Assembly (NCBI GenBank): GCA_965207735.1
Contig: OZ242296.1
Coordinates: forward strand, 1,504,001 to 1,568,000
Reading direction: 5' to 3'
Origin: Candidatus Versatilivorator sp.
Lineage (GTDB): Bacteria > Acidobacteriota > Terriglobia > Versatilivoradales > Versatilivoraceae
DNA: 64,000 bases
Shown here in pieces: positions 1 to 64,000 of this stretch (its first letter is position 1; each line of letters starts with the position of its first letter). The notes beneath the pieces were generated by a model. That model worked only from the letters and a program-made list of their open reading frames with translations. It had not been told where the DNA came from and ran no database searches. The position numbers and the translations under genes are program-made.

Positions 1-352
1 CCCTGAAGCTCAGGCGGTTCTTGCCGATCAGTGCGTAACGGACCAGGATGACCCAGGCCTTTCCGGGGACATACTTTCCCAATTGACTGACAAAATAGGC
101 AAAATGGCAATCCAACCGGGGAACTTTCCCTCCAAGGCAGCCCACCGCCCTCCGCCAGAAATCGGCAAACACGGCCATTCCAACCAGGTAGCAGAGGAGG
201 CTCAAGCTCAGCATCGGCACCGAGAATCGGACCTGGGAGGACTCCATCCTGGCCAGCGCTGACAGTACCTCCTTTCCGGCAGCAACCAGGACCACCAGCC
301 CCAAGACGACCTTGGCCAGCGACAGCAGGGATTGCTTGAGCTTGGAGTCCAT
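1..352 (-). CDS. Partial (runs off window) membrane protein, lysylphosphatidylglycerol-synthase TM / YbhN flippase-like
   Basis: Manual translation MDSKLKQSLLSLAKVVLGLVV...AYFVSQLGKYVPGKAWV; hydrophobic, with the family-typical SQLGKYxPG motif; absent from the ORF track. Confidence 0.6.
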   Translation of the reverse strand, partial: MDSKLKQSLLSLAKVVLGLVVLVAAGKEVLSALARMESSQVRFSVPMLSLSLLCYLVGMAVFADFWRRAVGCLGGKVPRLDCHFAYFVSQLGKYVPGKAWVILVRYALIGKNRLSFR

Positions 353-627
353 GAAGTTGGCCAAAGGGGTCGAAGATCGAGCCGGCGGATGGCGACGACC
401 AAGTGTCGCAGGAACGTCCCAAACGAAGCGAAGGGAACTCCCGGGGGCAGCACCGACCGTTCCCATGGCCACCGGCGGCCGGGTGAAATCTATAGGATTC
501 AAGCCATTCCGGCAAGTTCTCTCGATTTAGCCACCGCTTGTTCGACCATTTCCGTGGCGCAACCAGCCCCGTTGTCCCTATAGTGGGTCTTCCCTCGATT
601 TCATCAGTCCAGCACGGAGGTCTCCCC

Positions 628-1926
628 ATGTCCGGTCGATATCTGACAATTTCCCTGGCCCTGGTCTTGATCGCGTTTTTCGCCGGCGAGGTCGAAACCG
701 CCGGCCCCATTCCGGGCAGTCCGACCAACGACGGCATCCACATGATCCTTCCCGAGGGAGAGGCCAATCGATACTGGCCCCGCTGGCGAGGTCCCTCCGG
801 TCAGGGGCTGGTTGGCGACGGAGGCTATCCCGATTCCTGGTCGGCCACCTCAAACGTCCTGTGGCAGGTCGAGGTGCCGGGCCGAGGCAATTCCTCGCCG
901 ATCGTGTGGGGCGACCGGATCTTCCTGACCACCGCCCGGGATGGCGGCAAACGCCCATCGGTGCTGTGCTATCGGAGATCCGACGGAAAGCTGCTTTGGG
1001 AATCCACCCTCCCCGAGGGCGAGCCCGGCCGGGTCTACTGGAAGAACTCGCACGCCTCGGGCACGCCGGCCACCGACGGAGAACGGGTATACGCCCCCTT
1101 CGGCAGCCAGGGACTGGCCGCGGTGGATTTCCAGGGGAAGGTCGTGTGGCGCCACAGCCTGGGACCGATTCAAAACTACCATGGGCCGGCAGGCTCGCCG
1201 GTCCTGTACGGAGACAAGATCTTCCTCTACGAGGACCAGCGACAGGGTGCTTTCCTGGCCGCCTTCGACAAGCGAACCGGCCAAGCCCTCTGGAAGACCG
1301 AGCGCAAGGCCAGCGTGGGTTGGGGCACACCTATCGTCATCCGGGCCGGAGACCGCGACGAGTTGATCGTCAGCAGCCAGGCGCGGGTCACAGCCTACGA
1401 TCCGGCCAGCGGCACGGCCCTCTGGCACTGTGGGGGCAACCTGGCCGAGGTCATTCCTACCCCCGTGGTGGGTCACGGCCTGGTTTTCTGCGTGTCCGGC
1501 CGCGCCGGACCGACCCTGGCCATTCGACCGGGCGGATCGGGAGATGTCACCGGGACCCACTTGGCCTGGAAGCAGTCCAAGGGAGCCTCCTTCGTCCCCT
1601 CGCCGCTGCTCTACGGGGATCTGCTTTACCAGGTGAACGACATGGTGAGCGTGGCCACCTGCTATGAGGCCACCACCGGAAAGGTCCTGTGGCAGGGACG
1701 CCTGGGCGAGCCCAAGTCCGAGGGGTTTTCCTCCTCGCCCGTGGGAGTGGACGGCAAGGTGTTTTTCACCAACGATGCCGGTGAAACCTTCGTGCTCAAG
1801 GCGGGAAAAAAGTTCGAACTGCTCCGGGTGAATCGCCTGGAGGCTCCAGTGCTGGCGTCCCCCGCCTTGGTGGACGGCCGCTGGTACTTCAGAACCGACA
1901 AGCATCTGTTGGCGATCGGGAAGTGA
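628..1926 (+). CDS. Secreted PQQ-binding-like / BamB-like beta-propeller protein
   Basis: GGAGG SD before ATG 628; signal peptide; WPRWRGP, SSPIVWGDRIF and repeated Trp-docking motifs. Confidence 0.85.
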   Translation: MSGRYLTISLALVLIAFFAGEVETAGPIPGSPTNDGIHMILPEGEANRYWPRWRGPSGQGLVGDGGYPDSWSATSNVLWQVEVPGRGNSSPIVWGDRIFLTTARDGGKRPSVLCYRRSDGKLLWESTLPEGEPGRVYWKNSHASGTPATDGERVYAPFGSQGLAAVDFQGKVVWRHSLGPIQNYHGPAGSPVLYGDKIFLYEDQRQGAFLAAFDKRTGQALWKTERKASVGWGTPIVIRAGDRDELIVSSQARVTAYDPASGTALWHCGGNLAEVIPTPVVGHGLVFCVSGRAGPTLAIRPGGSGDVTGTHLAWKQSKGASFVPSPLLYGDLLYQVNDMVSVATCYEATTGKVLWQGRLGEPKSEGFSSSPVGVDGKVFFTNDAGETFVLKAGKKFELLRVNRLEAPVLASPALVDGRWYFRTDKHLLAIGK

Positions 1927-2016
1927 GGGTGGGACAAACCTGACTTTCGCACCGGCGGCGTTGATTGGGCCCCACCGGCTCGACCGCGGGCATCGCCCTC
2001 TCGCGACGCCGTGTCT

Positions 2017-2255
2017 GCCCCCCTCCGGATCGACTGCGGGCTGCGCCCTTGTCTCTCCGACTCCCCCTCAAGGGGGGAGTGAACCCGTGTTATGAAGAGG
2101 CAACGGAGTTTATGCGGTAGACCGGGAACATGGTTTACATCCTGCCCAGGAATCGGGCAAGAGGCCTTGTGCAAGCCTCAAGTATCACTCCCCCCTTGAG
2201 GGGGAGTCGGAGAAGCCGAGCCGAATGGCGAAGGCTGATCCGGAGGGGGGCGACG
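2017..2255. repeat. REP-like stem-loop repeats, family R1 (ACTCCCCC-TCAA/TTGA-GGGGGAGT)
   Basis: Two opposed copies between convergent genes; ~65 bp (2017-2082) recurs near-identically at ~8525-8590, and 2180-2255 recurs at ~8878-8950. Confidence 0.8.
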
Positions 2256-2266
2256 CCGGGCGTCCC

Positions 2267-3718
2267 CTACTTGTCCGTCTCCGCTGACTCGGTCTCCAGG
2301 TCCTGAAAGGCCTGGAAGTGCCGGCCGGCCTCCTCGTGGCGGCCCAGCCGGGTGAACGCCTTGCCCAGCAGCAGTTGAGCCCGCTTGTTCCTGGGGTCCC
2401 GATCGGCGGCTTCCCGCAGAACCTGGACGGCCGGTTCGTAGGCGCCCGTCCGCAGGTAGCTGTCTCCCAACTCCACCCGGGCCTCCACTTCCCCGGTATC
2501 GGCTTCCACCACTTCTTTCAAAAGCGGCACGGCTTGGTCGTCCCGGCCCAGCTTCACCAGAACGGTCGCCAGATTGAATCGGGCCTTGCGCCGGTCCGCC
2601 GGGTTGTCCTGCGACAAAGCGACCGCCCGTCGCAGTGCCTGCTCCGCCAGCTCGAATTCACCCACCGTCTGCAGGTCCATTCCGGCCTCCAGTTGGGACT
2701 GAAGGTGACCCGGAAACTTCCCCACCGCCTGGCGGGCCTGACGGGTGGTGGCCTGGATGTCCCCCTTGGAGCGGTAGGCGCTCAGCAACAGCAGGTGGAC
2801 CTCCGCCTTGTCGGGGTCCTGCTTCACCAAAGCCTCCAACTGGGCAGTAGCCCCCGCATGGTCGCCCTCACCGATCAGGGCCTTGCCGAGCAGGAAGCCA
2901 AGACGGGGATCCCGAGGCCGCAGCTTCTGAGCCTCCAGCAGGCGCTCCCTGGCCTGGCTGAACTTACCCTCGGCCAGCAGCCCGCTTCCATAAAGCAGCA
3001 GGGTGGGCACCGAGGCGGGGTTTAGCCGGTGAGCCTTCTCCAGGTAAGGCCACATCCGCCCGGTCTGGTCGGTTCGAAACAGGGCGGTTGCCAACAGGTA
3101 GTTGGCCTCGGCCGACCCGGGACTGGCCTCTGCCAGCCTGCTCAACAGAGGCAGCGATTCCGGAAACTTCTCCTTCCAGACGAACAGCTTGGCCGCCCGC
3201 AGCGCCATTTCGGGACCGAAGGCCTCCATTTTTTCAGCCGTGGCCACGGCTGCGGCCGGGTCGCCCGTTTCCAGAAAGGCCAGGCAAAGATGAAAGAGCG
3301 CCTCGGGATGGCGGAGCAAGGCCGCTTCAATCGGACGCAGGACCTCGATACTTTCCCGGTTCCGCTTCTGCTTGGTCAGGACGATACCGAGCCGAATCCG
3401 GGCAAAGAGAAAGTCGGTGTCGAGCCGCAACGACTCCCGATAGGCCTTCTCCGCCGCGGCGAACCTGTTCTGCATTTCGCGGGCGTAGCCCAGCAAACCA
3501 TGACCGTCGGGCTCGGGCCCGGCCTTGACCGCGGCTTCCAGAACCGCCTCGGCCCGGGCGTAGCTGCCGGCCCTCATCAGCTCGGTTGCCCTCTGGTAAC
3601 GGGGGTTGGAGAAGACCGCGTTCGGGTCCCGGGCGGCGGGCGCGGCCCGAAGGAGCGTTCCCGCCAGGAAGCAACAACCGGCGGCCGCCAGTCCGATCCA
3701 TGCTTTGCGACGTTTCAT
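2267..3718 (-). CDS. Secreted tetratricopeptide-repeat protein
   Basis: 483 aa, N-terminal signal-like segment, many TPR helices (A..LG...G....A). Confidence 0.85.
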   Translation of the reverse strand: MKRRKAWIGLAAAGCCFLAGTLLRAAPAARDPNAVFSNPRYQRATELMRAGSYARAEAVLEAAVKAGPEPDGHGLLGYAREMQNRFAAAEKAYRESLRLDTDFLFARIRLGIVLTKQKRNRESIEVLRPIEAALLRHPEALFHLCLAFLETGDPAAAVATAEKMEAFGPEMALRAAKLFVWKEKFPESLPLLSRLAEASPGSAEANYLLATALFRTDQTGRMWPYLEKAHRLNPASVPTLLLYGSGLLAEGKFSQARERLLEAQKLRPRDPRLGFLLGKALIGEGDHAGATAQLEALVKQDPDKAEVHLLLLSAYRSKGDIQATTRQARQAVGKFPGHLQSQLEAGMDLQTVGEFELAEQALRRAVALSQDNPADRRKARFNLATVLVKLGRDDQAVPLLKEVVEADTGEVEARVELGDSYLRTGAYEPAVQVLREAADRDPRNKRAQLLLGKAFTRLGRHEEAGRHFQAFQDLETESAETDK

Positions 3719-3733
3719 GGCTTCTGTTGTAGC

Positions 3734-5425
3734 TCAGAAAACCGGAGTCTCCCGGTAGGTCCCCCAGACCTGCTTGAGGGTTTCGACGATATCGCCCATG
3801 GAGGCTCCCCGCCTCACCAGCTCGACGGTCACCGGCAGGATGTTCTGCGACTCGTCCCGCGCCACCGCCTTGAGCCGCCCCAGCAGCTCCTGAACGGCGG
3901 CCTCGTCCCGGTTGGCCCGGACCTGCCGGGTCCGCTCGATCTGGCGCTCGGCCGACTTGGGATCGTAGGGGTGCACCTCCAGGTCCAGCGTTTCCTCTTC
4001 CTCCACGAAGCGGTTGACTCCGATGACCGGCTTTTCCCCCGACTGCTTTCTGAGGGCCGTCTCGTAAGCGTCCTCGGCGATTTTCCGTTGGAACCATCCC
4101 TCCTCGATCAGCTTCACCGTGCCTCCGCGCGCATCCACCTCATTCAGAATGGCCTGGATCGCCTGGACATATTGGTCGGTGAGTTTCTCCACATAATAGG
4201 AACCGCCCAGGGGATCCACTACGTTGGCCACGTTGGACTCCTCGGCGATGACCTGCTGGGTGCGCAGGGCGATCTTCATGGCTTCCTCGGTGGGAATGGA
4301 AAAGGCCTCGTCCATGCCGTTGGTGTGCAGGCTCTGGGCCCCACCCAGCACGGCCGCCAGGGCCTGCAGGGCGGTTCTCACGATGTTGACCTTGTACTGA
4401 GGCCGGGTGAGGGTGGCCGCGGCCGTCTGACAGTGGAACCGGAGGCGCATGGAGGCGGGATTGGTGGCCCCGAAGCGTTCCCGCATGATGGTGGCATAGA
4501 CCCGGCGTACGGCGCGAAAGCGGGCCGCCTCTTCGAAGAAGTCGGAGCCGCAGGCAAAGAAGAAGGACAGTCGGGGGGCGAACTGGTCCACCGGCATGCC
4601 GGTCTTGACCACCTCTTCCACGTAGACGATGGTGTTGGCCAGGGTGAAGGCCAGCTCGTGCAGGGGAGAGGCCCCGGCTTCATTGATGTGGTACCCGCAG
4701 ATATTGACCGGGTTGTAGCGCTTCATCCGTTGAGCGCAATAGGCGATGCAGTCCCTGACGATCCGCACCGAGGGAGCGATGGGATAGATCCACTCCTTCT
4801 GGGCCATGTACTCCTTCAGCATGTCGGCCTGAATCGTCCCCGACAAGCGATTGAGGTCGAACCCGCGCTTCTCGGCCAGGGCCACGTACATGGCCAGCAG
4901 GATCCAGGCGGAGGGGTTGATGGTCATCGAAACCGAGATTTCTTCCAGGTCGATGTCGGCAAAGAGATCCTCCATGTCGGACAGGGTGTCGATGGCCACT
5001 CCCCCCCTCCCCACCTCACCCCGGCTCATGGCGTGGTCGGAGTCGTATCCCATCAGGGTCGGCATGTCGAAATCGGTGGAAAGTCCGGTCTGGCCCTGCT
5101 GAATCAGATACTTGAAGCGCTTGTTGGTATCGGCGCCGGTCCCGTAGCCCGCAATCTGGCGCATGGTCCAGCGCCGGCCCCGATACATGGTGGGATAGGG
5201 GCCCCGGGTAAAGGGGTACCGTCCGGGCAGACCGACGTCCTCCAGCGGGATATCCTGAACATCCAGAGCCGTGTAGACCCGCTTGACCGGAAATCCGCCC
5301 AGGGTGGCGAACTGCTCCTTCCTCTCGGGCTGGCGGGCCAGGAAGCCGGCAACCTCCCTGCCTTCCCAGGCCTCGAGTTGTTCGGCCAGGTTCCCGATGG
5401 TCTGAGCCTCTTTGGTCTCTTTCAT
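3734..5425 (-). CDS. hcmA: 2-hydroxyisobutyryl-CoA mutase large subunit (B12-dependent acyl-CoA mutase)
   Basis: RQIAG (Ile where MCM has Tyr and ICM has Phe), STDFDMPT (the HCM-type Asp), C-terminus WGTYRETPVF as recalled for HcmA. Confidence 0.9.
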   Translation of the reverse strand: MKETKEAQTIGNLAEQLEAWEGREVAGFLARQPERKEQFATLGGFPVKRVYTALDVQDIPLEDVGLPGRYPFTRGPYPTMYRGRRWTMRQIAGYGTGADTNKRFKYLIQQGQTGLSTDFDMPTLMGYDSDHAMSRGEVGRGGVAIDTLSDMEDLFADIDLEEISVSMTINPSAWILLAMYVALAEKRGFDLNRLSGTIQADMLKEYMAQKEWIYPIAPSVRIVRDCIAYCAQRMKRYNPVNICGYHINEAGASPLHELAFTLANTIVYVEEVVKTGMPVDQFAPRLSFFFACGSDFFEEAARFRAVRRVYATIMRERFGATNPASMRLRFHCQTAAATLTRPQYKVNIVRTALQALAAVLGGAQSLHTNGMDEAFSIPTEEAMKIALRTQQVIAEESNVANVVDPLGGSYYVEKLTDQYVQAIQAILNEVDARGGTVKLIEEGWFQRKIAEDAYETALRKQSGEKPVIGVNRFVEEEETLDLEVHPYDPKSAERQIERTRQVRANRDEAAVQELLGRLKAVARDESQNILPVTVELVRRGASMGDIVETLKQVWGTYRETPVF

Positions 5426-6396
5426 GGCTTCCTCTCGCTACGGAATTGATTCAGCAGGGTCTGAGCCGCCGCATGGGGATGGGTCCTTCCGGACATCATC
5501 CGGTCGGTGAGCTCGGAGATCTGGCGATCGTGGTGGCGCTGAAACTGGTCTCTCAAGATGTTCTCGGCCGACTTCAACAGGCGGGTCTGGGCAATGCGGC
5601 GGCGACGCTGCTCCAGCTCGCCCGAGGAGGTCAGCGCTTCCAGGTGGCCGTCGATGGCGGTCAGCAGCTCGGGAATGCCTTCCCCGCTAACGGAGCTGGT
5701 GGGTATCAGGGGCACCTGCCAGCCGTACTCCTGGGAGTTCCTATGGCCCATGGCCAGCATGTTCTTGAGGTCGGTGACGGTTCGATGGGCATCCGAGCGA
5801 TCGCACTTGCCCACCACGTGAATGTCGGCGATCTCCAGCACTCCCGCCTTGATGGCCTGGATGTCGTCCCCAAGACCCGGGGCCGATACCACCAGGGTGG
5901 TATGGACGGCCTGCACCACGTCGATCTCGTCCTGGCCGACCCCGACGGTCTCGATCAGGACCACATCGTATCCGGCGGCGTCCAGGATGTCGACTCCGCT
6001 GAGCGAGGCCCGGGCCAGCCCCCCCAGGGCTCCCCGCGTGGCCATGCTGCGAATGAAGACGCCGGGATCGGTCACCAGCTCGTTCATGCGAATCCGATCC
6101 CCCAGGATGGATCCTCCCGAAAAGGGGCTGGAGGGATCGACGGCAATCACGCCCACGCTTCGCCCGCCGGCTCGCAGGGCCTTGCAGAGCCGGGTGACCA
6201 GCGCCGATTTGCCGCTCCCGGGCACACCGGTGATCCCCACCACGTGCGCCTTGCCGGTATGGCGGTAGATCTCGGCCAGCGCCTCGTGGCAAGCCTCTTC
6301 CCCGGACTCCGCATGGGTGATCATACGGGCGACGGCGGTCAGCCGTCCTTCCAGAACCTGTTGCACCAGCGCTAAAGGCGAAACCGCCCTTCCCAT
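5422..6396 (-). CDS. meaH: MeaB/MeaH G-protein chaperone of the B12 mutase
   Basis: GxPGSGKS, AVDPSSPFSGGSILGDRIRM, ETVGVGQ; ATGA overlap with hcmA. Confidence 0.9.
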   Translation of the reverse strand: MGRAVSPLALVQQVLEGRLTAVARMITHAESGEEACHEALAEIYRHTGKAHVVGITGVPGSGKSALVTRLCKALRAGGRSVGVIAVDPSSPFSGGSILGDRIRMNELVTDPGVFIRSMATRGALGGLARASLSGVDILDAAGYDVVLIETVGVGQDEIDVVQAVHTTLVVSAPGLGDDIQAIKAGVLEIADIHVVGKCDRSDAHRTVTDLKNMLAMGHRNSQEYGWQVPLIPTSSVSGEGIPELLTAIDGHLEALTSSGELEQRRRRIAQTRLLKSAENILRDQFQRHHDRQISELTDRMMSGRTHPHAAAQTLLNQFRSERKP

Positions 6397-6399
6397 GGC

Positions 6400-7830
6400 T
6401 TAAAGCTCCTTCTCCAGTTTCCGGTTGAGCTCGCGAAACACGTCGCGGTCGTCGACCACCCGCCGCGCCTTGAAGTCGGTCCTCGGGAGGGTGTCGGGCG
6501 CCAGCGCCTCCACCCGGACCCGAATTCCCAGGATCCGCTGCAGCAGGCCGGCCGTCCGGTCCCGGAACGCCCTCAGGGCCTCCTGACCGGTCCCGAAGAC
6601 GGCCCGGGTGGGCTCCACCTGGACCAGCAGCTCGTCCATGGTCCGCTCGCGGGAAATCACGATGCGGTGCTCTCCCCCATAGTCGGCCATGGTATTGAGT
6701 GCCGCGTCGATCTCGTTGGGATAGACATTCTCGCCTCGAATGGTGAAGGCGTCGTCGATGCGGCCGAAGATGCCGTTGGGCAAGCGCGGATAGGTGCGCC
6801 CGCAGGGAGTGGCCCCTTCCTCCCACAGGGCCAGATCCCCGGAGAGCAGGCGAATCATGGGCTGCGAGGTCCTCTCCAGATGGGTATAGACGGGCGTGCC
6901 GCGTTGACCGAAGGGGACCCGCCGGAAGGTGGCCGGATCGCACACTTCAGTGTAGACCAAGTCCTGCCAAAGCAGCATGCCGTCGGTCTCGGCCGTGCCG
7001 GCGCAGTTCATCCAGGGAGTCATTTCGGCCATGGATCCGGAGTCGACCACCTTGGCCCCGAAGGCTTGCTGAATCCTGTCCCGAACGCCCGGCACCGACC
7101 CGCCGGGCTCACCCGAGAAAAACAGGATCTCGAGACCGAACTCAGTGGGGTCGACACCCTGGCTCCCGGCCGTCTCCGCCAGGTGCAGCGCATAGGAGGG
7201 CGTGGAATAGAAGGCCGTGGGCTTGATCTGCCGCAGCCACCTCACCGCCCGCGCCGTCATTCCGGGAGCACCGGCTCCGAAGGGAAAGGACCTGGCTCGC
7301 AGCCGCTCGGAGCCGATCAGGGTTCCCCAGGATCCCCAGTAGAGGCTGAAGAGGGAGGCGATGAAGACCGTGTCTCCCGGCCGCAATCCCATGCCCCACA
7401 TGATCCGGGCGTGGGCGTTGCCGATGGCCTCCCAGTCCCCCCTGCCGACGGCAAAGGCCGTGGGTTGACCGGTGGTCCCGGAGGTTCCGTGGATGTGGTG
7501 GATCTCCTCCTCGGGAATACAGAGGTAGTCGCCGAAGCTGGGAACCCGGGCCTGGGATGCTCTCAAGTCCTGCTTGGTGATGACCGGGACCTTCTCCTCG
7601 AAGTCCTCCAGGCTCCCGAGGTGATCGGGGTGGAAACCGACGCTGTCCCAATGTCTCCGGTAGAAGGCCGAACGCTCATAGGCATATCGCGTCACCTGCT
7701 TCAGCCGCTCCAGGATCAGCGCGTTGCGCTCTTCCGCCGGCATGGTCTCGCGCCGGGGAAACCAGTACTTGCTGGCGGGATCAGGCAGGTAGTCCGGGTT
7801 GTAGTTCGGTGGGAACGACCAGTCCTCGAT
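6400..7830 (-). CDS. hcl: 2-hydroxyisobutyrate-CoA ligase (phenylacetate-CoA ligase family); probable ATC start
   Basis: TSGTTG and GEPG AMP-binding motifs; frame extends 29 codons upstream of ATG 7743 (IEDWSFPPNYNPDYLPDPASKYWFPRRET), matching the recalled HCL N-terminus. Confidence 0.85.
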   Translation of the reverse strand: MEDWSFPPNYNPDYLPDPASKYWFPRRETMPAEERNALILERLKQVTRYAYERSAFYRRHWDSVGFHPDHLGSLEDFEEKVPVITKQDLRASQARVPSFGDYLCIPEEEIHHIHGTSGTTGQPTAFAVGRGDWEAIGNAHARIMWGMGLRPGDTVFIASLFSLYWGSWGTLIGSERLRARSFPFGAGAPGMTARAVRWLRQIKPTAFYSTPSYALHLAETAGSQGVDPTEFGLEILFFSGEPGGSVPGVRDRIQQAFGAKVVDSGSMAEMTPWMNCAGTAETDGMLLWQDLVYTEVCDPATFRRVPFGQRGTPVYTHLERTSQPMIRLLSGDLALWEEGATPCGRTYPRLPNGIFGRIDDAFTIRGENVYPNEIDAALNTMADYGGEHRIVISRERTMDELLVQVEPTRAVFGTGQEALRAFRDRTAGLLQRILGIRVRVEALAPDTLPRTDFKARRVVDDRDVFRELNRKLEKEL

Positions 7831-7845
7831 GGGAAACCTCCTCCG

Positions 7846-8265
7846 TCACCGCGGGCCTCGCTCCCGGACCAGGCGCCGCATGGACTCGACGATCGCCTGC
7901 GGCGGCGTGTCCTGGAGAAGGACCTCGCTCACACCCATCCGTTTGAGTTCCACCACGTCCTCGTCGGGCATCACCCCGCCGCCCACGACGGCGATGTCGC
8001 TGCCGTGCTGCCCGCGAAGCAGCTCCAGCACCCGGGGAAACACCGTCATTTGAGCTCCGGAAAGGATGCTGATGCCCAGGATGTCGACATCCTCCTGGAC
8101 GGCTGCCAGAGCCACTTCCTCGGGAGTGCGGTGGAGCCCGGTGTAGATGACGTCCATGCCGGCATCGCGCAGGCAGCGGGCCACGATCTTGACCCCTCGG
8201 TCATGGCCGTCCAACCCGACCTTGGCGATCATGACGCGAATCGGGTGGGTGTTCGGCGCTTGCAT
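7846..8265 (-). CDS. hcmB: B12-binding small subunit of the mutase
   Basis: GLDGHDRG (DxHxxG) motif; 139 aa; first gene of the operon. Confidence 0.9.
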   Translation of the reverse strand: MQAPNTHPIRVMIAKVGLDGHDRGVKIVARCLRDAGMDVIYTGLHRTPEEVALAAVQEDVDILGISILSGAQMTVFPRVLELLRGQHGSDIAVVGGGVMPDEDVVELKRMGVSEVLLQDTPPQAIVESMRRLVRERGPR

Positions 8266-8523
8266 CCTGTGCTTACCTCATCCTTAACCGGGGCCAGCGC
8301 GCGGCCACTTGTCGGGACCCGGTCGACCCGTTAACGTAGCGCATCCTAAACGATACGCGTGTCGGGGTCAATCGCCGTCCCAGGGTGGTCCCGCGCCAGG
8401 GGATTCACGGCGACCCGCAGGTCAAAACAACAGCCACGATGGTGCCGGGCCGTGTGCGGGCGAGAGGCCCGCGCTCCCAGGGGTGCCGCCCCGGCTGATA
8501 TTCGCTGAAGGGGCGTGGCGTTT

Positions 8524-9012
8524 GCCCCCTCCGGATCGACTGCGGGCTGCGCCCTTGTCTCTCCGACTCCCCCTCAAGGGGGGAGTGATTGGCTTTTGGG
8601 AGGCCGTGCGATCGGGGACGCAGCTCTTAATCCGCCGCCGACGCGGCTGGGTTGGCGCAGAACTCACACGACCCCGGGCTGCCGCCCGGGGCTACACGAG
8701 ACCGCAGCTACGCTGCTCTATAAGGATGGCTTGTAGGCGACCTTGTCTCAGGCAACCCACGCCAACCGCCGAATACGCGGCTCTCCCGTAACCCACGACA
8801 CTGCCGGTGTATAGGATTTTCAATTGACTATTTCCGGGCGTCCGCTCCCCAATTCCGCCCAACGCCGTTCAAGAAACTCAAGTATCACTCCCCCCTTGAG
8901 GGGGAGTCGCAGCCGAGCCGAATGGCGAAGGCTGATGCGGTGGGGGGCCAACGCGGCGCCTCCGAACGGCAGCACCGGATAGCGAAGGCTGATGCGGTGG
9001 GGGGCAGACGCC
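8524..9012. repeat. Cluster of REP-like stem-loops (R1 and R2 type)
   Basis: R1 hairpins at ~8566 and ~8886; GCGAAGGCTGATGCGGTGGGGG twice; CCCGGGCTGCCGCCCGGG hairpin at ~8673. Confidence 0.75.
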
Positions 9013-9231
9013 AGCCCATCAGACAGCGCTCAGGTCCCGGCTAGACAGTCTTCGATCATCGCAGTTCCCCGTCCGCCAAATGGGGCCTCTCCCGCGGTCT
9101 CGTCTCCTCATTAGAATCCCGGACGGCCGTGATAGGATAGGGCACATCTCTTGGTCTTCAACGCAAACAAGGGCCGGCTCTCGGGTGGCTGCCATAGAGA
9201 CCGCCCCCATATCTCCTGGAGGAATCGAATC

Positions 9232-10572
9232 ATGAAACGCCGCCAACTGCTGCAAGCCGGATCCCTGGGCGCGCTGGCCGCCGGAATGGGTTCCCTTGGG
9301 CCGTCTGCCACCGGAGCCTCCCTGCTGGCGGCTCAACAGCAGCGTTCCGGACTGCCGCCCATCAAGATCACCGACGTCAAGTGCATCCTGACGGCGCCCG
9401 CCGGACGCCGGCTGGCCGTGGTCAAGGTCTCGACCAGCGAACCCGAGTTGTACGGACTGGGGTGCGCCACCTTCACCCAGCGGATTCGAACCGTCCAGAC
9501 AGCCGTGGATGTCTATCTGAAGCAGTTTCTGGTGGGCAAGAGTCCCTGGGATATCGAGGACATCTGGCAGTCCTCCTTCTTCAGTTCCTATTGGCGCAAC
9601 GGACCGGTACTGAACAACGCCCTCAGCGGGGTCGACTCGGCCCTGTGGGACATCCTGGGAAAATGGACCGGCCTGCCCGTCTACCAGTTGTTGGGAGGCA
9701 AGAGCCGCCGAGCGGTGGACACCTACAGGTCGGCTGGCGGCCGGACTTTCGAAGAGCTGGTCGATTCGTTCCAGCAGTTGCGGGAGCAGGGCTATCGCCA
9801 CATTCGCTGTGAGCCGGTGGTGCCGGAAGCCTCTCCTCCCGCCGGTCCGGAGAACGCGGCCCGACCCGCCAACCAGCGGACACGCATCTGGGAGGCGGCC
9901 CCCTTCGCCCGGGCGCTTCCCCGGTTTTTCGGGAAACTGCGGGAGCGGTTCGGCGAACAGGTCGAGCTGCTGACCGACGTCCACGAGCTGCTGCCCCCCA
10001 TTCTGGCCATCCAGTTGGCCAAGGAGCTGGAACCCGTCCGGATGTTCTTCCTGGAAGATCCGCTCTCCCCGGAAGACGTCGGATACTTCAAGCATCTGCG
10101 CCAGCAGAGCAGCACCCCCATCGCCATGGGCGAGCTGTTCAACAACCCCAACGAATGGCTCGACATCATCAGCCAGCGGCTGATCGATTTCATCCGGGTC
10201 CACATTTCCCAGATCGGCGGCATCAGCATGGCCTTCAAGCTCTCCCATTTATGCGAGTTCTTCCGGGTTCGCACGGCCTGGCACGGCCCCGGCGACACCT
10301 CGCCGGTGGGGCACGCCGCCAACATTCATCTGAGCCTGGTCGTCAACAACTTCGGCATCCAGGAGTTTCACGGCCTCACCCAGTCTGAGCGGGACGTCTT
10401 CCCCGGAAGCCCACAGGAAAGGAACGGCTACGTCTACATCAACGAAGCGCCCGGCATAGGGGTTGACCTGGACGAGAAGCTGGCGGCCCGCTTCCCCGTG
10501 AATGACGACCCCAGCTTCGACCTGCACTGGGGCAACATGCGGCGCAAGGACGGCACCATCGTCAAACCCTGA
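9232..10572 (+). CDS. Enolase-superfamily acid-sugar dehydratase (RspA/ManD-like) with Tat-like leader
   Basis: SD GGAGG; MKRRQLLQ leader; YWRNGPV, DVHE, FFLEDP, GELFNN, AWHGPGD motifs. Confidence 0.85.
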   Translation: MKRRQLLQAGSLGALAAGMGSLGPSATGASLLAAQQQRSGLPPIKITDVKCILTAPAGRRLAVVKVSTSEPELYGLGCATFTQRIRTVQTAVDVYLKQFLVGKSPWDIEDIWQSSFFSSYWRNGPVLNNALSGVDSALWDILGKWTGLPVYQLLGGKSRRAVDTYRSAGGRTFEELVDSFQQLREQGYRHIRCEPVVPEASPPAGPENAARPANQRTRIWEAAPFARALPRFFGKLRERFGEQVELLTDVHELLPPILAIQLAKELEPVRMFFLEDPLSPEDVGYFKHLRQQSSTPIAMGELFNNPNEWLDIISQRLIDFIRVHISQIGGISMAFKLSHLCEFFRVRTAWHGPGDTSPVGHAANIHLSLVVNNFGIQEFHGLTQSERDVFPGSPQERNGYVYINEAPGIGVDLDEKLAARFPVNDDPSFDLHWGNMRRKDGTIVKP

Positions 10573-10585
10573 ACCAACTGAGGAT

Positions 10586-10875
10586 TATCCGCAAAGGCCG
10601 ATAAGAGTTATCCACGAAGGAACACGAAGGACGACGAAGGGCCACTAAGGTGTTGGAGAAAGCTCAAGAGGAATTCGCCAAAGATCGGGGATGGGGAAAA
10701 GATTCCCACGAAAGGCGCTAAAGTATCTGTAAAGGAGGCAAGATATCAGTCTGCAAAGGGATTCCAAGGGGTTGGAAAAGACTCGAAAGGGATCCATGAA
10801 GGGCCACGAAGAAAGACGCCAGGGAGAAAAAGATTTCCACGGACTTCGTGTTCCTTCGTTTCCACTCGTGGTTCA
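10586..10875. repeat. Degenerate CCACGAAGG short tandem repeats with an inverted counterpart
   Basis: ccacgaagg-aacacgaagg-acgacgaagg-gccactaagg at 10612-10650; reverse cttcgtg units at ~10844-10871. Confidence 0.55.
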
Positions 10876-10950
10876 ACTTCATTAACGACCGGCCGTTTTT
10901 CCTCGAATGATCTGCATGCCGGACGGGGGTGCGGCCAACCTGGAGGTCAC

Positions 10951-11373
10951 ATGAAAAAACAGATTTCAAGCTGGGTGGCCCTGCCATTCCTGGCCTTTGC
11001 GGCTGCCGGTTGCCAGCAGGAGGGGCCCGCGGGCGGAGCCGGCGCCGTGCCCGCGGACGACAAGCCCCCGCGCGTCGCCGCTGCCGAGCTGGACAAACTC
11101 ATGCAGGAGGAGGCGTTGCTGCTGGATGTTCGGGAGCCCAAGGAGCTGGAAGAGCTGGGGACCCTGGAGGGCTACGTCAATATCCCCATCGGCCAGCTTG
11201 AGGAGCGCCTGGACGAGCTGCCCAAGGACAGGCTGATCGTCACCGCCTGAAACGGCGGCGGACGGGCCGCGCGTGCCGCGGCCTTACTCAAGAAGAACGG
11301 ATTCCGGACGGCCGGCTCCTGCGGGCTGAGAAGCTACAAGGGAAAGAGGATATTCCCCAAGCCCGGGGGTTGA
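10951..11373 (+). CDS. Lipoprotein rhodanese-domain protein, probable selenoprotein (UGA 11248-11250)
   Basis: Lipobox-like AAAGC; LLDVREPxE; IVTA-UGA-NGGGRA where rhodaneses have C-x-x-G-x-R; frame continues 40 codons to TGA 11371-11373. Confidence 0.8.
11251..11285 (+). promoter_or_regulatory. Candidate bacterial SECIS hairpin
   Basis: GCGGC...GCCGC stem with inner ACG/CGT pairing just 3' of the UGA; folded by eye only. Confidence 0.4.
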
Positions 11374-11440
11374 GGGCGGAAGCCCGAAGGGCGACGGTTG
11401 GAATGCGGCAGAGCGGCGGGCGATCGGGCATCCCCCAACT

Positions 11441-12328
11441 TCACGCCAGTGCTTGCCTGCAGTACTCCAGCGACTCCCTGACGCCTTCCAGGGAAGGCTG
11501 ATCCTTGATCTCGTGCTCGATGTTGGCTGGAATCGGGTACTTCCCCGCCTTCAGTTGCTGCAAGACCTCCCTGATGGGCGTATCCCCGGTCCCGAACTTC
11601 AGCACCGGCGATCGGGGACCCAGCCCCTTCTTCCGGTCCTTGAGGTGCAGGGTGACAATCCGCTGGTGGTGCCGATCGATGTAGTCCACCGGATCGAACC
11701 CGGCAGCCACGAAGTGGCCGATGTCCAGATTGACGCAGATGTAGGGAGAATTCCCCTCCATGGCCGCTGCAAAATCCTGCGGACCGTCGAAGACATCCTC
11801 CTTGCCGCCGTGGGCGTGGTTGTGCATCCCCACTCTGATCCGGTGCTTGCCGGCGAAGGAATCGATCAGGGATGCCAGGCTGGGCCTCGCCGAAGCGGTG
11901 ATCACTTCGGCGCCCAAGGCCCGGGCCATGAGGAAGCCCCGATCGACTTCCTCGGGGCTCATGGTCTTCTGAAAGCTGTAGTTGTATGAGTTGAGCCCGA
12001 TGCCGGCCTGCTCCAGCTTGCGGCCCTTGTCCTCAAAGAAGCTGAGCGAGGTCTCCAGCCGCCAGCGGCGCAGCTCGACGGGCTCCAGTCCCCTGGGCTC
12101 GATGTGTCCCTGCCAGAGCTCGCAACTGTCGATCCCAACCTCGACCATGGCATCGATAGCATCCTCGAAGGAGCGATCCCGAAAACTGTAACTCTGGACG
12201 CCGATCTGAACGCCCTCAATCAGGGAGCTGGCTGCTTTCCTCCGGCAGCCCGCCTGGATCGGCAGCAACCCCGCCCCGGCCAGCAGAGTCATGTTCCTGG
12301 CAAAGGTGCGCCTCGAAATCGTTTTCAT
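11441..12328 (-). CDS. Sugar-phosphate isomerase/epimerase (AP-endonuclease-2 TIM barrel) with Tat-like leader
   Basis: SRRTF leader; GMHNH, LDIGH, LHLKD, IEHE metal motifs; SD GGAGG. Confidence 0.85.
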   Translation of the reverse strand: MKTISRRTFARNMTLLAGAGLLPIQAGCRRKAASSLIEGVQIGVQSYSFRDRSFEDAIDAMVEVGIDSCELWQGHIEPRGLEPVELRRWRLETSLSFFEDKGRKLEQAGIGLNSYNYSFQKTMSPEEVDRGFLMARALGAEVITASARPSLASLIDSFAGKHRIRVGMHNHAHGGKEDVFDGPQDFAAAMEGNSPYICVNLDIGHFVAAGFDPVDYIDRHHQRIVTLHLKDRKKGLGPRSPVLKFGTGDTPIREVLQQLKAGKYPIPANIEHEIKDQPSLEGVRESLEYCRQALA

Positions 12329-12445
12329 CGGCATGCCTCCCTTCGGAAAGATCGGACCCACACCAGCTTAACCCGCATTCCTAGCCCGCGGGCTGCACCC
12401 GCAAAGCGCGTGCAACGGGCGAAGGAAACTTCTTACGAAAATAGC

Positions 12446-12578
12446 CCCCCGGGCGCCAGCCCGGGAATTCCTGCAAGCCGCCAAGGCGGCGACAGCAGGT
12501 AGCCGTGGGCGTAAGCCCATGGGAGTGGGCGTGGCCCATGGAATACGTGACGTTATAGTCGAGCCGCGTAGGCGGCGA
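12446..12578 (+). repeat. REP-like repeat family R2 (left part, interrupted by the island)
   Basis: ~130 bp similar to 39356-39507; GCCGCGTAGGCGGCG hairpin; reverse copy at ~60075-60140. Confidence 0.8.
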
Positions 12579-12929
12579 CTACATCATAAAACTTGTAACT
12601 GTTCATTATAATAGACTTACTGTGGTTAGCCCTGTTGTAATCCCCTCATTATATCCCTCTATTTGAACGGGAATCCACTGGACCTTTCGGGACGTTGGTG
12701 GACGGGTCTTACGATGTTGCAACCCCCGAGACTCTGCGTCCGGGAACGTCGAGCGGGGTGGTAGGCTGCCCTTGGGTTCGGATCGGAGATATCGGGTTGT
12801 GAGCATCCTCCAGGTTTGCCCTTCTCGGCCTCTGGCCATCTGTGGTCTACTGTTCTTCGAGGGCCTCATCAGTGAGGACGCGCAGCCGGGAGCCGACGTT
12901 GACGTGCCGCTGGATGACGAGGCGCTGGA

Positions 12930-13465
12930 GGCCTTCCCGCCAGGGATCACTGTGGTGAGAGCGACCCCGGCAAGGGGGACAAGGGGTGTCCCGACCCCTG
13001 TCCCCCTTTGCCCTCCCCCGTGGCGCACCAGCGGCCAAAATGGGGGGGCGCTCCCTCCACTTCCTCCCCCTCCTGTGCGGCGCGACGACGCGCCGTGCGA
13101 GGGGGTGGACACGCGATGCCGACGCCCCACGGGGCTTTACCCCATAGGATTTGGGCAATCCGTGCCAACCCGCGTCCAATGCGGGTTTCCGGGAACATCC
13201 TGGACCACGACGGCGAGGGCTTCGTCCTCTGAGAGTGGAGCGTTGGGGTTGTTGAAGGGACGCGTCACTTCATGCGCCACCTACGCGCGCCACCTCCCTT
13301 CTGAAAGGGTGACACCCATACGACGCCACGTCCTTGACCCCCGGAGGCGGAAATCGTCGATCATTTCGCGGCTGTTGGAGGCCGGGATTTTCTGCTCCAT
13401 TGAACGATCTTCTCCATGACGACATCGAAGGCGCCGCGACGTGGGAAGGGTTTCCCAATCGTTAC
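12930..13465 (+). repeat. Conserved structured module, copy A
   Basis: Shares GGGATCA.TGTGG.GAGAGCGACC, TGGCGCACCAGCG, GACACGCGA, CCAC.ACGGCGAG, CTCTGAGAG, TTGACCCCC.GAG.CGGAAAT with copies B, C and E. Confidence 0.7.
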
Positions 13466-13481
13466 CACACCTGCCAGCATG

Positions 13482-14390
13482 TCATTCCATCTCCCATTCA
13501 ATCAACTCCGGGATCTTGTCGCGAACGGTGAGCGTTGTCCACATCGCCGAGTGATCGCTCCACCCATGTTTGCGCCATTCGTGGTAGTAGCCGCAGTCCA
13601 CGACCTCGAAGTGCCTTGAAACGAAAGTATGGTCGAAGCATCTCGGGTTCTTACGCGTGGTGTAGTGGGTGACGGGGGTGGCTGTCTCAAAGCCATGAAG
13701 GTCGCGATAAGCATTTCGCAGACCGTGCTGCGACGCCCCGGCCAGGACCGAACGTACACCATTGGCCCGCTCCATATTCCGGCGTCGGACTCCAAACTGG
13801 GTTTTCCAGCCCCGGATGGAGGTACCTCCATCCTCGTGAATTTTCTCTCCAAAAGGCACGATCTGCCCCGATTGTCGGAACCGCTTGGGCTCGTTGAAGT
13901 CTCCCGTCAGGATGCGGGGCGAGTCGAGCGCACGGCGTAGCGTTGCCGACAGCACGGTGAAGGTGTCGATCTTCCGCCAGCCATTACCGGAGCCGTTGGG
14001 GATGTGCGCGGTGAACACGTCGATATCCTGCTCGTCGGGCAGGGAGACCGTGGCACGCGCCAGCAACTCCGGATAAGGTGCGCGACGGCGCCAACGATTG
14101 CCGCTAGCTTTCATCGGCCAGCGACTCGCAATCAGGCACTGGTAGATTTTTCGCTTCAACCTGCGGATTGGCGGTAATTTCCGCATTGCCGTGGGTGGGG
14201 CCTTCTTGCCGCTCCAGTGGGCGTGGACAAGGCCGATGTCGGCGAGACGCAGCGCCAAATCGTCCGCCAGGGTCGTCTTTACCTCCTGCAACGTCACGAC
14301 GTCCGGTCTTGCGGACCGGATCGCCTCGACGATGTTATCGAGTTGACCGGACAGGGATTGAAAGTGGACGTTCCAGGATAAGATTAGCAT
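13482..14390 (-). CDS. Endonuclease/exonuclease/phosphatase (EEP) family protein
   Basis: SWNV, LQEV, H, GDFN, FDH, SDH motifs. Confidence 0.85.
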   Translation of the reverse strand: MLILSWNVHFQSLSGQLDNIVEAIRSARPDVVTLQEVKTTLADDLALRLADIGLVHAHWSGKKAPPTAMRKLPPIRRLKRKIYQCLIASRWPMKASGNRWRRRAPYPELLARATVSLPDEQDIDVFTAHIPNGSGNGWRKIDTFTVLSATLRRALDSPRILTGDFNEPKRFRQSGQIVPFGEKIHEDGGTSIRGWKTQFGVRRRNMERANGVRSVLAGASQHGLRNAYRDLHGFETATPVTHYTTRKNPRCFDHTFVSRHFEVVDCGYYHEWRKHGWSDHSAMWTTLTVRDKIPELIEWEME

Positions 14391-14656
14391 GGGATGTTTC
14401 CTGAGTAGAGGCGGCGTAGACGATCAATGCTGCTCACTGTTTCATTAGGCACCGCCTAAATCCGTGAGCCTGACCGGTTCGGCTGGGTTTACTTGACCTC
14501 CAACGTACCGTAGCACCCCAAGAAACCGTCACAGCCCCATTTCTCTCTCAGAGGCAAGCCTCGCGGCCTGTGGGCAGCGTGAACCACGTGAACCCTTCTG
14601 CATCGACCACGAACCTCAAATAGACTCAGTTCGCCGACCGGTCAATGTGTCCACGT

Positions 14657-15520
14657 CTATAGGTAATTCTTTCTGAATCGGGCCTTGACTTCTTCTGCCT
14701 CGACAATCTGCTTCACTTCCGAAAAAGATTCGGCAAGGTCGTCAACTCCCTTTATATTTTTCCTAGCTTCGATGATGAACTCCTGTTCCAGTACCTCAAT
14801 TAAAGCCTTGAATCCGGCGAATTCCATTCGCCGGATTTGTTCCCAGATTTCCTTAGGAAGGATTCCACCGACTATGCCCTTCAGATGCAAGTCTCGTTTC
14901 CAGCTCACGCTCTCACCGAATTCCATTCCTTTACTCATCAAGAATCCGAGCCTGCCGTAGGTGCTGATCAATCCATTGTATATCTTCCACAGCCTTCCAC
15001 TCACAAAGATCCTCGTCTCATCGAGTTGGGTGGGTTTAGTGCCCACTCCGAAAACGATTTCCATGCCAGCGCAAACCTTCTCGTCCTTTGGCGTTATCTT
15101 TTCCGCCACTCTCTGAAACGAGGAATACTCATTGAGAATGCTGCGGATTTTTTCATTCGAGTCATGGGGGCTACTGATGACAGATTCAAACTCGGTTTCT
15201 GTGAGTAAAGCTTCGACGGCTACAAGCGGTGCAAATTCTTTCTTAACACGCAAAATGTCCTGCCAAAGATTGTTGATCGATTCAATAGTCTTGATTCGAT
15301 AGCTATCACCAATGCGACTTGCTATCTGCAGTGAGTTGACTAACTCCGTAGATTGCAACTCAAGCTTGGCTTCGAGATGTTTAATCTCTTGGTTTTGCGA
15401 ATGTTCCAGTCGCTTGATAGCAACGTCCATCAGTTTCGGGAGGAGTAATTTGAATGTGGCCAATAGACTAAGAACTACTGCTATTGTGCCAGCGACGAGG
15501 CCTTGTAGCGTATCAAGCAT
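14657..15520 (-). CDS. Hypothetical protein with N-terminal TM helix and coiled coil
   Basis: Long low-GC ORF; hydrophobic GLVAGTIAVVLSLLATF. Confidence 0.6.
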   Translation of the reverse strand: MLDTLQGLVAGTIAVVLSLLATFKLLLPKLMDVAIKRLEHSQNQEIKHLEAKLELQSTELVNSLQIASRIGDSYRIKTIESINNLWQDILRVKKEFAPLVAVEALLTETEFESVISSPHDSNEKIRSILNEYSSFQRVAEKITPKDEKVCAGMEIVFGVGTKPTQLDETRIFVSGRLWKIYNGLISTYGRLGFLMSKGMEFGESVSWKRDLHLKGIVGGILPKEIWEQIRRMEFAGFKALIEVLEQEFIIEARKNIKGVDDLAESFSEVKQIVEAEEVKARFRKNYL

Positions 15521-15681
15521 TGAATCATTGCCTTCCAGATAGATTCCTGACAGCCTATCCGGGAAACGTCCTAGTAGCTTGTTAGATACTTCCCTGTGGT
15601 TGATACACGGCGCCTGCGCACTCTCATCGCGCAACAAATTGTCCCGTCAGGGGGGGTGGGCATAGCCTTGTCGTCCAAGGC

Positions 15682-16893
15682 TCAGAAGGGAATATCCTCG
15701 TCTGACGGCGAGTCCGGCTTCGAATCTTCCGGCACGGAATTTGGCATCGAGAATATCGTGTTGTATTCCTCAATTGCCTTACGCGCGCGTTGCTCAATTG
15801 CGCCGCCATGGTCCAAATCTTGGAGGTACCTGAAGCCATCCTCTTCGCTGTTGCACCGCTGATTGATCAGTGGCCATTCAGCGGCATCGGTATTGTCGAC
15901 TTGCCGCCATGGCGAGAACACGCAGGCGCGATGCTGACCCGCTGACTTTCCAACCCAGCGCGTGACACTCCAACCATTTACTTCAGTTGTATACCTCCAG
16001 CCGTTTCCCGAATTGGCTTTTTTGAACCTCTTACGATAGCTCTCCACGTTTCTTGCAACTACTTGAACACTGGGCGGTTTGCTCGACGTTTGGGATCGAG
16101 CATCTTCCAACTGCTTTCGTGCCTCCTCCTCTGAAGACTTGAGCTGATGTCTTACTTCCTCCAATTCTCCCTCAATGTGCCTACGTGCCTCCTGTTCGTC
16201 CTGTAGCGCTTGTTGGGTCTCGTCGTACTTTTCCTTCAGCTCCTGAAGAACCCCCTCAGTCTTATGTTTATCTTTCTCTGCTTTAGATTTGAGCCAATTT
16301 GCATCTTGCAACTCTTTTTGGGTATTTCTGTGTTCATCTTTTTCCGTCTCCAGCTTAATCTTGAAATCATCTGCCTTGGCGACGATTTGTTTGGTTTCCT
16401 CGTGCTTTGCCTGTTCATTCTCCAACTCTCGCTTCATATCTTGTAGATCACGGTACAGCTTTCTCACGTTTTTTTCAGCCTCCAGATCAAACAGGTGCAA
16501 CACGCGTGCACAGGTGTCCAAAGCACGGTCCGTGTCCCGATCGCTGAAATCATCTGTCGTCGGATGTGCCCAATCGTTGCGCCAATCGCTGATCTCGTAC
16601 ATCCACGTTACGGCTTTGGACCTTTCGCGCTTCTTGCCGGCGAGATAAGAAGGGAACACGTTTTTGTTATTGCGGATGACATCAGGAAAGTCACTGATAT
16701 CGACGCTATCGATCATGTTTTCGCTTAGGTCTTCTGCAATCTTTTCCTGTCGCCATGGTGAAAGAGCGGGCACAACGAGGCCAGTGAACCAGTCACCCGA
16801 TTCCCAATGTTGCATTGTCTGCGCGATGTACATTCGCATTGCACTGCGATAGATGTCTATTCCCTCACCCAAGCGCCTGCGGTTTTCGTTCAT
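15682..16893 (-). CDS. Swt1-like HEPN protein with coiled coil and unknown C-terminal domain
   Basis: SD AGGAGG; RNDWAH (RxxxxH) followed by FSDRDTDRALDT; long heptad region. Confidence 0.7.
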   Translation of the reverse strand: MNENRRRLGEGIDIYRSAMRMYIAQTMQHWESGDWFTGLVVPALSPWRQEKIAEDLSENMIDSVDISDFPDVIRNNKNVFPSYLAGKKRERSKAVTWMYEISDWRNDWAHPTTDDFSDRDTDRALDTCARVLHLFDLEAEKNVRKLYRDLQDMKRELENEQAKHEETKQIVAKADDFKIKLETEKDEHRNTQKELQDANWLKSKAEKDKHKTEGVLQELKEKYDETQQALQDEQEARRHIEGELEEVRHQLKSSEEEARKQLEDARSQTSSKPPSVQVVARNVESYRKRFKKANSGNGWRYTTEVNGWSVTRWVGKSAGQHRACVFSPWRQVDNTDAAEWPLINQRCNSEEDGFRYLQDLDHGGAIEQRARKAIEEYNTIFSMPNSVPEDSKPDSPSDEDIPF

Positions 16894-17499
16894 ATCCGCC
16901 AACCTCCTTCTTTTTCAGCTTTTTCAGCTTCTTAAGTCCCCGATGCGTCAACCGGTGCTGTAGCGGGAAGCGAGCGCCAGGGTCGGGCTGCCGGTCACCA
17001 ACTGCAGAATGGAGCCGTGCTGCCGGTGCTGCTCCACGAGCAGGTTAGGCAACGATCCGTGCTGGAATGGATATCCATCTGCAAACCCCAACAAGATGAC
17101 ACAACCCTTTCCCAGGACTCCCTTGGTTATCCTGACACCCCCTGAATCTCTGAGCTGTGCCGGGTACGATGAGTTTTCTCGGTCTCTGGCATACCAGAGC
17201 ACCCCGAAACTGCCACAGCGCCGATTTCCCTCTCAGAAGGCCCAGCTCTTGCCCGTGTGGCGAACCAGAGATTTTGAGGCTAATCCCCGGGAAAAAAGGC
17301 CCCTATTTGCCCTGCGCTGCGTTTTCCATGGGTCCGATGAACGTTAGTACCCGGGATTTTGATGGTAGGTGGGTCAGCAGCAGCCTAGAAAGTATAATAG
17401 GATCTGTGTGAGTGTGGGGTGAATGGAAAGAATATATTGGTGAGAATTTGATGAGTTTATTCGGCGCCCAGCAACGCGCAACGGCAAGATCCACGGGCC

Positions 17500-17700
17500 T
17501 CTTTACTCTTAGAGCTCCCGGTCCTCCCCGACCCTTGGGATGGGTAGCGCACCCACTCGTCCATCAGGATACGCCGATGTTCAAACTGGTCGGAGCGGTC
17601 AAAGCCTGCCTCGACCCGGTTCCGAACCACATGCGCCAGGGCCGACTCCATCACCTCCCGGGGATGGCGGTCTCCTCAGCCGCCCAGTCCCGGAAGCTGG
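17500..17700 (-). pseudogene. 3' fragment of the P4-type integrase
   Basis: SFRDWAAEE...ALAHVVRNRVEA...RSD.FE.RR, frameshifted. Confidence 0.85.
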
Positions 17701-18221
17701 TCCGTCTTCAGCCATTCGGGAATACTGGTCACGGTCCTGTTCCCCGCAGACGCTGGGATGAATCGGAGCAACAAACAGCCGCACTCGATGACCGTGGAAT
17801 GATCGACGATGTCCGCCTCTGGGGGTCAAGGCGGTGTAGACAGACCAACGCGCCACCAAAAAAACCCCGGTGGCGCGTCTAGGTGGCGCGTGCTTTCAAC
17901 AACCACAACGCTTGTCTCTCAGAGGGGGGCGCGCTCGCCGTTGTGGTTAAGGACTTTCTGCGAACGCCGCATAGGACGCGGGATGAGACGGATTGCCCTC
18001 CCCCAATTGTGACAAGGCGAAGCGAGGCTGCGGCTCGCGTGTTCCCCTCCCGTCCGGCGGAACGGCGCGCAGTACGAGAGGGGTGCAGGTGGAGGGAGCG
18101 ACCCCCCGATTTTTAGCGCTGGTGCGCCACCGGCGAGGGTTACGCGGCGCGTACAGTGGCGCGCGATTAACCCTCTCCTCGTGGGGGTCGCTCCCTCCAC
18201 ATTGATCCCTGCGGGAAGGCC
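17701..18221 (-). repeat. Conserved structured module, copy B
   Basis: Reverse-orientation homologue of copies A and C; closest to E. Confidence 0.75.
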
Positions 18222-18279
18222 GAATTGGTAGGACCCGGACTCAGGTTGTCCTGCGTAGCCTGGCTTTGGCTGCTGCCGA

Positions 18280-18377
18280 GCTTCGAGCCTCCGGTTCGGG
18301 CAAGACAACGCCTTGCGCTGAAACCAGCCGCTTGAGTATGGTGAGTCCTATGTGTCCGAGAAATCAGGGGCTGTACA
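18280..18377 (+). mobile_element. IS3/IS481-like right-end remnant
   Basis: Homologous to 20690-20919 (reverse) and 22828-22945; ends TGTCCGAGAAATCAGGGGCTGTACA. Confidence 0.6.
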
Positions 18378-18464
18378 TGACAAAGGCAGCGTCTGAATTC
18401 GGCAAAGAGTTTATACCTTCGGATCAGTAGAAGCAGCGTGGCGACAGTCGTTTCTCATCCCCTC

Positions 18465-19391
18465 TTATTTGCTTGGCTTCCTGTTTGTGATTTGTTCTAG
18501 GCGACGCATCAGCTTCTGCTTCAAGTCTGTTAAATTGCTGTATTCGGGACAATTGTAAGCCGCAAGATCAAAGTGCAATCGGGTGTCATTGCATCTAAAC
18601 AAAATCACCTTTCGCTTAAGTGAGTGTGCATACCCAACTTCGTAGTAGACGCTTGGTCGTTCACCCGTCAAGTCCGCAATTAGAAACTCCGATGATTCGA
18701 TCTTTTCTGTTATCTTTTTGGTGATTATGTCCTCATGTTGTATGTCGTCGGCTCGAACAGCCTCTATCCCAAACTGGGCGAAACATTCTTTAATCGTGTT
18801 GTACCGATCCTCCAGTGCCGGATTTTGAGGGTCGATCTGCATCATGACAAACGCAGAATCTGGTTTGTACTCAGCAGTGGCCTGCGGATTCGAGCTGAAC
18901 TCGTCCGTTGACAGGCTTTGGGAGATCTCGAGAAGATCCACGAATCTTGTCAAATTTGAAATATCCCGTTCGAATCTGTTACGAGCTGAGCACGGGTGGG
19001 CTGGATCAGCTTCGGACTGCCCAGCTTGTTGTATCCCATAAACGACTCCTTCGTCGTGCAGCAACTCTGCATCCCACGAGCGATAACTTGTCAAGTGAAG
19101 AGATGCTCGCAGGGATTTTGTCCAAGTTCCCAAGTCTCTCCTGTCCGCTTCGGTGAGCAGCGTTGACTGTTTTATGCAATTGGCTATTGGCCTTACAATC
19201 TCTATCACTTCAGTTTGAAGATTGGTGGAATCCTGCCGTTGCGTCTCGTCCAACTTAGACCAGTATTTGTCAGCTTGGCCGTACTCGTAGTTTTCGAGTG
19301 GAGCTTCGAAATAGTCAATGGCGGCAAAAAACTCTAGGCCTTTAGTTTTCAGTTGCTCAATTTGTATTCGTATTTTGGCGAAGTCTGGCAT
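18465..19391 (-). CDS. Protein with C-terminal nucleoside-deoxyribosyltransferase-like domain
   Basis: AFVMM...RADD...IADLTGERPSVYYEVGYAH; start placed at MPDFAK. Confidence 0.7.
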   Translation of the reverse strand: MPDFAKIRIQIEQLKTKGLEFFAAIDYFEAPLENYEYGQADKYWSKLDETQRQDSTNLQTEVIEIVRPIANCIKQSTLLTEADRRDLGTWTKSLRASLHLTSYRSWDAELLHDEGVVYGIQQAGQSEADPAHPCSARNRFERDISNLTRFVDLLEISQSLSTDEFSSNPQATAEYKPDSAFVMMQIDPQNPALEDRYNTIKECFAQFGIEAVRADDIQHEDIITKKITEKIESSEFLIADLTGERPSVYYEVGYAHSLKRKVILFRCNDTRLHFDLAAYNCPEYSNLTDLKQKLMRRLEQITNRKPSK

Positions 19392-19679
19392 CGCAATGTT
19401 TCCTTTTTCAGCTTGCTTAACATGGGACCTGCATCGTCCAACTTCACGTTGAGCCGACCCTAAACCTCCAGAATCGCTTAGGGGCACTATATCGGGTGTT
19501 GGGGGGGAGGGATAGGTGTTGGGGGTTAATTCACTTTCTAGGTCCGCCGAAGCTGCCGCGCCAGATTGGCCAGGGTGGCAATCAGACTGGGAATATCCTA
19601 CTCTGGGCATCGGGGCCGTAATTCCCCACTCGGAGCGTTGACCGAAGTCCTCCGACAGACTCACTCAATCGGCGATGGA

Positions 19680-20657
19680 ATGGGAATTGCTGTGGTCCGA
19701 CGGGTAGCCATAGAAAACGTGTCACGCAGGCCAATTGATACCGCGCAATGGAACGGACCATGTCTGTTCGTTCATTTTGACTTTGAGTTCTTTCCCATGC
19801 GAGTTCATTCCGGTCACGGTTCGATCAGATGGGAAGGTCGCGAATGGCAGGGAATTGGCGATGTCTTGAGGCGGGATGCTTCCAGCAGCTGGAGTAGTTT
19901 GTCTTCGTACTCCAGCAAATGCGGACAAGTATCTGCCTCACTCCCAATGAGCAAAGAGATTGGGGAGGTACTCGCTGAAGAGTATTACAGAGACCGGACG
20001 ATGGAATGGATGATTTGCGCAGTTGACGCGAATGGAGACGTGGAAAGACGCGTGTATGTCAATCGAGGCAAGATCATTGCATGCAGAAGCATGGAAGACA
20101 GCGTAACGTTTACGGCCCAAAGCGAGTTCCTGGAATCGCCCCGCGAACGGGATGCCAGACACAAGCGCAGAGTCGGTTCCATTCGACAGCGATTCAAATG
20201 GCGTTTGACAGGTGTGATCAAATCCAGCGGCATTGGCTGGATGGTGAGTCTGGCCCAGACCTTTGCTGGCGGGATGGGGATCGCGTTCGACGTGCTGGCA
20301 GCGGTCGTATCGGGTCGCAGCCGAAGAATTGCGAAACAAAGGTGGTCTGCTCGAAGACGGACGTACTCGTTCAAGACGGAGCCGCGAATTCCGGGAATCA
20401 GGATGCGGAGGAATGGCTACAGGGTACGCGCAGATACGCTCGAAGAAGCGAAGTCGAGGTTGCATGATCTGGTTGCAAAAAAGATATGGGACATATCGCC
20501 AAGGTGTATCAACATGGTCATTTACTGGCAAAACCGTCCTCTTGAGTTCCTGAATCTTGATACGATTCGCCAGAACGACGATCCACGACGATATGAGGCG
20601 ACAAGTCCATTACGAATGTGGCCGCCATCGCCAAACGAGACGAACGAGACGAAGTGA
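19680..20657 (+). CDS. Hypothetical protein; N-terminus resembles phage tail-hub proteins
   Basis: FDF...RVHSGHGSIRWEGREWQGIG pattern; the rest is unassigned. Confidence 0.5.
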   Translation: MGIAVVRRVAIENVSRRPIDTAQWNGPCLFVHFDFEFFPMRVHSGHGSIRWEGREWQGIGDVLRRDASSSWSSLSSYSSKCGQVSASLPMSKEIGEVLAEEYYRDRTMEWMICAVDANGDVERRVYVNRGKIIACRSMEDSVTFTAQSEFLESPRERDARHKRRVGSIRQRFKWRLTGVIKSSGIGWMVSLAQTFAGGMGIAFDVLAAVVSGRSRRIAKQRWSARRRTYSFKTEPRIPGIRMRRNGYRVRADTLEEAKSRLHDLVAKKIWDISPRCINMVIYWQNRPLEFLNLDTIRQNDDPRRYEATSPLRMWPPSPNETNETK

Positions 20658-20689
20658 CAAGGAGACTTATCCCGCGCTGATGCATACAC

Positions 20690-20919
20690 TGTACCGCCCC
20701 CGATTTCTTGGACAGATAACACCCTCCAAACTCAAGCCGCCGGTTTTAGCGCAAGGCGTTGTCTTGCCTGAACCGGAGGCTCGAAGCCGAGACGCTCAAT
20801 CAACCAGTGCTGGTTGTAGAGCGAGCGAAACTCTTCCAGTGCCCCAACCAGTTCCGGTACCGACTGGAAGTGGCGTACCCACAGCAGTTGCTCCTTGACG
20901 GTTCTGAAGAAGCGTTCGG
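20690..20919 (-). pseudogene. IS3/IS481-like transposase 3' fragment with terminal IR
   Basis: ERFFRTVKEQLLWVRHF...YNQHWLIERLG; ends ...GGTACA. Confidence 0.75.
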
Positions 20920-21595
20920 TGACCTCCCCCCCATAAAACGGTCCACTTCGAGAGTGAGTTTTCCGGTACAACAAAGGAGGAGAACTCACCATGAAGCGGA
21001 AGTGATTCACTGAAGAACAGATCATCGGAATCCTGAAGGAAACCGAGGCAGGGGCGAAGAAGCAGGAGATCTGCCGGAGGCACGGGATCTCGGAACACAC
21101 CTTCTATCGATGGCGGTCCAAGTACGGCGGGATGGCGGTGTCAGAGGCGAGGAAGCTGAAGGGGCTCGAGGCTGAGAACCAGAAGCTGAAGCAGCTTTTG
21201 GCCGATGCCCATCTGGATAACGCGGCCCTGAAGGAACTGCTGTCAAAAAACTGGTAAGGCCCGCAGCACGCCGCCGAGCCGTGGACCACGTGATCGGGCT
21301 CGGGATGTTGAGTCAGCGGCGGGCCTGCCGACTCTCGGGAATCCACCGATCGGTGGCCCGTCATCAGTCTCAATGCGGAAGCGACAGCGAACTTCGAGAA
21401 CGCCTGAAGCAGTTGGCGGCCGAGTATCCGCGTTATGGATACGAGCTGCTGCACGGGATGTTGAAAGCTGAGGGGCTCGTGGTGAACGAGAAGAAGACGT
21501 ATCGCATCTACCGCGAAGAGAAGCTCCAGGTCAGGCGGAAACGACGCAAACGCCTATTGGCACGGGACCGGGTTCGAATGCCGATGCCAGAGGGG
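20920..21595 (+). mobile_element. Truncated IS3-family element (orfA with nonsense codon, partial orfB)
   Basis: TG start; MKRK*FTEEQIIGIL...TFYRWRSKYGG; AAAAAACTGGTAA frameshift site; RYGY HTH region of orfB. Confidence 0.85.
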
Positions 21596-21766
21596 ACGGA
21601 CCATCCCCGAGAGGTGATTGAGGCGGACTTGGCGCATGTGGTGCGCAACCGTGTCGAGGCGGCCTATGCCCGCTCCGACCTGTTCGAGCGCCGGCGCATG
21701 TTGATGGACGACTGGGCGCGTTACCTGGCCGAGGGGGCGGGGGAGGATCTGGAGCCCTTGGAGTAA
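21596..21766 (+). pseudogene. 3' fragment of the P4-type integrase
   Basis: DHPREVIEADLAHVVRNRVEAAYARSDLFERRR...EDLEPLE. Confidence 0.85.
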
Positions 21767-21906
21767 AGAGGCCCAAGGGGATCGGTGGCGAGAACCAGGT
21801 CAGGCAGGGAAACATCTCCCAAAGAGAACCAGGGATCGAGCCACACCCGAAAGCCCACGACCGTCAAGGCCAGGTTGACGAGAATGACTTGGCCCCAGGT
21901 CTTCAT
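21721..21906 (-). CDS. Small hydrophobic ORF MKTWGQVILVNLALT..., three copies
   Basis: Homologous starts at 37106 and 37833; always between an integrase 3' end and a module. Confidence 0.4.
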   Translation of the reverse strand: MKTWGQVILVNLALTVVGFRVWLDPWFSLGDVSLPDLVLATDPLGPLYSKGSRSSPAPSAR

Positions 21907-21909
21907 TTC

Positions 21910-22280
21910 GGCCTTCCCGCAGGATCAATGTGGAGGGAGCGACCGAGAAAAGGGGGGTAAAGGTGTCCGGAGGCCTGTCCGGCTTTACACTTTCTCGTGC
22001 CGCTCCCTCCATCTGCACCCCTCTCCTGCGACGCGCCGTTACGCCGGGCGGGGAGGGGGACACGCGAGGCGCAGGATCACTTCGCTTTTTTTAACAGCAG
22101 ACGCGGAAAATCCGTGTTGTACCGCGTCTGATGCGGCGTTTCGGGGAAGCCTCCGACCACAACGGCGAGGACTCCGCCCTCTGAGAGAAGCGCGTCGGGG
22201 TTGTCGAAATCAGGTCCACCCCCCCGTCTGAAAGGTGGACACCCCTATGACGGCACGTGCTTGACCCCCGGAGGCGGAAA
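21910..22280 (+). repeat. Conserved structured module, copy C
   Basis: TGGAGGGAGCG/CGCTCCCTCCA stem; GTCCACC/GGTGGAC hairpin at 22214-22240. Confidence 0.75.
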
Positions 22281-22289
22281 CTGATGGAC

Positions 22290-22442
22290 GCCCTGGCGAA
22301 GGGGTTCTAGCGCCTCGTGCAGGACGGCTGCAAGGTCGGGACTTTCGCTGATGCGCAGGTTCGCGGCGCTCAGCCGGGAGATGGACGCCCATAGCCCCTC
22401 GATCTCCCGCTCCGGTTCTTCGTGGGTGTTCAAGGCTCTCAT
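22290..22442 (-). pseudogene. N-terminal fragment of a GAF-type sensor protein
   Basis: EREIEGL..ISRLSAANLRISESPDLAAVLHE resembles the helix preceding GAF domains. Confidence 0.4.
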
Positions 22443-23032
22443 CTCCTCTCCCGCTTCAGAACGCTGCCGACACCGCCGGCGCGGATACCAGGGAACGCCG
22501 GACGCGGGATTGCACGGAACTACCGCAGTCCGGACGGACGCTTTCGCACCGTTCCACAGAGCAACCACTAAATTCTCACCGGAAACAGCAAAACCATCAC
22601 ACCTTTCTCATAAACTCTTCTGCATAATGTAATCGTTCGCTCCTCGGGAACAGATCACGGATGCGGCCGGACAAGTGGCCTTGCGAGAAGGCTTGGGCTA
22701 GGTGGCTGAGCCTGGACGACGCGGCTGCCCTGGTTCCCGGCGTTCGGCTCGGAGGTCACGCAGAGGCGCGGAAATACGCCGGCCTCCGCCGAGGCCTGGG
22801 CAAGAGGCCGCCGGAACTGATTTCCGAAACCAATACTGGTTGATCGAGCGTTTGGCTTCGAGCCCCGGTTCAGGCGCGGCAACGCCCTAACCTGCAACCG
22901 GCCGCTTGAGTATGAAAAAATTTGTCTTTCCAAGAAATAAGGGACGCAAGAGAAGTCTGAAGGAACTCGTTCCGTTCCTCGCCAAATACCCCGAGTGTTG
23001 TCAAGTACCGTTTGAATTCAGGAGGTTGGGAC

Positions 23033-23782
23033 ATGTATGGGAAAGCACTGCTATTGGTAGTGACTGCCGCGTTACTGCAATCGCCAGCAGCAAATGCACA
23101 GAGTGACGATAGGTCGAAGTGGTCAATCAAGGACGTGCGCAAAGTCATCAAGGGGGCGTTTAGGTACGCGCCGAGTGGAGTTGTTTCTATCACGGAAGGT
23201 ACTCATCCCCGGCTGCACGCCATCTGGTTAACGGATGATGTGTGCTGGGCGATATCACGTATCGTGCAGCACGAGGAACGCAGAACCGATACAGAAACGA
23301 AAGAGATCTACGATGATTGCAGAGTAGATGCTGCAGAAAGTTATTCCATTTATGTGTCTGCGTATGAGGACGTTTATAGCAAAGTTCCCACGACGCGCGC
23401 TGAGCGGCAGAGACAACGAGACAATGGTACTTCAGAACAGCTTATTAGGCATTCGAAGATCGAACAAACATCATCTCATCCTGTCGCAGTAAACCAGAGG
23501 CTCGACCAAATATTCCTGCAACGCCGCGACAACCGTGATGTCTTCGTCAGGCCGACCAAAATCGACACGCCACAAGAGTACTTCTCGTATCTCCATGGCT
23601 ACTCCGCAGGTAAAAATTTCGATATCGAGAGAGACGTTATCATCACTTTTCCGCGCAGCCTTAAACTTGTGCAAGGCGCGAAGGATATTGATATTCAAAT
23701 GCGTCAGGGGAAAGGTCAACTCCGCTTGAAGTTCAAGCTAAAGAATCTACGAGCTAATAAAGGGAAGCTAGCAAATCTGTGA
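23033..23782 (+). CDS. Secreted hypothetical protein
   Basis: SD AGGAGG; signal peptide ending ANA-Q. Confidence 0.65.
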   Translation: MYGKALLLVVTAALLQSPAANAQSDDRSKWSIKDVRKVIKGAFRYAPSGVVSITEGTHPRLHAIWLTDDVCWAISRIVQHEERRTDTETKEIYDDCRVDAAESYSIYVSAYEDVYSKVPTTRAERQRQRDNGTSEQLIRHSKIEQTSSHPVAVNQRLDQIFLQRRDNRDVFVRPTKIDTPQEYFSYLHGYSAGKNFDIERDVIITFPRSLKLVQGAKDIDIQMRQGKGQLRLKFKLKNLRANKGKLANL

Positions 23783-23928
23783 CAAGCGTCGTAGTGGTAC
23801 GTCATCCGGCCGCGGAAGTGGTTACCGGAGTGGATCCCGCGAACGGCCGATATCGAGTTCCGTACGTCACCCGCCCGATGTCGACCAGCCAGCCAATGCT
23901 GATCGAAGCAACTGCTTTGGAGGGAAGT

Positions 23929-26253
23929 ATGAGAGTAGTGTCTTTACGAAACAGAGTTCTTCCTTCTCCCACCCTGGCGGTTTGGAACCTCGCCGCAGCC
24001 CTTCTGCTGGCGGCGGGCAGTCTACCCCTGCAGGCGCAGGGATCTATTGCCTATTACTTCCCTCATCTTGCCGTGGGAGAGAATTGGCAGACCACGATAA
24101 CCTATATCAACTACTCCTCGCAGAAAGTAACCTGCCAAACCGATTTCATTTCGGATCATGGAAGTCCGTTGCTGGTCTCGTTTCCGGGACGGGGAATGGT
24201 GAGCAGCCGGACTGACGTTCTGCCGCCTGGCGGGGCGGTTCACCAGGAGACCAACGTCGAGCTGAGCGCTCCTCTTACGCCTGGCTGGGCGAAGGCCGTC
24301 TGCTCCGCGCCAGTGAAGGCCAGCCTCCTGTTTCGTCAGTTCAAGGGAGGGGTACCCGTGGCGGAAGCCGGAATCAATGCGGCGGCAACTCCGACAACCC
24401 GGTTCGTCACCTTGGCCGAGCAGCAAGAAGGCAAGGACGGGACCGGAGTGGCCTATGCCAACCCCTCAGACACAGCGGCCCTTGTCACCTTTATCGCCAG
24501 GGACGCGGCGGGGCAGACGCTGGCTAGCGTCGACAAGACCCTATTGCCCGGAGAGCATGGTGCGCAAAACATGACGAACCTGTTCGATCTCGGCAGCTTT
24601 ACCGGCTCGCTCGAAGTCACCTCTAAGGTACCCATCGTCAGTCTGTCGCTCAACTTCGAAGCCGCTCCCGTATTCTCCTCTCTGCCTCCGGGAGCACCAG
24701 ATGCTTCCGGGCAGGGATTGACTACGTATTACTTCCCTCATCTTGCCGTGGGAGCGAGTTGGCAAACCACGATCACCTACATCAACTTCTCCTCGAAGGA
24801 AGTGACCTGCCGAACCGATTTCATTTCGGATCATGGAAGTCCGTTGCTGGTCTCGTTTCCGGGAGGGGGAATGGTGAGCAGCCGGACCGACATTCTGCCG
24901 CCCGGTGGGTCCGTTCACCAGGAGACCAACATCGACCTAAGCGCTCCTCTTGCGGCCGGCTGGGCGCAAGCCACATGCTCCGCGCCGGTGAAGGCCAGCC
25001 TGCTGTTTCGCCAGCGCAACAGCTCAGGGGTGCCTGTGGCGGAAGCCGGAATCAATGCAGCTCCGGTCCCAGCCACCCGCTTCGTCACCTTTGCCGAGCA
25101 GCAAGAAGGCAAGCGCGGGACCGGAGTTGCCTATGGCAACCCTTCCACCACAGCAGCCCAGGTCACCCTTACGGCCAGGGACGCAGGGGGGCAGACGCTG
25201 GCCAGCGTCGATAAGAACCTGTTGCCCGGAGAGCATGGGGCGCAGAATATGGCGAATCTGTTCGGTCTCGGCAGCTTTACCGGCTCGCTCGAAGTCACCT
25301 CTAAGGTCCCAATCGTCAGCCTGTCGCTCAATTTCGAAGCCGCTCCCGTATTCTCCTCTCTGCCTCCAGGTGAGGTGCCGGTGGTGCCGCTCCAGGATGC
25401 GGGCAAGATGTACTGGACCGCCCCTGCGACGACCAAGCACCGGCCCAAGATCCAGCGGGCGAACCTCGACGGCACCCAGGTCGAAGACCTCGTCACTCTG
25501 ATAACGGGAATCGACGTTCCTCTCGGCTTGGCGCTGGATCTGGGTGCGGGCAAGATGTACTGGACCAATTACGACAAGATCCAGCGGGCGAACCTCGACG
25601 GAAGCGAAGTGGAAGATCTCATCACCACGGGATTGGAACATCCCTTTGACATAGCGCTGGACCCGGGCGGGGGCAAGATGTACTGGACGGACCGGGGGTC
25701 TATAAGTGGTGGGCGCAAGATCCAGCGGGCCAACCTCGACGGCACCCAGGTTGAGGACCTCGTCACCTGGACTGGATTCAACCCGATAGTTCACTCACCA
25801 ACCGGACTGGCGCTGGACCTGGACCGCGGCAAGATGTACTGGCTGGACGATGGGTTTGGGGGGGGGCGGCATAATATCCAGCGGGCTAATCTCGACGGCA
25901 CCCAGGTGGAAGACCTCACCAGGGGAGAGGGATTGATCACTCCAACTTTTTTGGCGCTGGACCCGGGCGGGGGCAAGATGTACTGGACGGACCGGGGGAC
26001 GACCAAGTTCCGGGCCAAGATTCAGCGGGCCAATCTGGATGGCACCCAGGTGGAAGACCTCCTCACCCTGCAACTGGGATTATCCACGGGGCCAGTAGGT
26101 CTGGCGCTGGACCTTGATGCGGGCAAGATGTACTGGACGCACCGGGATCCGGACAAGATCCAGCGGGCGAACCTGGACGGAAGCGAAGTGGAAGACCTCA
26201 TCACCACGGGATTGGGACATCCCGTTGACTTAGCGCTGGACCTGGGCAACTGA
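23929..26253 (+). CDS. Secreted protein: two tandem ~215-aa repeats plus a six-bladed YWTD (LDL-receptor class B) propeller
   Basis: YYFPHLAVG..WQTT repeat twice (DNA-level duplication); six GKMYW(T/L)..KIQRANLDG units. Confidence 0.85.
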   Translation: MRVVSLRNRVLPSPTLAVWNLAAALLLAAGSLPLQAQGSIAYYFPHLAVGENWQTTITYINYSSQKVTCQTDFISDHGSPLLVSFPGRGMVSSRTDVLPPGGAVHQETNVELSAPLTPGWAKAVCSAPVKASLLFRQFKGGVPVAEAGINAAATPTTRFVTLAEQQEGKDGTGVAYANPSDTAALVTFIARDAAGQTLASVDKTLLPGEHGAQNMTNLFDLGSFTGSLEVTSKVPIVSLSLNFEAAPVFSSLPPGAPDASGQGLTTYYFPHLAVGASWQTTITYINFSSKEVTCRTDFISDHGSPLLVSFPGGGMVSSRTDILPPGGSVHQETNIDLSAPLAAGWAQATCSAPVKASLLFRQRNSSGVPVAEAGINAAPVPATRFVTFAEQQEGKRGTGVAYGNPSTTAAQVTLTARDAGGQTLASVDKNLLPGEHGAQNMANLFGLGSFTGSLEVTSKVPIVSLSLNFEAAPVFSSLPPGEVPVVPLQDAGKMYWTAPATTKHRPKIQRANLDGTQVEDLVTLITGIDVPLGLALDLGAGKMYWTNYDKIQRANLDGSEVEDLITTGLEHPFDIALDPGGGKMYWTDRGSISGGRKIQRANLDGTQVEDLVTWTGFNPIVHSPTGLALDLDRGKMYWLDDGFGGGRHNIQRANLDGTQVEDLTRGEGLITPTFLALDPGGGKMYWTDRGTTKFRAKIQRANLDGTQVEDLLTLQLGLSTGPVGLALDLDAGKMYWTHRDPDKIQRANLDGSEVEDLITTGLGHPVDLALDLGN

Positions 26254-26514
26254 AGCCCGGAGGACCAGGATCTGGCCCGCATTTCTCACCGGGAGGCGCG
26301 ATCATGGCGCAGGGATTGTTTCCTCAGCACGTGCTCGCGAGCAAAGAGCGTAGCGGTCACTACGGTGGAGCGAGCATGTGTGCGCTGAGGGGGAAAGCAC
26401 ACGCCGGGGCGCTCCAAGCACCTCCCGCTTCCGGTTGACTTTCATCTCCGTTCGCCTGGGGGGTGCCGTCCATGATGGCCACACACCCCAACTTTTCGCT
26501 GAAGGCCCGGATCT

Positions 26515-26655
26515 CGGGCGCATCGTAGGCTCTTGTTCTTCAACTCGTTGAGGCTGTCGACCCGACTTGCCGTCAGCCTCACGAACGGGATGGCCGCCTG
26601 AGAGTCATGCACCGAAGCCGAGGTCAGCGGGCAACTGATGGGGATACCGCCGACG
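26515..26655 (-). pseudogene. Fragment of the IS5-like transposase seen at 50542
   Basis: GGIPISCPLTSASVHDSQAAIP matches GGIPVSCLLTSASVHDSQAAIP. Confidence 0.8.
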
Positions 26656-26997
26656 GGTGACTTCAATGGACGCCTCCCGGCGGTGGCGGACGTTGGCAAG
26701 GCCCCGCTCTCGGCAGATCTGCTTCCCTGAAATCCGGCAAATTTGGCGGCCGTCGGTGATTGTCTCCGACGCTATTGGTTTGTGCGAAATGCGCGTCTGG
26801 ACAAAGCGGTTGGCGGTGGACCAGTCAGGCCTCGAGGCTCTGCCGGCGTCGATCGGTGGATTCAGGATATCGCATTTTGCGCGGCATGGGTTCCGGGCAA
26901 TGATCTGCTCGCCGAATGGAAACTGAGGACACCGGCGGACGCTGACCTGACCGCCGATCCGGCCGCGCGGGCGACCGTGCGTAGCGACCATCAAGGC

Positions 26998-27870
26998 TCA
27001 CCACGATAAGTTCTGACGCCGACGCAAGTCGGTGATGAGGTCGGAGTCTTCGATGGACACGCGCATATGTTCGTGCCCCGGCTGTCTACGGTGACAGTCG
27101 GCGCACATCGCCTTCAGGTTCGACGAAGCGTTGTTCGTCTTGACGCCGTTGATGTGGTGCACGTGCAGCAGCCCTGCGTGTTCCCTCAGGTTGACGCGGC
27201 AGCTTTCGCAGATGAAGCCATGAGCCTCCTTGTATCGCTTGGAAACGACGTCCCAGTTCGGCGCATACGCCCCATCGAACACGCCCGTCCGCCGCATTGG
27301 CATCTGGTCGAAGTGCGGGCGGTAGATGTCGAAGAACTCGCTCCACTCGAACCCCTGGAATACCTGTTTCCGATTCCTCGTGTAGTTCCGGTAGTCCAGC
27401 ATCCGCAGACAGTTCTTGCACACCCTCAACCTGGTTTTGCCCTCGACTCGCCCTCCGTACTCGTCCTGTCCGGTCACGTAAAAGTCGCCGCTGACGTCGT
27501 TCGTCGCGACGTAGCGCTCGTAGCGCCCGCGACGTCGCATTTCCTGCAACGTATCGCAGCTGGCGACATGCACCTTTCTGCCCTTTGTCCCGTCCTCAAG
27601 CACATCGTGGATGTTCTTCCACTGATCTTGGATGTACAGGACGACCTGTCGTCCTCGGTAGCTCAGAAGGCCAGACTCTGGATGACTCTCGATACCGGAC
27701 AAGTCTTCGAACTCGATGCCATCTCTCAGTTCGATGTCGATCGGATCGAGTGGGTCGATTCCACGGCGGACGTCGATATCTAGATCCACGGGCACCGCCG
27801 CGGCGCCCATGCGGCGCACGGCCTCCTCCAGGTGCGACAAATCAACGTTTAGACGCATGGCGCGAATCAC
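26998..27870 (-). CDS. zorE: Zorya type II HNH nuclease effector
   Basis: CESC...LHVHHING..TNN...NL..MCADCH; coupled downstream of zorB. Confidence 0.75.
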   Translation of the reverse strand: MIRAMRLNVDLSHLEEAVRRMGAAAVPVDLDIDVRRGIDPLDPIDIELRDGIEFEDLSGIESHPESGLLSYRGRQVVLYIQDQWKNIHDVLEDGTKGRKVHVASCDTLQEMRRRGRYERYVATNDVSGDFYVTGQDEYGGRVEGKTRLRVCKNCLRMLDYRNYTRNRKQVFQGFEWSEFFDIYRPHFDQMPMRRTGVFDGAYAPNWDVVSKRYKEAHGFICESCRVNLREHAGLLHVHHINGVKTNNASSNLKAMCADCHRRQPGHEHMRVSIEDSDLITDLRRRQNLSW

Positions 27871-28577
27871 CGCTCCAGAATCGTGCGAATCTGCGTTTCC
27901 GCGTTCGTCACGACGCGGAACAACACACGCCGGGACGCCTTTGGCTCTTCGCGGCCGGAGTAGTCCACAACAAGACGTGACGACGAGAAGCCGACCGCAG
28001 CGACCTTGCGCCTGACCCAGCTCCGATCACCGGGGGCCGTGGTAAGCGTGTAGATGTGCTCCAGAACCGATCGCGTGCGTCCTTGGGACAACCGCATGTT
28101 GTTGAAATACGCCTCGTCCTCGGTGGCCAACAACCAGTCGCTGGAGGTATGCCCTTCCACGCGCACCTCGTCGATGACCTCCTCGAACTCTCGTAGCACC
28201 CGCAGATACCTGGGGAAGAAATCGTCGAGGATAGCGGCGAACCGCGGCCGCAGGTTAATGGCGCCGGCTTCGAACAACACTTCTGGCGATCGGAACTCGA
28301 ATGTCAGGTTTTCTGCGTCTATCGCAGCGTCCCATTTCACCAGGTCGTTCTCGAACTCGCCGCGCAACGCCTCGTCGATGGCAACCTGCCCTTCCCGATA
28401 CGCCACCGCTACTTCGCGGATGCGATCCCGATCGAGGAACGCACTGCGCATCAGCGCGACGGAGATGAAGAGAAAAACCATCATCAGCCCCGCCATCAGG
28501 TCCGAGATGGTCAACCAGTGCTCGCCGTCGCCGCCGGACCGGCGCAATCCGAACAGATGGTCCGCCCCCGCTCTCAT
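27867..28577 (-). CDS. zorB: Zorya MotB/OmpA-like protein
   Basis: WLTISDLMAGLMMVFLFI TM with conserved Asp; VEGHTSSDW, NMRLSQGR, SRRV. Confidence 0.85.
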   Translation of the reverse strand: MRAGADHLFGLRRSGGDGEHWLTISDLMAGLMMVFLFISVALMRSAFLDRDRIREVAVAYREGQVAIDEALRGEFENDLVKWDAAIDAENLTFEFRSPEVLFEAGAINLRPRFAAILDDFFPRYLRVLREFEEVIDEVRVEGHTSSDWLLATEDEAYFNNMRLSQGRTRSVLEHIYTLTTAPGDRSWVRRKVAAVGFSSSRLVVDYSGREEPKASRRVLFRVVTNAETQIRTILER

Positions 28578-30022
28578 TGCCTGGTTCCCGTCCTGACAAT
28601 CTGCTTCATCTCCTGCACGAGCCTCCCATAGTCGTCGACGAACCTGCCAGCGATCTGGCCCAGCGCAACGCCCATCTGTTGCATCACGCGACTCATCTCC
28701 CTGGACAGCGCCTCGTCGAGTGCTTCGATTTGCTTGTTCAGGCCTTCACCGGTTCGCGAAACGGCCTGCCGCGTCTGATCGAGCGTCATCTGGATCAGGG
28801 TATCGGTCGCCTGACTCTGCGCGCTCGCCGCCTCCTTCAGTGCGGTTTCCATCCGACTCTGCATTTGCGTGATGGCGTTGGCCACGCGATCCTGTACCGC
28901 CTGGACATCGCCCTGCATCTTCTCCCCCGCCTGCGCCAGATGCTCCAGCATGTCCCGAGACTTCGCAAGCTGCGCTCTGGAGTCGTTCTGCAGCTGGGTG
29001 ACGTGCTCGCTGGCCAAGCGGACGGCTGCGGCGATGTCCTGCGTCATCGCATGCACATGCGCCTGGGCCTGCGGAATGGCTTCGACGGCGCGGTCACGCA
29101 GTTCCGCGAAGGCGGCGAGATGACGCTCGAGTTCCTCGATCCCGCGGCTGGCCGTGTTCACGACGTCGGTGAGCTTCTCCATCGAGTCTGGGATGCTCGC
29201 GCTACGCTCGGCGATCCGTGCCACGGATGCCTCAATCGTCGTGATCTGCCGCACCGACTGGTCGTACAACACGTGGAGCTGCTCAAGCTGCTCCCGATAC
29301 GCCTCCTGCCATTCCACGAGCTTCTGCACCGACTCGTCGAGCTTCCTGAAATTGTCGCCGAACTGCTCCGTCAAGTTACGGTTGAAGTCGACGATGACCG
29401 CTCTCAGCGCCTCGATCACCTGCTCCGTTGCGGACTTCGACAGCATCTCCGCGAACGTATGCAGACGTTCCCACAGCTTGGCCTCGAATCGCTCACGGAC
29501 TGCGGCGTCCTCCCGCCGCCGATCCCACAGATCCGCCCTCAACAGTTTCAGTTGCCCTGCCAGACTCGACTCCTCCCCGCCCGCGATGGCGTCCCGGGTC
29601 GCCTTGAGAAGGTCCTTCTGTTCGTTCAGTACGGCGACGACATCTTCCGGGCCGACTTCTGCCGCAACGGTCCCGGCGCCCTTTACCGTCAGAAAGGGCT
29701 CCATGCCTCTGAAGACGAGGCTCGCCGATATCCCGGCGATACTGCTGACAAACGCGGTTTTCAAACCCTGTAACAACCCTTCGATACTCTCGTCTAACCG
29801 TGCCGGATCGAAGTCTAGCAATCCGACCACGATCCCGACAAAGGTGCCCAGAATGCCCAGTGACGCAAGCAACGCCGGCGCGTGCGCTGTCAGCGTCGGA
29901 TACTTCCCTTTCCAAAGCGAGTATCCGGAGAAGACGAGCAGTACCAACACCAGCCATATGAAGATCTCTGTGACGACGCTCGGCGCAAGCCCGCGCAGGA
30001 ACGATTCAAGCACCGTACTCAT
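28574..30022 (-). CDS. zorA: Zorya MotA-like protein with long helical tail
   Basis: LGILGTFVGIVVGL, GLKTAFVSS, FNRNLTEQFGDNF..L..SV..LVEWQE.Y. Confidence 0.85.
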   Translation of the reverse strand: MSTVLESFLRGLAPSVVTEIFIWLVLVLLVFSGYSLWKGKYPTLTAHAPALLASLGILGTFVGIVVGLLDFDPARLDESIEGLLQGLKTAFVSSIAGISASLVFRGMEPFLTVKGAGTVAAEVGPEDVVAVLNEQKDLLKATRDAIAGGEESSLAGQLKLLRADLWDRRREDAAVRERFEAKLWERLHTFAEMLSKSATEQVIEALRAVIVDFNRNLTEQFGDNFRKLDESVQKLVEWQEAYREQLEQLHVLYDQSVRQITTIEASVARIAERSASIPDSMEKLTDVVNTASRGIEELERHLAAFAELRDRAVEAIPQAQAHVHAMTQDIAAAVRLASEHVTQLQNDSRAQLAKSRDMLEHLAQAGEKMQGDVQAVQDRVANAITQMQSRMETALKEAASAQSQATDTLIQMTLDQTRQAVSRTGEGLNKQIEALDEALSREMSRVMQQMGVALGQIAGRFVDDYGRLVQEMKQIVRTGTRQ

Positions 30023-30557
30023 CGCCGTGTAGCCCCTGATCGAAGTGATGCCGCAAAACGGTGAGTGCCATTCTATCGAACACGAACGGACATTGCGAGC
30101 CACGCGAACGTCCGCGCGTGCTCACCCGCATCAAGACGTTCCGCTCCCAGCGGCACCTCAACGTCGGCTCCTGGCTGCGCGACCTCATTAATGAGGCCAG
30201 TTGAAAGGCCAATAGATCCTCACCTTTGAACTGGACCCATTATCAGAGGGAAGACTGTCGAGTCGGCAGGAAACCGACTCGAAGAAAAGCAGACTGCAGA
30301 TGGCCCAGGTAGAGAGAGGGAAGCCTGGAGGATGCACGCAACCCGATACCTCCGATCGGGAGCACGGGCAGCTTGCCACTCCGCTCGACGGTTCCGGAAG
30401 AAGAGTCTCCGGAGTCGAACGATCGCAAGACTTGTCCGACAACGTCCCCGATGGTCCAGAGGATTCCTTTTCAAAAAGAGGGATACAATGAGGGAACTGC
30501 AACCGGCTTATCCATATTAAGCCGTTTATAATTAGTGATATACAATTCCTACATTGA

Positions 30558-31629
30558 ACGTCGCCGTGAGCTCGTCGGCAGCCTTGCCCTGGTCCCCCTG
30601 GCAGAGGCTAGGGAGAAAGCGCTGTCCAACCGCAAGCTCGCCCGTGAGGGTGGAGATCCCCTTGCCGAGAAACGCCGCACCGAGGGCATCCCCACCTTCG
30701 CCGAAGCTGCCTCGCGTGTGCTGGAACAGAAGCGGGACGGCTGGCGCGGCCGGCGTCACCACCGCGAGTGGATGGTGAGCCTGAGGCGGTACGCCTTCCC
30801 GCGCATCGGCAAGATGCCGGTCTCCGAGGTCACCAGCGCCAATCTGCTTGAGATCCTCACCCCCATCTGGCACCGGAAGGCCTCCAGCGCCCGGCGGGTG
30901 CGCCAGCGCCTGCGTACGGTCCTGGAATGGGCCGTAGCCATGGAGTACAGAATCGACAACCCCTGCGACAGGATCGGCCCGATCCTGGGTCCCCAGCATG
31001 ACGTTACCGAGCACATGCGGGCTTTGCCCCATGGGGAGGTGGCTGCGGCCATCCGGACGGTGCAGGCAGCGACGGCGCCCGAGGTGGCCAAGCTGGCTTT
31101 CGAGTACCTGGTGCTGACCGCGGCCAGGTGGAGTGAGGTGCGCTGGGCCGAGTGGGAGGAGATCGATCGAGACGCTGGTGTATGGACCGTCCCGGCCAGC
31201 CGAATGAAGGCGAACCGCCAACACCGGGTGCCGCTTTGTGGCCGCGCCCTGGAGATTCTCGAGGCGGCAGGGACCCTGGGCGAGGGAGCCGGTCCTCTGG
31301 TATTCACCCGTGGGCAAGGGAAGCCGCTCAGTGACAAGGAGCTGCGCTGCCTGGTCCGCGAGCAGGGGATTGCAGCGGTGCCGCACGGGTTCAGGTCCAG
31401 CTTCCGGGACTGGGCGGCCGAAGAGACCGACCATTCCCGGGAGGTGATCGAGGCGGCCCTGGCGCATGTGGTCCGCAACCGGGTCGAGGCGGCCTATGCC
31501 CGCTCCGACCTGTTCGAGCGCCGGCGTGTCCTGATGGACGACTGGGCGCGTTACCTGGCCAGACTTGATCCCCTCCGGCACCAGAGGTCGCAACTGCGCC
31601 AACATGTCCGGCTCCACTTCCGACAATGA
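30558..31629 (+). pseudogene. 5'-truncated second copy of the P4-type integrase
   Basis: Near-identical to 37917-39149 from RRREL onward; most of the arm-binding domain is missing. Confidence 0.85.
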
Positions 31630-32410
31630 GGAAGGGCGTTCCTGTCCGGTCTCGATTGTCCGCTGAATCAACAGCCTCATAGCCGCCTCGGGGGAAAATC
31701 AGCGACCCATAGCATCTCGATGATTAAACAGGCGGCGGAGGCCTCGCCACCTGTGTCCCAAAGCCTCGGGGATCCGCATCCGTACTACAGTTGAAAGATG
31801 CTGACGCTTGGACTCATGTTTGCATGGCGCTTGACGTGCACCATGAAGCGCCTGCTATTCGGGTCCAGCTTGCCGTGCCTGTCGAGGGTGGGCAGCAGTA
31901 TGGACGCTTCTTCCTCGTTTGCATTCCACTCGATGGTCGGGCCCAAACCAGCATTCACTTTCAAGATAAATCCACTGGAGGTCGTTTCGAATTCCATTGG
32001 GACTCTCTCCCGTTTGAAGGGCGCTCGACGCAAGACAAACTCAGGCATTTGCGATCGGACTCTTTGCATCTGGAAGCTCTGCACTCCCTGGGATCTCTCT
32101 TGTATCCATGAGCTTTGACAGGTAACCTGCGATTTCTACGACTCCGGTGTACCCAGCATCCCAAGAACGCTTACAGCGCGAATTTCGGCCCGAAAAGCAA
32201 GTAAAGAGGCCTCCAGTTGGCCTGTGCTGCAACCTCTCCAGGTCTGGCAATCCCTAGTACCTGGAGTTTTAAATGCGATTGCCCCTATGTTGACATAGGT
32301 AGGTCTTATCGGAAGTTGGAGGAGTTACTGAGATCGTGAACTTGTCGATGCTCTGCATCGCGACACCGAGGGGAAGTGGGACTGACCACAAGTAGTTCCT
32401 ATGGCAGCTC

Positions 32411-32830
32411 TTACCTGCACTCGAGAAACTCCCGTATCCGCTCCCCTACATCAGTACCCGTCTTTACCTCGCACTCCCACAGAATCATTACTTTCCAGCC
32501 TAATTCATAGAGTTTTGCCACCTGTTCCGCGTCGCGGGTCACATTGCTTTTCAGCTTAGTTGCCCAGTAATTCAGGTTGGACCGGGGGGTTCGGGAATTC
32601 TTGCAGGTGGTTGAGGGGTGTTGATGCCAAAAACAGCCATGAACGAAGATAACCTTTTGCAGGCGCGGGAAGACAAGGTCGGGTTTGCCCGGCAAGTCCA
32701 TCCGGTGCAGCCGATAGCGGTAGCCCATCGAATGAACAAGGCGGCGCACCATCATCTCCGGCATCATTCCCTTGGACTTGATGTTGGACATGATTTCGCT
32801 ACGCCTCTTGGAACTTACTGTGTCGGCCAT
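32411..32830 (-). CDS. vsr: Very-short-patch repair endonuclease
   Basis: D...RS.IMS, LPGKPD, FVHGCFWH, ILWEC. Confidence 0.92.
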   Translation of the reverse strand: MADTVSSKRRSEIMSNIKSKGMMPEMMVRRLVHSMGYRYRLHRMDLPGKPDLVFPRLQKVIFVHGCFWHQHPSTTCKNSRTPRSNLNYWATKLKSNVTRDAEQVAKLYELGWKVMILWECEVKTGTDVGERIREFLECR

Positions 32831-33027
32831 CGCCTAAGCTCGGATAGGGTTTCGTCGATAAACCAATCAAGGAAGCGAAAACGTGGTTTTGAGAATCATC
32901 TCCTCAAGTTGGTCTGGTATGATTTGTCTCTTTTGGCTGTTATCTGTTAGAGACTTTACAGTTTGTGCAAATAGTGTCAGCAGGGTGCTGAGCATTGCGT
33001 CTCACTTCTACGAAAGCAAAAAACTCA

Positions 33028-34188
33028 ATGGAAAATCAATCTTCTGAAAGCACAATTGAGGGACGGCAGATCACGAGGATATCCCTGAACGAACTCTTGC
33101 TAGATCGTAACAACCCTAGATTTGGCCTACGGGGTAACGAAAAAAGCCAACAAGAAATTCTAGATCATATTGTAGAGAAATTTGGAGTAAACGACGTTCT
33201 GAGTTCACTGGCGGTGAATGGATATTTTGAGGCTGAGCCCATTGTCTGTCGCCGGATCCCCAAAACAAAAAGGGCTGTTGTTGTTGAAGGCAACCGACGT
33301 CTAGCAGCTTGCCTAATTATTCTCGGAGACAAGAGAGCGGCAAGCCAAGAGAAACGGTCGGCGGAATTTAGCGCTCTCTGGAATGAGAATAACCGCCCAA
33401 GGATCAACCCGGTACCGGCAATATTGTTCGAGGAGAAGGAACAGCAGAAAGCAATTCTTTCCTATCTGGGTGTGCGCCACATCGCGTCCTCACAGCCATG
33501 GGATTCGTATGCGAAGGCCGCTTGGGTTGCTCAGGTAGTCGAAGAAAGTGGTCTGGACATCCAGAGTGTTTCTCAGATGATCGGTGACCAGCACCAAACG
33601 GTGAACCGGCTTTTAGAGGGTTACTATTTGGTTCAACAATTGGTTCGGCAGGGCAGGTTTCATCCACAAAACAGTATTCGACGAGGCCGTGGAAGTGTTA
33701 CGGAATACCCGTTCTCATGGGTTTACACCATACTTGGCTATACGACAGTTCGTAAGTTTCTCGAGCTCTCTGATGGGGGTGCCCCACAAAATCCGGTCGC
33801 CGAAGACAAGTTGGACGGAGGCGGGTTGCTTTTTCGAGTTATGTTCGGCGACAAGTCGCGTGGCAGAAGTGCTGCTTTAGAAGATTCCCGTGAACTTGGC
33901 GACCTAGCAACTGCCCTTGCCAGTGATGAAAAGATTCGTCTTTTGGAACAGGGGAAGACGCTTGCTGAAATTGAAACTCTTACTAAGCCAGTCGAAAGGC
34001 GCCTGTCTGACGGACTTGACCTTGTGCGCGTCACGTTGAGGGATTTAGTTGCCAGTTTGTCTGAACAAGATATTCAGCAGAGCACTGCAACTAATTTCGT
34101 GAAGATTTCTAGCGGTAATCGCAAGATGGCCGTGGAACTCGATAGAAAGCTCAAGGAGATTGCATTTGGTGGGGATGACGAAGACTGA
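33028..34188 (+). CDS. ParB/Srx-like N-terminal domain protein
   Basis: LLLDRNNPRF and VVEGNRRLAA motifs; W..YAKA helix region. Confidence 0.75.
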   Translation: MENQSSESTIEGRQITRISLNELLLDRNNPRFGLRGNEKSQQEILDHIVEKFGVNDVLSSLAVNGYFEAEPIVCRRIPKTKRAVVVEGNRRLAACLIILGDKRAASQEKRSAEFSALWNENNRPRINPVPAILFEEKEQQKAILSYLGVRHIASSQPWDSYAKAAWVAQVVEESGLDIQSVSQMIGDQHQTVNRLLEGYYLVQQLVRQGRFHPQNSIRRGRGSVTEYPFSWVYTILGYTTVRKFLELSDGGAPQNPVAEDKLDGGGLLFRVMFGDKSRGRSAALEDSRELGDLATALASDEKIRLLEQGKTLAEIETLTKPVERRLSDGLDLVRVTLRDLVASLSEQDIQQSTATNFVKISSGNRKMAVELDRKLKEIAFGGDDED

Positions 34189-35155
34189 CCCATATAGCCT
34201 TCGCCACCAAGCCCAGCGCTCGGCCAACCATGCCGATCAAGCCGAATTCTCTGCGCTAAAGAACGGTACAACGGTCATTGATACTGGAATTTATCATGGG
34301 CGTGTTGCAGGCGCGATGGACGATTTTGAAGCCCCAGATCTGGCTGTCCGCGAGTTATGGCATAACGAAGATCTAAAATTCGACAGCGCAGTAGGGAAGA
34401 TATACGAGGAGATCGAGCGTCGCAGCAAGACCATGGAAACAACTTATCCGTTTTCAATTGAAGAAGGATCATTAATTCACACACCAAGCAACAACTCAGT
34501 TTACGAATTTCTTTTGGCTATCTGTAATGCAGAGACTCTCACGGCGGGTGAACATGTATGGCTTCCCCGCTTGTTTGAGCGTCTTTCTGCTCGTTTGGTC
34601 GCAGCTTGTTTCGGCTCTGACACGCAATTTGTGCATACTGGAGCACCCAGAGATCCAGAAATCGGCACCTCCTTTAAGACAGCAATGCTGACTGTTGCTG
34701 AACGAACGTCGGAGTGGAACTGGGGCCCAGACGAGGGTCTGCCGGATGAGCCTGTCAACGGCGATGGTGGCTGCGATTTCGTTGTTTGGCCCGTTCCCCC
34801 AGACGGACGAAAGATAGGCCAGCTTTTCGTGCTCGGTCAGTGTGCTTGCGGTAACGATTGGCAAACGAAATTCAAGGATCTAACAATCAGGAGTCTATCT
34901 AAGTGGTTCAATCCACTATCGATTGTCGAACCAGTTCGATGTTTCTCAACCCCGTTCCATGTTACCGACGCAATGCTAAGAGAGGCGAGCCGTGAAGGGG
35001 GAATTGTCTTTGATCGCGCACGACTGGTTAGACTTAGCCGGCAAGTGGCAGAAGATAGGATTGAATCCGAAATTCAAAGCAAAATGAATCGTCTTATTGA
35101 ATTAGTGATCGGACAGCGCTACCAAATATCAGGAAGCGACTCTGCAACGGCCTGA
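34175..35155 (+). CDS. Putative PD-(D/E)xK-like endonuclease
   Basis: FE.LS...GDGGCDFVVW...LGQCACG..W..K; overlaps the ParB-like gene. Confidence 0.55.
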   Translation: MTKTDPYSLRHQAQRSANHADQAEFSALKNGTTVIDTGIYHGRVAGAMDDFEAPDLAVRELWHNEDLKFDSAVGKIYEEIERRSKTMETTYPFSIEEGSLIHTPSNNSVYEFLLAICNAETLTAGEHVWLPRLFERLSARLVAACFGSDTQFVHTGAPRDPEIGTSFKTAMLTVAERTSEWNWGPDEGLPDEPVNGDGGCDFVVWPVPPDGRKIGQLFVLGQCACGNDWQTKFKDLTIRSLSKWFNPLSIVEPVRCFSTPFHVTDAMLREASREGGIVFDRARLVRLSRQVAEDRIESEIQSKMNRLIELVIGQRYQISGSDSATA

Positions 35156-36072
35156 AATAATTGGGGAGGCACTGCATTTCCTATAGCTTCGTATTTCTGG
35201 CGCATCGTTCCGGTCTCAGGAAAGACTATATCGCTATCGAAGCCTTGCAGACACGCAGCCTCACGAAAAGAGAAACGTCTTCGAGGAGCATCTGACGACC
35301 AAACCCATTTATCAGTGTGGATGCGTAATAACTGGGGACTCAGTGGATGTAAAGGCATGTGTCGAGGATGGCTAACGATCGTCTTGCTCGGCTCTGACCA
35401 GTCGCGGCGCCTATTACGTGACATATAGTACCAATGGAATCCATCATCGAAGAATTCACCTTCTGGCCAAATTGTCATGCCAGCCAATGCTTCTGCAATT
35501 GTCTTAAATCTATTCTCCCCTTCTCGAGTGTGGGTCGGCTTTGGAAAGGAATAGCGCATGTCGATATCGCTCCTAATTCCAACGACAAATATTCTGACTC
35601 GTTCTTGGGCTACTCCGTAGCTAACCGCATTCAATAGATCATGTGACACCCTATATCCGGCCATCCGGAAACGAGTGATTTGATTGTGCAGGAGGTGTCT
35701 GAAATCACTACGCCGCATGCCCGGCACATTCTCGACTATGAATGCTTTCGGGCGTACCTGCCTGAGCGCACGATCAAATTCACGATATAAGTAGTTAATT
35801 CTTCTATTTGATACTCGGGCGCCCCCTTGGCTGAAGCCTTGGCAAGGGTAACATCCAACTAAAAGATCTGCCGTAGGGAATGACGGGATTTCGCCAACGT
35901 CTTTGCACTGAAAATCTGTTTCCGGCAAATTGGCTTCGTAGAGTTCTTTGGCAAACTGTGAAATATCGTTGGCGAATACAACTTCGAAGCCGGCACTCAG
36001 TAAGCCCGTATCAGAGCCGCCGCACCCGCTAAACAAGGAGACGGCTTTTGCTTTTGTCTTAGTTTTCAGCAA
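35119..36072 (-). CDS. C5-cytosine DNA methyltransferase
   Basis: FSGCGG, PCQGFS, ENV, QxRxR, GNAVPP. Confidence 0.92.
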   Translation of the reverse strand: MLKTKTKAKAVSLFSGCGGSDTGLLSAGFEVVFANDISQFAKELYEANLPETDFQCKDVGEIPSFPTADLLVGCYPCQGFSQGGARVSNRRINYLYREFDRALRQVRPKAFIVENVPGMRRSDFRHLLHNQITRFRMAGYRVSHDLLNAVSYGVAQERVRIFVVGIRSDIDMRYSFPKPTHTREGENRFKTIAEALAGMTIWPEGEFFDDGFHWYYMSRNRRRDWSEPSKTIVSHPRHMPLHPLSPQLLRIHTDKWVWSSDAPRRRFSFREAACLQGFDSDIVFPETGTMRQKYEAIGNAVPPQLFQAVAESLPDIW

Positions 36073-36957
36073 CTCAGCAACTCTTATCTTGTTGTATTCT
36101 CTTTGAGAATCACCTTCTGATGGTCCTATCTTGAAGGTCCACCCCTCCTCTCCTCTGATAGTATCTCAATCACTGCAACAAATCATGGGGATAAAGAGCC
36201 GGGCTCGGGAAGAGCCGTTCTCTCATCGACCCAGGAAAATTCTCCGAGTTCCCCCTTTTCCACAGCCTCGACGGCGGGGCAACGGCGGGGATAATTCACC
36301 AAATTCCTCCCTCTGGCGTCGGACCTAAATTCGGAGGAGGGTCAATGCGCAAAGCGAATGCGCGCACATGGGAAGGACGCGGGATGCGCAGATCGGAGCA
36401 TCACCGACCCGACAGTGATCCATTCGACTGCAAGGCTCGGGGCGTGGTCTGCGGCCCCGTGGTTCCAATTCGATCCGGGCCAACCGTAACTGTTCGGTCA
36501 AGCCGTGGCGCGCGTCGTCCTGCGCCGGGCCTATGGCTTCGCGCTCAATGGCGACCGAGCACCTGACGAAGTGCCACCCTTTCACCTCCGTGGGATGGAG
36601 ACACAGAGCCGAGAAGCGACCCGTGGTTGTCGGAACGATACGGTCGGAGCGCGTGGTAGGTAAGGACTTCGAGGCTGACGATCCTCTGCCGTTGTCCTGT
36701 CCGCGGGAGGTCTTGCCGCCGCTACGGCTGGCTCAAGCCCTACAGTAACCCAACGGGAATTGATCGCTACGGAGAGGATGCCGGTTCGACCACTCCACCA
36801 CAGCTTGACCGAACAGTTACGGGCCAACCGTCCCTAAACGGCCACGAAGAGCCAGGGGAATCCGTTTTTTTCTGGAGGGCATAATGGTGGGCAGGACATC
36901 GTCTGGAAATCCATAAGTCCTTTGTATAAAATGTGTTACATCAATTCCCGATAACGT

Positions 36958-37095
36958 CCGAAGGGATCACTGTGGTGAGAGCGACCCTCCGAGGGGAGGT
37001 TAACCGTGAACTGCGGGGTGAAACGGCTAACCCTCCCCGATGGCGCACCAGCGTCCAAAAGGGTGGGGTCGCTCTCACCACAGTGATCCCTTCGG
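36958..37095. repeat. 138-bp element with perfect 30-bp inverted arms (module copy D)
   Basis: CCGAAGGGATCACTGTGGTGAGAGCGACCC at 36958-36987 and its exact reverse complement at 37066-37095. Confidence 0.85.
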
Positions 37096-37244
37096 GAAGG
37101 GCGAAATGAAGACCTGGAGCCAAGTCATTCTCGTCAACCTGGCCTTGACGGCCGTGGGCCTTCGGGTGTGGCTCGATCCCTGGCCCGCTTTGGGAGAAGT
37201 TCCCCTGCTTGACTTGGTTCACGCCACCGATCCCTTGGGCCTAA

Positions 37245-37312
37245 CTACACTCAGACCTCCAGATCCTCTCCCGGCCCTTGGTCCAGGTAACGCGCCCAGT
37301 CCCGGAAGCTGG
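37245..37312 (-). pseudogene. Internally deleted integrase 3' fragment
   Basis: SFRDW fused to ARYL via GACTGGGCG microhomology. Confidence 0.7.
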
Positions 37313-37832
37313 TCCGTCTGCAACCATTCGGGAATAGTAATCACAGTCCAGTTCCCCGCAGACGCGTGGGAATCCGAGCAAGAAACAGGCTCACCGGATG
37401 ATGGTGGAATGATCGACGATTTCCGTCTCTGGGGGTCAAGGCGGTGTCGTCAGATGGGCCGACACCTTTCCGAAGGGGGGGTGTCGGACTAACATGTCGG
37501 AGATCCTGCTACGCACAACGTCTTTCTCTCAGAGGGCGCGCGCTCGCCGTTGTGGTTCGGGACTTTCCCGAAACGCCTCATCAGACGCGGAACAACACGG
37601 ATTTCCCGCGTCCGCTGCGAAAAGGCGAAGCGAGGCTGCGCCTCGCGTGTCCCCCCCTCGCCCGGCGAAACGGCGCGCCGCACGAGAGGGGTGCTGGTGG
37701 AGAGAGCGCCCCCCCCTTTTTTCCCGCTGGTGCGCCACGGGCGCGGGAAAAGGTGTCGGCAAAGGTGTCGGCCCTTTGCCCCCCTTTTGGGGAGGTCGCT
37801 CTCTCAACAGTGATCCCTGAGGGAGGGCCGAA
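37313..37832 (-). repeat. Conserved structured module, copy E
   Basis: Homologous to B over its full length, including the integrase junction. Confidence 0.75.
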
Positions 37833-37916
37833 ATGAAGACCTGGAGCCAAGTCATTCTCATCAACCTGGCCTTGACGGCCGGGGGTGTGCGGGTAGGCTC
37901 GATCCCTTGGGCCTCT

Positions 37917-39149
37917 TTACTCCAAGGGCTCCAGATCCTCCCCCGACCCCTGGGCCAGGTAACGCGCCCAATCGTCCATCAGGAGACGCCGGCGCTCGAA
38001 CAGGTCGGAGCGGGCATAGGCCGCCTCGACCCGATTCCGAACCACATGCGCAAGGGCGGCCCCGATCACCTCCCGGGGGTGGTCGGTCTCCTCGGCCGCC
38101 CAGTCCCGGAAGCTGGACCTGAACCCGTGCGGCACGGCTGCAATCCCCTGCTCGCGGACCAGCCATCGCAGCTCCTTGTCACTGAGCGGCTTCCCCTGCC
38201 CACGGGTGAACACCAGAGGACCGGCTCCTTTGCCCAGGGTCCGTGCCGCCTCGAGAATCTCCAGGACACGTCCACACAGCGGCACCCGGTGCTTCCGGTT
38301 GGCCTTCATCCGACTGGCCGGGACGGTCCATACACCAGCGTCCCGATCGATCTCCTCCCACTCGGCCCAGCGCACCTCACTCCACCTGGCTGCCGTAAGC
38401 ACCAGGAACTCGAAGGCCAGCTTGGCCACCTCCTCTGCCGTCGATGCCTGCACCGTCCGGATGGCCGCGGCCACCTCCCGATGCGGCAAGGCCCGCATGT
38501 GCTCGGTAACGTCATGTTGGGGACCCAGGACCGGGCCGATCCTGTCGCAGGGGTTGTCGATCCTGTACTCCATGGCTACGGCCCATTCCAGGACCGCACG
38601 CAGGCGCTGGCGCACCCGCCGGGCGCTGGAGGCCTTCCGGTGCCAGATAGGGGTGAGGATCTCAAGCAGGTCGGCGCTGGTGACCTCGGAGACCGGCATC
38701 TTGCCGATGCGCGGGAAGGCGAACCGCCTCAGGCTGGACATCCACTCGCGGTGGTGACGCCGGCCTCGCCATCCGTCCCGCTTCTGTTCCAGCACACGCG
38801 AGGCGGCTTCGGCGAAGGTGGGGATACCCTCGGTGCGTCGCTTCTCGGCAAGAGGATCTCCGCCCTCACGGGCCAGCTTGCGGTTGGCCAGGGCCTTCTC
38901 CCTGGCCTCGGCCAGGGAAACCAGGGCAAGGCTGCCGAGACCGAGCTCCCGGCGACGGCCACGGACGACGAGGCGTTGAATCCAACTGCGGGTTCCGCTG
39001 GGCTGGACGAAGAGGTACAATCCATTTCCATCGGCGTATCTTCCGGGCGGAGCGGAGCGCAGGAAGGCGGCCGAGAGGGCGTTGCTGGGGTGGCAACCGG
39101 TGGGTTTGGTCTTGGGTCGGAACGGAGCGAAGTCCGTTACAGTATCCAT
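37917..39149 (-). CDS. P4-family tyrosine integrase, apparently intact
   Basis: Arm domain YADGNGLYL.V..SG.RSW; R (TAAR), K (RMK), HGFR, LAH, Y (AAY). Confidence 0.92.
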   Translation of the reverse strand: MDTVTDFAPFRPKTKPTGCHPSNALSAAFLRSAPPGRYADGNGLYLFVQPSGTRSWIQRLVVRGRRRELGLGSLALVSLAEAREKALANRKLAREGGDPLAEKRRTEGIPTFAEAASRVLEQKRDGWRGRRHHREWMSSLRRFAFPRIGKMPVSEVTSADLLEILTPIWHRKASSARRVRQRLRAVLEWAVAMEYRIDNPCDRIGPVLGPQHDVTEHMRALPHREVAAAIRTVQASTAEEVAKLAFEFLVLTAARWSEVRWAEWEEIDRDAGVWTVPASRMKANRKHRVPLCGRVLEILEAARTLGKGAGPLVFTRGQGKPLSDKELRWLVREQGIAAVPHGFRSSFRDWAAEETDHPREVIGAALAHVVRNRVEAAYARSDLFERRRLLMDDWARYLAQGSGEDLEPLE

Positions 39150-39300
39150 CCCCCCATTATATGGGGGATGGCAGTGGATTGCAAGGGATGTTGGTGGCAA
39201 GACAAGCCACGGCAGGACTTATATAAGACACTCATAAATAAGACAGTTATAGACTCTACTGGACGGCACTAGACATCACTGGAATTTGAATGGCCGTTGC

Positions 39301-39536
39301 GGCGGCGGCAGCAATCCTCCGCTGCTTGACATCAAACGGCTCACCGTCCACTATTCCCCGGGCGCCAGCCCGGGGGCTCCAGCAAGCCGCGAAGCGGCGA
39401 CAGCAGGTAGCCGTGGGCGTAAGCCCATGGGGGTGGGCGTGGCCCATGGGGGTGGGCGTGGCCCATGGAAAACGTGACGCTAGAGTCGAGCCGCGTAGGC
39501 GGCGACAGCAATCATCCCGCTGCTCGATATAAAACG
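39301..39536 (+). repeat. R2 REP-like repeat: tail of the interrupted copy plus one full copy
   Basis: GGCGGCGGCAGCAATCCTCCGCTGC at 39301 matches GGCGGCGACAGCAATCATCCCGCTGC at ~39498. Confidence 0.75.
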
Positions 39537-39538
39537 AG

Positions 39539-40447
39539 CTACCGTCCTTCCAGCAAACTCTTGCTCACCTTGCAGACCATGGTATAGGCCGGGTCGAAGA
39601 TGTTTCCCAGCTCGTATCGGACGCACTGGGACAAGAGCAGATTGGCGCCCAGCCCATCCAGGCCGTAGTCCTGCTGCAGCCAGCGGAGCATCTCGGTGGT
39701 GGCGTGCTGGGTGGCCTGATCCAGCGGCCGAGCATTCCCGACGGTAAAAATCCATTCGTCGTTTTCACCTCGCGGCCACCCGATCGACTTGCCCTTGAGA
39801 ACCCGCAGGGTGACGCGGACATCCATGGAAATCTCGATCCCGGTGCCCACGATCTCACCGTCCCCCTGCACGGCGTGTCCGTCTCCCAGAAAAAACAGGG
39901 CTCCCGGCTCGAAAACCGGAAAATAGACCGTCGTCCCCGCCACAAACCCCCGATAGTCCATGTTCCCGCCGTGCTCGGCGGAGGTCGCGGTGGAGATGGC
40001 CTGACCGCCCTTGGCCGCCACGCCGAAACAACCCAGCATGGGCTCCAGCGGGATCACCAGCTGGCCCAGTTTGGACTCCGGGCCGACCAGGGTGGCGGTT
40101 CCCTTCTCGGCCTCCACCCTCCACTCAGCCACCAGAGCCGGGGGCAACTGGCGCACGTAATCGGGATCCACCACGTTGGGCGCAACCGCCGAATAACAAA
40201 ACCCGTAGGCGCGGTTGGGCCGGATCTCCTCCAGGTCCACCGCCAGGGTATCGCCGGGCTCGGCCCCCTCCACGTAAAAGGGCCCGGTCTGAGGGTTGCT
40301 TCTGGGCGTCACCTGCTCGCGCCGGTGGTCGACCCCCCAGGCGTCCACCGTCGTGGTCACCAGCGCATCGCCGTCGCCCACCCGCAAAACCGGCGGATGC
40401 GGCCCCAGGGTGGTGTGGTATCGGGTGGGAGTGAAATGGTGCTCCAT
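39539..40447 (-). CDS. Acetamidase/formamidase family protein
   Basis: TGPFYVEGAEPGD, HGGNMD, GDGHA.QGDGE. Confidence 0.88.
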   Translation of the reverse strand: MEHHFTPTRYHTTLGPHPPVLRVGDGDALVTTTVDAWGVDHRREQVTPRSNPQTGPFYVEGAEPGDTLAVDLEEIRPNRAYGFCYSAVAPNVVDPDYVRQLPPALVAEWRVEAEKGTATLVGPESKLGQLVIPLEPMLGCFGVAAKGGQAISTATSAEHGGNMDYRGFVAGTTVYFPVFEPGALFFLGDGHAVQGDGEIVGTGIEISMDVRVTLRVLKGKSIGWPRGENDEWIFTVGNARPLDQATQHATTEMLRWLQQDYGLDGLGANLLLSQCVRYELGNIFDPAYTMVCKVSKSLLEGR

Positions 40448-40585
40448 GGCTTGGGACTCCGATTCAGGTTCAGAACGATCCAGGGGCTCCGGCGCGGCTG
40501 GCCGGCCGTCTCACCCGGTTGGCTGACGCACCCGCGGCACAGCCCATCTTCCGTATGCCTTCTCGGACCCGGGACCGCAGCGGCC

Positions 40586-42613
40586 TCAAGGACCCGTCTG
40601 GGTCAGCCAGGCAAGGACTTGCTCCCGAGAACGCTCGTCCGACTCAATCTCCAACAGGTCGGCCTTGCCGGCCAGCTCATAGGCCTGCCGAAACCAATCG
40701 GTACTGAAGGACTCCCCTGCATTGTGGATCAGCAGCCGGGTGGCCGGCGCCAGCATGGCGGCGGTCTTGAAGTCCCCCGCCCGCCTCAGCACCGGAACGT
40801 AGAGATGCTCCAGGTAGGACTGGTCCTCCTCGCTCGAGAAACGGGACACGTCCACCAGGGTGCGGTTTAGCCGCGGAGCAAGCGCCCGGGCCAGCAGGCA
40901 CCACAGCCCTCCCTCCCCTACACCGACCAGATTCACCCGGGCCACCTCCGGCCGGCTCTCGAGGTAGGCGATGGCTGTCAGAATGTCCTGAACCCGATTG
41001 GAATCGTCCGTCCGATTGTAGGTAGTGAAGAACGGGTCGCTCATGTCCCGCTTGGCTCGAGCCGCGCCGGTGTTGAAGGCGTCAATGGACATCACCAGGT
41101 GACGCCGAGCCAGCAGCGGCCGGACCCAGGATGCGCCCGGCGCCTCAAGCGCTGCCTTGCCCTCGGGGTGAACCAGCAGCGTGGCCGTCAGATTCCTGCG
41201 CTTCCCTCTTGGAAACCACAGATCGGCCGGCACCTTGTCGCCACGGCCCCCGCGCCCGATATGAAACTCCCGGCTCGCACCCGGCTTGGGAGATGAAACG
41301 GGAACAGCCACCACTTGGCCGGGATCGGGATAGCCGACTGCCAGGGCGTGCCGCAGCGCCGGAGACATAAGCTCCCGGAACCGGGACAGGCCTTCGGAGT
41401 CCCGGGGCCGGAGCCCGTCGATCTGCCGCCGGTAGCTGTCCTTCAGAGAGGCCAGCATCTCCTCCTCGGTGACCGCGGATTCGGGAAGCTCTCGACCGAA
41501 GAAGACCAGCACTTCCGAGGGACTCCCCAGGCGAAAACGCCTCTCGGCAAATTGGCTGGCGTCGCTCTCCCCCAGCAGCCAGCGGCCGAACCAGGCATAG
41601 ACGGACTCCCGGCTCTCCCGGTTGAAGTTGTGGTCGGCCATGGCCTGCATGGTCTGCACCTTGTGGCCGGCGCCCTGCAGGCGATAGACGCTCTGGACGG
41701 CGGGAAATTCCACCCGGGGAGTCTCCCGTGTCCAATCCCCCGAGGCCGAGACCATCAACAGCGGCCGGGGAGCCATCAGGGCCGCGATCTCCATGTTGTT
41801 GGTGTCGAGCCTGAGGTTGGCCTGGTTCTCGCAGATGCAGCCGCCCTGCATGTAGTGGGAAATCATGTTGACCGGCGCCGACACCTTGACTCGATCGTCA
41901 ACCGCGGTCAGCAGGAAAGTCTGGGTCCCCCCTCCCGAGGCCCCGGTGCAGCCAATCCGGCCGGGGTCCACGTCGGGCAGCGACTGCAGGAAATCCACCG
42001 AGCGAATGCTGTTCCAGAGCTGAATCCCCAGCCAGCCGATGCCCCACAGGCTGAAGCTCCTGTCCAGAGGACGGCGATGGTCCTTGACCTGGCGGCTGTC
42101 GTTGTAGGCCAGCATGTCGTAGGCAAAGACCACGTGGCCCTGCCGGGCCAGGTTGATCGCGAGGCCCGGCATCGAAGCGAGGGACTGATTTACCAGCCGC
42201 CCGTAAGCCCAATGGCCATGGGGAGTCAGGATTCCCGGAAAGGGGCCCTTCTTCCCCAACGGACGGTAAAGATTCCCGGCGACAAAAAATCCCGGATAGC
42301 TCTCAAAGAAGACCTTCTCGATGGAATAGTCCCCCTTGGAGACCTTCCCGAAGATCCGCGCCTTGAGGGGACTCTTCTCCACCGGCGGACACAGCCCGGC
42401 GCTGACCTCTATCTGCCGCCGCAGATCCCCGGCCCGCTTCAACCAGGCCTCCTCGGTCAGAAACGGCTGGAAGGTGTAAGGCAGGTGCAGGTGGCGAATT
42501 CGCGTGACCCGCCGGTCGATCTCCGGTAGACCGGTCAGCCCCTGGCTCTCGGCAGGAGCGCTCAGCAACAGAAGGGCCAGACCCGCGAGCAGAAGATGTT
42601 TGCCAGAGATCAT
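40586..42613 (-). CDS. Secreted acetylxylan-esterase-like double alpha/beta hydrolase
   Basis: Signal peptide; PHGH, GASGGGTQT nucleophile elbow, GGCICEN. Confidence 0.8.
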   Translation of the reverse strand: MISGKHLLLAGLALLLLSAPAESQGLTGLPEIDRRVTRIRHLHLPYTFQPFLTEEAWLKRAGDLRRQIEVSAGLCPPVEKSPLKARIFGKVSKGDYSIEKVFFESYPGFFVAGNLYRPLGKKGPFPGILTPHGHWAYGRLVNQSLASMPGLAINLARQGHVVFAYDMLAYNDSRQVKDHRRPLDRSFSLWGIGWLGIQLWNSIRSVDFLQSLPDVDPGRIGCTGASGGGTQTFLLTAVDDRVKVSAPVNMISHYMQGGCICENQANLRLDTNNMEIAALMAPRPLLMVSASGDWTRETPRVEFPAVQSVYRLQGAGHKVQTMQAMADHNFNRESRESVYAWFGRWLLGESDASQFAERRFRLGSPSEVLVFFGRELPESAVTEEEMLASLKDSYRRQIDGLRPRDSEGLSRFRELMSPALRHALAVGYPDPGQVVAVPVSSPKPGASREFHIGRGGRGDKVPADLWFPRGKRRNLTATLLVHPEGKAALEAPGASWVRPLLARRHLVMSIDAFNTGAARAKRDMSDPFFTTYNRTDDSNRVQDILTAIAYLESRPEVARVNLVGVGEGGLWCLLARALAPRLNRTLVDVSRFSSEEDQSYLEHLYVPVLRRAGDFKTAAMLAPATRLLIHNAGESFSTDWFRQAYELAGKADLLEIESDERSREQVLAWLTQTGP

Positions 42614-42723
42614 TGGTGCCTCACCCCAGTTGGACCGTCAACACAAGTCCGGAAAATTCTATCCCAGGAGAGAAACTATTGCGATGCCTGCGCCCGACTT
42701 CCCTGGTAGAGCCAGAATGCCTT

Positions 42724-45360
42724 TTATGGCCGCACCTTCAATTCGCTTGCCGAAATTCGCTTATGAATGTCAACCGCCACCTTCAGCACTTCCGCAGGGG
42801 CGCGCACTGACTCCCCAGAGCGCTGCCGGAGGGCAAGGATCAGGGGTCCCAGGGCACCGGCCTTGGTGCGATCTCCTGAAAGAATCTTGGCAACTTCGCG
42901 CTCAGAAGCGCCGACTGCGATGAAATGAATCCCGAGCCTGATCATGCAGCCAACCGGAACTTGATGGGTTGCCGGGAACAAAGCGTATGCCGAACGAAAC
43001 GCTTCCATGGCGTTCGCTGTTTCCCCACGCGCCATCATCGCGATCGCTCTCACACACCCTCTTTGTGACTCAATCCCGGCCTTCAATTGTCCCCGCAGCA
43101 AAGCGAGCTTCTCTTCAAGCTCCTCACACACCTTGTCGGCCTCTTCTATCCGGCCGGTCTCGACCAGACTCATGCTCTTGAACACCAGGGCTAGCGGCAC
43201 AACGTGCGGCTCCGTATCACTTTCTCCGGCGCCACCGACGAATCCAATCAACTCATCGTACGACTCTATTGCCCCTGCGAAATCGTCCATTGCACCTTGC
43301 ATGAACGCCCGATTCATGAATGCGCTGATTACCAAGCGTTTGATTTGAATGTCCTTAGTCGTTCGAAAACCGCCGATCACCTCATCGAGTGCTGCAAGAG
43401 CGGTCTCATCGTCGCCGAGTTGCAATCGCGCGATGAAAGCCTTTCGGGTCAACGCGATGGCGATTGTTTCCTGCAATTCGGCCGCCTCATGGCCTCGAAA
43501 ACGATCCAGAATGTTGTCGAACATTGAAACGGCAGTCTCGTAGTCACCGAGTTGCCTTTTGATTTCCGCCGTCAAAAGCAGGCCTGCTCCGACAAATTGT
43601 TGGAACTGGGGATGGTTGTATTTTCCGAACCAATCGACTAGCTCCCCTGCACTGGCGACGGCCTTGGGAAAATCGCCAAGTTCAAAATGCGAGGCCGATT
43701 TCCGATAAAGAATCAGCGCGGATCGAATAAGAATGGACGTGTCTCGGCTGCCTCGAAGCCGATCGAGAATCTCCGAGGCGACTGCAGTCACCTTCTCGAA
43801 ATCTCCCATGCCGAAATAGGCTTTAACCCTCAATTGCGCCAAAATCACCAAGTCATGCTCCTGGGAGGTCTTGGAACGATAGGTCCAACCCGCGGCAACA
43901 TACTGATCGATGCATTCGATCGCTCGCATCCATTCCCCAACCCGAAGTGCGGATTCAATCTCCTCCCGAAGACGGATTTGAGCCTCCGAACCACGATAAT
44001 CCAAGGCTGTCTCCGACACACGTTGCAGGCGATCCCAGACGATTCTTGAATCCAGGTCCGTTTCGACCGGTCGTTTGGTGAGAGCACGGTCGATTCCACT
44101 CAGCAAGGAGGGCGAGTCCTTCACATCGGACCAAAGCGTGTCAAATACCGGATTAAGGACGGAAGTGTCGTAAAACGCCACCATGAACCGGATGAGACTC
44201 TCTACCACCGCCGCTTCGTCACGCTCGCGACGAAGCTTGTAATAGATGCTGTAGAGGGGTTCTGCGGCGCAATAGAGCCGCTTCTTACTACCTGTCCAGC
44301 GGTCCGGCGCCACCACTCCGCGATCAATCAAACGCCCGAGCATGGTCGAGACCACACGAACGTCCATGCGGGCGCGCTCGGCGATCTCGCCGGTGCTTGA
44401 AGGCTGCCAGAGGTCCATGATTGCGATGTAAACCCGCCTCTCGCTCTTCGGCAAGGCTTCCAGATGGCCGCGGAAGTACTCGGTTTGTTCGTCGATCAGG
44501 CGGACGAGCTCTTCCATCAACGCACGAAGCGAGCGGTGTTTGGAGAAACCGGCCACGACCACCAGCAGCCGGGGATTTCCGCCCGTCAGGATCTCAAGCG
44601 GCCGGATTTCCCGCGCACTGACCCGATCTCGGCTGACCGCCTGCCACAAACGGTGGCATTCTTCGGTCGCCAACGGCGTAAGGTCGATGACTCGGAACAA
44701 TTCGAAAAAGGGTTCTTCCGCGTCGTCCAGTCCCTCGAACCGGCTGGTTGCCGAAGCAAGCATCATGATCTGGGACTCGGACTGGAGCGCTGCTCGAAGC
44801 TGCCAGCCGAAATCGTCGTCGACACTTCCGCAGAGCGTTTGCAGGTTCTCGACCATAAGCACGAGCTTCCGGCCGATGCGTTCCGCCGCGTTGAGAACCA
44901 CGGCGCGGGCACGGTCCCCCAGGGCTCGCTCGCGCCAGCGTCCGGATAAATCCGCATGCGTTTCTCGCAGCTCCCGGGCAAGTTCCGGATAACTTGCCGC
45001 ACTCTCTCTTGCCAGATGGAACAGCGTCTCCAACCAGAAGTCCGCCACATCGAATATTTCATGGCTCTCTTCCATGAATCGAACCGGCAACAGGAATCGG
45101 GAGAACTTGTCTTTGGTACGCAGCTCCGCCGCGGCGCGAGCCAGCAGCATCGTTTTTCCTCTGCCGCGCGGAGCAACGATCAGGACATGCTGGCAAGAAG
45201 GCGATTCGATGTTCCCCTGCAGTATTTCGAGCACGGTATCGAGCTCGCGGTTTCTGACTACGAACTGATCCACCACCTTTTGGTCGGACTGGAACATGCC
45301 CGGATTGAACTCTCGGACCAAATTCCCCGGGGGTCTCGCGCCGGGGATTTTCCTGGTCAT
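42724..45360 (-). CDS. P-loop ATPase - wHTH - TPR protein (STAND-like)
   Basis: APRGRGKT, variant Walker B MVENL, GGNPR, HTH (GEIAERAR...STMLGRL), TPR tail. Confidence 0.75.
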   Translation of the reverse strand: MTRKIPGARPPGNLVREFNPGMFQSDQKVVDQFVVRNRELDTVLEILQGNIESPSCQHVLIVAPRGRGKTMLLARAAAELRTKDKFSRFLLPVRFMEESHEIFDVADFWLETLFHLARESAASYPELARELRETHADLSGRWRERALGDRARAVVLNAAERIGRKLVLMVENLQTLCGSVDDDFGWQLRAALQSESQIMMLASATSRFEGLDDAEEPFFELFRVIDLTPLATEECHRLWQAVSRDRVSAREIRPLEILTGGNPRLLVVVAGFSKHRSLRALMEELVRLIDEQTEYFRGHLEALPKSERRVYIAIMDLWQPSSTGEIAERARMDVRVVSTMLGRLIDRGVVAPDRWTGSKKRLYCAAEPLYSIYYKLRRERDEAAVVESLIRFMVAFYDTSVLNPVFDTLWSDVKDSPSLLSGIDRALTKRPVETDLDSRIVWDRLQRVSETALDYRGSEAQIRLREEIESALRVGEWMRAIECIDQYVAAGWTYRSKTSQEHDLVILAQLRVKAYFGMGDFEKVTAVASEILDRLRGSRDTSILIRSALILYRKSASHFELGDFPKAVASAGELVDWFGKYNHPQFQQFVGAGLLLTAEIKRQLGDYETAVSMFDNILDRFRGHEAAELQETIAIALTRKAFIARLQLGDDETALAALDEVIGGFRTTKDIQIKRLVISAFMNRAFMQGAMDDFAGAIESYDELIGFVGGAGESDTEPHVVPLALVFKSMSLVETGRIEEADKVCEELEEKLALLRGQLKAGIESQRGCVRAIAMMARGETANAMEAFRSAYALFPATHQVPVGCMIRLGIHFIAVGASEREVAKILSGDRTKAGALGPLILALRQRSGESVRAPAEVLKVAVDIHKRISASELKVRP

Positions 45361-46601
45361 GGCGCTGTTTCTCCAGAGTCGTCATTGGTGCGCCGGCGTT
45401 CCAGCGGCACGTAGTGCCCACGGAAGCGAGCCGACCACCAGTCTCGAAGCAAACGCGAAGGAAAGCTGTAGCCTTCTTCGGTGCTTTCGAGATATCCGTC
45501 GTGAATCAGAACCTCGAGGGTGTCTGCAATCCGGACAGACGGATTGTCGGTGAGCCCGGAGGACAACGTCGCAAGTCGGCGCCTTGCCCCATCCGTAAAC
45601 ACTCCTTGAGTAGCAGTTTCCGCCAGGACGTGCATGGCGAGCGAATAGCTGTCGTTGTCGAGAGCTTCCTTGAGGCGCGTCTCGTAGTGGACGAGATCGG
45701 TCTGTCCCCAAGGCCCCAGGAGTGCGGTGCGATAGACCTGAGCGACATCTTTCACCGTCACATGCTTCCCCCCATGCATTGTCGAGAAATCTCTCAAGCG
45801 TGCGAAGAAGGACTGCACGTGATGGGGAATCCCGATGCCGAGTGCCTCATACACCGCCTCAGCCACCCCGCCCGCAATGTGCAATCGGTGGCTCCGCGCA
45901 AGCCGCTCGATGCACGCAACGCTCACCTCCCTGCTCCATGGCTCCAAGCGCAGGGGGAACAGATGATTGATGCGGTCAGGAATTCCGATCCTTCTCACCA
46001 AAGGGCTCAGCCCGATGCTGCCCGATACGATGAGAACGAGCGATTCCTCTTCAAGTGACTGCAGCACGCCCCGCAGCCAACTCAGAAACTCGTCGACGCG
46101 CCGCTTGTCGCCGTCGCGATTGAGCATGCGCTTGAGGAAGATGGGCAGTTCGTCAATGATCAAGAGCACCGGCTGCTCGTGGGATGCGCAGTTGAACAAC
46201 AATTGTTCTCCGTGACGTCTCCAGCTTCCGGCATCCAACCCGGCACGGATTTTCACGCTGAAGTCCAGCGCACTAATTTCTTCGACATTGCCTTTCAGCA
46301 CACGCGTCATCGTGCGTGCAAAGCGCGATGCGATGGACCCAACAGGATGCGCTGCCCTGGCGATTTCAGCAATTGCATCCTCTGCGCAAGTTGCACCCTC
46401 GACGTCCGCGAACAGAAAGATCCAACCCTCGGACTCGAGCCGGGATCCGAGCTCACGCAGGATGCTTGTTTTTCCCATGCGCCGCTGCCCGGTCAGCAAT
46501 ACATGGTTCCGCTCGCGAACCCGCGTCTCGAGCACGTCCAATTCGCGCTCCCGGTCAAAGAAATCTTTGCCGCATACCCAACGGCCGGTGGATGACCTCA
46601 T
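45357..46601 (-). CDS. Archaeal-ATPase-like P-loop NTPase
   Basis: FFDRERE, GQRRMGKT, LIIDE, GIPHHVQ; ATGA overlap with the next gene. Confidence 0.8.
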   Translation of the reverse strand: MRSSTGRWVCGKDFFDRERELDVLETRVRERNHVLLTGQRRMGKTSILRELGSRLESEGWIFLFADVEGATCAEDAIAEIARAAHPVGSIASRFARTMTRVLKGNVEEISALDFSVKIRAGLDAGSWRRHGEQLLFNCASHEQPVLLIIDELPIFLKRMLNRDGDKRRVDEFLSWLRGVLQSLEEESLVLIVSGSIGLSPLVRRIGIPDRINHLFPLRLEPWSREVSVACIERLARSHRLHIAGGVAEAVYEALGIGIPHHVQSFFARLRDFSTMHGGKHVTVKDVAQVYRTALLGPWGQTDLVHYETRLKEALDNDSYSLAMHVLAETATQGVFTDGARRRLATLSSGLTDNPSVRIADTLEVLIHDGYLESTEEGYSFPSRLLRDWWSARFRGHYVPLERRRTNDDSGETAP

Positions 46602-46637
46602 GATTCCGCCTTATTCATCAACCCACTGTACACGTTG

Positions 46638-46682
46638 AATGTAGATAACATCGAAAGCGTTGTCAACAATATTGTTGTCAAC
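46638..46682 (-). promoter_or_regulatory. Sigma70-type promoter with overlapping near-palindrome
   Basis: Minus strand TTGACA-17 nt-TACATT; second TTGACA upstream within GTTGACAACAATATTGTTGACAAC. Confidence 0.65.
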
Positions 46683-46988
46683 AAGACCGTGTAGTTCATC
46701 CCGCTCTTGGCTGAGACCATGCTCACCGAAGAAAACGTTGAACCGGACCTGTAATTCCGCGCGATCTGCAATTCACTTCCGAAATCGGCCCGCTACTGGC
46801 CACCGGATAAGCTTGGAACCGCAAAGAAGCAGCCGAAAGAGTCCGCTCCCAACTGATCTCATGACTGACCAGTTGATCTCGGGTGGGGCGACAGCCTGGG
46901 CGGAGAAACTATTGAGATGAGGAGTTGAGTTACGGAGACATGAACGCGAAAATAGAGCCTTACTATTCGACGATCACCGGGAGTCAAA

Positions 46989-47537
46989 ATGACTGAAGAC
47001 CTTCAGAAGTTGCGTTACCCGATCGGCCAATTTGAACCTCCTTCCCGCGTAGACCAGGATCAGATCGTGAGGTGGATCAACGACATTGAAGCCCTCCCTG
47101 CCAATCTCAGGAAGGCCGTCAAGGGATTGACGGACACCCAACTGGACACGCCCTATCGTCCCGGGGGCTGGACGATCCGCCAGGTGATTCACCACTTGCC
47201 GGACAGTCATATGAACAGTTTCATGAGGTTTAAATGGGCCCTGACCGAGGACCGGCCCAGGATCAAGCCCTATTTCGAGGACCGCTGGGCGGAACTGGCG
47301 GACTACTCGGTGACTCCGGTCGCGGCATCACTGGATCTGTTGGACGGGCTCCATCGGCGCTGGGTGGCGCTCTTGCGCTCCCTGACCGGGAAGGATTTCG
47401 AAAGGACGTTCATTCACCCCGAATCCGGTCTGGTGAACCTGCCGGAAACCATTGGATCCTATGCCTGGCACGGACGGCATCACCTGGCACATATCCGGGA
47501 GGCGATCCGTCGGGAAGGGTGGAAACGTGAATGGTGA
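46989..47537 (+). CDS. yfiT: DinB/YfiT-family thiol S-transferase
   Basis: LRYPIG, YRPGGWTIRQVIHHLPDSH, YAWHGRHHLAHI. Confidence 0.88.
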   Translation: MTEDLQKLRYPIGQFEPPSRVDQDQIVRWINDIEALPANLRKAVKGLTDTQLDTPYRPGGWTIRQVIHHLPDSHMNSFMRFKWALTEDRPRIKPYFEDRWAELADYSVTPVAASLDLLDGLHRRWVALLRSLTGKDFERTFIHPESGLVNLPETIGSYAWHGRHHLAHIREAIRREGWKREW

Positions 47538-47660
47538 CGCAGTCGTTATAGGACAATCGGACAAAGTTGCTGCTGCATTTGTACTCAATTTCGTAAAGGA
47601 GACAACAGCCTCAATAGATATTCTTGACCGACTTGGTCAGGACTCACGTCCGATGCTCTA

Positions 47661-49054
47661 GCCCGAATTTCTCACCAAAGGCAGGAAGCATCGGTTCTCG
47701 GAATCTGGTAAAATACTCTTGTCTAAGGAGTTAACCAGATTCTTAAAGGAGAACCGATGCCGACACAGTGTACCACCAACCCCCTGGAGTATGAACCGCA
47801 CGGCCGCCGCCGTGTGGTAGCTGATTTCGACGGCGGTCCCATCACTTCCGATGCCGGCGCCCTGTTGTTGCACCGGGTGGATCGGCACCTGTCTCTCTCT
47901 GACCAGGTAGCGGCCTGCTTCACCGATCACCGCGACCCAAAGCGGATCCAATACAGCCTGCTCACCCTCATCGCCCAGCGCATCCGAGGCATCGCCCTCG
48001 GCTACTACAAGGGCTACTGCTATCTGCCCCTCTACATCTTCTCGGGCCGCCATCTGCTCTCGGCCCTGCTCAGACCCGCCAACATCGATGCCTCCGCCGG
48101 TGCTCTGCAGCAAGTCCAGCGCATCGTCTCCCGCCTACGGCGTGTCTGGCCTCAGGTCAAGATCCTGCTGCGGGCCGACTCCGGCTTTGCCCGTGAGGAA
48201 CTGATGGGGTGGTGTGAGCAGCATCAGGTCGACTATCTCTTCGGCCTGGCCCGCAACTCCCGCCTCCAAGACGCCATCGCCCCCGAGTTGGCTCAGGCCC
48301 AGGCCCTCTCAGACCAGCAACAGCAGCCCGCCCGGATCTTCACCGACCTCTCCTACCGCACTCACAAGAGCTGGTCCCGTGAGCGCCGCGTGGTCGCCAA
48401 AGCCGAGGTCCTGCCCCGTGGACCCAACCCCCGCTTCGTCGTCACCTCTCTGTCGGTCCAGGACGACCCCGCTCAGTTCCTCTACGAGAAGATCTACTGT
48501 GCCCGCGGAGAGATGGAAAACCGCATCAAGGAACAGCAACTCGACCTGTTTGCCGATCGCACCTCCACCCACTCCTTCCGAGCGAATCAGCTCCGGCTCC
48601 TGATGACCTCTTTCGCCTATGTGCTGGTGGAGGGCTTGCGCCGGCGGGCGCTGCAATCCACCTGCCTGGCCCGGGCCACCGTCGGTTCCATCCGACTCAA
48701 ACTGCTCAAGATCGGCGCTCAGGTCACCATCTCGGTCCGTCGCATCAAGGTCGCCATGGCTTCCGGCTGTCCCTACCAGAGGGAGTTCCGCATCGCCTGG
48801 GCTCGCCTTCCGCCCTGAGGTGCCCTGACTTGACCGTCACTCCTGGTCCTTGAAGACGCGGCCACCCGGCTCGGTGGCAGAGGTGTCGCTGTATTCGAGG
48901 GAAAATGCCGCCTGAGGGTCCTCGGAGAGCCTCACAAGCCTTCGCTGTTGGCCTTTGCCTGCCGATCCAGCCACCAACCTTGTTAAACTCGCCCTCAAAC
49001 GCCTCCATGGCACCTTTCACCGCTCTTTTGCGAACTCTGGTGAGAAATAGGGCC
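47661..49054 (+). mobile_element. IS1380-family element; transposase 47757-48818 internally deleted
   Basis: IRs GCCC(G/T)A(A/T)TTCTCACCA; FDGG.ITSDAG, RADSGF, RGEMENRIKE; jump ALGY|YKGYCY removes part of the N-terminal region. Confidence 0.85.
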
Positions 49055-49385
49055 AGCCATCGCCCAAAGGAGAGCAGCGACAAGTTCCCAGTTTTCTCGT
49101 TTTCTGGAAACTACGAGACTCTGGAGAGCGTCTGCAGATCCGTCGACAATGACTATGGATTCAAGCAGTAAATCCCACAGATCCAGACGTGGCTGACGGT
49201 GCAGACTGGGCTCACACCTGACAGCTATCATGACTAATGGCAATGGCCGATGCTTAGGCGATACGGGAGGGACTGCCCAACGACACCAGAAAAGATCGTC
49301 CGGCAGCTACTCAACCGAACATCCCTGGCAGGTAAAGTGTCTGGTGCTGGGCGACACCGTACACCTAGCTGCCAAAAACTGTCTA

Positions 49386-50443
49386 CTACGGCAACAATTC
49401 GAATGATTCATATGCCACTCGCTCACCACCAAGTTCCCTAACATGTTTGGTTTGGTACCGCTCAACGGTACGATGAAGTTGTTTCACCTCATCGCTACCC
49501 AAAACCGAAATTTCGGAATCCCGGTGGCCAAGTGAACCAAAGCTCGACCCTAACCGGAGACCAGCAGATTTCGATAGTAACCAGCGGTCATGAAAAGGAG
49601 CTTCCCCACTCTTTATGAAGCCCACCACTAGGACCTCAGTTTCCGGTGGAGAGTGTTCGCATAACCGTCGCCATGCAGTGGAATAGGCGTCTGACAAGCT
49701 ACTAGAACCGTTTCTCTGAGCAGCTTTCCCCGTTATCACGCGCACCTTCAAGTTCGGATCTATCTCCACTACGAGCATCACTAGTTCTAAGTCACTCGCG
49801 CGAAAGTAAGGGTCGACGATCAATACAAATTCTTCGGTGCTCGCTTTTATCCAATCCTTTAGGAATCCTATAGCCTTTTGTCGCTCCCCGCTCAGAATGA
49901 CAATTTGATTCTCATTGGTTCCAGAATCCTGCCACGTGGGGTTAAAACCCAAACGTCTACTTGACTCTGCCATCGTAAAGAAAAACTCTGCCCCCTTCAC
50001 AACGCCGTCGAACATAGATCTAAGATAGTTAACCGCCTCTGGAGTGCTCGAGTATTGCAATATTCCATTGGACAGCGCCCACGAGTACATTGGGTAGGAC
50101 GTAGACAAAGGATAGTTGCTGGCACAAGCAAGCATGTCCCGTAATCGTGGCATATACGTCGGAATCATCCTCCCTGCGTTTAGTGTTCCAAGCGCTCTCC
50201 ACGCCGCAGCTGCCAGTGTCGGATCATTCCTTAGCGAACCCAGGTCGATATTACTGCGGTGGTCTCCTATGTCCTTTCTTAGTTGGTGCGCATCTAGCTG
50301 TCTTTGTGCTCGTTTTTTGTACTCATCTCGAGCAGGATCGTCATCACACAGCACGGCCAAATTCATTGGTAAATCTGGATCAACTTTGTAAGCAAGATCA
50401 ACTATTGCGTGTTCCATAATCGCATTGCGACGATTATTGGATT
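49386..50443 (-). pseudogene. 5'-truncated gene with C-terminal PLD-like domain
   Basis: IVDPYF, FHDRWL, LGSS motifs; the N-terminus in the ORF track comes from the IS end. Confidence 0.6.
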
Positions 50444-51930
50444 GAGCCTTTTGCAAAATTCGCAGATAGCGGGAATTTTCACGTGGGGAAAGATCAAGGA
50501 GGGCAGGTGGAAGGAGGGGCAAGACCACTGTCTGTTGTATCATGAAGGTGTCTGAACCACATGATGAACGGAGGTGGAACTTGCCCCTTAGGGAAACCCT
50601 ATCACGACACTGGTTCCGGTTTCAACGAGAGCTGTTTCCCCTGCTGGAGGAAGTTTTGGGGCCTCTGGGAGAGCGTTACCAGCGGCTGGTGCAGGTATTG
50701 GAGTTGGTGCGGGTGGAGGAGTTGCTGCCTTACAGTCGGGGCTGGCGTGGCCGGCCGCTGGAGGATCGGGCAGTGCTGGCGCGAGCCTATCTGGCGAAGT
50801 CGATGCTGGAGGTGGCGACCACGCGGGGATTGGTGGAGCGGCTGAGGAGTGAGGGGAGGCTGCGGCGGCTGTGCGGCTGGGAGAGGGCGTGGGAGGTACC
50901 GAGCGAGTCGACCTTCTCGCGGGCCTTTGCGGAATTCGCTGAGAGCGACCTGCCGGGGCGTTTGCACGAGGCATTGCTGGAGGAGACGCTGAAGGGCCAC
51001 TTGGCGGGGCATGTGTCGAGGGACTCGACGGCGATTGCGGGACGGGAAAAGCCAGCGGCCAAGGCTGCGCCGGAGGCCAAGCGGAAACGCCGGCGGGGCC
51101 GGCCGCCGAAGGGCGAGCGACGGCCCAAGCGGTTGAGCCGGCTGGAGCGGCAGGGGTCGATGACGCTGGAGGAAATGTTGAAGGAGTTGCCCAAGGCCTG
51201 CGACATCGGCGTCAAGCGCAACGCCAAGGGGCATCAGGAGAGCTGGACCGGCTACAAGCTACACCTCGACGCCATTGACGGCGGGATTCCGGTCAGTTGT
51301 CTGCTGACCTCGGCCTCGGTGCATGACTCTCAGGCAGCCATTCCGCTGGCGACGCTGACGGCAAGGCGGGTCGAGAGTCTCTACGACTTGATGGACAGCG
51401 CCTACGATGCGCCGGAGATCCGGGCCTTCAGTGAGAAGCTGGGGCATGTGCCGATTATTGACGTCAACCCCCGCCGAAGAGCTACCTTGAAAGCCGAGCG
51501 GAAGCGGGAGGCACTGGCCCGGCGCTGTATCGGCCAAGTGACTCCCGAGGCGCGGCGCTACCGGGAACGCTCGACGGTGGAGCGGGTCAACGGACGGCTC
51601 AAGGAGGAGTTTGGCGGGAGGCAGGTGAGGGTTCGCGGCCCCGACAAGGTGAGGTGCCACCTGATGTTCGGCATTCTGGCCCTGACGGTGGATCAGTTGA
51701 TGCGCCTGACGCTCTGAAGACCGGGTTGCCACCCCCAACCGCACAGCAGGTTCGCCCGCCTCAAGGCCGGGAGAGGGTAAGCTGTGCCTGCGTCCGGCGA
51801 CCGCTGGCCATCCGGCCATCAGATTCGGGCTTTTTCCTTCAAAAGGGTCTTTGCAGCTGGGTAGTCACCGCCGGAACATCACTGTTGCCAGCCCAATGTC
51901 ATGCCCGATTCCGAATTTTGCAAAAGGCTC
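50444..51930 (+). mobile_element. IS5/IS1182-like element, transposase 50542-51717
   Basis: 19-bp IR GAGCCTTTTGCAAAATTCG; PSESTFSR, DST, GYKLH, DSAYD, R..VER.N.RLK. Confidence 0.88.
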
Positions 51931-52135
51931 AATCGCTATCAATTTCATGTGGGTGATTGGTGTAATCGGAAGTTGCAGACGCAACCAGGCCAGAGCCTCA
52001 GCATTCAGGGAATAACTCTCGCTCCTGCTATTCGGCAGGGATTGCCCAGAGATTGCAAGGGAAAGACCAGGAACGCGGCTAATCCGACCATCCCTGGCAG
52101 GAGAACCGTCAGGAGATTATGGTCATCGTACCTCC

Positions 52136-54206
52136 CTAGCCCATCTTTAACACGTCTTCCAAGTATACGTTTATCATCAACAGGTTACGAAGGCCTCAAC
52201 GCGCAAATGGCACTACAAACGCGTTGAAACCGGTGATTTGAGGGGGAATCAGACGATCATCTTGCGGACCCCTCCGGGAGCGGGATCGACACCCAGGGCG
52301 TCGTAGATGGCCTTCTGATCGGGTTCGGCCCGTGTGGCCTTGCGGACGTGCAAGGCGCGGTCGTCCTGACGCCGGAAGGTCACTGTGACCCGCTGCTGAC
52401 CTTCCAGGATGCGCCGCAACGTGGTCCAACTGGAGGCCTCGCCCCGCCGCTTGAGGCGTTTGCGGATGACCTGCACCAGTTGATAGGCGATGACCGTCAG
52501 AAACAGGTGACCCTCCGAGCGCACCGGCTTGTGATGATAGATGGGGCGCAGACCCAGCTCGGACTTCAGGGAGCGAAACACCGCTTCCACGTCGGTCAGA
52601 GTAGTGTAGGTGCGCCAGAGACTTTCCTCGTCCCAGTCGGTCTGATTGCTGCGCAGGCAGTAGACCCCCGGATGAGTGGCCATCGAGCCCTGGCGGGGAC
52701 GGTGCTTCCATCTCAGCGCTGTCGCCTCGCGGCCGCTCTCATCGGTGAGGACCTCGATGCTGTAGTGTTGCCCCACCCCGCGGCTCTGTTCCTTCAGCCG
52801 CCCGATCCTCTCCCGGACCTTCTCGATGCCTTTGTGAGTCCGCGGCCGGCTCAACCCCTCGGAGAGTCGGGTAAGCCCCTGCTCGAAGCGCCGGCTGAAG
52901 CGCTTCACGATGCCCTTCTCCTTCTCAGCCCGCTGCTGTGAGCGGCAGTAGAGACGCACTTCCTGCCCGTCATCGGAGACCTCCTTGTGGAGCTGCAAGG
53001 GAGCCTTGGAAGCCGTCTCCACCGTCAAGGCCGCCTCGGCATCGAACTGCCTCCGGCCCTGGCGGCTGGCCACCAGGTAGCGATACCCTTCCTGCCTCAG
53101 CCACTGGATCCGGTCCTCGGTCGCCACCCCCCGATCCATCACCACCAGCGCCTCCAGCATCCCCTCCAGGGTGCGGGGCTCATCCACCCTACCGGCAAAG
53201 ACCTCCGAGCGGCGCACAAACCCCGCCCCGTCCAGCACCAACCCCAGCGTCAGCAGCCGACAGTCGCTGCGCTTGTCCTTCGAGTGACCCCGCTCGGCCT
53301 TGGGCTGATGGCCGGCCGCCCCTTCGAAGAAGGTGTTGGTCAGATCGAACAGGGTGACGGTCGGCTCCAGATCGAACAACCCCATGGCCCGGGTGAAGAG
53401 GTGACGCTCGATGGCCTCCCGATGCTTCATCAGCGCGTCCGAGGCCCGATACATCTGCATCAGACTCAGGCTCTCGAAGTCAACCTCCAGCAACTCGCCC
53501 AAGCCGCTGCGCCGCCTGAGCCAGCCCCAGGTGGCCCGTTCCGAGCCGGGTCGGGCCAGACGGCCTACCATGGCCCCCATCGCCGCTGCCCGCATCGGTC
53601 CGTTCAGCCCTAACTCGGTTAGCAGATCCCCCAGCCCCAACTGCTCCAGTGCCCAGCAGCCGACCTGCTCCACCCCCACGCTGCGCGGACGTGTCAAGGC
53701 CACCGAATCCACCTCCACCGACTGCAGGTCCTCGGAAGAAGCCTCCCCAGCGATGCCGGTCACGTCGGCTTCGCCCTCAAGCAAGCGCTGGGCCATGCGG
53801 CTTCCTCCTCCAACGGGGTGGAAGCCACCGGCAAGAGAGGTAACTGACCGGTGAGGATCTGATCGAGACGGCGGCACAGCAGGGGCCAGTCCTCACGCGG
53901 GATCGAGAAGTTTCGACCGAGGTTGAGGAGGGTCTGCTGGCGGACCTTGCCGGAGAGGCGATGGGAGCGGACGAGGCGATGGGTGAAGTAGGTGTGGCCG
54001 GAATGGAGGCTGCGGGTCTGGGTGCGTCGGATGAACATGGGAGGGACGGTACCAGAGGAGAGAGACGGGGGGGGCAAGCCCATCCCATACGATGATGGCA
54101 CTACATTCACCTCTCCAACCAAGAATCAACAACTTACGGGTAATCTTAGGCCACAACGGGGGTAAAATCCCTCCAATCGGCCATTCCTATGTTAAAGATG
54201 GGCTAG
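52136..54206 (-). mobile_element. IS1634-family element; transposase 52249-54038 frameshifted near 53800
   Basis: IR CTAGCCCATCTTTAACA; MFIRRT..., FDLTNTFFEG, GHSKDKR, MDRG, VE..FRSLKSELGLRP. Confidence 0.88.
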
Positions 54207-54452
54207 TGTCGTATCTCAGAAATACGATTACCAACTCCGATGGAGGTTCCACCGGGAAAGGGTCGGTAGGAAAGGCGCCATAGCGATTCACCGAACCGGC
54301 ACCGTTGTGCTCTTCCTCTCCGGAATCTCCATCGGCCCAAGGGGCTAGGCCGTAGCGTCCAGATGTGGTTGGCAAGGACATGATTTGTGTAACACGCCTC
54401 AGGTCGGTCAACTCATCGCACGCGTCCTGGATGGGCTCCGCAGGCAGTCCTC

Positions 54453-55592
54453 TCAATAAATGCCGGGAATGATTCGATACTTCACCCGCGCCTGATACTC
54501 TGCCCACTTTTCGGCACCGTATTTCTCGGCACAGCACCTGTCGTCGTCACGCTGACGGAAAATGAACTGCAGGACGATGAAGACAAAGTAGGTCCAGGCC
54601 CAGGGATTGGTGAAGTAGCCGAATGCCAGGGCAATGGACAGGGAAATGAACCCTTCGCCCATGTAGTTGAAGTGGCGGGCGACACCCCAAAGACCACTGC
54701 ACAGGATCTTGCGGTCACCGGCTTCGATGGTTTCAGGCTCGATGAGCCCGAGAAACTTGCGCTCGGGCCATCGTTTGAATGTGTATTTCTGCAAGTTCGT
54801 GCCGCGCGAGATACCCCACCCCAACAGGAACAGCCCAGCCGTTCCGATGAGCCAGACGTAGGTCCATGCCGGGGAGAATCCGGGGTCCGGGTAAGCGGCC
54901 ATGCCCCACAACGGGAGGATGAACAGCCACCCGTAGACCATGAGGCCACCCCAGAACATCTTGAAGCCGAGATTCTCATGGATCACATCGTAGGTGTATA
55001 GCTGGACGCGCTCAAAGATGAAGTAGTCCAGAACGTAGAATGTAAAGAACGCCGCGAACAGGAGGACGCCTGGATTGGAGTCCTGGCCAAAGAGTTTGTA
55101 GTGGTAGGCAGCCCCGGACAGGGCGTTGAGCGACAACATCGTGCCACCGACGACATAGAAATACATCTTGACGTCGAAGCGCTCACTGAAGAACGACAGC
55201 TCCTGGGTGCGCCCGAACCACAACGCTAGGATCGGATTCTTTACCTTGCCTTGCGGCTGGCTGAACACCGCCAGGAACGTAAAGATGGTGGTAAAGACCG
55301 TTCCGCCTGCCACCGCATAGATCGAGGACCGGTAGAACCACTCACGTGACATCCCGGTGAGCTCGAGAGCCCACACGACGAGCGCGATCGCAAACACCAG
55401 AATACCGTTCAGCCGATAGTTGCGGGGCTTGCCGGTCTCCAGATTGATGACATAGCCGGGAACCCGCTTTCCCGGCAGAATGAGCTGTGCCAGCAAAAAC
55501 ACGGCAAAGATCGCCAGCGGGGTGAAAAAACCCGCAATCGCTTCCGTCCGCGAAAGCTCGAAAAGGTGGCCAATACCAAGCCATTCAATCAT
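54453..55592 (-). CDS. ERG4/ERG24-family sterol reductase
   Basis: Y.LNG, DVIHENLGF, N.QK..FK, SGLWG.ARHFNY.GE, RQRDDD..C..KYG..W..Y...VKYRIIPGIY. Confidence 0.88.
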   Translation of the reverse strand: MIEWLGIGHLFELSRTEAIAGFFTPLAIFAVFLLAQLILPGKRVPGYVINLETGKPRNYRLNGILVFAIALVVWALELTGMSREWFYRSSIYAVAGGTVFTTIFTFLAVFSQPQGKVKNPILALWFGRTQELSFFSERFDVKMYFYVVGGTMLSLNALSGAAYHYKLFGQDSNPGVLLFAAFFTFYVLDYFIFERVQLYTYDVIHENLGFKMFWGGLMVYGWLFILPLWGMAAYPDPGFSPAWTYVWLIGTAGLFLLGWGISRGTNLQKYTFKRWPERKFLGLIEPETIEAGDRKILCSGLWGVARHFNYMGEGFISLSIALAFGYFTNPWAWTYFVFIVLQFIFRQRDDDRCCAEKYGAEKWAEYQARVKYRIIPGIY

Positions 55593-55636
55593 GACCGAAT
55601 ACCCCTTCCTCCAGTGACGCGGTCATCAGAACAAGC

Positions 55637-56557
55637 TCATTTTTCCGGGATACAACCCAGTCTCGTGAACGGAATCAGCTTTGGCACCGAGGCCTGGTAC
55701 TTGCTGTAGGCGGGGTATTTTTCGCCGGAAATCTGCTCTCCGAGTCGTGTGGAGCCTTGAAAAACCAGTATCAACAGAACGCAGCCCAGACCCGTCCAGT
55801 GCCAGAACTGGCCTGAAGTGGAGACGGCAAATGCGTAGAACGTCACCCACATTCCCATCTCACAGAAATAGCTGGGGTGACGGCAGAATCGAAACAGGCC
55901 GCTGTCCATGAACGGCCGCGCCACTTCGCCCCCCTCTTGAATCAGACGTTTCTTGTTCTGTTGAAACCGCCACATCTGCGCATCGGCGATGCTTTCGAAA
56001 GTCAGCAATGCCAGAAATACCACGACGGCAACGAAATCCAGCCAGCCCATGGGTCGCTCGGCATACGCCCAGGCCTGATGAATGGGCGAGGTGAACAGCC
56101 ACACAACCGCCATCGGACCGATTGCGATGACAATTACGTTCATCAGTTGAAATTGCAGGCTGCTCATCTGTTTTCTGAGATAGATCCACCGATAGTCTTC
56201 GCCGCCAATCCAGTACCCTCCCTTGCGGGCGTAGTTGAAGGTCAGTCGTATCGCCCACATGGTCGCCAACAGGGTCATGACGTTGACGCGAGCCGATTGA
56301 AACTCCAGATCCAAAGCAACGATCAGGCAGTACACCGCCGGGAGGACCGACCATAGCCGGTCCACCCAGGAATACTCTCTCGTGAGGATTGAGAGCACCC
56401 AGCAGGTTGTGGCCAGGACGGTGCACAGATCCAGTGCGGATCCGTACGGCGTGCCGACGAGCGGGTGATCGATGAAGTTGAGGGAATTCATGAAGTACTC
56501 CAATGCGACGTCGTCCTCCAAGGCCAGCCGCAAGGCCTTGAGATGGCTACGTGCCAT
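55637..56557 (-). CDS. DUF1295 / steroid 5-alpha-reductase-like membrane protein (start may be 56491)
   Basis: SWVDRLWS, GEDYRW, E.IAD.Q..F, GLF..CRHP.YF.E, Y..YQ..V. Confidence 0.85.
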   Translation of the reverse strand: MARSHLKALRLALEDDVALEYFMNSLNFIDHPLVGTPYGSALDLCTVLATTCWVLSILTREYSWVDRLWSVLPAVYCLIVALDLEFQSARVNVMTLLATMWAIRLTFNYARKGGYWIGGEDYRWIYLRKQMSSLQFQLMNVIVIAIGPMAVVWLFTSPIHQAWAYAERPMGWLDFVAVVVFLALLTFESIADAQMWRFQQNKKRLIQEGGEVARPFMDSGLFRFCRHPSYFCEMGMWVTFYAFAVSTSGQFWHWTGLGCVLLILVFQGSTRLGEQISGEKYPAYSKYQASVPKLIPFTRLGCIPEK

Positions 56558-56666
56558 GTTCACTGTTCAGTTAATATAGCAGTTTTCTTAAATATATGCT
56601 ATAAGAGTGATATTTACTGTACAGCAAAAATCCAGAATGTGGGTGCTTGACGCGGAGGTTGAGGAT

Positions 56667-57743
56667 ATGGAAGGACAGCTGCTTGACCAGTTCCTCGAAG
56701 CCCTGCGGGGGCTACCCGAGGTGCAAGCGGAGTTGGGTCCGCCCCTACAGTCCGATGGGCCGAATCGGAAATATGACGCCCGGGTTGACCTTTGGGTGGG
56801 CGGGAAGGCTGTCACCCTGCTGATAGAGGTGAAGAAGGCCCTCTATCCTCGCGACGTGCGGCAGGCCCTTTGGCAATTCCAGGAATTCGCACGTAGATGG
56901 CCGCAATCGGCGGAAGGACGGCTAACAGTATCCTTCTTGGTTGCACAATCGATTTCACCTGGGGCTAAAGACCTGCTGAGGGACGAGCGGGTTGGCTACT
57001 ATGACAGCGGGGGCAGCCTGTTTCTCCCTGCCGACAACATCTACGTGTACGTGGATAGGCCACCTCCGAAGACCTTCTCGAAATCCATACGATCCTTGTT
57101 TTCAGGCCGTCGTGCGCAAGTGCTGCACCGGCTCCTGATACGGCATGGCGAGTGGTTCGGAGTCAAGGAGATCGCGGAGCAGGCGCGGGTCTCGCCCGCG
57201 ACCGCCTCGCAGGTGCTTACGAAACTGGAGAGGTTCGATTGGGTCGTGTCGCGCGGGCAGGGACCAACCAAGGAACGCCATCTGCGAGAGCCTGGCGCTT
57301 TGCTGGATGCATGGGCCAAGCAACTGGCGGTGATGAGGCCCCTTGCAATGCAGCGCTACTTTGTGCCCTCGGTGCGTGCGGAGGGGCTGGCCCAGAAGTT
57401 CGCCGAGGTCTGCGCTGCCTATAAGGCCGAATATGCGATCACTCACGAGTTGGCAGGGCAACGGTACGCTCCCTTTCTATCGACTGTCTCCCAGGTGCGT
57501 TGTCGGCTGATGCCCGGCGCCGCGGCAAATGAAACCCTTAGCGTACTCCATGCCCACATCGTCGACCAAGGCGCGAACCTTGCGGTCATCGAGGTTAAGT
57601 CATCCGGCGAGTTGCTGTTTCGCGAGCTGGTGGACGGGACTTGGCTGGCGAGTCCCGTCCAAGTCTACCTCGACCTTATGCGCAGCGAGGGCCGCGCCAG
57701 GGAAATGGCGAAGCACCTGCGCCAAGAAAGGATCGGTTTCTAA
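56667..57743 (+). CDS. AbiEi-like type IV antitoxin (HTH)
   Basis: IEVK, central HTH, LLDAW, ASPVQVYLDL..GR..E. Confidence 0.75.
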   Translation: MEGQLLDQFLEALRGLPEVQAELGPPLQSDGPNRKYDARVDLWVGGKAVTLLIEVKKALYPRDVRQALWQFQEFARRWPQSAEGRLTVSFLVAQSISPGAKDLLRDERVGYYDSGGSLFLPADNIYVYVDRPPPKTFSKSIRSLFSGRRAQVLHRLLIRHGEWFGVKEIAEQARVSPATASQVLTKLERFDWVVSRGQGPTKERHLREPGALLDAWAKQLAVMRPLAMQRYFVPSVRAEGLAQKFAEVCAAYKAEYAITHELAGQRYAPFLSTVSQVRCRLMPGAAANETLSVLHAHIVDQGANLAVIEVKSSGELLFRELVDGTWLASPVQVYLDLMRSEGRAREMAKHLRQERIGF

Positions 57744-58699
57744 TGGCGAAACCCGTCACCTTCGACGGCTACACCGATCAGTACACGGTCGATTGCGAGC
57801 GCGTTCTCGTGACCCTGCTGCGCGGATTGGGCCCCTGGAAGGAGTCGGTATATCTGGTTGGCGGCTTGACGCCGCGATACCTGGTGTTGGCTAGGCCACC
57901 GGCCGTGCCGGCGCATGCCGGCACGCTTGACGTGGATATCGTCATCGATCTGCAAATCCTGGCCGACACCGTGGGCTATAGCACCCTCGAGGATAACCTG
58001 CGAAGGATGAGGTTCGAGCGGTCCACAAACGACAAGGGGCAGAAGCTTTCGTGGCGGTGGCAGACCCGTACCGAACATGGCGCGCTGATGGTGGTAGAGC
58101 TACTCGGCGATGCGCCAGAGATCGCCGGTGGCAAGGTTGAGCCGCTGCCCACGAAAGGGACAATCTCCGCGCTCAACATCCCGCACTCGTCCATTGTCTT
58201 CGACCTGCACCAAGTCACGGAGAATCAAGCAGAGCTTCTTAACGGCGCAGGCACCGCCATTGAGCAAGTCAAACACGCCAATCTGGTGAGTTTCACTTGC
58301 TTGAAGGCGTTCGCCTTCGATCAGCGCTTCGAGCGCAAGGACGCGCATGACCTGGTCTATTGCATTGAGCACACGCCCGAGGGTCTCGACAGCGCCGCGG
58401 AGATGTTCCGCAACGCCCTGGAAAGCAGCCACGGCACAGTGATCTGGAACGCTTTGGCAATTCTTCGCAATCGTTTCACACGGGACCAAAATGCAGCACT
58501 GGGGACGTTGTTGAATTACTGGAATAACTTCGATCAGCCGCTCCTAAATTGCTTTGATTCAATAACATCTCCTACGTGCTCTCTACCAGTTATTCCTGTA
58601 ATTCAACAACGTCCCCTATTCGCTTCCCATTCAGGACATCCGGGAAAAAATCATCGAGCAACTGGCGGCCACCGAGAAGGCAAGCCTGAACTAAAGTGA
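57743..58699 (+). CDS. AbiEii-like nucleotidyltransferase; C-terminus probably replaced after ~58490
   Basis: LVGG..P, T.DVD, LK..AF..R...KDAHD; TAATG coupling; composition shift in the tail. Confidence 0.7.
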   Translation: MAKPVTFDGYTDQYTVDCERVLVTLLRGLGPWKESVYLVGGLTPRYLVLARPPAVPAHAGTLDVDIVIDLQILADTVGYSTLEDNLRRMRFERSTNDKGQKLSWRWQTRTEHGALMVVELLGDAPEIAGGKVEPLPTKGTISALNIPHSSIVFDLHQVTENQAELLNGAGTAIEQVKHANLVSFTCLKAFAFDQRFERKDAHDLVYCIEHTPEGLDSAAEMFRNALESSHGTVIWNALAILRNRFTRDQNAALGTLLNYWNNFDQPLLNCFDSITSPTCSLPVIPVIQQRPLFASHSGHPGKNHRATGGHREGKPELK

Positions 58700-58937
58700 A
58701 TTAACCGCGACAGTGACTTGCAAAGCCTCGCCACGCTGATCCGTGCTCGTGACCCCCTTTTAACCCCGACCCCGGAGCCCTGGACGCCCAGACTGGGCGT
58801 CAGCGGCGATTCTTCGAATATTCCGAGAGCCGATCTATAGATCAGAAAACCGACAATCCTATCTGCACCAAAACCCAATCCGCGACGTGTTGTGAGCCAG
58901 ACATGCCGCGGATTGCCTCCTTGAGAAACTCCGCCTT

Positions 58938-59141
58938 TTAGGCAGGTGTGACGTTCTCGGCGCAGGGGCCCTTTGGGCCTTGGCCGATTGTAAACGTCAC
59001 GCTATCGCCTTCGCGCATCGAGTCGATTGGCGTGCTCGTGCACGCGGACTGGTGGAAGAAGTATTCGATGCCGTCGGGTGCGGCGATGAAGCCGAAGCCC
59101 CTGTCGGTGATGCGCTTGATCGTGCCGGTAGTAGATGCCAT
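58938..59141 (-). CDS. csp: Cold-shock protein
   Basis: 67 aa; RGFGFI, FFHQS, GPKGP; SD GGAGG. Confidence 0.9.
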   Translation of the reverse strand: MASTTGTIKRITDRGFGFIAAPDGIEYFFHQSACTSTPIDSMREGDSVTFTIGQGPKGPCAENVTPA

Positions 59142-59387
59142 ACGTGAGTCCTCCGATTGTAGTTGGCCGAAATGGGCCGTGAATGCGTCGAGGGGCACTG
59201 CCAAGTTGACTACGGCAGTGCGCTCTGCCTCCTCATGGGGCCGCGCGCCCTTTTGTAGCTGCTTTGGTGAGGCTTGGAGCTTCAGGTTCGGCAGAACGCC
59301 GAGAGTCAGCGGCAGGTCCCAAGACAGTAGCTGACTGAGCTTGCCACATTCCCACCACTTTGGCAAGGAGAGCGCCCGGAATCCGGG

Positions 59388-59575
59388 GTGCGGATGAGAT
59401 CGCAGCGTTCGCCAATGCGGACGGCGGTGTGCTGCTCTGCGGCATCACCGATGCAGGCAAGGTGCAGGGCATGTCTCGTGAATAGATTATCGAGTTGGAT
59501 TCTATTCTGGTCGAGGTGAGCTCCGACGCCATCAAACCAGCCGTTCGCATCCGCACCCATCGCGCACAACTGGGG
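59388..59575 (+). pseudogene. AlbA_2/Schlafen-like domain fragment
   Basis: ADEIAAFANADGGVLLCGITDAG with an in-frame TAG. Confidence 0.7.
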
Positions 59576-59699
59576 GTTGAATCCGGTAAGGGGAGAAATC
59601 CTGCGCTAAGAGCCGGTCACGGTTTTCTCGGCCATCGGTATTCGCCTGTCAGGAAAATATGAGCCCAGCCGAGGGGTGAGATATGTGCCAGCAGCTTGG

Positions 59700-59992
59700 G
59701 CAATCAACTCCGCTGCTCGCACCTCTAACTTCTTGCACTGAATGGTGCTCAGCTTTCTGATTTTGTCATCTACGTTCACAGCCGTGATTTCTTTTCCTTC
59801 TTCTTCAAACGGGCCAGATGGGCCGTGAAACGCCCATCGGCCTTGCGGACCAGCCTGCGGCAGAACCGCTTTTCATTGCTCCCTTACTTGTCCCATACAA
59901 CCAGCAGGATTACCTCCTGCTTCGTGTCGAAGGCGAAGGCCACTCTACATTCGCCGTACGCCGCACTGAACCTCGGTTCCTTCAGGTTCACG
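59700..59992 (-). pseudogene. Decayed HigB-like toxin 3' part and HigA-like antitoxin start
   Basis: NLKEPRF...RVAFAFD....ILLV.WDK*G..EKRF...AD.RF..HL, then VNVDDKIRKLS...EVRAAELIA. Confidence 0.65.
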
Positions 59993-60388
59993 GGGCAGGA
60001 GTCTTTAGGCGGGACGTAATTAACCTGGCGGGTACGTGCTTGGCGTATTGCATATTGGGGGCGGAGCACCATGCTGCTGCCGCCTACGCGGCTCGACTCG
60101 AACCCCCGGCTGGCGCCGGGGGACGTTTGAACCCCGTAGCTCTTCAGCCGCATAGGTGGCGACTTTATTACGTGCTCGGGTACCCATTGTCATCCCCGAG
60201 GGATGTTTGTCTGGAGCACCCCTGTTTCACCCGGTATGATGCGCCGCGTCGTATGGGGCGAGGTCGCAGCTCACCACGTACCCCGGACAAGCCAAGTCTA
60301 CGCGAATTGCGGCGTTGCATGCCTGCATTGAGGTTGTGCTACCAGACCACAGCGCCCTATGCCTCTGGCCGCCAACCCCGCACCGCCC

Positions 60389-61783
60389 TCAGGGCTGCAG
60401 CAGCACGATGCCTTCTTTTTCGATCCGGGCGAACATCTTGCGGTACTCTTCGGTGCCATCGTCGTCCCAGTATTCGGTGGTGAGGGGGGAGTCGTAGCTC
60501 ATGGGGATGAGGCGCCAGCGGTCGGGGCGCACCATGAAGAGGGACTGCTCGGGGTCGTGGATGTTGTACATGCGGGCGCCGTTGGCGAAGCGGGTCTTGA
60601 TGATCCACTTGGGCTGCTGGGGCAGTTGCAGCTTTTCCAGCCGCTCCAGTTCCTCCCGGTCCAGGGTCACCCCCAGTCCGGGCCGTTCCGGAACTTTGAC
60701 GAATCCATTCACCGGATCGAGCCGCTCCTTGACCACATCCGACTTCTTGCTTTCGGAGGTGTTGACGAAGTGGAAGCTGGCCGTCTTGAAGGCCGACTGC
60801 ATGTGGGTCGTCATGGCCCGGGTGATGTTGCCGCCGACGTTCTGAAGCATGAAGGGGATGTTGGCGGCCGCGAACAGGCCGGCCCGCCGCCGGGCCGTTC
60901 CGATCCTCTGATGTCCCAGCATGTAGGCATCGGCCGCCCGCCTCAGCACTTCGAAGGTGGCTCCCAGCGGGGTGTGGTGATAGATGATCGGCAGCCGGCA
61001 GCGCTTGCGCAGCTCGGCGTAGCCCTCGATATCCCGTTCCTGCAGAGGATCCTCGAAACAGCCGGCGATGCGGTATTTCGAGATATTCTCCACCAACTCG
61101 AACATGTGGTCGTTGGTGCCGTGCATGGTGATGTCGTGGTGGATGCGGAACCCCTCGGGGGCTACCGCCTGCATGGCGTCCATCTGATCCATCACGTTCT
61201 CGAAGGGCGAGAGGTGGTACTTCATCCAGGTATAGCCCATGGCCGAGAAGCGCTCCACGGCCTGGGCCATGCGCTTGGGATGGGTCGAGACCGTCCAGGA
61301 TGCCACCGGCACCCATCGCCGGTAGCGCTGCCCGAAGAGCTTGTAGACGGGGACTCCAGCCGCCTTGCCCATCAGGTCGTACATGGCCGTCCCCAATCCC
61401 AGGGAGTTCTCGTCGCCCACCCAGTCGAAGGGGCTGGTGCCGATGTATTTCTCAATGGTTTCCTCGGGTTCCGGACTTCCGCTCTCACCCAGTCCGGTCA
61501 GCCCGGCGTCGGTGTGCACCACGTAGACGGTCCGTTTCCAGGGACCGTAGAAGTGGTTGAGCTCATAGGCGATCCAGTCCACGAACTCCTCGGTGATGTT
61601 GTGGACCTCGATGTCGGTGATCCGGATGGAGCCATGACGGGACTCGGCCTGCTTCTTGGCAGCCCACACCGGCTTCCAGCCGTTCAAGAGAAGGGCTCCG
61701 CCAAGACCGGCGAAAAAGCCACGTCGGGTGAGAACGCCGGTTTCGGCTTCAGGATTTCTTCCGGAAGAGTTGGAAAAGTGCAT
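60389..61783 (-). CDS. Mandelate racemase/MLE-family enzyme with Tat-like leader
   Basis: TRRGFF leader; DLMGKAAGVPVY.L.G, FEDP, PGLGV. Confidence 0.8.
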   Translation of the reverse strand: MHFSNSSGRNPEAETGVLTRRGFFAGLGGALLLNGWKPVWAAKKQAESRHGSIRITDIEVHNITEEFVDWIAYELNHFYGPWKRTVYVVHTDAGLTGLGESGSPEPEETIEKYIGTSPFDWVGDENSLGLGTAMYDLMGKAAGVPVYKLFGQRYRRWVPVASWTVSTHPKRMAQAVERFSAMGYTWMKYHLSPFENVMDQMDAMQAVAPEGFRIHHDITMHGTNDHMFELVENISKYRIAGCFEDPLQERDIEGYAELRKRCRLPIIYHHTPLGATFEVLRRAADAYMLGHQRIGTARRRAGLFAAANIPFMLQNVGGNITRAMTTHMQSAFKTASFHFVNTSESKKSDVVKERLDPVNGFVKVPERPGLGVTLDREELERLEKLQLPQQPKWIIKTRFANGARMYNIHDPEQSLFMVRPDRWRLIPMSYDSPLTTEYWDDDGTEEYRKMFARIEKEGIVLLQP

Positions 61784-62155
61784 GGCCGACTCCATTCTTT
61801 TGACGAAAGCTGAAGAGAACTCATTATAGGCAGGTTCGCGTCAATATGACACAGTAGCCGAACTTCGGCTGCTCACAGATCAGATCTTAAATGGCAAGAC
61901 TGCAGGCACCATGCCCAACACCTCCCAACGATCCCTAGCAGGAACATTTTTATGTATTTACTCTCATGACACAACTATTACGACAATAAACATACATATG
62001 GATGGATGTATTCTTCATGTACTTATCAAAAAGTTAATTTTAGATAACAATAGGAGACTATGTCTACCTGTGTTACAGGAAAAATCATAATTTGGTAACT
62101 TTACCATTGACTTATCTTCCAGACATTTAGGAAAATGCCATTAGGAGGTCATGTT

Positions 62156-62692
62156 ATGGAAAAACAAGAGACTGGATTCGACGACGAGTTGACAGCAATC
62201 CAAACAGTCTTGAAGACACTGAAACCACTGGAACCGGACTCTCGCCAACGCTTAATCGAGTACGTCACCGCTCGCTTCGAAATCTCGACCGTGCGTGAAG
62301 GCCGAACAGATTTGGCGCCGGGAAAGGTTGAGGACAACGAGAACTCTCCCGCAGTTGAGAAGAAGACCACGCCACAGGTCAGTTTCGAAACGTTCGCAGA
62401 ATTGTTTGATGCTGCGCAGCCTCATGACAACGGGCAAAAAGCGCTAGTTGCGGGATATTGGGTGCAGGAATGCGATGGTGCTGACACGTTTAGTGGATTC
62501 TCGATAAATAAGGCGCTTAGAGACCTTGGCTATGGGATTCCCAATATCACTAACGCGTTTGACAGTTTGAAGCGGCAGACCCCAGCCTTGGTAGTACAGT
62601 TGAAAAAAAGTGGCAAAAGCCGACAGGCTCGAAAGGCCTACAAGATCACAAAAGCTGGGATTAAAGCCGTCGAGACTATGATCAGTGGATGA
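62156..62692 (+). CDS. Hypothetical protein with probable C-terminal wHTH
   Basis: SD AGGAGG; YKITKAG wing-like motif. Confidence 0.6.
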   Translation: MEKQETGFDDELTAIQTVLKTLKPLEPDSRQRLIEYVTARFEISTVREGRTDLAPGKVEDNENSPAVEKKTTPQVSFETFAELFDAAQPHDNGQKALVAGYWVQECDGADTFSGFSINKALRDLGYGIPNITNAFDSLKRQTPALVVQLKKSGKSRQARKAYKITKAGIKAVETMISG

Positions 62693-63428
62693 AGCTAGGC
62701 TTGCTCAGGCAATCGAATCACTCGTAGGGAGAAAGCTGGCACGGGACTTGGCAGCCGACTTCCTCAAGTTGCGCCTCGACGTCGCCGCCGGCACGCTAGA
62801 GCGGGCCTCCGCTGGCAAGTTTGTCGAATCATTCGTCCAATGCCTGCAACAAATTTCTAGCGGCAAATACGATGCCGCACCAAATGTCGACGACTATTTG
62901 AACAAGCGAGTCGAAGGCGATACAGCGCTCCCAGAAGGCCTTCGGCTTTGTAGCAGTCGGGTTGCGCGTTCCATCTACACTATGCGGAACAAGCGTAATA
63001 TAGCTCACAAAGGCGAGATCGACCCCAACCGCATAGACTTGGAATTTACCTACCACGGAGCGGCTTGGATCATGGCGGAACTGATACGTTGCGGGTCCGG
63101 CATCACAATGGAGGAATCTGGGGAATTGATAAGACTCATCAAGGCGCCAGTTGGAACGCTAGTAGAGGAAATCGATGGTGTCCGGATTGTGCACGCCAAG
63201 GTCTCAACCCGTATAGAGATGCTACTCCTGCTTCACAGTAAGCACCCCGATCCTGTGACGTCTTCGCAGCTTGCCGAATGGATGGGCAAGAACACCCCGA
63301 CGGTGAGAGCCCGCTTGAGCAACTTGCGCTCGGAACGCCTTATCGTTGGTGACGGGAAAAAGGGCTTTAAACTTACCTCACCAGGATATGCCACAGCCAT
63401 CGCAGAAATCGAGAAGCTTTCCAAGTAG
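62685..63428 (+). CDS. HEPN-like domain plus C-terminal wHTH protein
   Basis: RNKRNIAH motif; VRARLSNL...FKLTSPG; overlaps the upstream gene. Confidence 0.6.
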   Translation: MDEARLAQAIESLVGRKLARDLAADFLKLRLDVAAGTLERASAGKFVESFVQCLQQISSGKYDAAPNVDDYLNKRVEGDTALPEGLRLCSSRVARSIYTMRNKRNIAHKGEIDPNRIDLEFTYHGAAWIMAELIRCGSGITMEESGELIRLIKAPVGTLVEEIDGVRIVHAKVSTRIEMLLLLHSKHPDPVTSSQLAEWMGKNTPTVRARLSNLRSERLIVGDGKKGFKLTSPGYATAIAEIEKLSK

Positions 63429-63694
63429 CAGAGCAGGACGGTACACACGAAATGGTTTGTCAGCCGAACCAGAATTCCTGGATCGAACCTCCTCCAGAAC
63501 GGGCAGCATTTGTCCAAAATTTCCCAACACCTCACTCCGCTACTACGCGTTGATCTGCGATCGGATAGCTTTATTTCACGGCGCGCCTGCCTCCATGGTA
63601 AAGTCGCGCCCACCCATTCCGGCGGTGCCTCCAGCGACTCCGTGCGACTCCGTGGCCCAAGGATCGCGATCTAGTCCAAGTCAGAGAAAGACCC

Positions 63695-64000
63695 GTGAGA
63701 TCCCTGACGATATCGGCCCTGCTGGTGTTCCTGGTCAATGCGTTTTCGGCCGGCGCCAGCGCGGCGGAGATCAAGATTGCCTCCTGGAACATATACTGGC
63801 TCACCTCGGAAGACCCGAATCATCACAGACGCAAGGCCAGCGACTACGTCAAGTTGGCCGATTACGCAAATGACCTGGACGCGGACGTCATCGCCCTGCA
63901 GGAAGTCGATGCGGGCTTTGTACGCAAGGTGTTCCCTCCGCAGCAGTACAGTATTGAATTATCGCGCCGGCACGACACCAGGCAACGCACCGGCTTCGCC
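63695..64000 (+). CDS. Partial secreted EEP-family nuclease/phosphatase
   Basis: Manual translation: signal peptide, IASWNI, ADVIALQEVD; runs off the window. Confidence 0.75.
   Translation, partial: MRSLTISALLVFLVNAFSAGASAAEIKIASWNIYWLTSEDPNHHRRKASDYVKLADYANDLDADVIALQEVDAGFVRKVFPPQQYSIELSRRHDTRQRTGFA

Follow-up and report, generated by a model that had tools for sequence, protein, structure and literature searches.

A repeated stretch of about 430 bases in the genome of Candidatus Versatilivorator sp. occupies the gap between the genes for P315 and the VirD4 coupling protein in a widespread family of conjugative elements (ICEs), and is probably the oriT of that family; integrase-only islands, which would rely on mobilisation in trans, carry it in several word variants. 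The window analysed is a 64,000-nucleotide stretch (GCA_965207735.1 OZ242296.1:1504001-1568000), in which a 26.7-kb defence island holds several copies of this module (Table 1).

The module and its parent element

An earlier note had described five diverged copies, A to E, as a feature of the island. All five are real, with the limits of B and E redrawn as in Table 1, but the family is in fact genome-wide: there are 46 full-length copies, a profile search gives 84 module matches in the genome and none in the reversed genome, and the module is present in 13 of 13 genomes of the same genus. The window copies share 66-76% pairwise identity on the alignment, and their layout agrees with that of the copy in the resident ICE. 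It comprises, in order, a 5' GNA mini-hairpin, a 14-bp outer inverted repeat enclosing a word-bearing stem and, at a fixed distance from this first stem, a distal part with two to three direct words and one inverted word. The motifs quoted earlier are found where they were placed, AAAGGTGTCGGC at 37749 and 37761 in copy E and TGTCCGG at 21964 and 21976 in copy C, as is the hairpin that keeps its pairing while its sequence changes (GTCCACC/GGTGGAC at 22214/22234 in C, CCGACACC/GGTGTCGG at 37459/37480 in E and ACGCGCCACC/GGTGGCGCGT at 17848/17869 in B). The statement that there is no conserved reading frame holds for the core, which is non-coding, but not for the edges: in copies A, B and E the last ∼100 nt belong, on the opposite strand, to the 3' end of the P315 gene, and in copies C, D and E the 5' flank consists of the first part of the VirD4 gene.

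Of 56 modules, 42 show a spacing of 114-118 nt and 12 one of 217-222 nt, a difference between lineages of about ten DNA turns. The mini-hairpin has the form G-N(-N)-A, with all four bases occurring at N, in 75 of 85 genus modules and 57 of 64 modules of other lineages, and both it and the long cruciform arms are kept across phyla. GNA triloops are described as the only ones that form a stable DNA mini-hairpin, the RNA counterpart being far less stable (PMC13037366). The fixed spacing and this DNA-type mini-hairpin thus point to a DNA site rather than an RNA.

The source of the module is the sole complete conjugative element found in the genome. This ICE encodes an integrase, AlpA, VirB2/3/4/9/10/6/8, P315, then, beyond the module, a VirD4-like protein, VirB11, ArdC and RR (a MOBC-like nuclease), and also a Toprim/AAA_25 primase-helicase and a RepB primase. 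Its coupling protein matches TraG-D_C and TrwB_AAD_bind, and NF045973 weakly. The same P315-module-VirD4 order, with mating-pore genes, occurs in Acidobacteriota and Gemmatimonadota records; among the best 80 of 569 confirmed loci, 50 have the order VirB8-P315-VirD4, while 18 of the best 80 are integrase-P315 units. Gene content was counted in the 41 parent loci with full 10-kb flanks, of which 32 have RR and 31 VirB4. RR lies 5-10 kb from the module in most loci, and is absent, within the DNA covered, from the integrase-P315 units and from the AlpA-P315-VirD4 units (L149-L151).

For the island, an integrase, attachment sites and empty sites in relatives were all found: the flanking genes are joined in 11 of 12 loci of relatives, the remaining locus stopping at a contig edge, and the insertion site is a REP-like dispersed repeat. 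No relaxase or mating-pore genes were found inside it, only remnants of P315 and VirD4. These results uphold the earlier proposal of a cis element, with specificity words, of non-autonomous elements that have a P4-type integrase and travel alongside defence cargo. Four elements of 2.05-2.4 kb whose integrase is deleted retain the module, and elements of a second integrase family insert exactly in its 5' mini-hairpin. A linkage scan, run to see whether recombination is concentrated at nic, dipped at each conserved block and localised no crossover point; clustering of ORFs around the copies chained into noise.

The words of copies A and B match the P315 proteins of resident mini-elements, not that of the ICE, and no resident reader was found in the genome for the words of C, D and E. 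Genome-wide, the word of four intact mini-element P315 genes is borne by 26 of 45 scored copies and the ICE's own by 2 of 45. Disagreement between loop and distal words is common, and copies are often chimeric, with integrase scraps alongside. Given this disagreement and the damaged look of C, D and E, some of the hoarded copies may be left over from tandem accretion.

Table 1. Features of the defence island and its borders; positions are those of the window
Feature	Position	Strand	Remarks
Left half of REP-like dispersed repeat	12447-12579		Insertion target; contains Rfam Acido-Lenti-1 motif
Left attachment core of island	12571-12579	+	GGCGGCGAC
Conserved left end of element family	12580-12913	+	Likely integrase arm sites
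Module copy A, chimeric	12930-13371	+	Mini-hairpin 12935-12947; arms 12952-12965/13047-13060; loop word TGTCC(C/G); distal word (T/C)GCGCC at 13273-13292
P315 C-terminus remnant	13293-13400	-	Overlaps copy A
Cargo: exo/endonuclease-phosphatase, unknown ORF, Swt1-like HEPN protein	13482-16902	-	
3' remnant of integrase	17495-17703	-	
P315 C-terminus remnant	17748-17870	+	Overlaps copy B
Module copy B	17792-18221	-	Intact GCA mini-hairpin 18205-18216; perfect arms 18187-18200/18089-18102; word CGCGCC in loop and distal cluster (17849-17890)
Cargo: nucleotide-signal effector-like protein	18465-19664	-	PADLOC Effector, E 1.6e-10
3' remnant of integrase	21590-21766	+	
VirD4 coupling gene remnant	21775-21906	-	First 44 codons
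Module copy C	21910-22280	+	Word TGTCC(G/A); 27 nt deleted in first stem; mini-hairpin altered; likely decayed
Cargo: LDL-receptor class B repeat protein	23779-26253	+	
P315 gene fragment	26647-26823	-	Residues 53-111
Cargo: Zorya type II	26998-30103	-	zorA2, zorB2, zorE
Nested element remains	30147-31575		Internal element end 30147-30532 (-); 5'-truncated integrase 30559-31575 (+)
Cargo: Vsr, ParB-like and unknown ORFs, C5 cytosine methylase	32411-36072		
End of second integrase family	36826-36973	+	82% to genome 639198-639345
Partial module copy D	36958-37100		First stem only; arms doubled; word TGAAAC; two flanking module starts, oppositely oriented
VirD4 coupling gene remnant	37106-37237	+	First 44 codons
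P315 C-terminus remnant	37379-37474	+	Overlaps copy E
Module copy E	37405-37829	-	Word CCGACA twice in loop (37753-37771) and in distal palindrome (37459-37487); mini-hairpin loop TCA in place of GNA
Short VirD4 5' remnant	37833-37895	+	Between copy E and integrase stop
P4-like tyrosine integrase, intact	37917-39149	-	410 aa
Right attachment core	39301-39309	+	GGCGGCGGC
Another REP-like repeat copy	39356-39506		Rfam Acido-Lenti-1 match 39385-39430

P315 and a proposed helix-word code

P315 is an unnamed 315-aa winged-helix protein with a second domain, whose gene adjoins the module and VirD4. It has no match in Pfam, NCBIfam, PDB sequences or plasmids, nor in 50,697 phage records, and only unnamed clusters in the ESM Atlas. 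Its predicted structure (pLDDT 93) contains a MarR-like winged helix (Z 6.9 against MarR-like chains), in which helix 49-61, the predicted recognition helix, is hypervariable in the P315 alignment. RR also has a winged helix (Z 11.4 against MarR-like chains), its own helix being conserved, together with the invariant residues PD250-251, E269, Y275 and K283. RR resembles PF13814 below the cut-off only (5 of 30 members, best E 2e-4) and matches no NCBIfam relaxase. Foldseek searches with the full models of P315 and RR gave no match at E≤0.001, and the RR nuclease domain is unranked in fold searches with the full model.

Among close pairs of P315 proteins (at least 65% backbone identity), 23 of 37 with a similar helix have the same 6-base word, compared with 2 of 208 with a different helix, in a set from which 64 of 120 loci, the genome's own ICE among them, were excluded as having no parsed word, and in which three words were moved one base by hand. 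Within clades, word and helix correlate with r 0.65, against 0.14 when permuted (p 5e-4) and 0.22 for the backbone. Sister proteins change helix and word together, and the same helix-word pair reappears on separate branches. The match has exceptions in L111 and L119; among pairs with less than 65% backbone identity, none of the 11 with a similar helix share a word, and in an unbiased window scan the helix peak is modest (r 0.21-0.25, against 0.196 for the best non-helix window). This co-variation suggests that P315 binds the words.

How might an island be moved? P315 would bind the words as double-stranded DNA, serving as an address reader, and RR would nick the constant 5' part of the module, at the mini-hairpin or the outer arms. 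VirD4 and the VirB pore would then export the excised island circle, which the island integrase would insert into a REP-like repeat of the recipient. Since the word tracks the P315 helix, an island with several versions could ride on different helpers. Small integrase-P315-module elements would bring their own reader, and the resident ICE machinery could thereby move the majority word type of the genome.

Alternative explanations

The same oriT could be served by P315 itself as relaxase, a divergent MOBC-type protein that both binds the words and cuts, with RR having some other job; we regard this as rather unlikely. P315 is always next to the module and VirD4, some P315 units have no RR in the DNA covered, and in pAD1 the relaxase TraX has an N-terminal winged helix and is described as binding direct repeats 70-120 bp from nic, near the present layout (PMC12857230). 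P315 also has conserved residues D116, E130 and K166 and a weak fold likeness to restriction nucleases (BspD6I, PfoI and FokI at E 0.07-0.25; SdaI at Z 5.8). Yet no invariant PD...(D/E)xK core is present in 102 P315 homologues, whereas RR has one; P315 gives no Pfam match to PF13814 (26 members); and in a profile comparison of RR with P315 the winged helix alone aligns (probability 7%).

A winged-helix protein with phased direct repeats is the usual plan of an initiator and its iterons, and the module could accordingly be an IncQ- or P4-like replication origin for excised elements and satellites, with P315 as initiator. The primase-helicase and RepB primase of the ICE recall RSF1010 (PMC8567376), and the genus version of the module is ∼103 nt longer, with extra hairpins and a weak one-strand G-T excess. 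This excess in the middle hairpins (41 vs 6 and 18 vs 1 raw) shrank on dereplication to 24 vs 14 distinct events, so that an ssi priming site is a lead at most; no ssiA-like GTG layout is apparent there by eye. We consider an origin improbable, and this option of the earlier note is weakened because no D5/P4 primase (D5_N) was found in the genome, primase-helicase and RepB each occur in 3 of the 41 parent loci, against 31-32 for conjugation genes, and the module, at 66% GC with a lowest 30-nt window averaging 47%, has no AT-rich melting stretch beside the words. AlpA and VirB2 are immediate neighbours in 10 loci, where no helicase gene separates them, and no full primase-helicase orthologue was found in five whole genomes with this arrangement. 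A second pore cluster in the genome, moreover, has no joint P315-module-VirD4 block, and 46 active chromosomal origins would presumably be costly. A packaging site, also offered earlier, is unsupported because the parent is a conjugative element and P315 has no phage match.

That the module is a mere P315-controlled promoter or operator of the VirD4 operon, its island copies being passengers in recombination debris, accords with its place directly upstream of VirD4, the MarR-like fold of the binder and the frequent chimeric copies flanked by integrase scraps. It is very unlikely, given that no VirD4 start is detectable beside 41 of the 46 whole copies, that the module persists in gene-less 2-kb elements, that mini-hairpin and cruciform arms are kept across phyla and that copy E contains no sigma-70-like site. 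Least probable is a structured non-coding RNA, also among the options first offered. Folding is strong (copy E against shuffles, z -5.0 and -4.4 on its two strands), and the outer arms have two compensatory positions. But both strands fold alike, the word-bearing stems lack a G-U strand bias (outer 4 vs 8 cells, distal 0 vs 2), an Rfam search at both thresholds gave no match inside the module and RNAalifold on 85 copies found little besides the outer stem; the spacing shift of about ten DNA turns, the GNA triloops and the tracking of a DNA-binding helix by the words likewise speak against an RNA. An oriT remains the favoured option.

Known systems and significance

The closest parallel is with the oriT subtypes and mimics of the pWBG749 family in Staphylococcus aureus, read by SmpO (PMC8136818). 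As described there, these too combine a constant core and repeats with a variable specificity site of 6 bases that occurs twice; their specificity depends on a small accessory protein, non-conjugative elements gather several subtypes, and specificity switches against the backbone tree, as the P315 words do. The reader differs, being P315, with its winged helix and second domain, here and a ribbon-helix-helix protein in pWBG749; there are more than a dozen words, compared with five subtypes; and the present system consists of chromosomal integrative elements that span phyla, whereas the pWBG749 family are plasmids (PMC8136818). PLSDB contains no sequence match to the present system. The Enterococcus pAD1 oriT, with its MOBC relaxase TraX, is similar in having a protein that combines a winged helix with a restriction-nuclease-type domain, direct repeats distant from the presumed nic region and an adjacent coupling gene (PMC12857230). 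In contrast to TraX, two proteins are present here, the variable helix being in P315 and the invariant catalytic motif in RR, and the words, unlike the pAD1 repeats, are also inverted and lie within the first stem (PMC12857230).

Mobilisable islands described as iOriTs share the integrase and oriT, the absence of relaxase and pore, the defence cargo and the excess over helpers (bioRxiv 10.64898/2026.01.13.699239); MGIVflInd1 and MGIVchHai6 have the same general plan (PMC5704250). Some encode their own relaxosome factor, MobI, comparable with the integrase-P315 mini-elements here, but the present islands have several differently addressed copies each, with dozens per genome, and target a dispersed REP-like repeat rather than a gene end (bioRxiv 10.64898/2026.01.13.699239; PMC5704250). 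The string 'Acidobact' is absent from the main text of the iOriT preprint (bioRxiv 10.64898/2026.01.13.699239). IME_oriT elements insert at nic sites (PMC5704250), and the integrase of the streptococcal ones targets the most conserved part of oriT, like the second integrase family here; they encode their own MobT relaxase, and their proteins and hosts are unrelated to those of the present system (PMC7563843; PMC5704250). The principle of oriT mimics and an accessory specificity factor was known already from work on Staphylococcus and Vibrio; what is new is the protein family, how many addresses and copies there are, and the REP-like target.

We tentatively propose a wider picture, in which Acidobacteriota and Gemmatimonadota share a conjugation network where an undescribed family of winged-helix adaptors may give one conserved MOBC-like nuclease more than 12 switchable addresses by a helix-to-6-mer code. 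Tiny integrase-adaptor elements might re-address a resident ICE to ship their own word type, and islands might hoard addresses for helpers not yet met, with one integrase family spreading via REP-like repeats and another parasitising oriT.

To our knowledge, oriTs are difficult to detect, and outside model pathogens only a few have been described. The module offers a precise oriT candidate for uncultured Acidobacteriota and Gemmatimonadota, and the P315 helix a way to predict which islands a helper can move. The natural helix-word pairs are a ready test set for DNA recognition by winged helices. Finally, the system points to a possible route by which defence genes and eukaryote-like-repeat cargo may circulate on islands without transfer genes.

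Origin and layout of the module

The earlier note had described five copies of a non-coding module, and these are real, with the quoted words (copy-specific 6-base motifs) found where it placed them. The genome search that the note had proposed, with a profile built from 42 seed copies, gave 84 matches in 5.26 Mb, 46 of them full-length, and none in the reversed genome used as control. Module DNA was matched in 13/13 same-genus genomes and weakly in 2/27 others; an Rfam search gave no match.

The module originates in an integrative conjugative element (ICE), of which a complete example in the genome carries one copy. Its genes are an integrase, AlpA, a Toprim/AAA_25 primase-helicase, VirB2/3/4/9/10/6/8, a 315-aa protein of no family (P315), then, beyond the module, a 679-aa VirD4-like protein, VirB11, a RepB primase, ArdC, a Replic_Relax-like protein (RR, single-copy in the genome) and HicAB. 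On one side the module shares sequence with the 3' end of the P315 gene; on the other it stops six bases short of the VirD4 start. The P315 tail is kept in 40/46 genome copies and the VirD4 head in 5/46; in the window, P315 tails remain in copies A, B and E, and VirD4 heads in C, D and E. The nearest named records for P315 are titled Ca. Versatilivorator or Acidobacteriota.

In module orientation, a mini-hairpin (TCCC-GNA or GNNA-GGGA) stands on the 5' side. The outer inverted repeat, with 14-bp arms ~84 nt apart, encloses a first stem with the word twice in its loop, and 3' of this stem lies a middle series of small hairpins. In the distal part the word comes two or three times in direct orientation and, beyond a C-run, once inverted; the 3'-terminal ~100 nt are part of an opposite-strand gene. 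The module averages 66% GC and contains no AT-rich stretch.

A probable DNA site among transfer genes

Is the module a site in DNA or, as the earlier note had also entertained, a structured RNA? The distance from first stem to distal word is 114-118 nt in 42/56 modules and 217-222 nt in 12/56, the two classes differing by about ten helical turns. G-U strand bias is absent from the word-bearing stems and weak in the middle hairpins (24 vs 14 events). A G-N(-N)-A loop closes the 5' hairpin in 75/85 genus modules and 57/64 others; every base is represented at N, and a change in the stem also occurs. According to PMC13037366, a very stable DNA mini-hairpin forms with GNA triloops only, and its RNA version is far weaker. 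Spacing, word-stem G-U pattern and GNA loops point to DNA rather than RNA, and to a site that serves in duplex form and also as a folded single strand, as expected of an origin of transfer (oriT). The ends of four elements from a second integrase family lie inside this mini-hairpin, which recalls IME_oriT insertion at the nick site, nic (PMC5704250, PMC7563843).

Gene order in the best 80 of 569 confirmed P315 genome loci is VirB8-P315-VirD4 in 50, integrase-P315 in 18, VirB8 only in 7 and other in 5. Among the 41 VirB8-P315-VirD4 loci having full 10-kb flanks, RR occurs in 32, ArdC in 32 and VirB4 in 31, and primase-helicase and RepB in 3 each. AlpA and VirB2 lie 49-111 nt apart in 10 loci, and whole-genome searches of five such genomes for the primase-helicase returned zinc-finger scraps only. 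The same arms and words recur in the more distant metagenome locus L194 (29% identity), where RR lies immediately upstream of P315. The genome also holds another VirB cluster, a pore without the DNA-processing cassette, which may be a decayed ICE or a protein-secretion system. The module is therefore associated with genes for DNA transfer rather than for replication; of the cis-element functions proposed earlier, a replication origin is disfavoured and oriT is the most likely. A shorter form of the same plan occurs in records titled Longimicrobiales, Bryobacterales and Terriglobia.

Words, putative reader and candidate nickase

The predicted structure of P315 (pLDDT 93, from 102 sequences) contains a MarR-like winged helix (Z 6.9, rmsd 3.3, 76 aligned), whose helix 49-61 is hypervariable in the alignment. 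The distal word could be parsed in 56/120 P315-plus-downstream loci; the remaining 64, among them the ICE of this genome, were dropped. Three words were moved manually by one base, and dereplication left 46 loci. At backbone identity of at least 80%, the word is shared in 12/17 similar-helix pairs vs 0/65 different-helix pairs, at 65-80% in 11/20 vs 2/143, and below 65% in 0/11 vs 15/779, counts that overstate certainty because the pairs are not independent. Within clades the word-helix r is 0.65 (permuted 0.14, p 5e-4) and the backbone r 0.22. Sister P315s switch helix and word together (TDRKQALR/TGCCAC vs THRKRAER/TGTCAC; VWRSGAQR/TGGTAC vs TYRKHAYR/TGTCCC), and the same pairs reappear on separate branches. 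Simple linkage would explain this co-variation poorly, since ~800 nt, including backbone sequence, separate helix from module. In an unbiased window scan the peak falls at the helix but is modest (0.21-0.25 vs best 0.196 elsewhere), and two loci, L111 and L119, are exceptions to the pairing.

RR also has a winged helix (Z 11.4), whose helix is conserved, and H175-D176, P250-D251, E269, Y275 and K283 are invariant in 30 homologues. PF13814, counted as MobC in CONJscan (PMC5357655), is matched below cut-off by five of these 30. We read RR as a putative nickase and P315 as a putative reader, the protein that matches a word. P315 may itself be the relaxase, given the integrase-P315 and AlpA-P315-VirD4 units without RR in the stretches examined; its 102 homologues, however, lack an RR-like invariant core. 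Its resemblance to restriction nucleases is weak.

The defence island and its copies

The island is a nest of element remains carrying Zorya type II, a C5 methylase with Vsr, a HEPN protein, an effector-like protein and an LDL-receptor repeat protein. Its site is empty, the flanking genes being joined directly, in 11/12 relatives' loci examined; the other stops at a contig edge. Genome-wide, 16 left ends and 14 right ends of this kind were counted, alongside 49 intact targets. The Rfam family Acido-Lenti-1, matched at the target repeat, may represent repeated DNA and not a gene for an RNA.

Features and their coordinates (C1, genome contig; L-numbers, examined loci)
Feature	Location	Remarks
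Defence island	window 12571-12579 to 39301-39309	26,712 nt between ends; inside REP-like repeat
Acido-Lenti-1 matches	window 12447-12579, 39356-39506, 8672-8717	part of dispersed REP-like repeat, the integrase target
LDL-receptor class B repeat protein	window 23779-26253	eukaryote-like repeats
Apparent IS3-family 3' end	window 18280-18377, 20690-20787, 22855-22946	three copies
IS3-like remnants	window 20732-21766	
Transposase region	window 50965-51930	>40 near-identical genome copies; diverged piece at 26421-26652
Sterol-reductase-like gene (ERG4/ERG24)	window 54453-56563	adjoins DUF1295 gene; bacterial host
ICE module	genome 1855051-1855478	
Second VirB cluster	C1:2777874-2789174	VirB8 directly then VirB11; no P315, module, VirD4 or RR
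Mini-hairpin-inserting integrases	C1:636624, 1014107, 1124401, 2498744	67% identity
80%-identity integrases	C1:1019484, 2008856, 2491820, 4568720, 5012044, 5052591	other attachment cores, other dispersed repeats; several carry intact P315 gene
669-aa ICE protein	L012:4390-6399	between integrase and AlpA; no Pfam or NCBIfam match
Its paralogue (53%)	genome 2143084-2144190	
Small gene	L194:4900-5650	between module and VirD4; ribbon-helix-helix-like by eye
4845-aa ORF	L015:4380-18917	another island; flanked by two module fragments
Reverse-transcriptase-domain protein, 1486 aa	L018:9464-13924	island cargo beside module copies

Copies A and B look intact; C, D and E show damage. A and B share their word with the genome's four intact integrase-P315 mini elements; this word is present in 26/45 scored module copies, the ICE word in only 2. 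No resident reader was found that would match the words carried by C, D and E. Four further elements of 2.05-2.4 kb, 91-97% alike and in different targets, have an internally deleted integrase and keep the module, with differing words.

We propose that the module works like the oriT mimicry of pWBG749 (PMC8136818), although the putative reader here is not a ribbon-helix-helix protein, and like iOriTs (10.64898/2026.01.13.699239); the supplements of the iOriT work could list further oriT families. A PLSDB search gave no match to the present system, and literature searches for it found no paper. The island would be excised by its integrase, a matching P315 would bind the word, RR would nick, VirD4 and the pore would export the DNA, and the DNA would then integrate into a REP-like repeat. 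The module is most likely a variable-address oriT, of which hitchhiking islands keep a hoard.

What the first reader, a model, noticed from the sequence alone, without database searches (positions are those of the whole stretch)
37245..38126. Module end is joined to the integrase at the catalytic HGFR|SSFRDW box in two copies: possible integration into its own integrase gene
Seen: CGCCCAGTCCCGGAAGCTGG is followed by ACCTGAACCC (HGFR) in the intact integrase (38116), but by TCCGTCT.CA.CCATTCGGGAATA in both B (17700) and E (37312), which are otherwise diverged. The order intact int - small ORF - module - int 3' end - small ORF - module start is what a ~0.8 kb unit carrying a replacement int 3' end would give on inserting into int, as phages restore tRNA ends. 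Inference: integrase genes act as the attB that builds this array. Descent from one ancestral duplication is the simpler alternative.
Basis: partly seen in the sequence, partly recalled or inferred. Interest (0 to 1): 0.75.

Follow-up and report, generated by a model that had tools for sequence, protein, structure and literature searches.

The report
Integrases that invade sister integrase genes
The shared junction is real but is likely an inherited scar rather than a site used by this integrase; it belongs to a genus-wide set of mobile islands in which two related integrase lineages sit at fixed spots inside the integrase genes of their sister islands, and one of them likely also moves this 0.8-kb piece into or out of the gene.

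Summary
The window integrase (family A, P4-like) inserts into REP-like repeats: 15 of 15 promoter-side ends show this, none in an integrase gene. The HGFR|SSFRDW junction is a minority form (4 of 37 module junctions). The commonest (20 of 37) lies 33 bp away at codons ETDHP.

That site is the attachment core of a sister family, E. Seven of 13 E promoter-side ends and 12 of 15 intact far ends lie in integrase genes. A second family, F, splits integrase genes at FEFLV (4 of 4 elements, both ends). A tree suggests E and F arose separately. E also sits in a type I-E CRISPR repeat, and the module end is a CRISPR spacer-plus-repeat remnant.

The 0.8-kb unit did enter or leave an integrase gene. A 99%-identical sister copy lacks it, and the crossover maps to 38080-38116, probably 38080-38093 at the E core. 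Its direction and catalyst (E versus homologous recombination) are open.

Nine literature searches found no account of this target. The scan noted one similar case on other DNA (e1-2141424, unchecked).

The parts
37917..39149 (-). Intact family-A tyrosine integrase, 410 aa (arm-binding, central and catalytic domains); mosaic, with its last ~57 codons from another copy than the rest
   Evidence: Pfam PF13356, PF22022, PF00589; R255, K282, H341, R344, H368, Y378 present; step in divergence at 38080
39150..39313 (.). Promoter-side attachment arm of the family-A island, ending in its core (39296-39313), next to Acido-Lenti-1 REP-like repeats
   Evidence: 15 of 15 family-A ends stop at this core; Rfam RF01687 at 39385-39430
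12571..12930 (.). Far attachment site (core 12571-12579) and arm of the same 26.7-kb family-A island
   Evidence: 16 far arms end in the same repeat; sequence
38075..38089 (.). ETDHP site inside the integrase gene: attachment core of sister family E (one mismatch here, at 38079); the mapped crossover 38080-38093 overlaps it
   Evidence: 13 of 13 E promoter-side ends and 15 intact far ends stop at this core
38097..38117 (.).
37067..37312 (.). Displaced piece at E: module end, truncated ORF, integrase 3' end with a 132-bp internal deletion, then the 20-mer
   Evidence: 234 of 235 identical to the 3' flank of the sister copy at G000:4232710; undeleted form in a contig of run X1
37313..37405 (+). 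X at E: 32-nt spacer-like stretch (37317-37348), decayed type I-E-like CRISPR repeat (37349-37376), then the flank of module M
   Evidence: 13 repeat copies in the genome; arrays with this repeat and 32-nt spacers in G004 and G005
37407..37829 (+). Module M, ~420 bp, non-coding as far as tested, hairpin-rich, with short direct repeats at both ends; function not established
   Evidence: 46 near-complete copies in the genome; in 13 of 13 congeners; no Rfam, phage or plasmid match
37830..38083 (.). Truncated ORF and replacement integrase 3' end: right part of the 804-bp unit
17495..18221 (+). Copy B: frameshifted integrase 3' end (17495-17700), X (17701-17792; repeat 17737-17765), module M (17797-18221)
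21586..21766 (+). Third integrase 3' piece, joined to an IS3-type transposase gene at the same ETDHP core
36826..37095 (.). Far arm of a family-D element joined to an inverted module end, fused head to head with a second module end

Best explanation
The 0.8-kb unit is a passive segment, and the HGFR|SSFRDW junction is likely an inherited scar; the recurring insertion sites inside these integrase genes belong to two sister integrase families (E at codons ETDHP, F at FEFLV), and family E likely catalysed the exchange that moved the unit into or out of this gene. Shown by sequence: family A, B and C islands insert into dispersed host repeats and have spread to about 20 copies, which makes their integrase gene a multi-copy target. 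E and F islands sit inside that gene, split it, and bring no replacement piece. E is also found at the 3' end of a type I-E CRISPR repeat, which matches its core at 10 of 12 bases. Inferred: excision between the ends of E insertions at different sites left hybrid empty sites, among them 'integrase 3' end | spacer | repeat | module M'. One variant kept 33 more bases of integrase (the B/E form) and was copied along with host islands. A segment bounded by two E cores (804 bp) can then be gained or lost by crossover at the core, which swaps the last 57 codons, including the catalytic His and Tyr.
For: E: 13 of 13 promoter-side ends stop at one core; the partner is integrase DNA in 7, X in 2, a CRISPR array piece in 1 and other DNA in 3. 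Of 20 far arms, 15 reach the core and 12 of these join an integrase 3' end. F: 4 of 4 elements in 4 genomes have both ends in integrase genes at aa 246-250. Each target type maps to one clade, and E and F are separated by well-supported branches (quick tree). E's own gene reads D-A-P and lacks the core. Junction census: 20 ETDHP, 4 B/E, 3 Sel1-gene start, 2 E arm, 8 other, of 37. Window versus sister: the strongest divergence step of 153 pairs, at 38080. A contig with 354 of 355 identity to the unit has a different base at the 38094 equivalent, which narrows the crossover to 14 of 323 homologous bases, over the E core. That allele combination is shared by B and G000:2874360 and absent from 26 near-full copies, which suggests one origin of the B/E form.
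Against: No biochemical or read-level evidence of excision or circles was obtained; only contigs were laid. The unit has no E arms, so a one-step E reaction would be non-canonical and a multi-step route must be assumed. The direction is unresolved: the sister's 3' end has 3 private amino-acid changes against 1 here, which leans weakly to loss from an older tandem. The four B/E copies are not one clade on X+M trees (at least 2 changes forced), though no junction type clusters there. The G006 B/E copy lacks the shared allele. The first 9 nt of the 'spacer' also resemble integrase DNA with a 2-nt gap, although a shuffle test showed no overall likeness (p=0.34). Copies may be inherited rather than independent insertions.
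Confidence: 0.65

Rival explanations
1. E and F do target integrase genes, but the 0.8-kb unit was gained or lost here by ordinary homologous recombination or gene conversion between the ~300-bp direct repeats, and the crossover fell near the E core by chance.
For: The repeats are 82-88% identical. 38080-38116 is free of differences between the window and the sister copy. Mosaic steps occur elsewhere in these genes, for example at 38253. Microhomology deletions are present (132 bp). A contig of X17 skips 671 bp between the repeats at another position. Junction types are scrambled on module trees.
Against: The inferred crossover is confined to 14 of 323 homologous bases and covers the core. Many unrelated left partners join X at the same base, each ending in a partial core match, which homologous recombination does not explain.
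Confidence: 0.24
2. A further, unseen integrase (or E at a secondary site) uses the 9-bp word at HGFR|SSFRDW itself, so the B/E junction arose repeatedly.
For: The start of a Sel1-repeat gene ends in the same 9-bp word and joins X at the same base in 3 loci of 3 genomes. B/E copies are not monophyletic on the X+M tree.
Against: No integrase arm is joined at this position among 30 promoter-side ends and 27 far arms in this genome. The shared allele suggests one origin. Other genomes were not surveyed exhaustively.
Confidence: 0.07
3. One reading: the unit circularises and the family-A integrase inserts it into its own gene at HGFR|SSFRDW, restoring the 3' end as phages restore tRNA ends.
For: The geometry of a replaced and a displaced 3' end is real. 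Without the X1 contig the crossover interval reaches 38116. One arm of uncertain family is joined to a family-A integrase at aa 64 in this window.
Against: Family A's core is a REP-like repeat at 15 of 15 and 16 of 16 ends. The unit carries no A arms. The junction is 4 of 37. The X1 allele places the crossover left of 38094.
Confidence: 0.04

Closest known systems
Helper-embedded PICIs (PMC10111431; passages read)
   Same: [quoted passage not shown]
   Different: Targets there are prophage late genes. Here they are integrase genes of sister islands, and no PICI replication genes were found in the two elements scanned.
IME_oriT and other nested (matryoshka) elements of Firmicutes (PMC7563843, abstract; PMC9585547, passages)
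   Same: Site-specific insertion into a conserved part of another integrative element; nesting and tandem accretion. Family D here targets the end of module M in the same spirit.
   Different: The target there is oriT; mobilisation was shown by experiment; here helper use is untested.
P4-like / IntSXT tyrosine integrases of genomic islands (PMC8138268, passages) and integrase-only defence islands (PMC10121019, passages)
   Same: DUF4102-type arm-binding domain, attachment site next to the promoter, defence cargo (Zorya II, restriction-modification), few other mobility genes.
   Different: Targets are dispersed repeats, sister integrase genes and a CRISPR repeat, not tRNA or housekeeping genes.
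Archaeal suicidal integrases (PMC8371274, passages); Myxococcus phage Mx8 (recalled, not found)
   Same: A recombination site inside an integrase gene, split genes and chimeric integrases.
   Different: There the site is the element's own attP; here it is attB in another element's gene, and E's own gene lacks the site.
Phage AP1.1 integration into CRISPR repeats (10.1101/2020.10.09.333658, abstract and section titles)
   Same: An integrase uses a CRISPR repeat as attB, and aberrant excision carries spacers away.
   Different: Type II-A phage with an anti-CRISPR; here type I-E-like, and the repeat looks like a secondary site that mimics a coding-sequence core.

Membership tests
P4-like/IntSXT island integrases | Arm-binding (DUF4102-type), central and catalytic domains with the R-K-H-R-H-Y residues | tested here: met
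P4-like/IntSXT island integrases | Matching attachment cores at both island ends with AT-rich arms | tested here: met
   12571-12579 and 39296-39313
P4-like/IntSXT island integrases | tRNA or housekeeping gene as target | tested here: not met
   No tRNA in the window; cores are repeats, integrase genes or module M
Elements restoring their target with a replacement sequence | attP carries a copy of the displaced gene end | tested here: inconclusive
   Not so for E and F, whose arms abut the split gene; the 0.8-kb unit has this geometry but no arms
Suicidal / self-targeting integrases | The element's own site lies inside its own integrase gene | tested here: not met
   A core is outside the gene; E's gene lacks the E core; F's gene differs from its core by one base, so self-targeting by F is not excluded
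Elements embedded in genes of other mobile elements (HE-PICI, IME_oriT kind) | One integrase clade per fixed site in a gene of another element, target disrupted | tested here: met
Elements embedded in genes of other mobile elements (HE-PICI, IME_oriT kind) | Own replication or relaxase module | tested here: not met
   27 ORFs of one E and one F element gave transposases, nucleases, ankyrin, DprA and HAD only; no D5-type helicase in the genome
Elements embedded in genes of other mobile elements (HE-PICI, IME_oriT kind) | Excision and helper-dependent transfer | not testable with these tools
   Only contigs were available
CRISPR-repeat-integrating elements | Attachment junction at a repeat, followed by a unit-length spacer and the next repeat | tested here: met
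   L084 (two spacer-repeat units) and the X type; 1 plus 2 of 13 E ends
CRISPR-repeat-integrating elements | Anti-CRISPR or effect on immunity | not tested
   No Cas1 or Cas6e match in this genome

The most novel reading that the evidence does not exclude
A guild of competing islands in one sponge-symbiont genus in which integrases have evolved twice to knock out the integrase genes of their relatives. Family E avoids its own gene by a changed codon triplet, doubles as a CRISPR-repeat integrase, and by integration-excision cycles shuffles the catalytic tails of its victims and builds module arrays: a selected integrase-on-integrase parasitism with reversible control of the victim's mobility.
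Probability: 0.4. Interest if true: 0.82.

Novelty: new variant of a known kind. Interest (0 to 1): 0.66.

Why it matters
Integrases normally pick tRNA or housekeeping genes. Here the integrase gene of a successful multi-copy island has itself become the landing site, in two separate lineages, and the insertion splits the gene upstream of catalytic residues. That gives a testable case of conflict among mobile elements and of how target specificity switches, with six closely related integrases of different known cores side by side. It also explains why these genomes are littered with integrase 3' fragments that break at the same codon, which annotation would call random decay.

Tried and rejected
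tRNA target: none in the window.

Module M as a known RNA, phage or plasmid element: no match.

X as decayed integrase DNA: shuffle p=0.34; X spacer against fetched arrays: best 19 of 32, no match.

Monophyly of junction types on X, M and X+M trees: no type clusters better than shuffled labels, so the test is uninformative (31 of 37 rows used; 6 lacking the short X-M form were dropped).

Homogenised 3' ends between families at four-fold sites: A-B 0.26 and 0.22 after codon 354 against 0.27-0.48 for codons 251-353, but within-A values are as noisy, so this is not used.

Direction by private nucleotide changes: 4 against 3, uninformative; the amino-acid column was out of frame, was discarded and was redone.

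A distinct family targeting codon 64 (RRRE): seen in 1 of 15 loci fetched, not established.

Integrase targeting outside the genus: 0 of 69 loci at 84% identity or less to E have an integrase piece ending at aa 358 just upstream; many sit in dispersed repeats.

The one-clade test for E plus F did not finish. One search timed out. A closer second look at contigs around the junction was not obtained. The TIGER paper (Mageeney 2020) was not held and may list such targets; no supplements were read.

Full report
Observation. The joint lies one base into Ser345 of a 410-aa P4-like tyrosine integrase at 39149-37917. Contigs of two other runs span the E junction, so it is real.

Context. The window is G000:C1:1504001-1568000. 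The genome holds 77 tblastn pieces of this integrase, 26 of them near full length, and 68 hits to the ~420-bp module M, 46 near complete. M occurs in 13 of 13 congeneric genomes. Named records with the closest relatives of the E integrase are titled Candidatus Versatilivorator or Versatilivoraceae, and two of the four closest simply Terriglobia (Acidobacteriota); that the genus is a sponge symbiont is recalled and fits the sponge metagenome runs. The finding lies at the end of a 26.7-kb island (12571-39313) carrying Zorya type II and a cytosine methylase with Vsr.

Which site does each integrase use? Aligning 30 promoter-side ends and 27 far arms sorts the integrases into families with their own cores. 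Family A, which includes the window's gene, ends in a REP-like repeat next to Acido-Lenti-1 motifs (15 promoter-side and 16 far ends; for the motif). Families B (5 ends) and C (2) use other repeats. D (4) ends in the right end of module M. E (2) ends inside an integrase gene at codons ETDHP, and F (1) inside one at FEFLV. One of the 30 ends was broken. No end of any family was found at HGFR|SSFRDW.

E and F are real insertions into integrase genes. In this genome an 11-kb E island separates aa 1-358 from aa 353-410 of an integrase, and a 13.6-kb F island separates aa 1-250 from aa 246-409, each with a duplicated core. E occurs in 7 of 14 genomes (12 copies; plus a partial copy in L020). All 13 promoter-side ends stop at the same core, one with a 1-nt deletion. 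The partner is a long integrase 5' part in 5, a short integrase piece in 2, the module end X in 2, a CRISPR array piece in 1 and other DNA in 3. Of 20 far arms fetched, 5 are broken before the core, 12 join an integrase 3' end and 3 join other DNA. For comparison, 24 of 60 genomic copies of the 10-base core motif lie in integrase or X sequence. F occurs in 4 of 14 genomes, and all 4 have both ends in integrase genes of families A, C or E; in one the two halves come from different families. A quick tree of 59 proteins puts each target type in one clade and E and F on separate well-supported branches, which suggests two origins; the formal test did not finish. E's own gene reads D-A-P and lacks the core. 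Relatives outside the genus do not show this target (0 of 69 loci), and many sit in dispersed repeats.

What is the module end X? It holds a decayed copy of a 29-bp type I-E-like repeat (type name recalled). There are 13 copies in this genome, no Cas1 or Cas6e match, and true arrays in G004 and G005, with 32-nt spacing in 118 of 122 intervals in overlapping loci. Exactly 32 nt separate the E core from the repeat in X, and the core matches the repeat's last 12 bases at 10 positions (chance about 8e-5). Locus L084 shows an E end followed by core, 32 nt, repeat, 32 nt, repeat, with a different spacer, and its far end joins an integrase 3' end. I infer that 'integrase 3' end | X' is a hybrid empty site left by E. 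The caveat is that the first 9 nt of the spacer also resemble integrase DNA.

Among 37 X-bearing stretches (all 11 of this genome plus those in loci fetched from relatives, not an exhaustive set; 3 CRISPR-array rows dropped), 20 join integrase at ETDHP, 4 at HGFR|SSFRDW, 3 join the start of a Sel1-repeat gene, 2 join an E arm and 8 join other DNA. The B/E form is the ETDHP form with 33 more integrase bases. B, G000:2874360 and a contig of run X1 share an allele combination absent from 26 near-full copies, which favours one origin. The G006 copy lacks it, and trees of X and M do not group any junction type, so repeated origin is not excluded.

Did the 0.8-kb unit move? Yes, at least once. The window gene differs from the copy at G000:4232710 at 12 of 1070 bases from 39149 to 38080 and at 35 of 286 from 38079 to 37794. 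The displaced piece 37067-37301 matches that copy's own 3' flank at 234 of 235. This is the strongest step among 153 pairs. The window is therefore the sister plus 804 bp, with a later 132-bp deletion in the displaced end. The crossover lies in 38080-38116. The X1 contig (354 of 355 identical to the unit, undeleted) differs at the 38094 equivalent, which narrows it to 38080-38093, over the E core and away from 38116. Gain and loss give the same sequences; private amino-acid changes (3 in the sister, 1 here, 0-2 in the 14 other full-length or near-full copies, 1-11 in fragments) lean weakly to loss from an older tandem. E catalysis is inferred from position only, and homologous recombination remains a live rival.

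Comparison with what is known. The system works like helper-embedded PICIs and oriT-targeting IMEs, which insert into conserved parts of other mobile elements, and the enzymes are ordinary IntSXT/P4-type integrases. It is not a suicidal integrase system and E and F carry no replacement sequence. Nine searches (listings) and passage searches in eight papers gave no account of sister integrase genes as a regular target. The TIGER paper was not held and subscription papers are mostly missing, so novelty is provisional. An earlier unchecked note of this scan reports one element inserted in another's integrase gene in a different genome.

Verdict. New variant of a known kind, interest 0.66.

Noticed in passing
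G000:636620, 1014103, 1124405, 2498748; window 36826-36960: Family-D integrases end in the right end of module M, so a third family targets a conserved part of sister islands.
   Followed up: partly
window 37407-37829 and other copies: Module M has short direct repeats (10 bp, period 12-13) at both ends whose sequence tends to change together (4.2 shared 7-mers against 2.3 in shuffled pairings; 20 of 46 copies parsed; copies are related). Candidate protein-binding or replication signal.
   Followed up: partly
G000:1088686, 3238647, 4406907, 4512170, 5152688: Five family-A copies share one internal deletion (window 38263-38956) yet keep their ends and sit at different loci: likely non-autonomous elements moved in trans. 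The same joint is in run X1.
   Followed up: no
G000:1110574-1110919 and 3860805-3862250: Pairs of the CRISPR-like repeat flank 316 bp and about 1.4 kb of non-array DNA in a genome with no Cas1 or Cas6e match; the short X form may have arisen by deletion between such repeats.
   Followed up: no
window 30140-31575: A far arm of uncertain family is joined to a family-A integrase at codon 64; single case among 15 loci.
   Followed up: partly
window 20690-21766: An IS3-type transposase gene is cut and joined to an integrase 3' end at the E core; an E far arm also joins IS3-like DNA in L193.
   Followed up: partly
window 26998-30103: Complete Zorya type II (ZorA2, ZorB2, ZorE2) inside the island.
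   Followed up: no
window 32411-36072: Vsr, a PD-Lambda-5_A-like protein, an unnamed ORF and a cytosine methylase (best DruM2): a likely restriction-modification-like cluster.
   Followed up: no
window 36480-36820: MITE-like element with terminal inverted repeats, 11 copies in the genome, often inside island arms.
   Followed up: no
L217:11860-13700: MobC-like ORF (motif recalled) and a relaxase (PF03432) next to a family-D integrase: the only such relaxase match in the genome, a possible mobilisable member of the guild.
   Followed up: partly
L117-L129 upstream of the integrase: E's relatives in Longimicrobiales records end in a dispersed hairpin repeat that resembles the stretch upstream of the mobC-like gene in L217; possibly a transfer-origin target (seen by eye).
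   Followed up: no
window 23779-26253 and 54453-56563: Eukaryote-like genes: an LDL-receptor class B repeat protein inside the island, and ERG4/ERG24-type and DUF1295 genes outside it.
   Followed up: no
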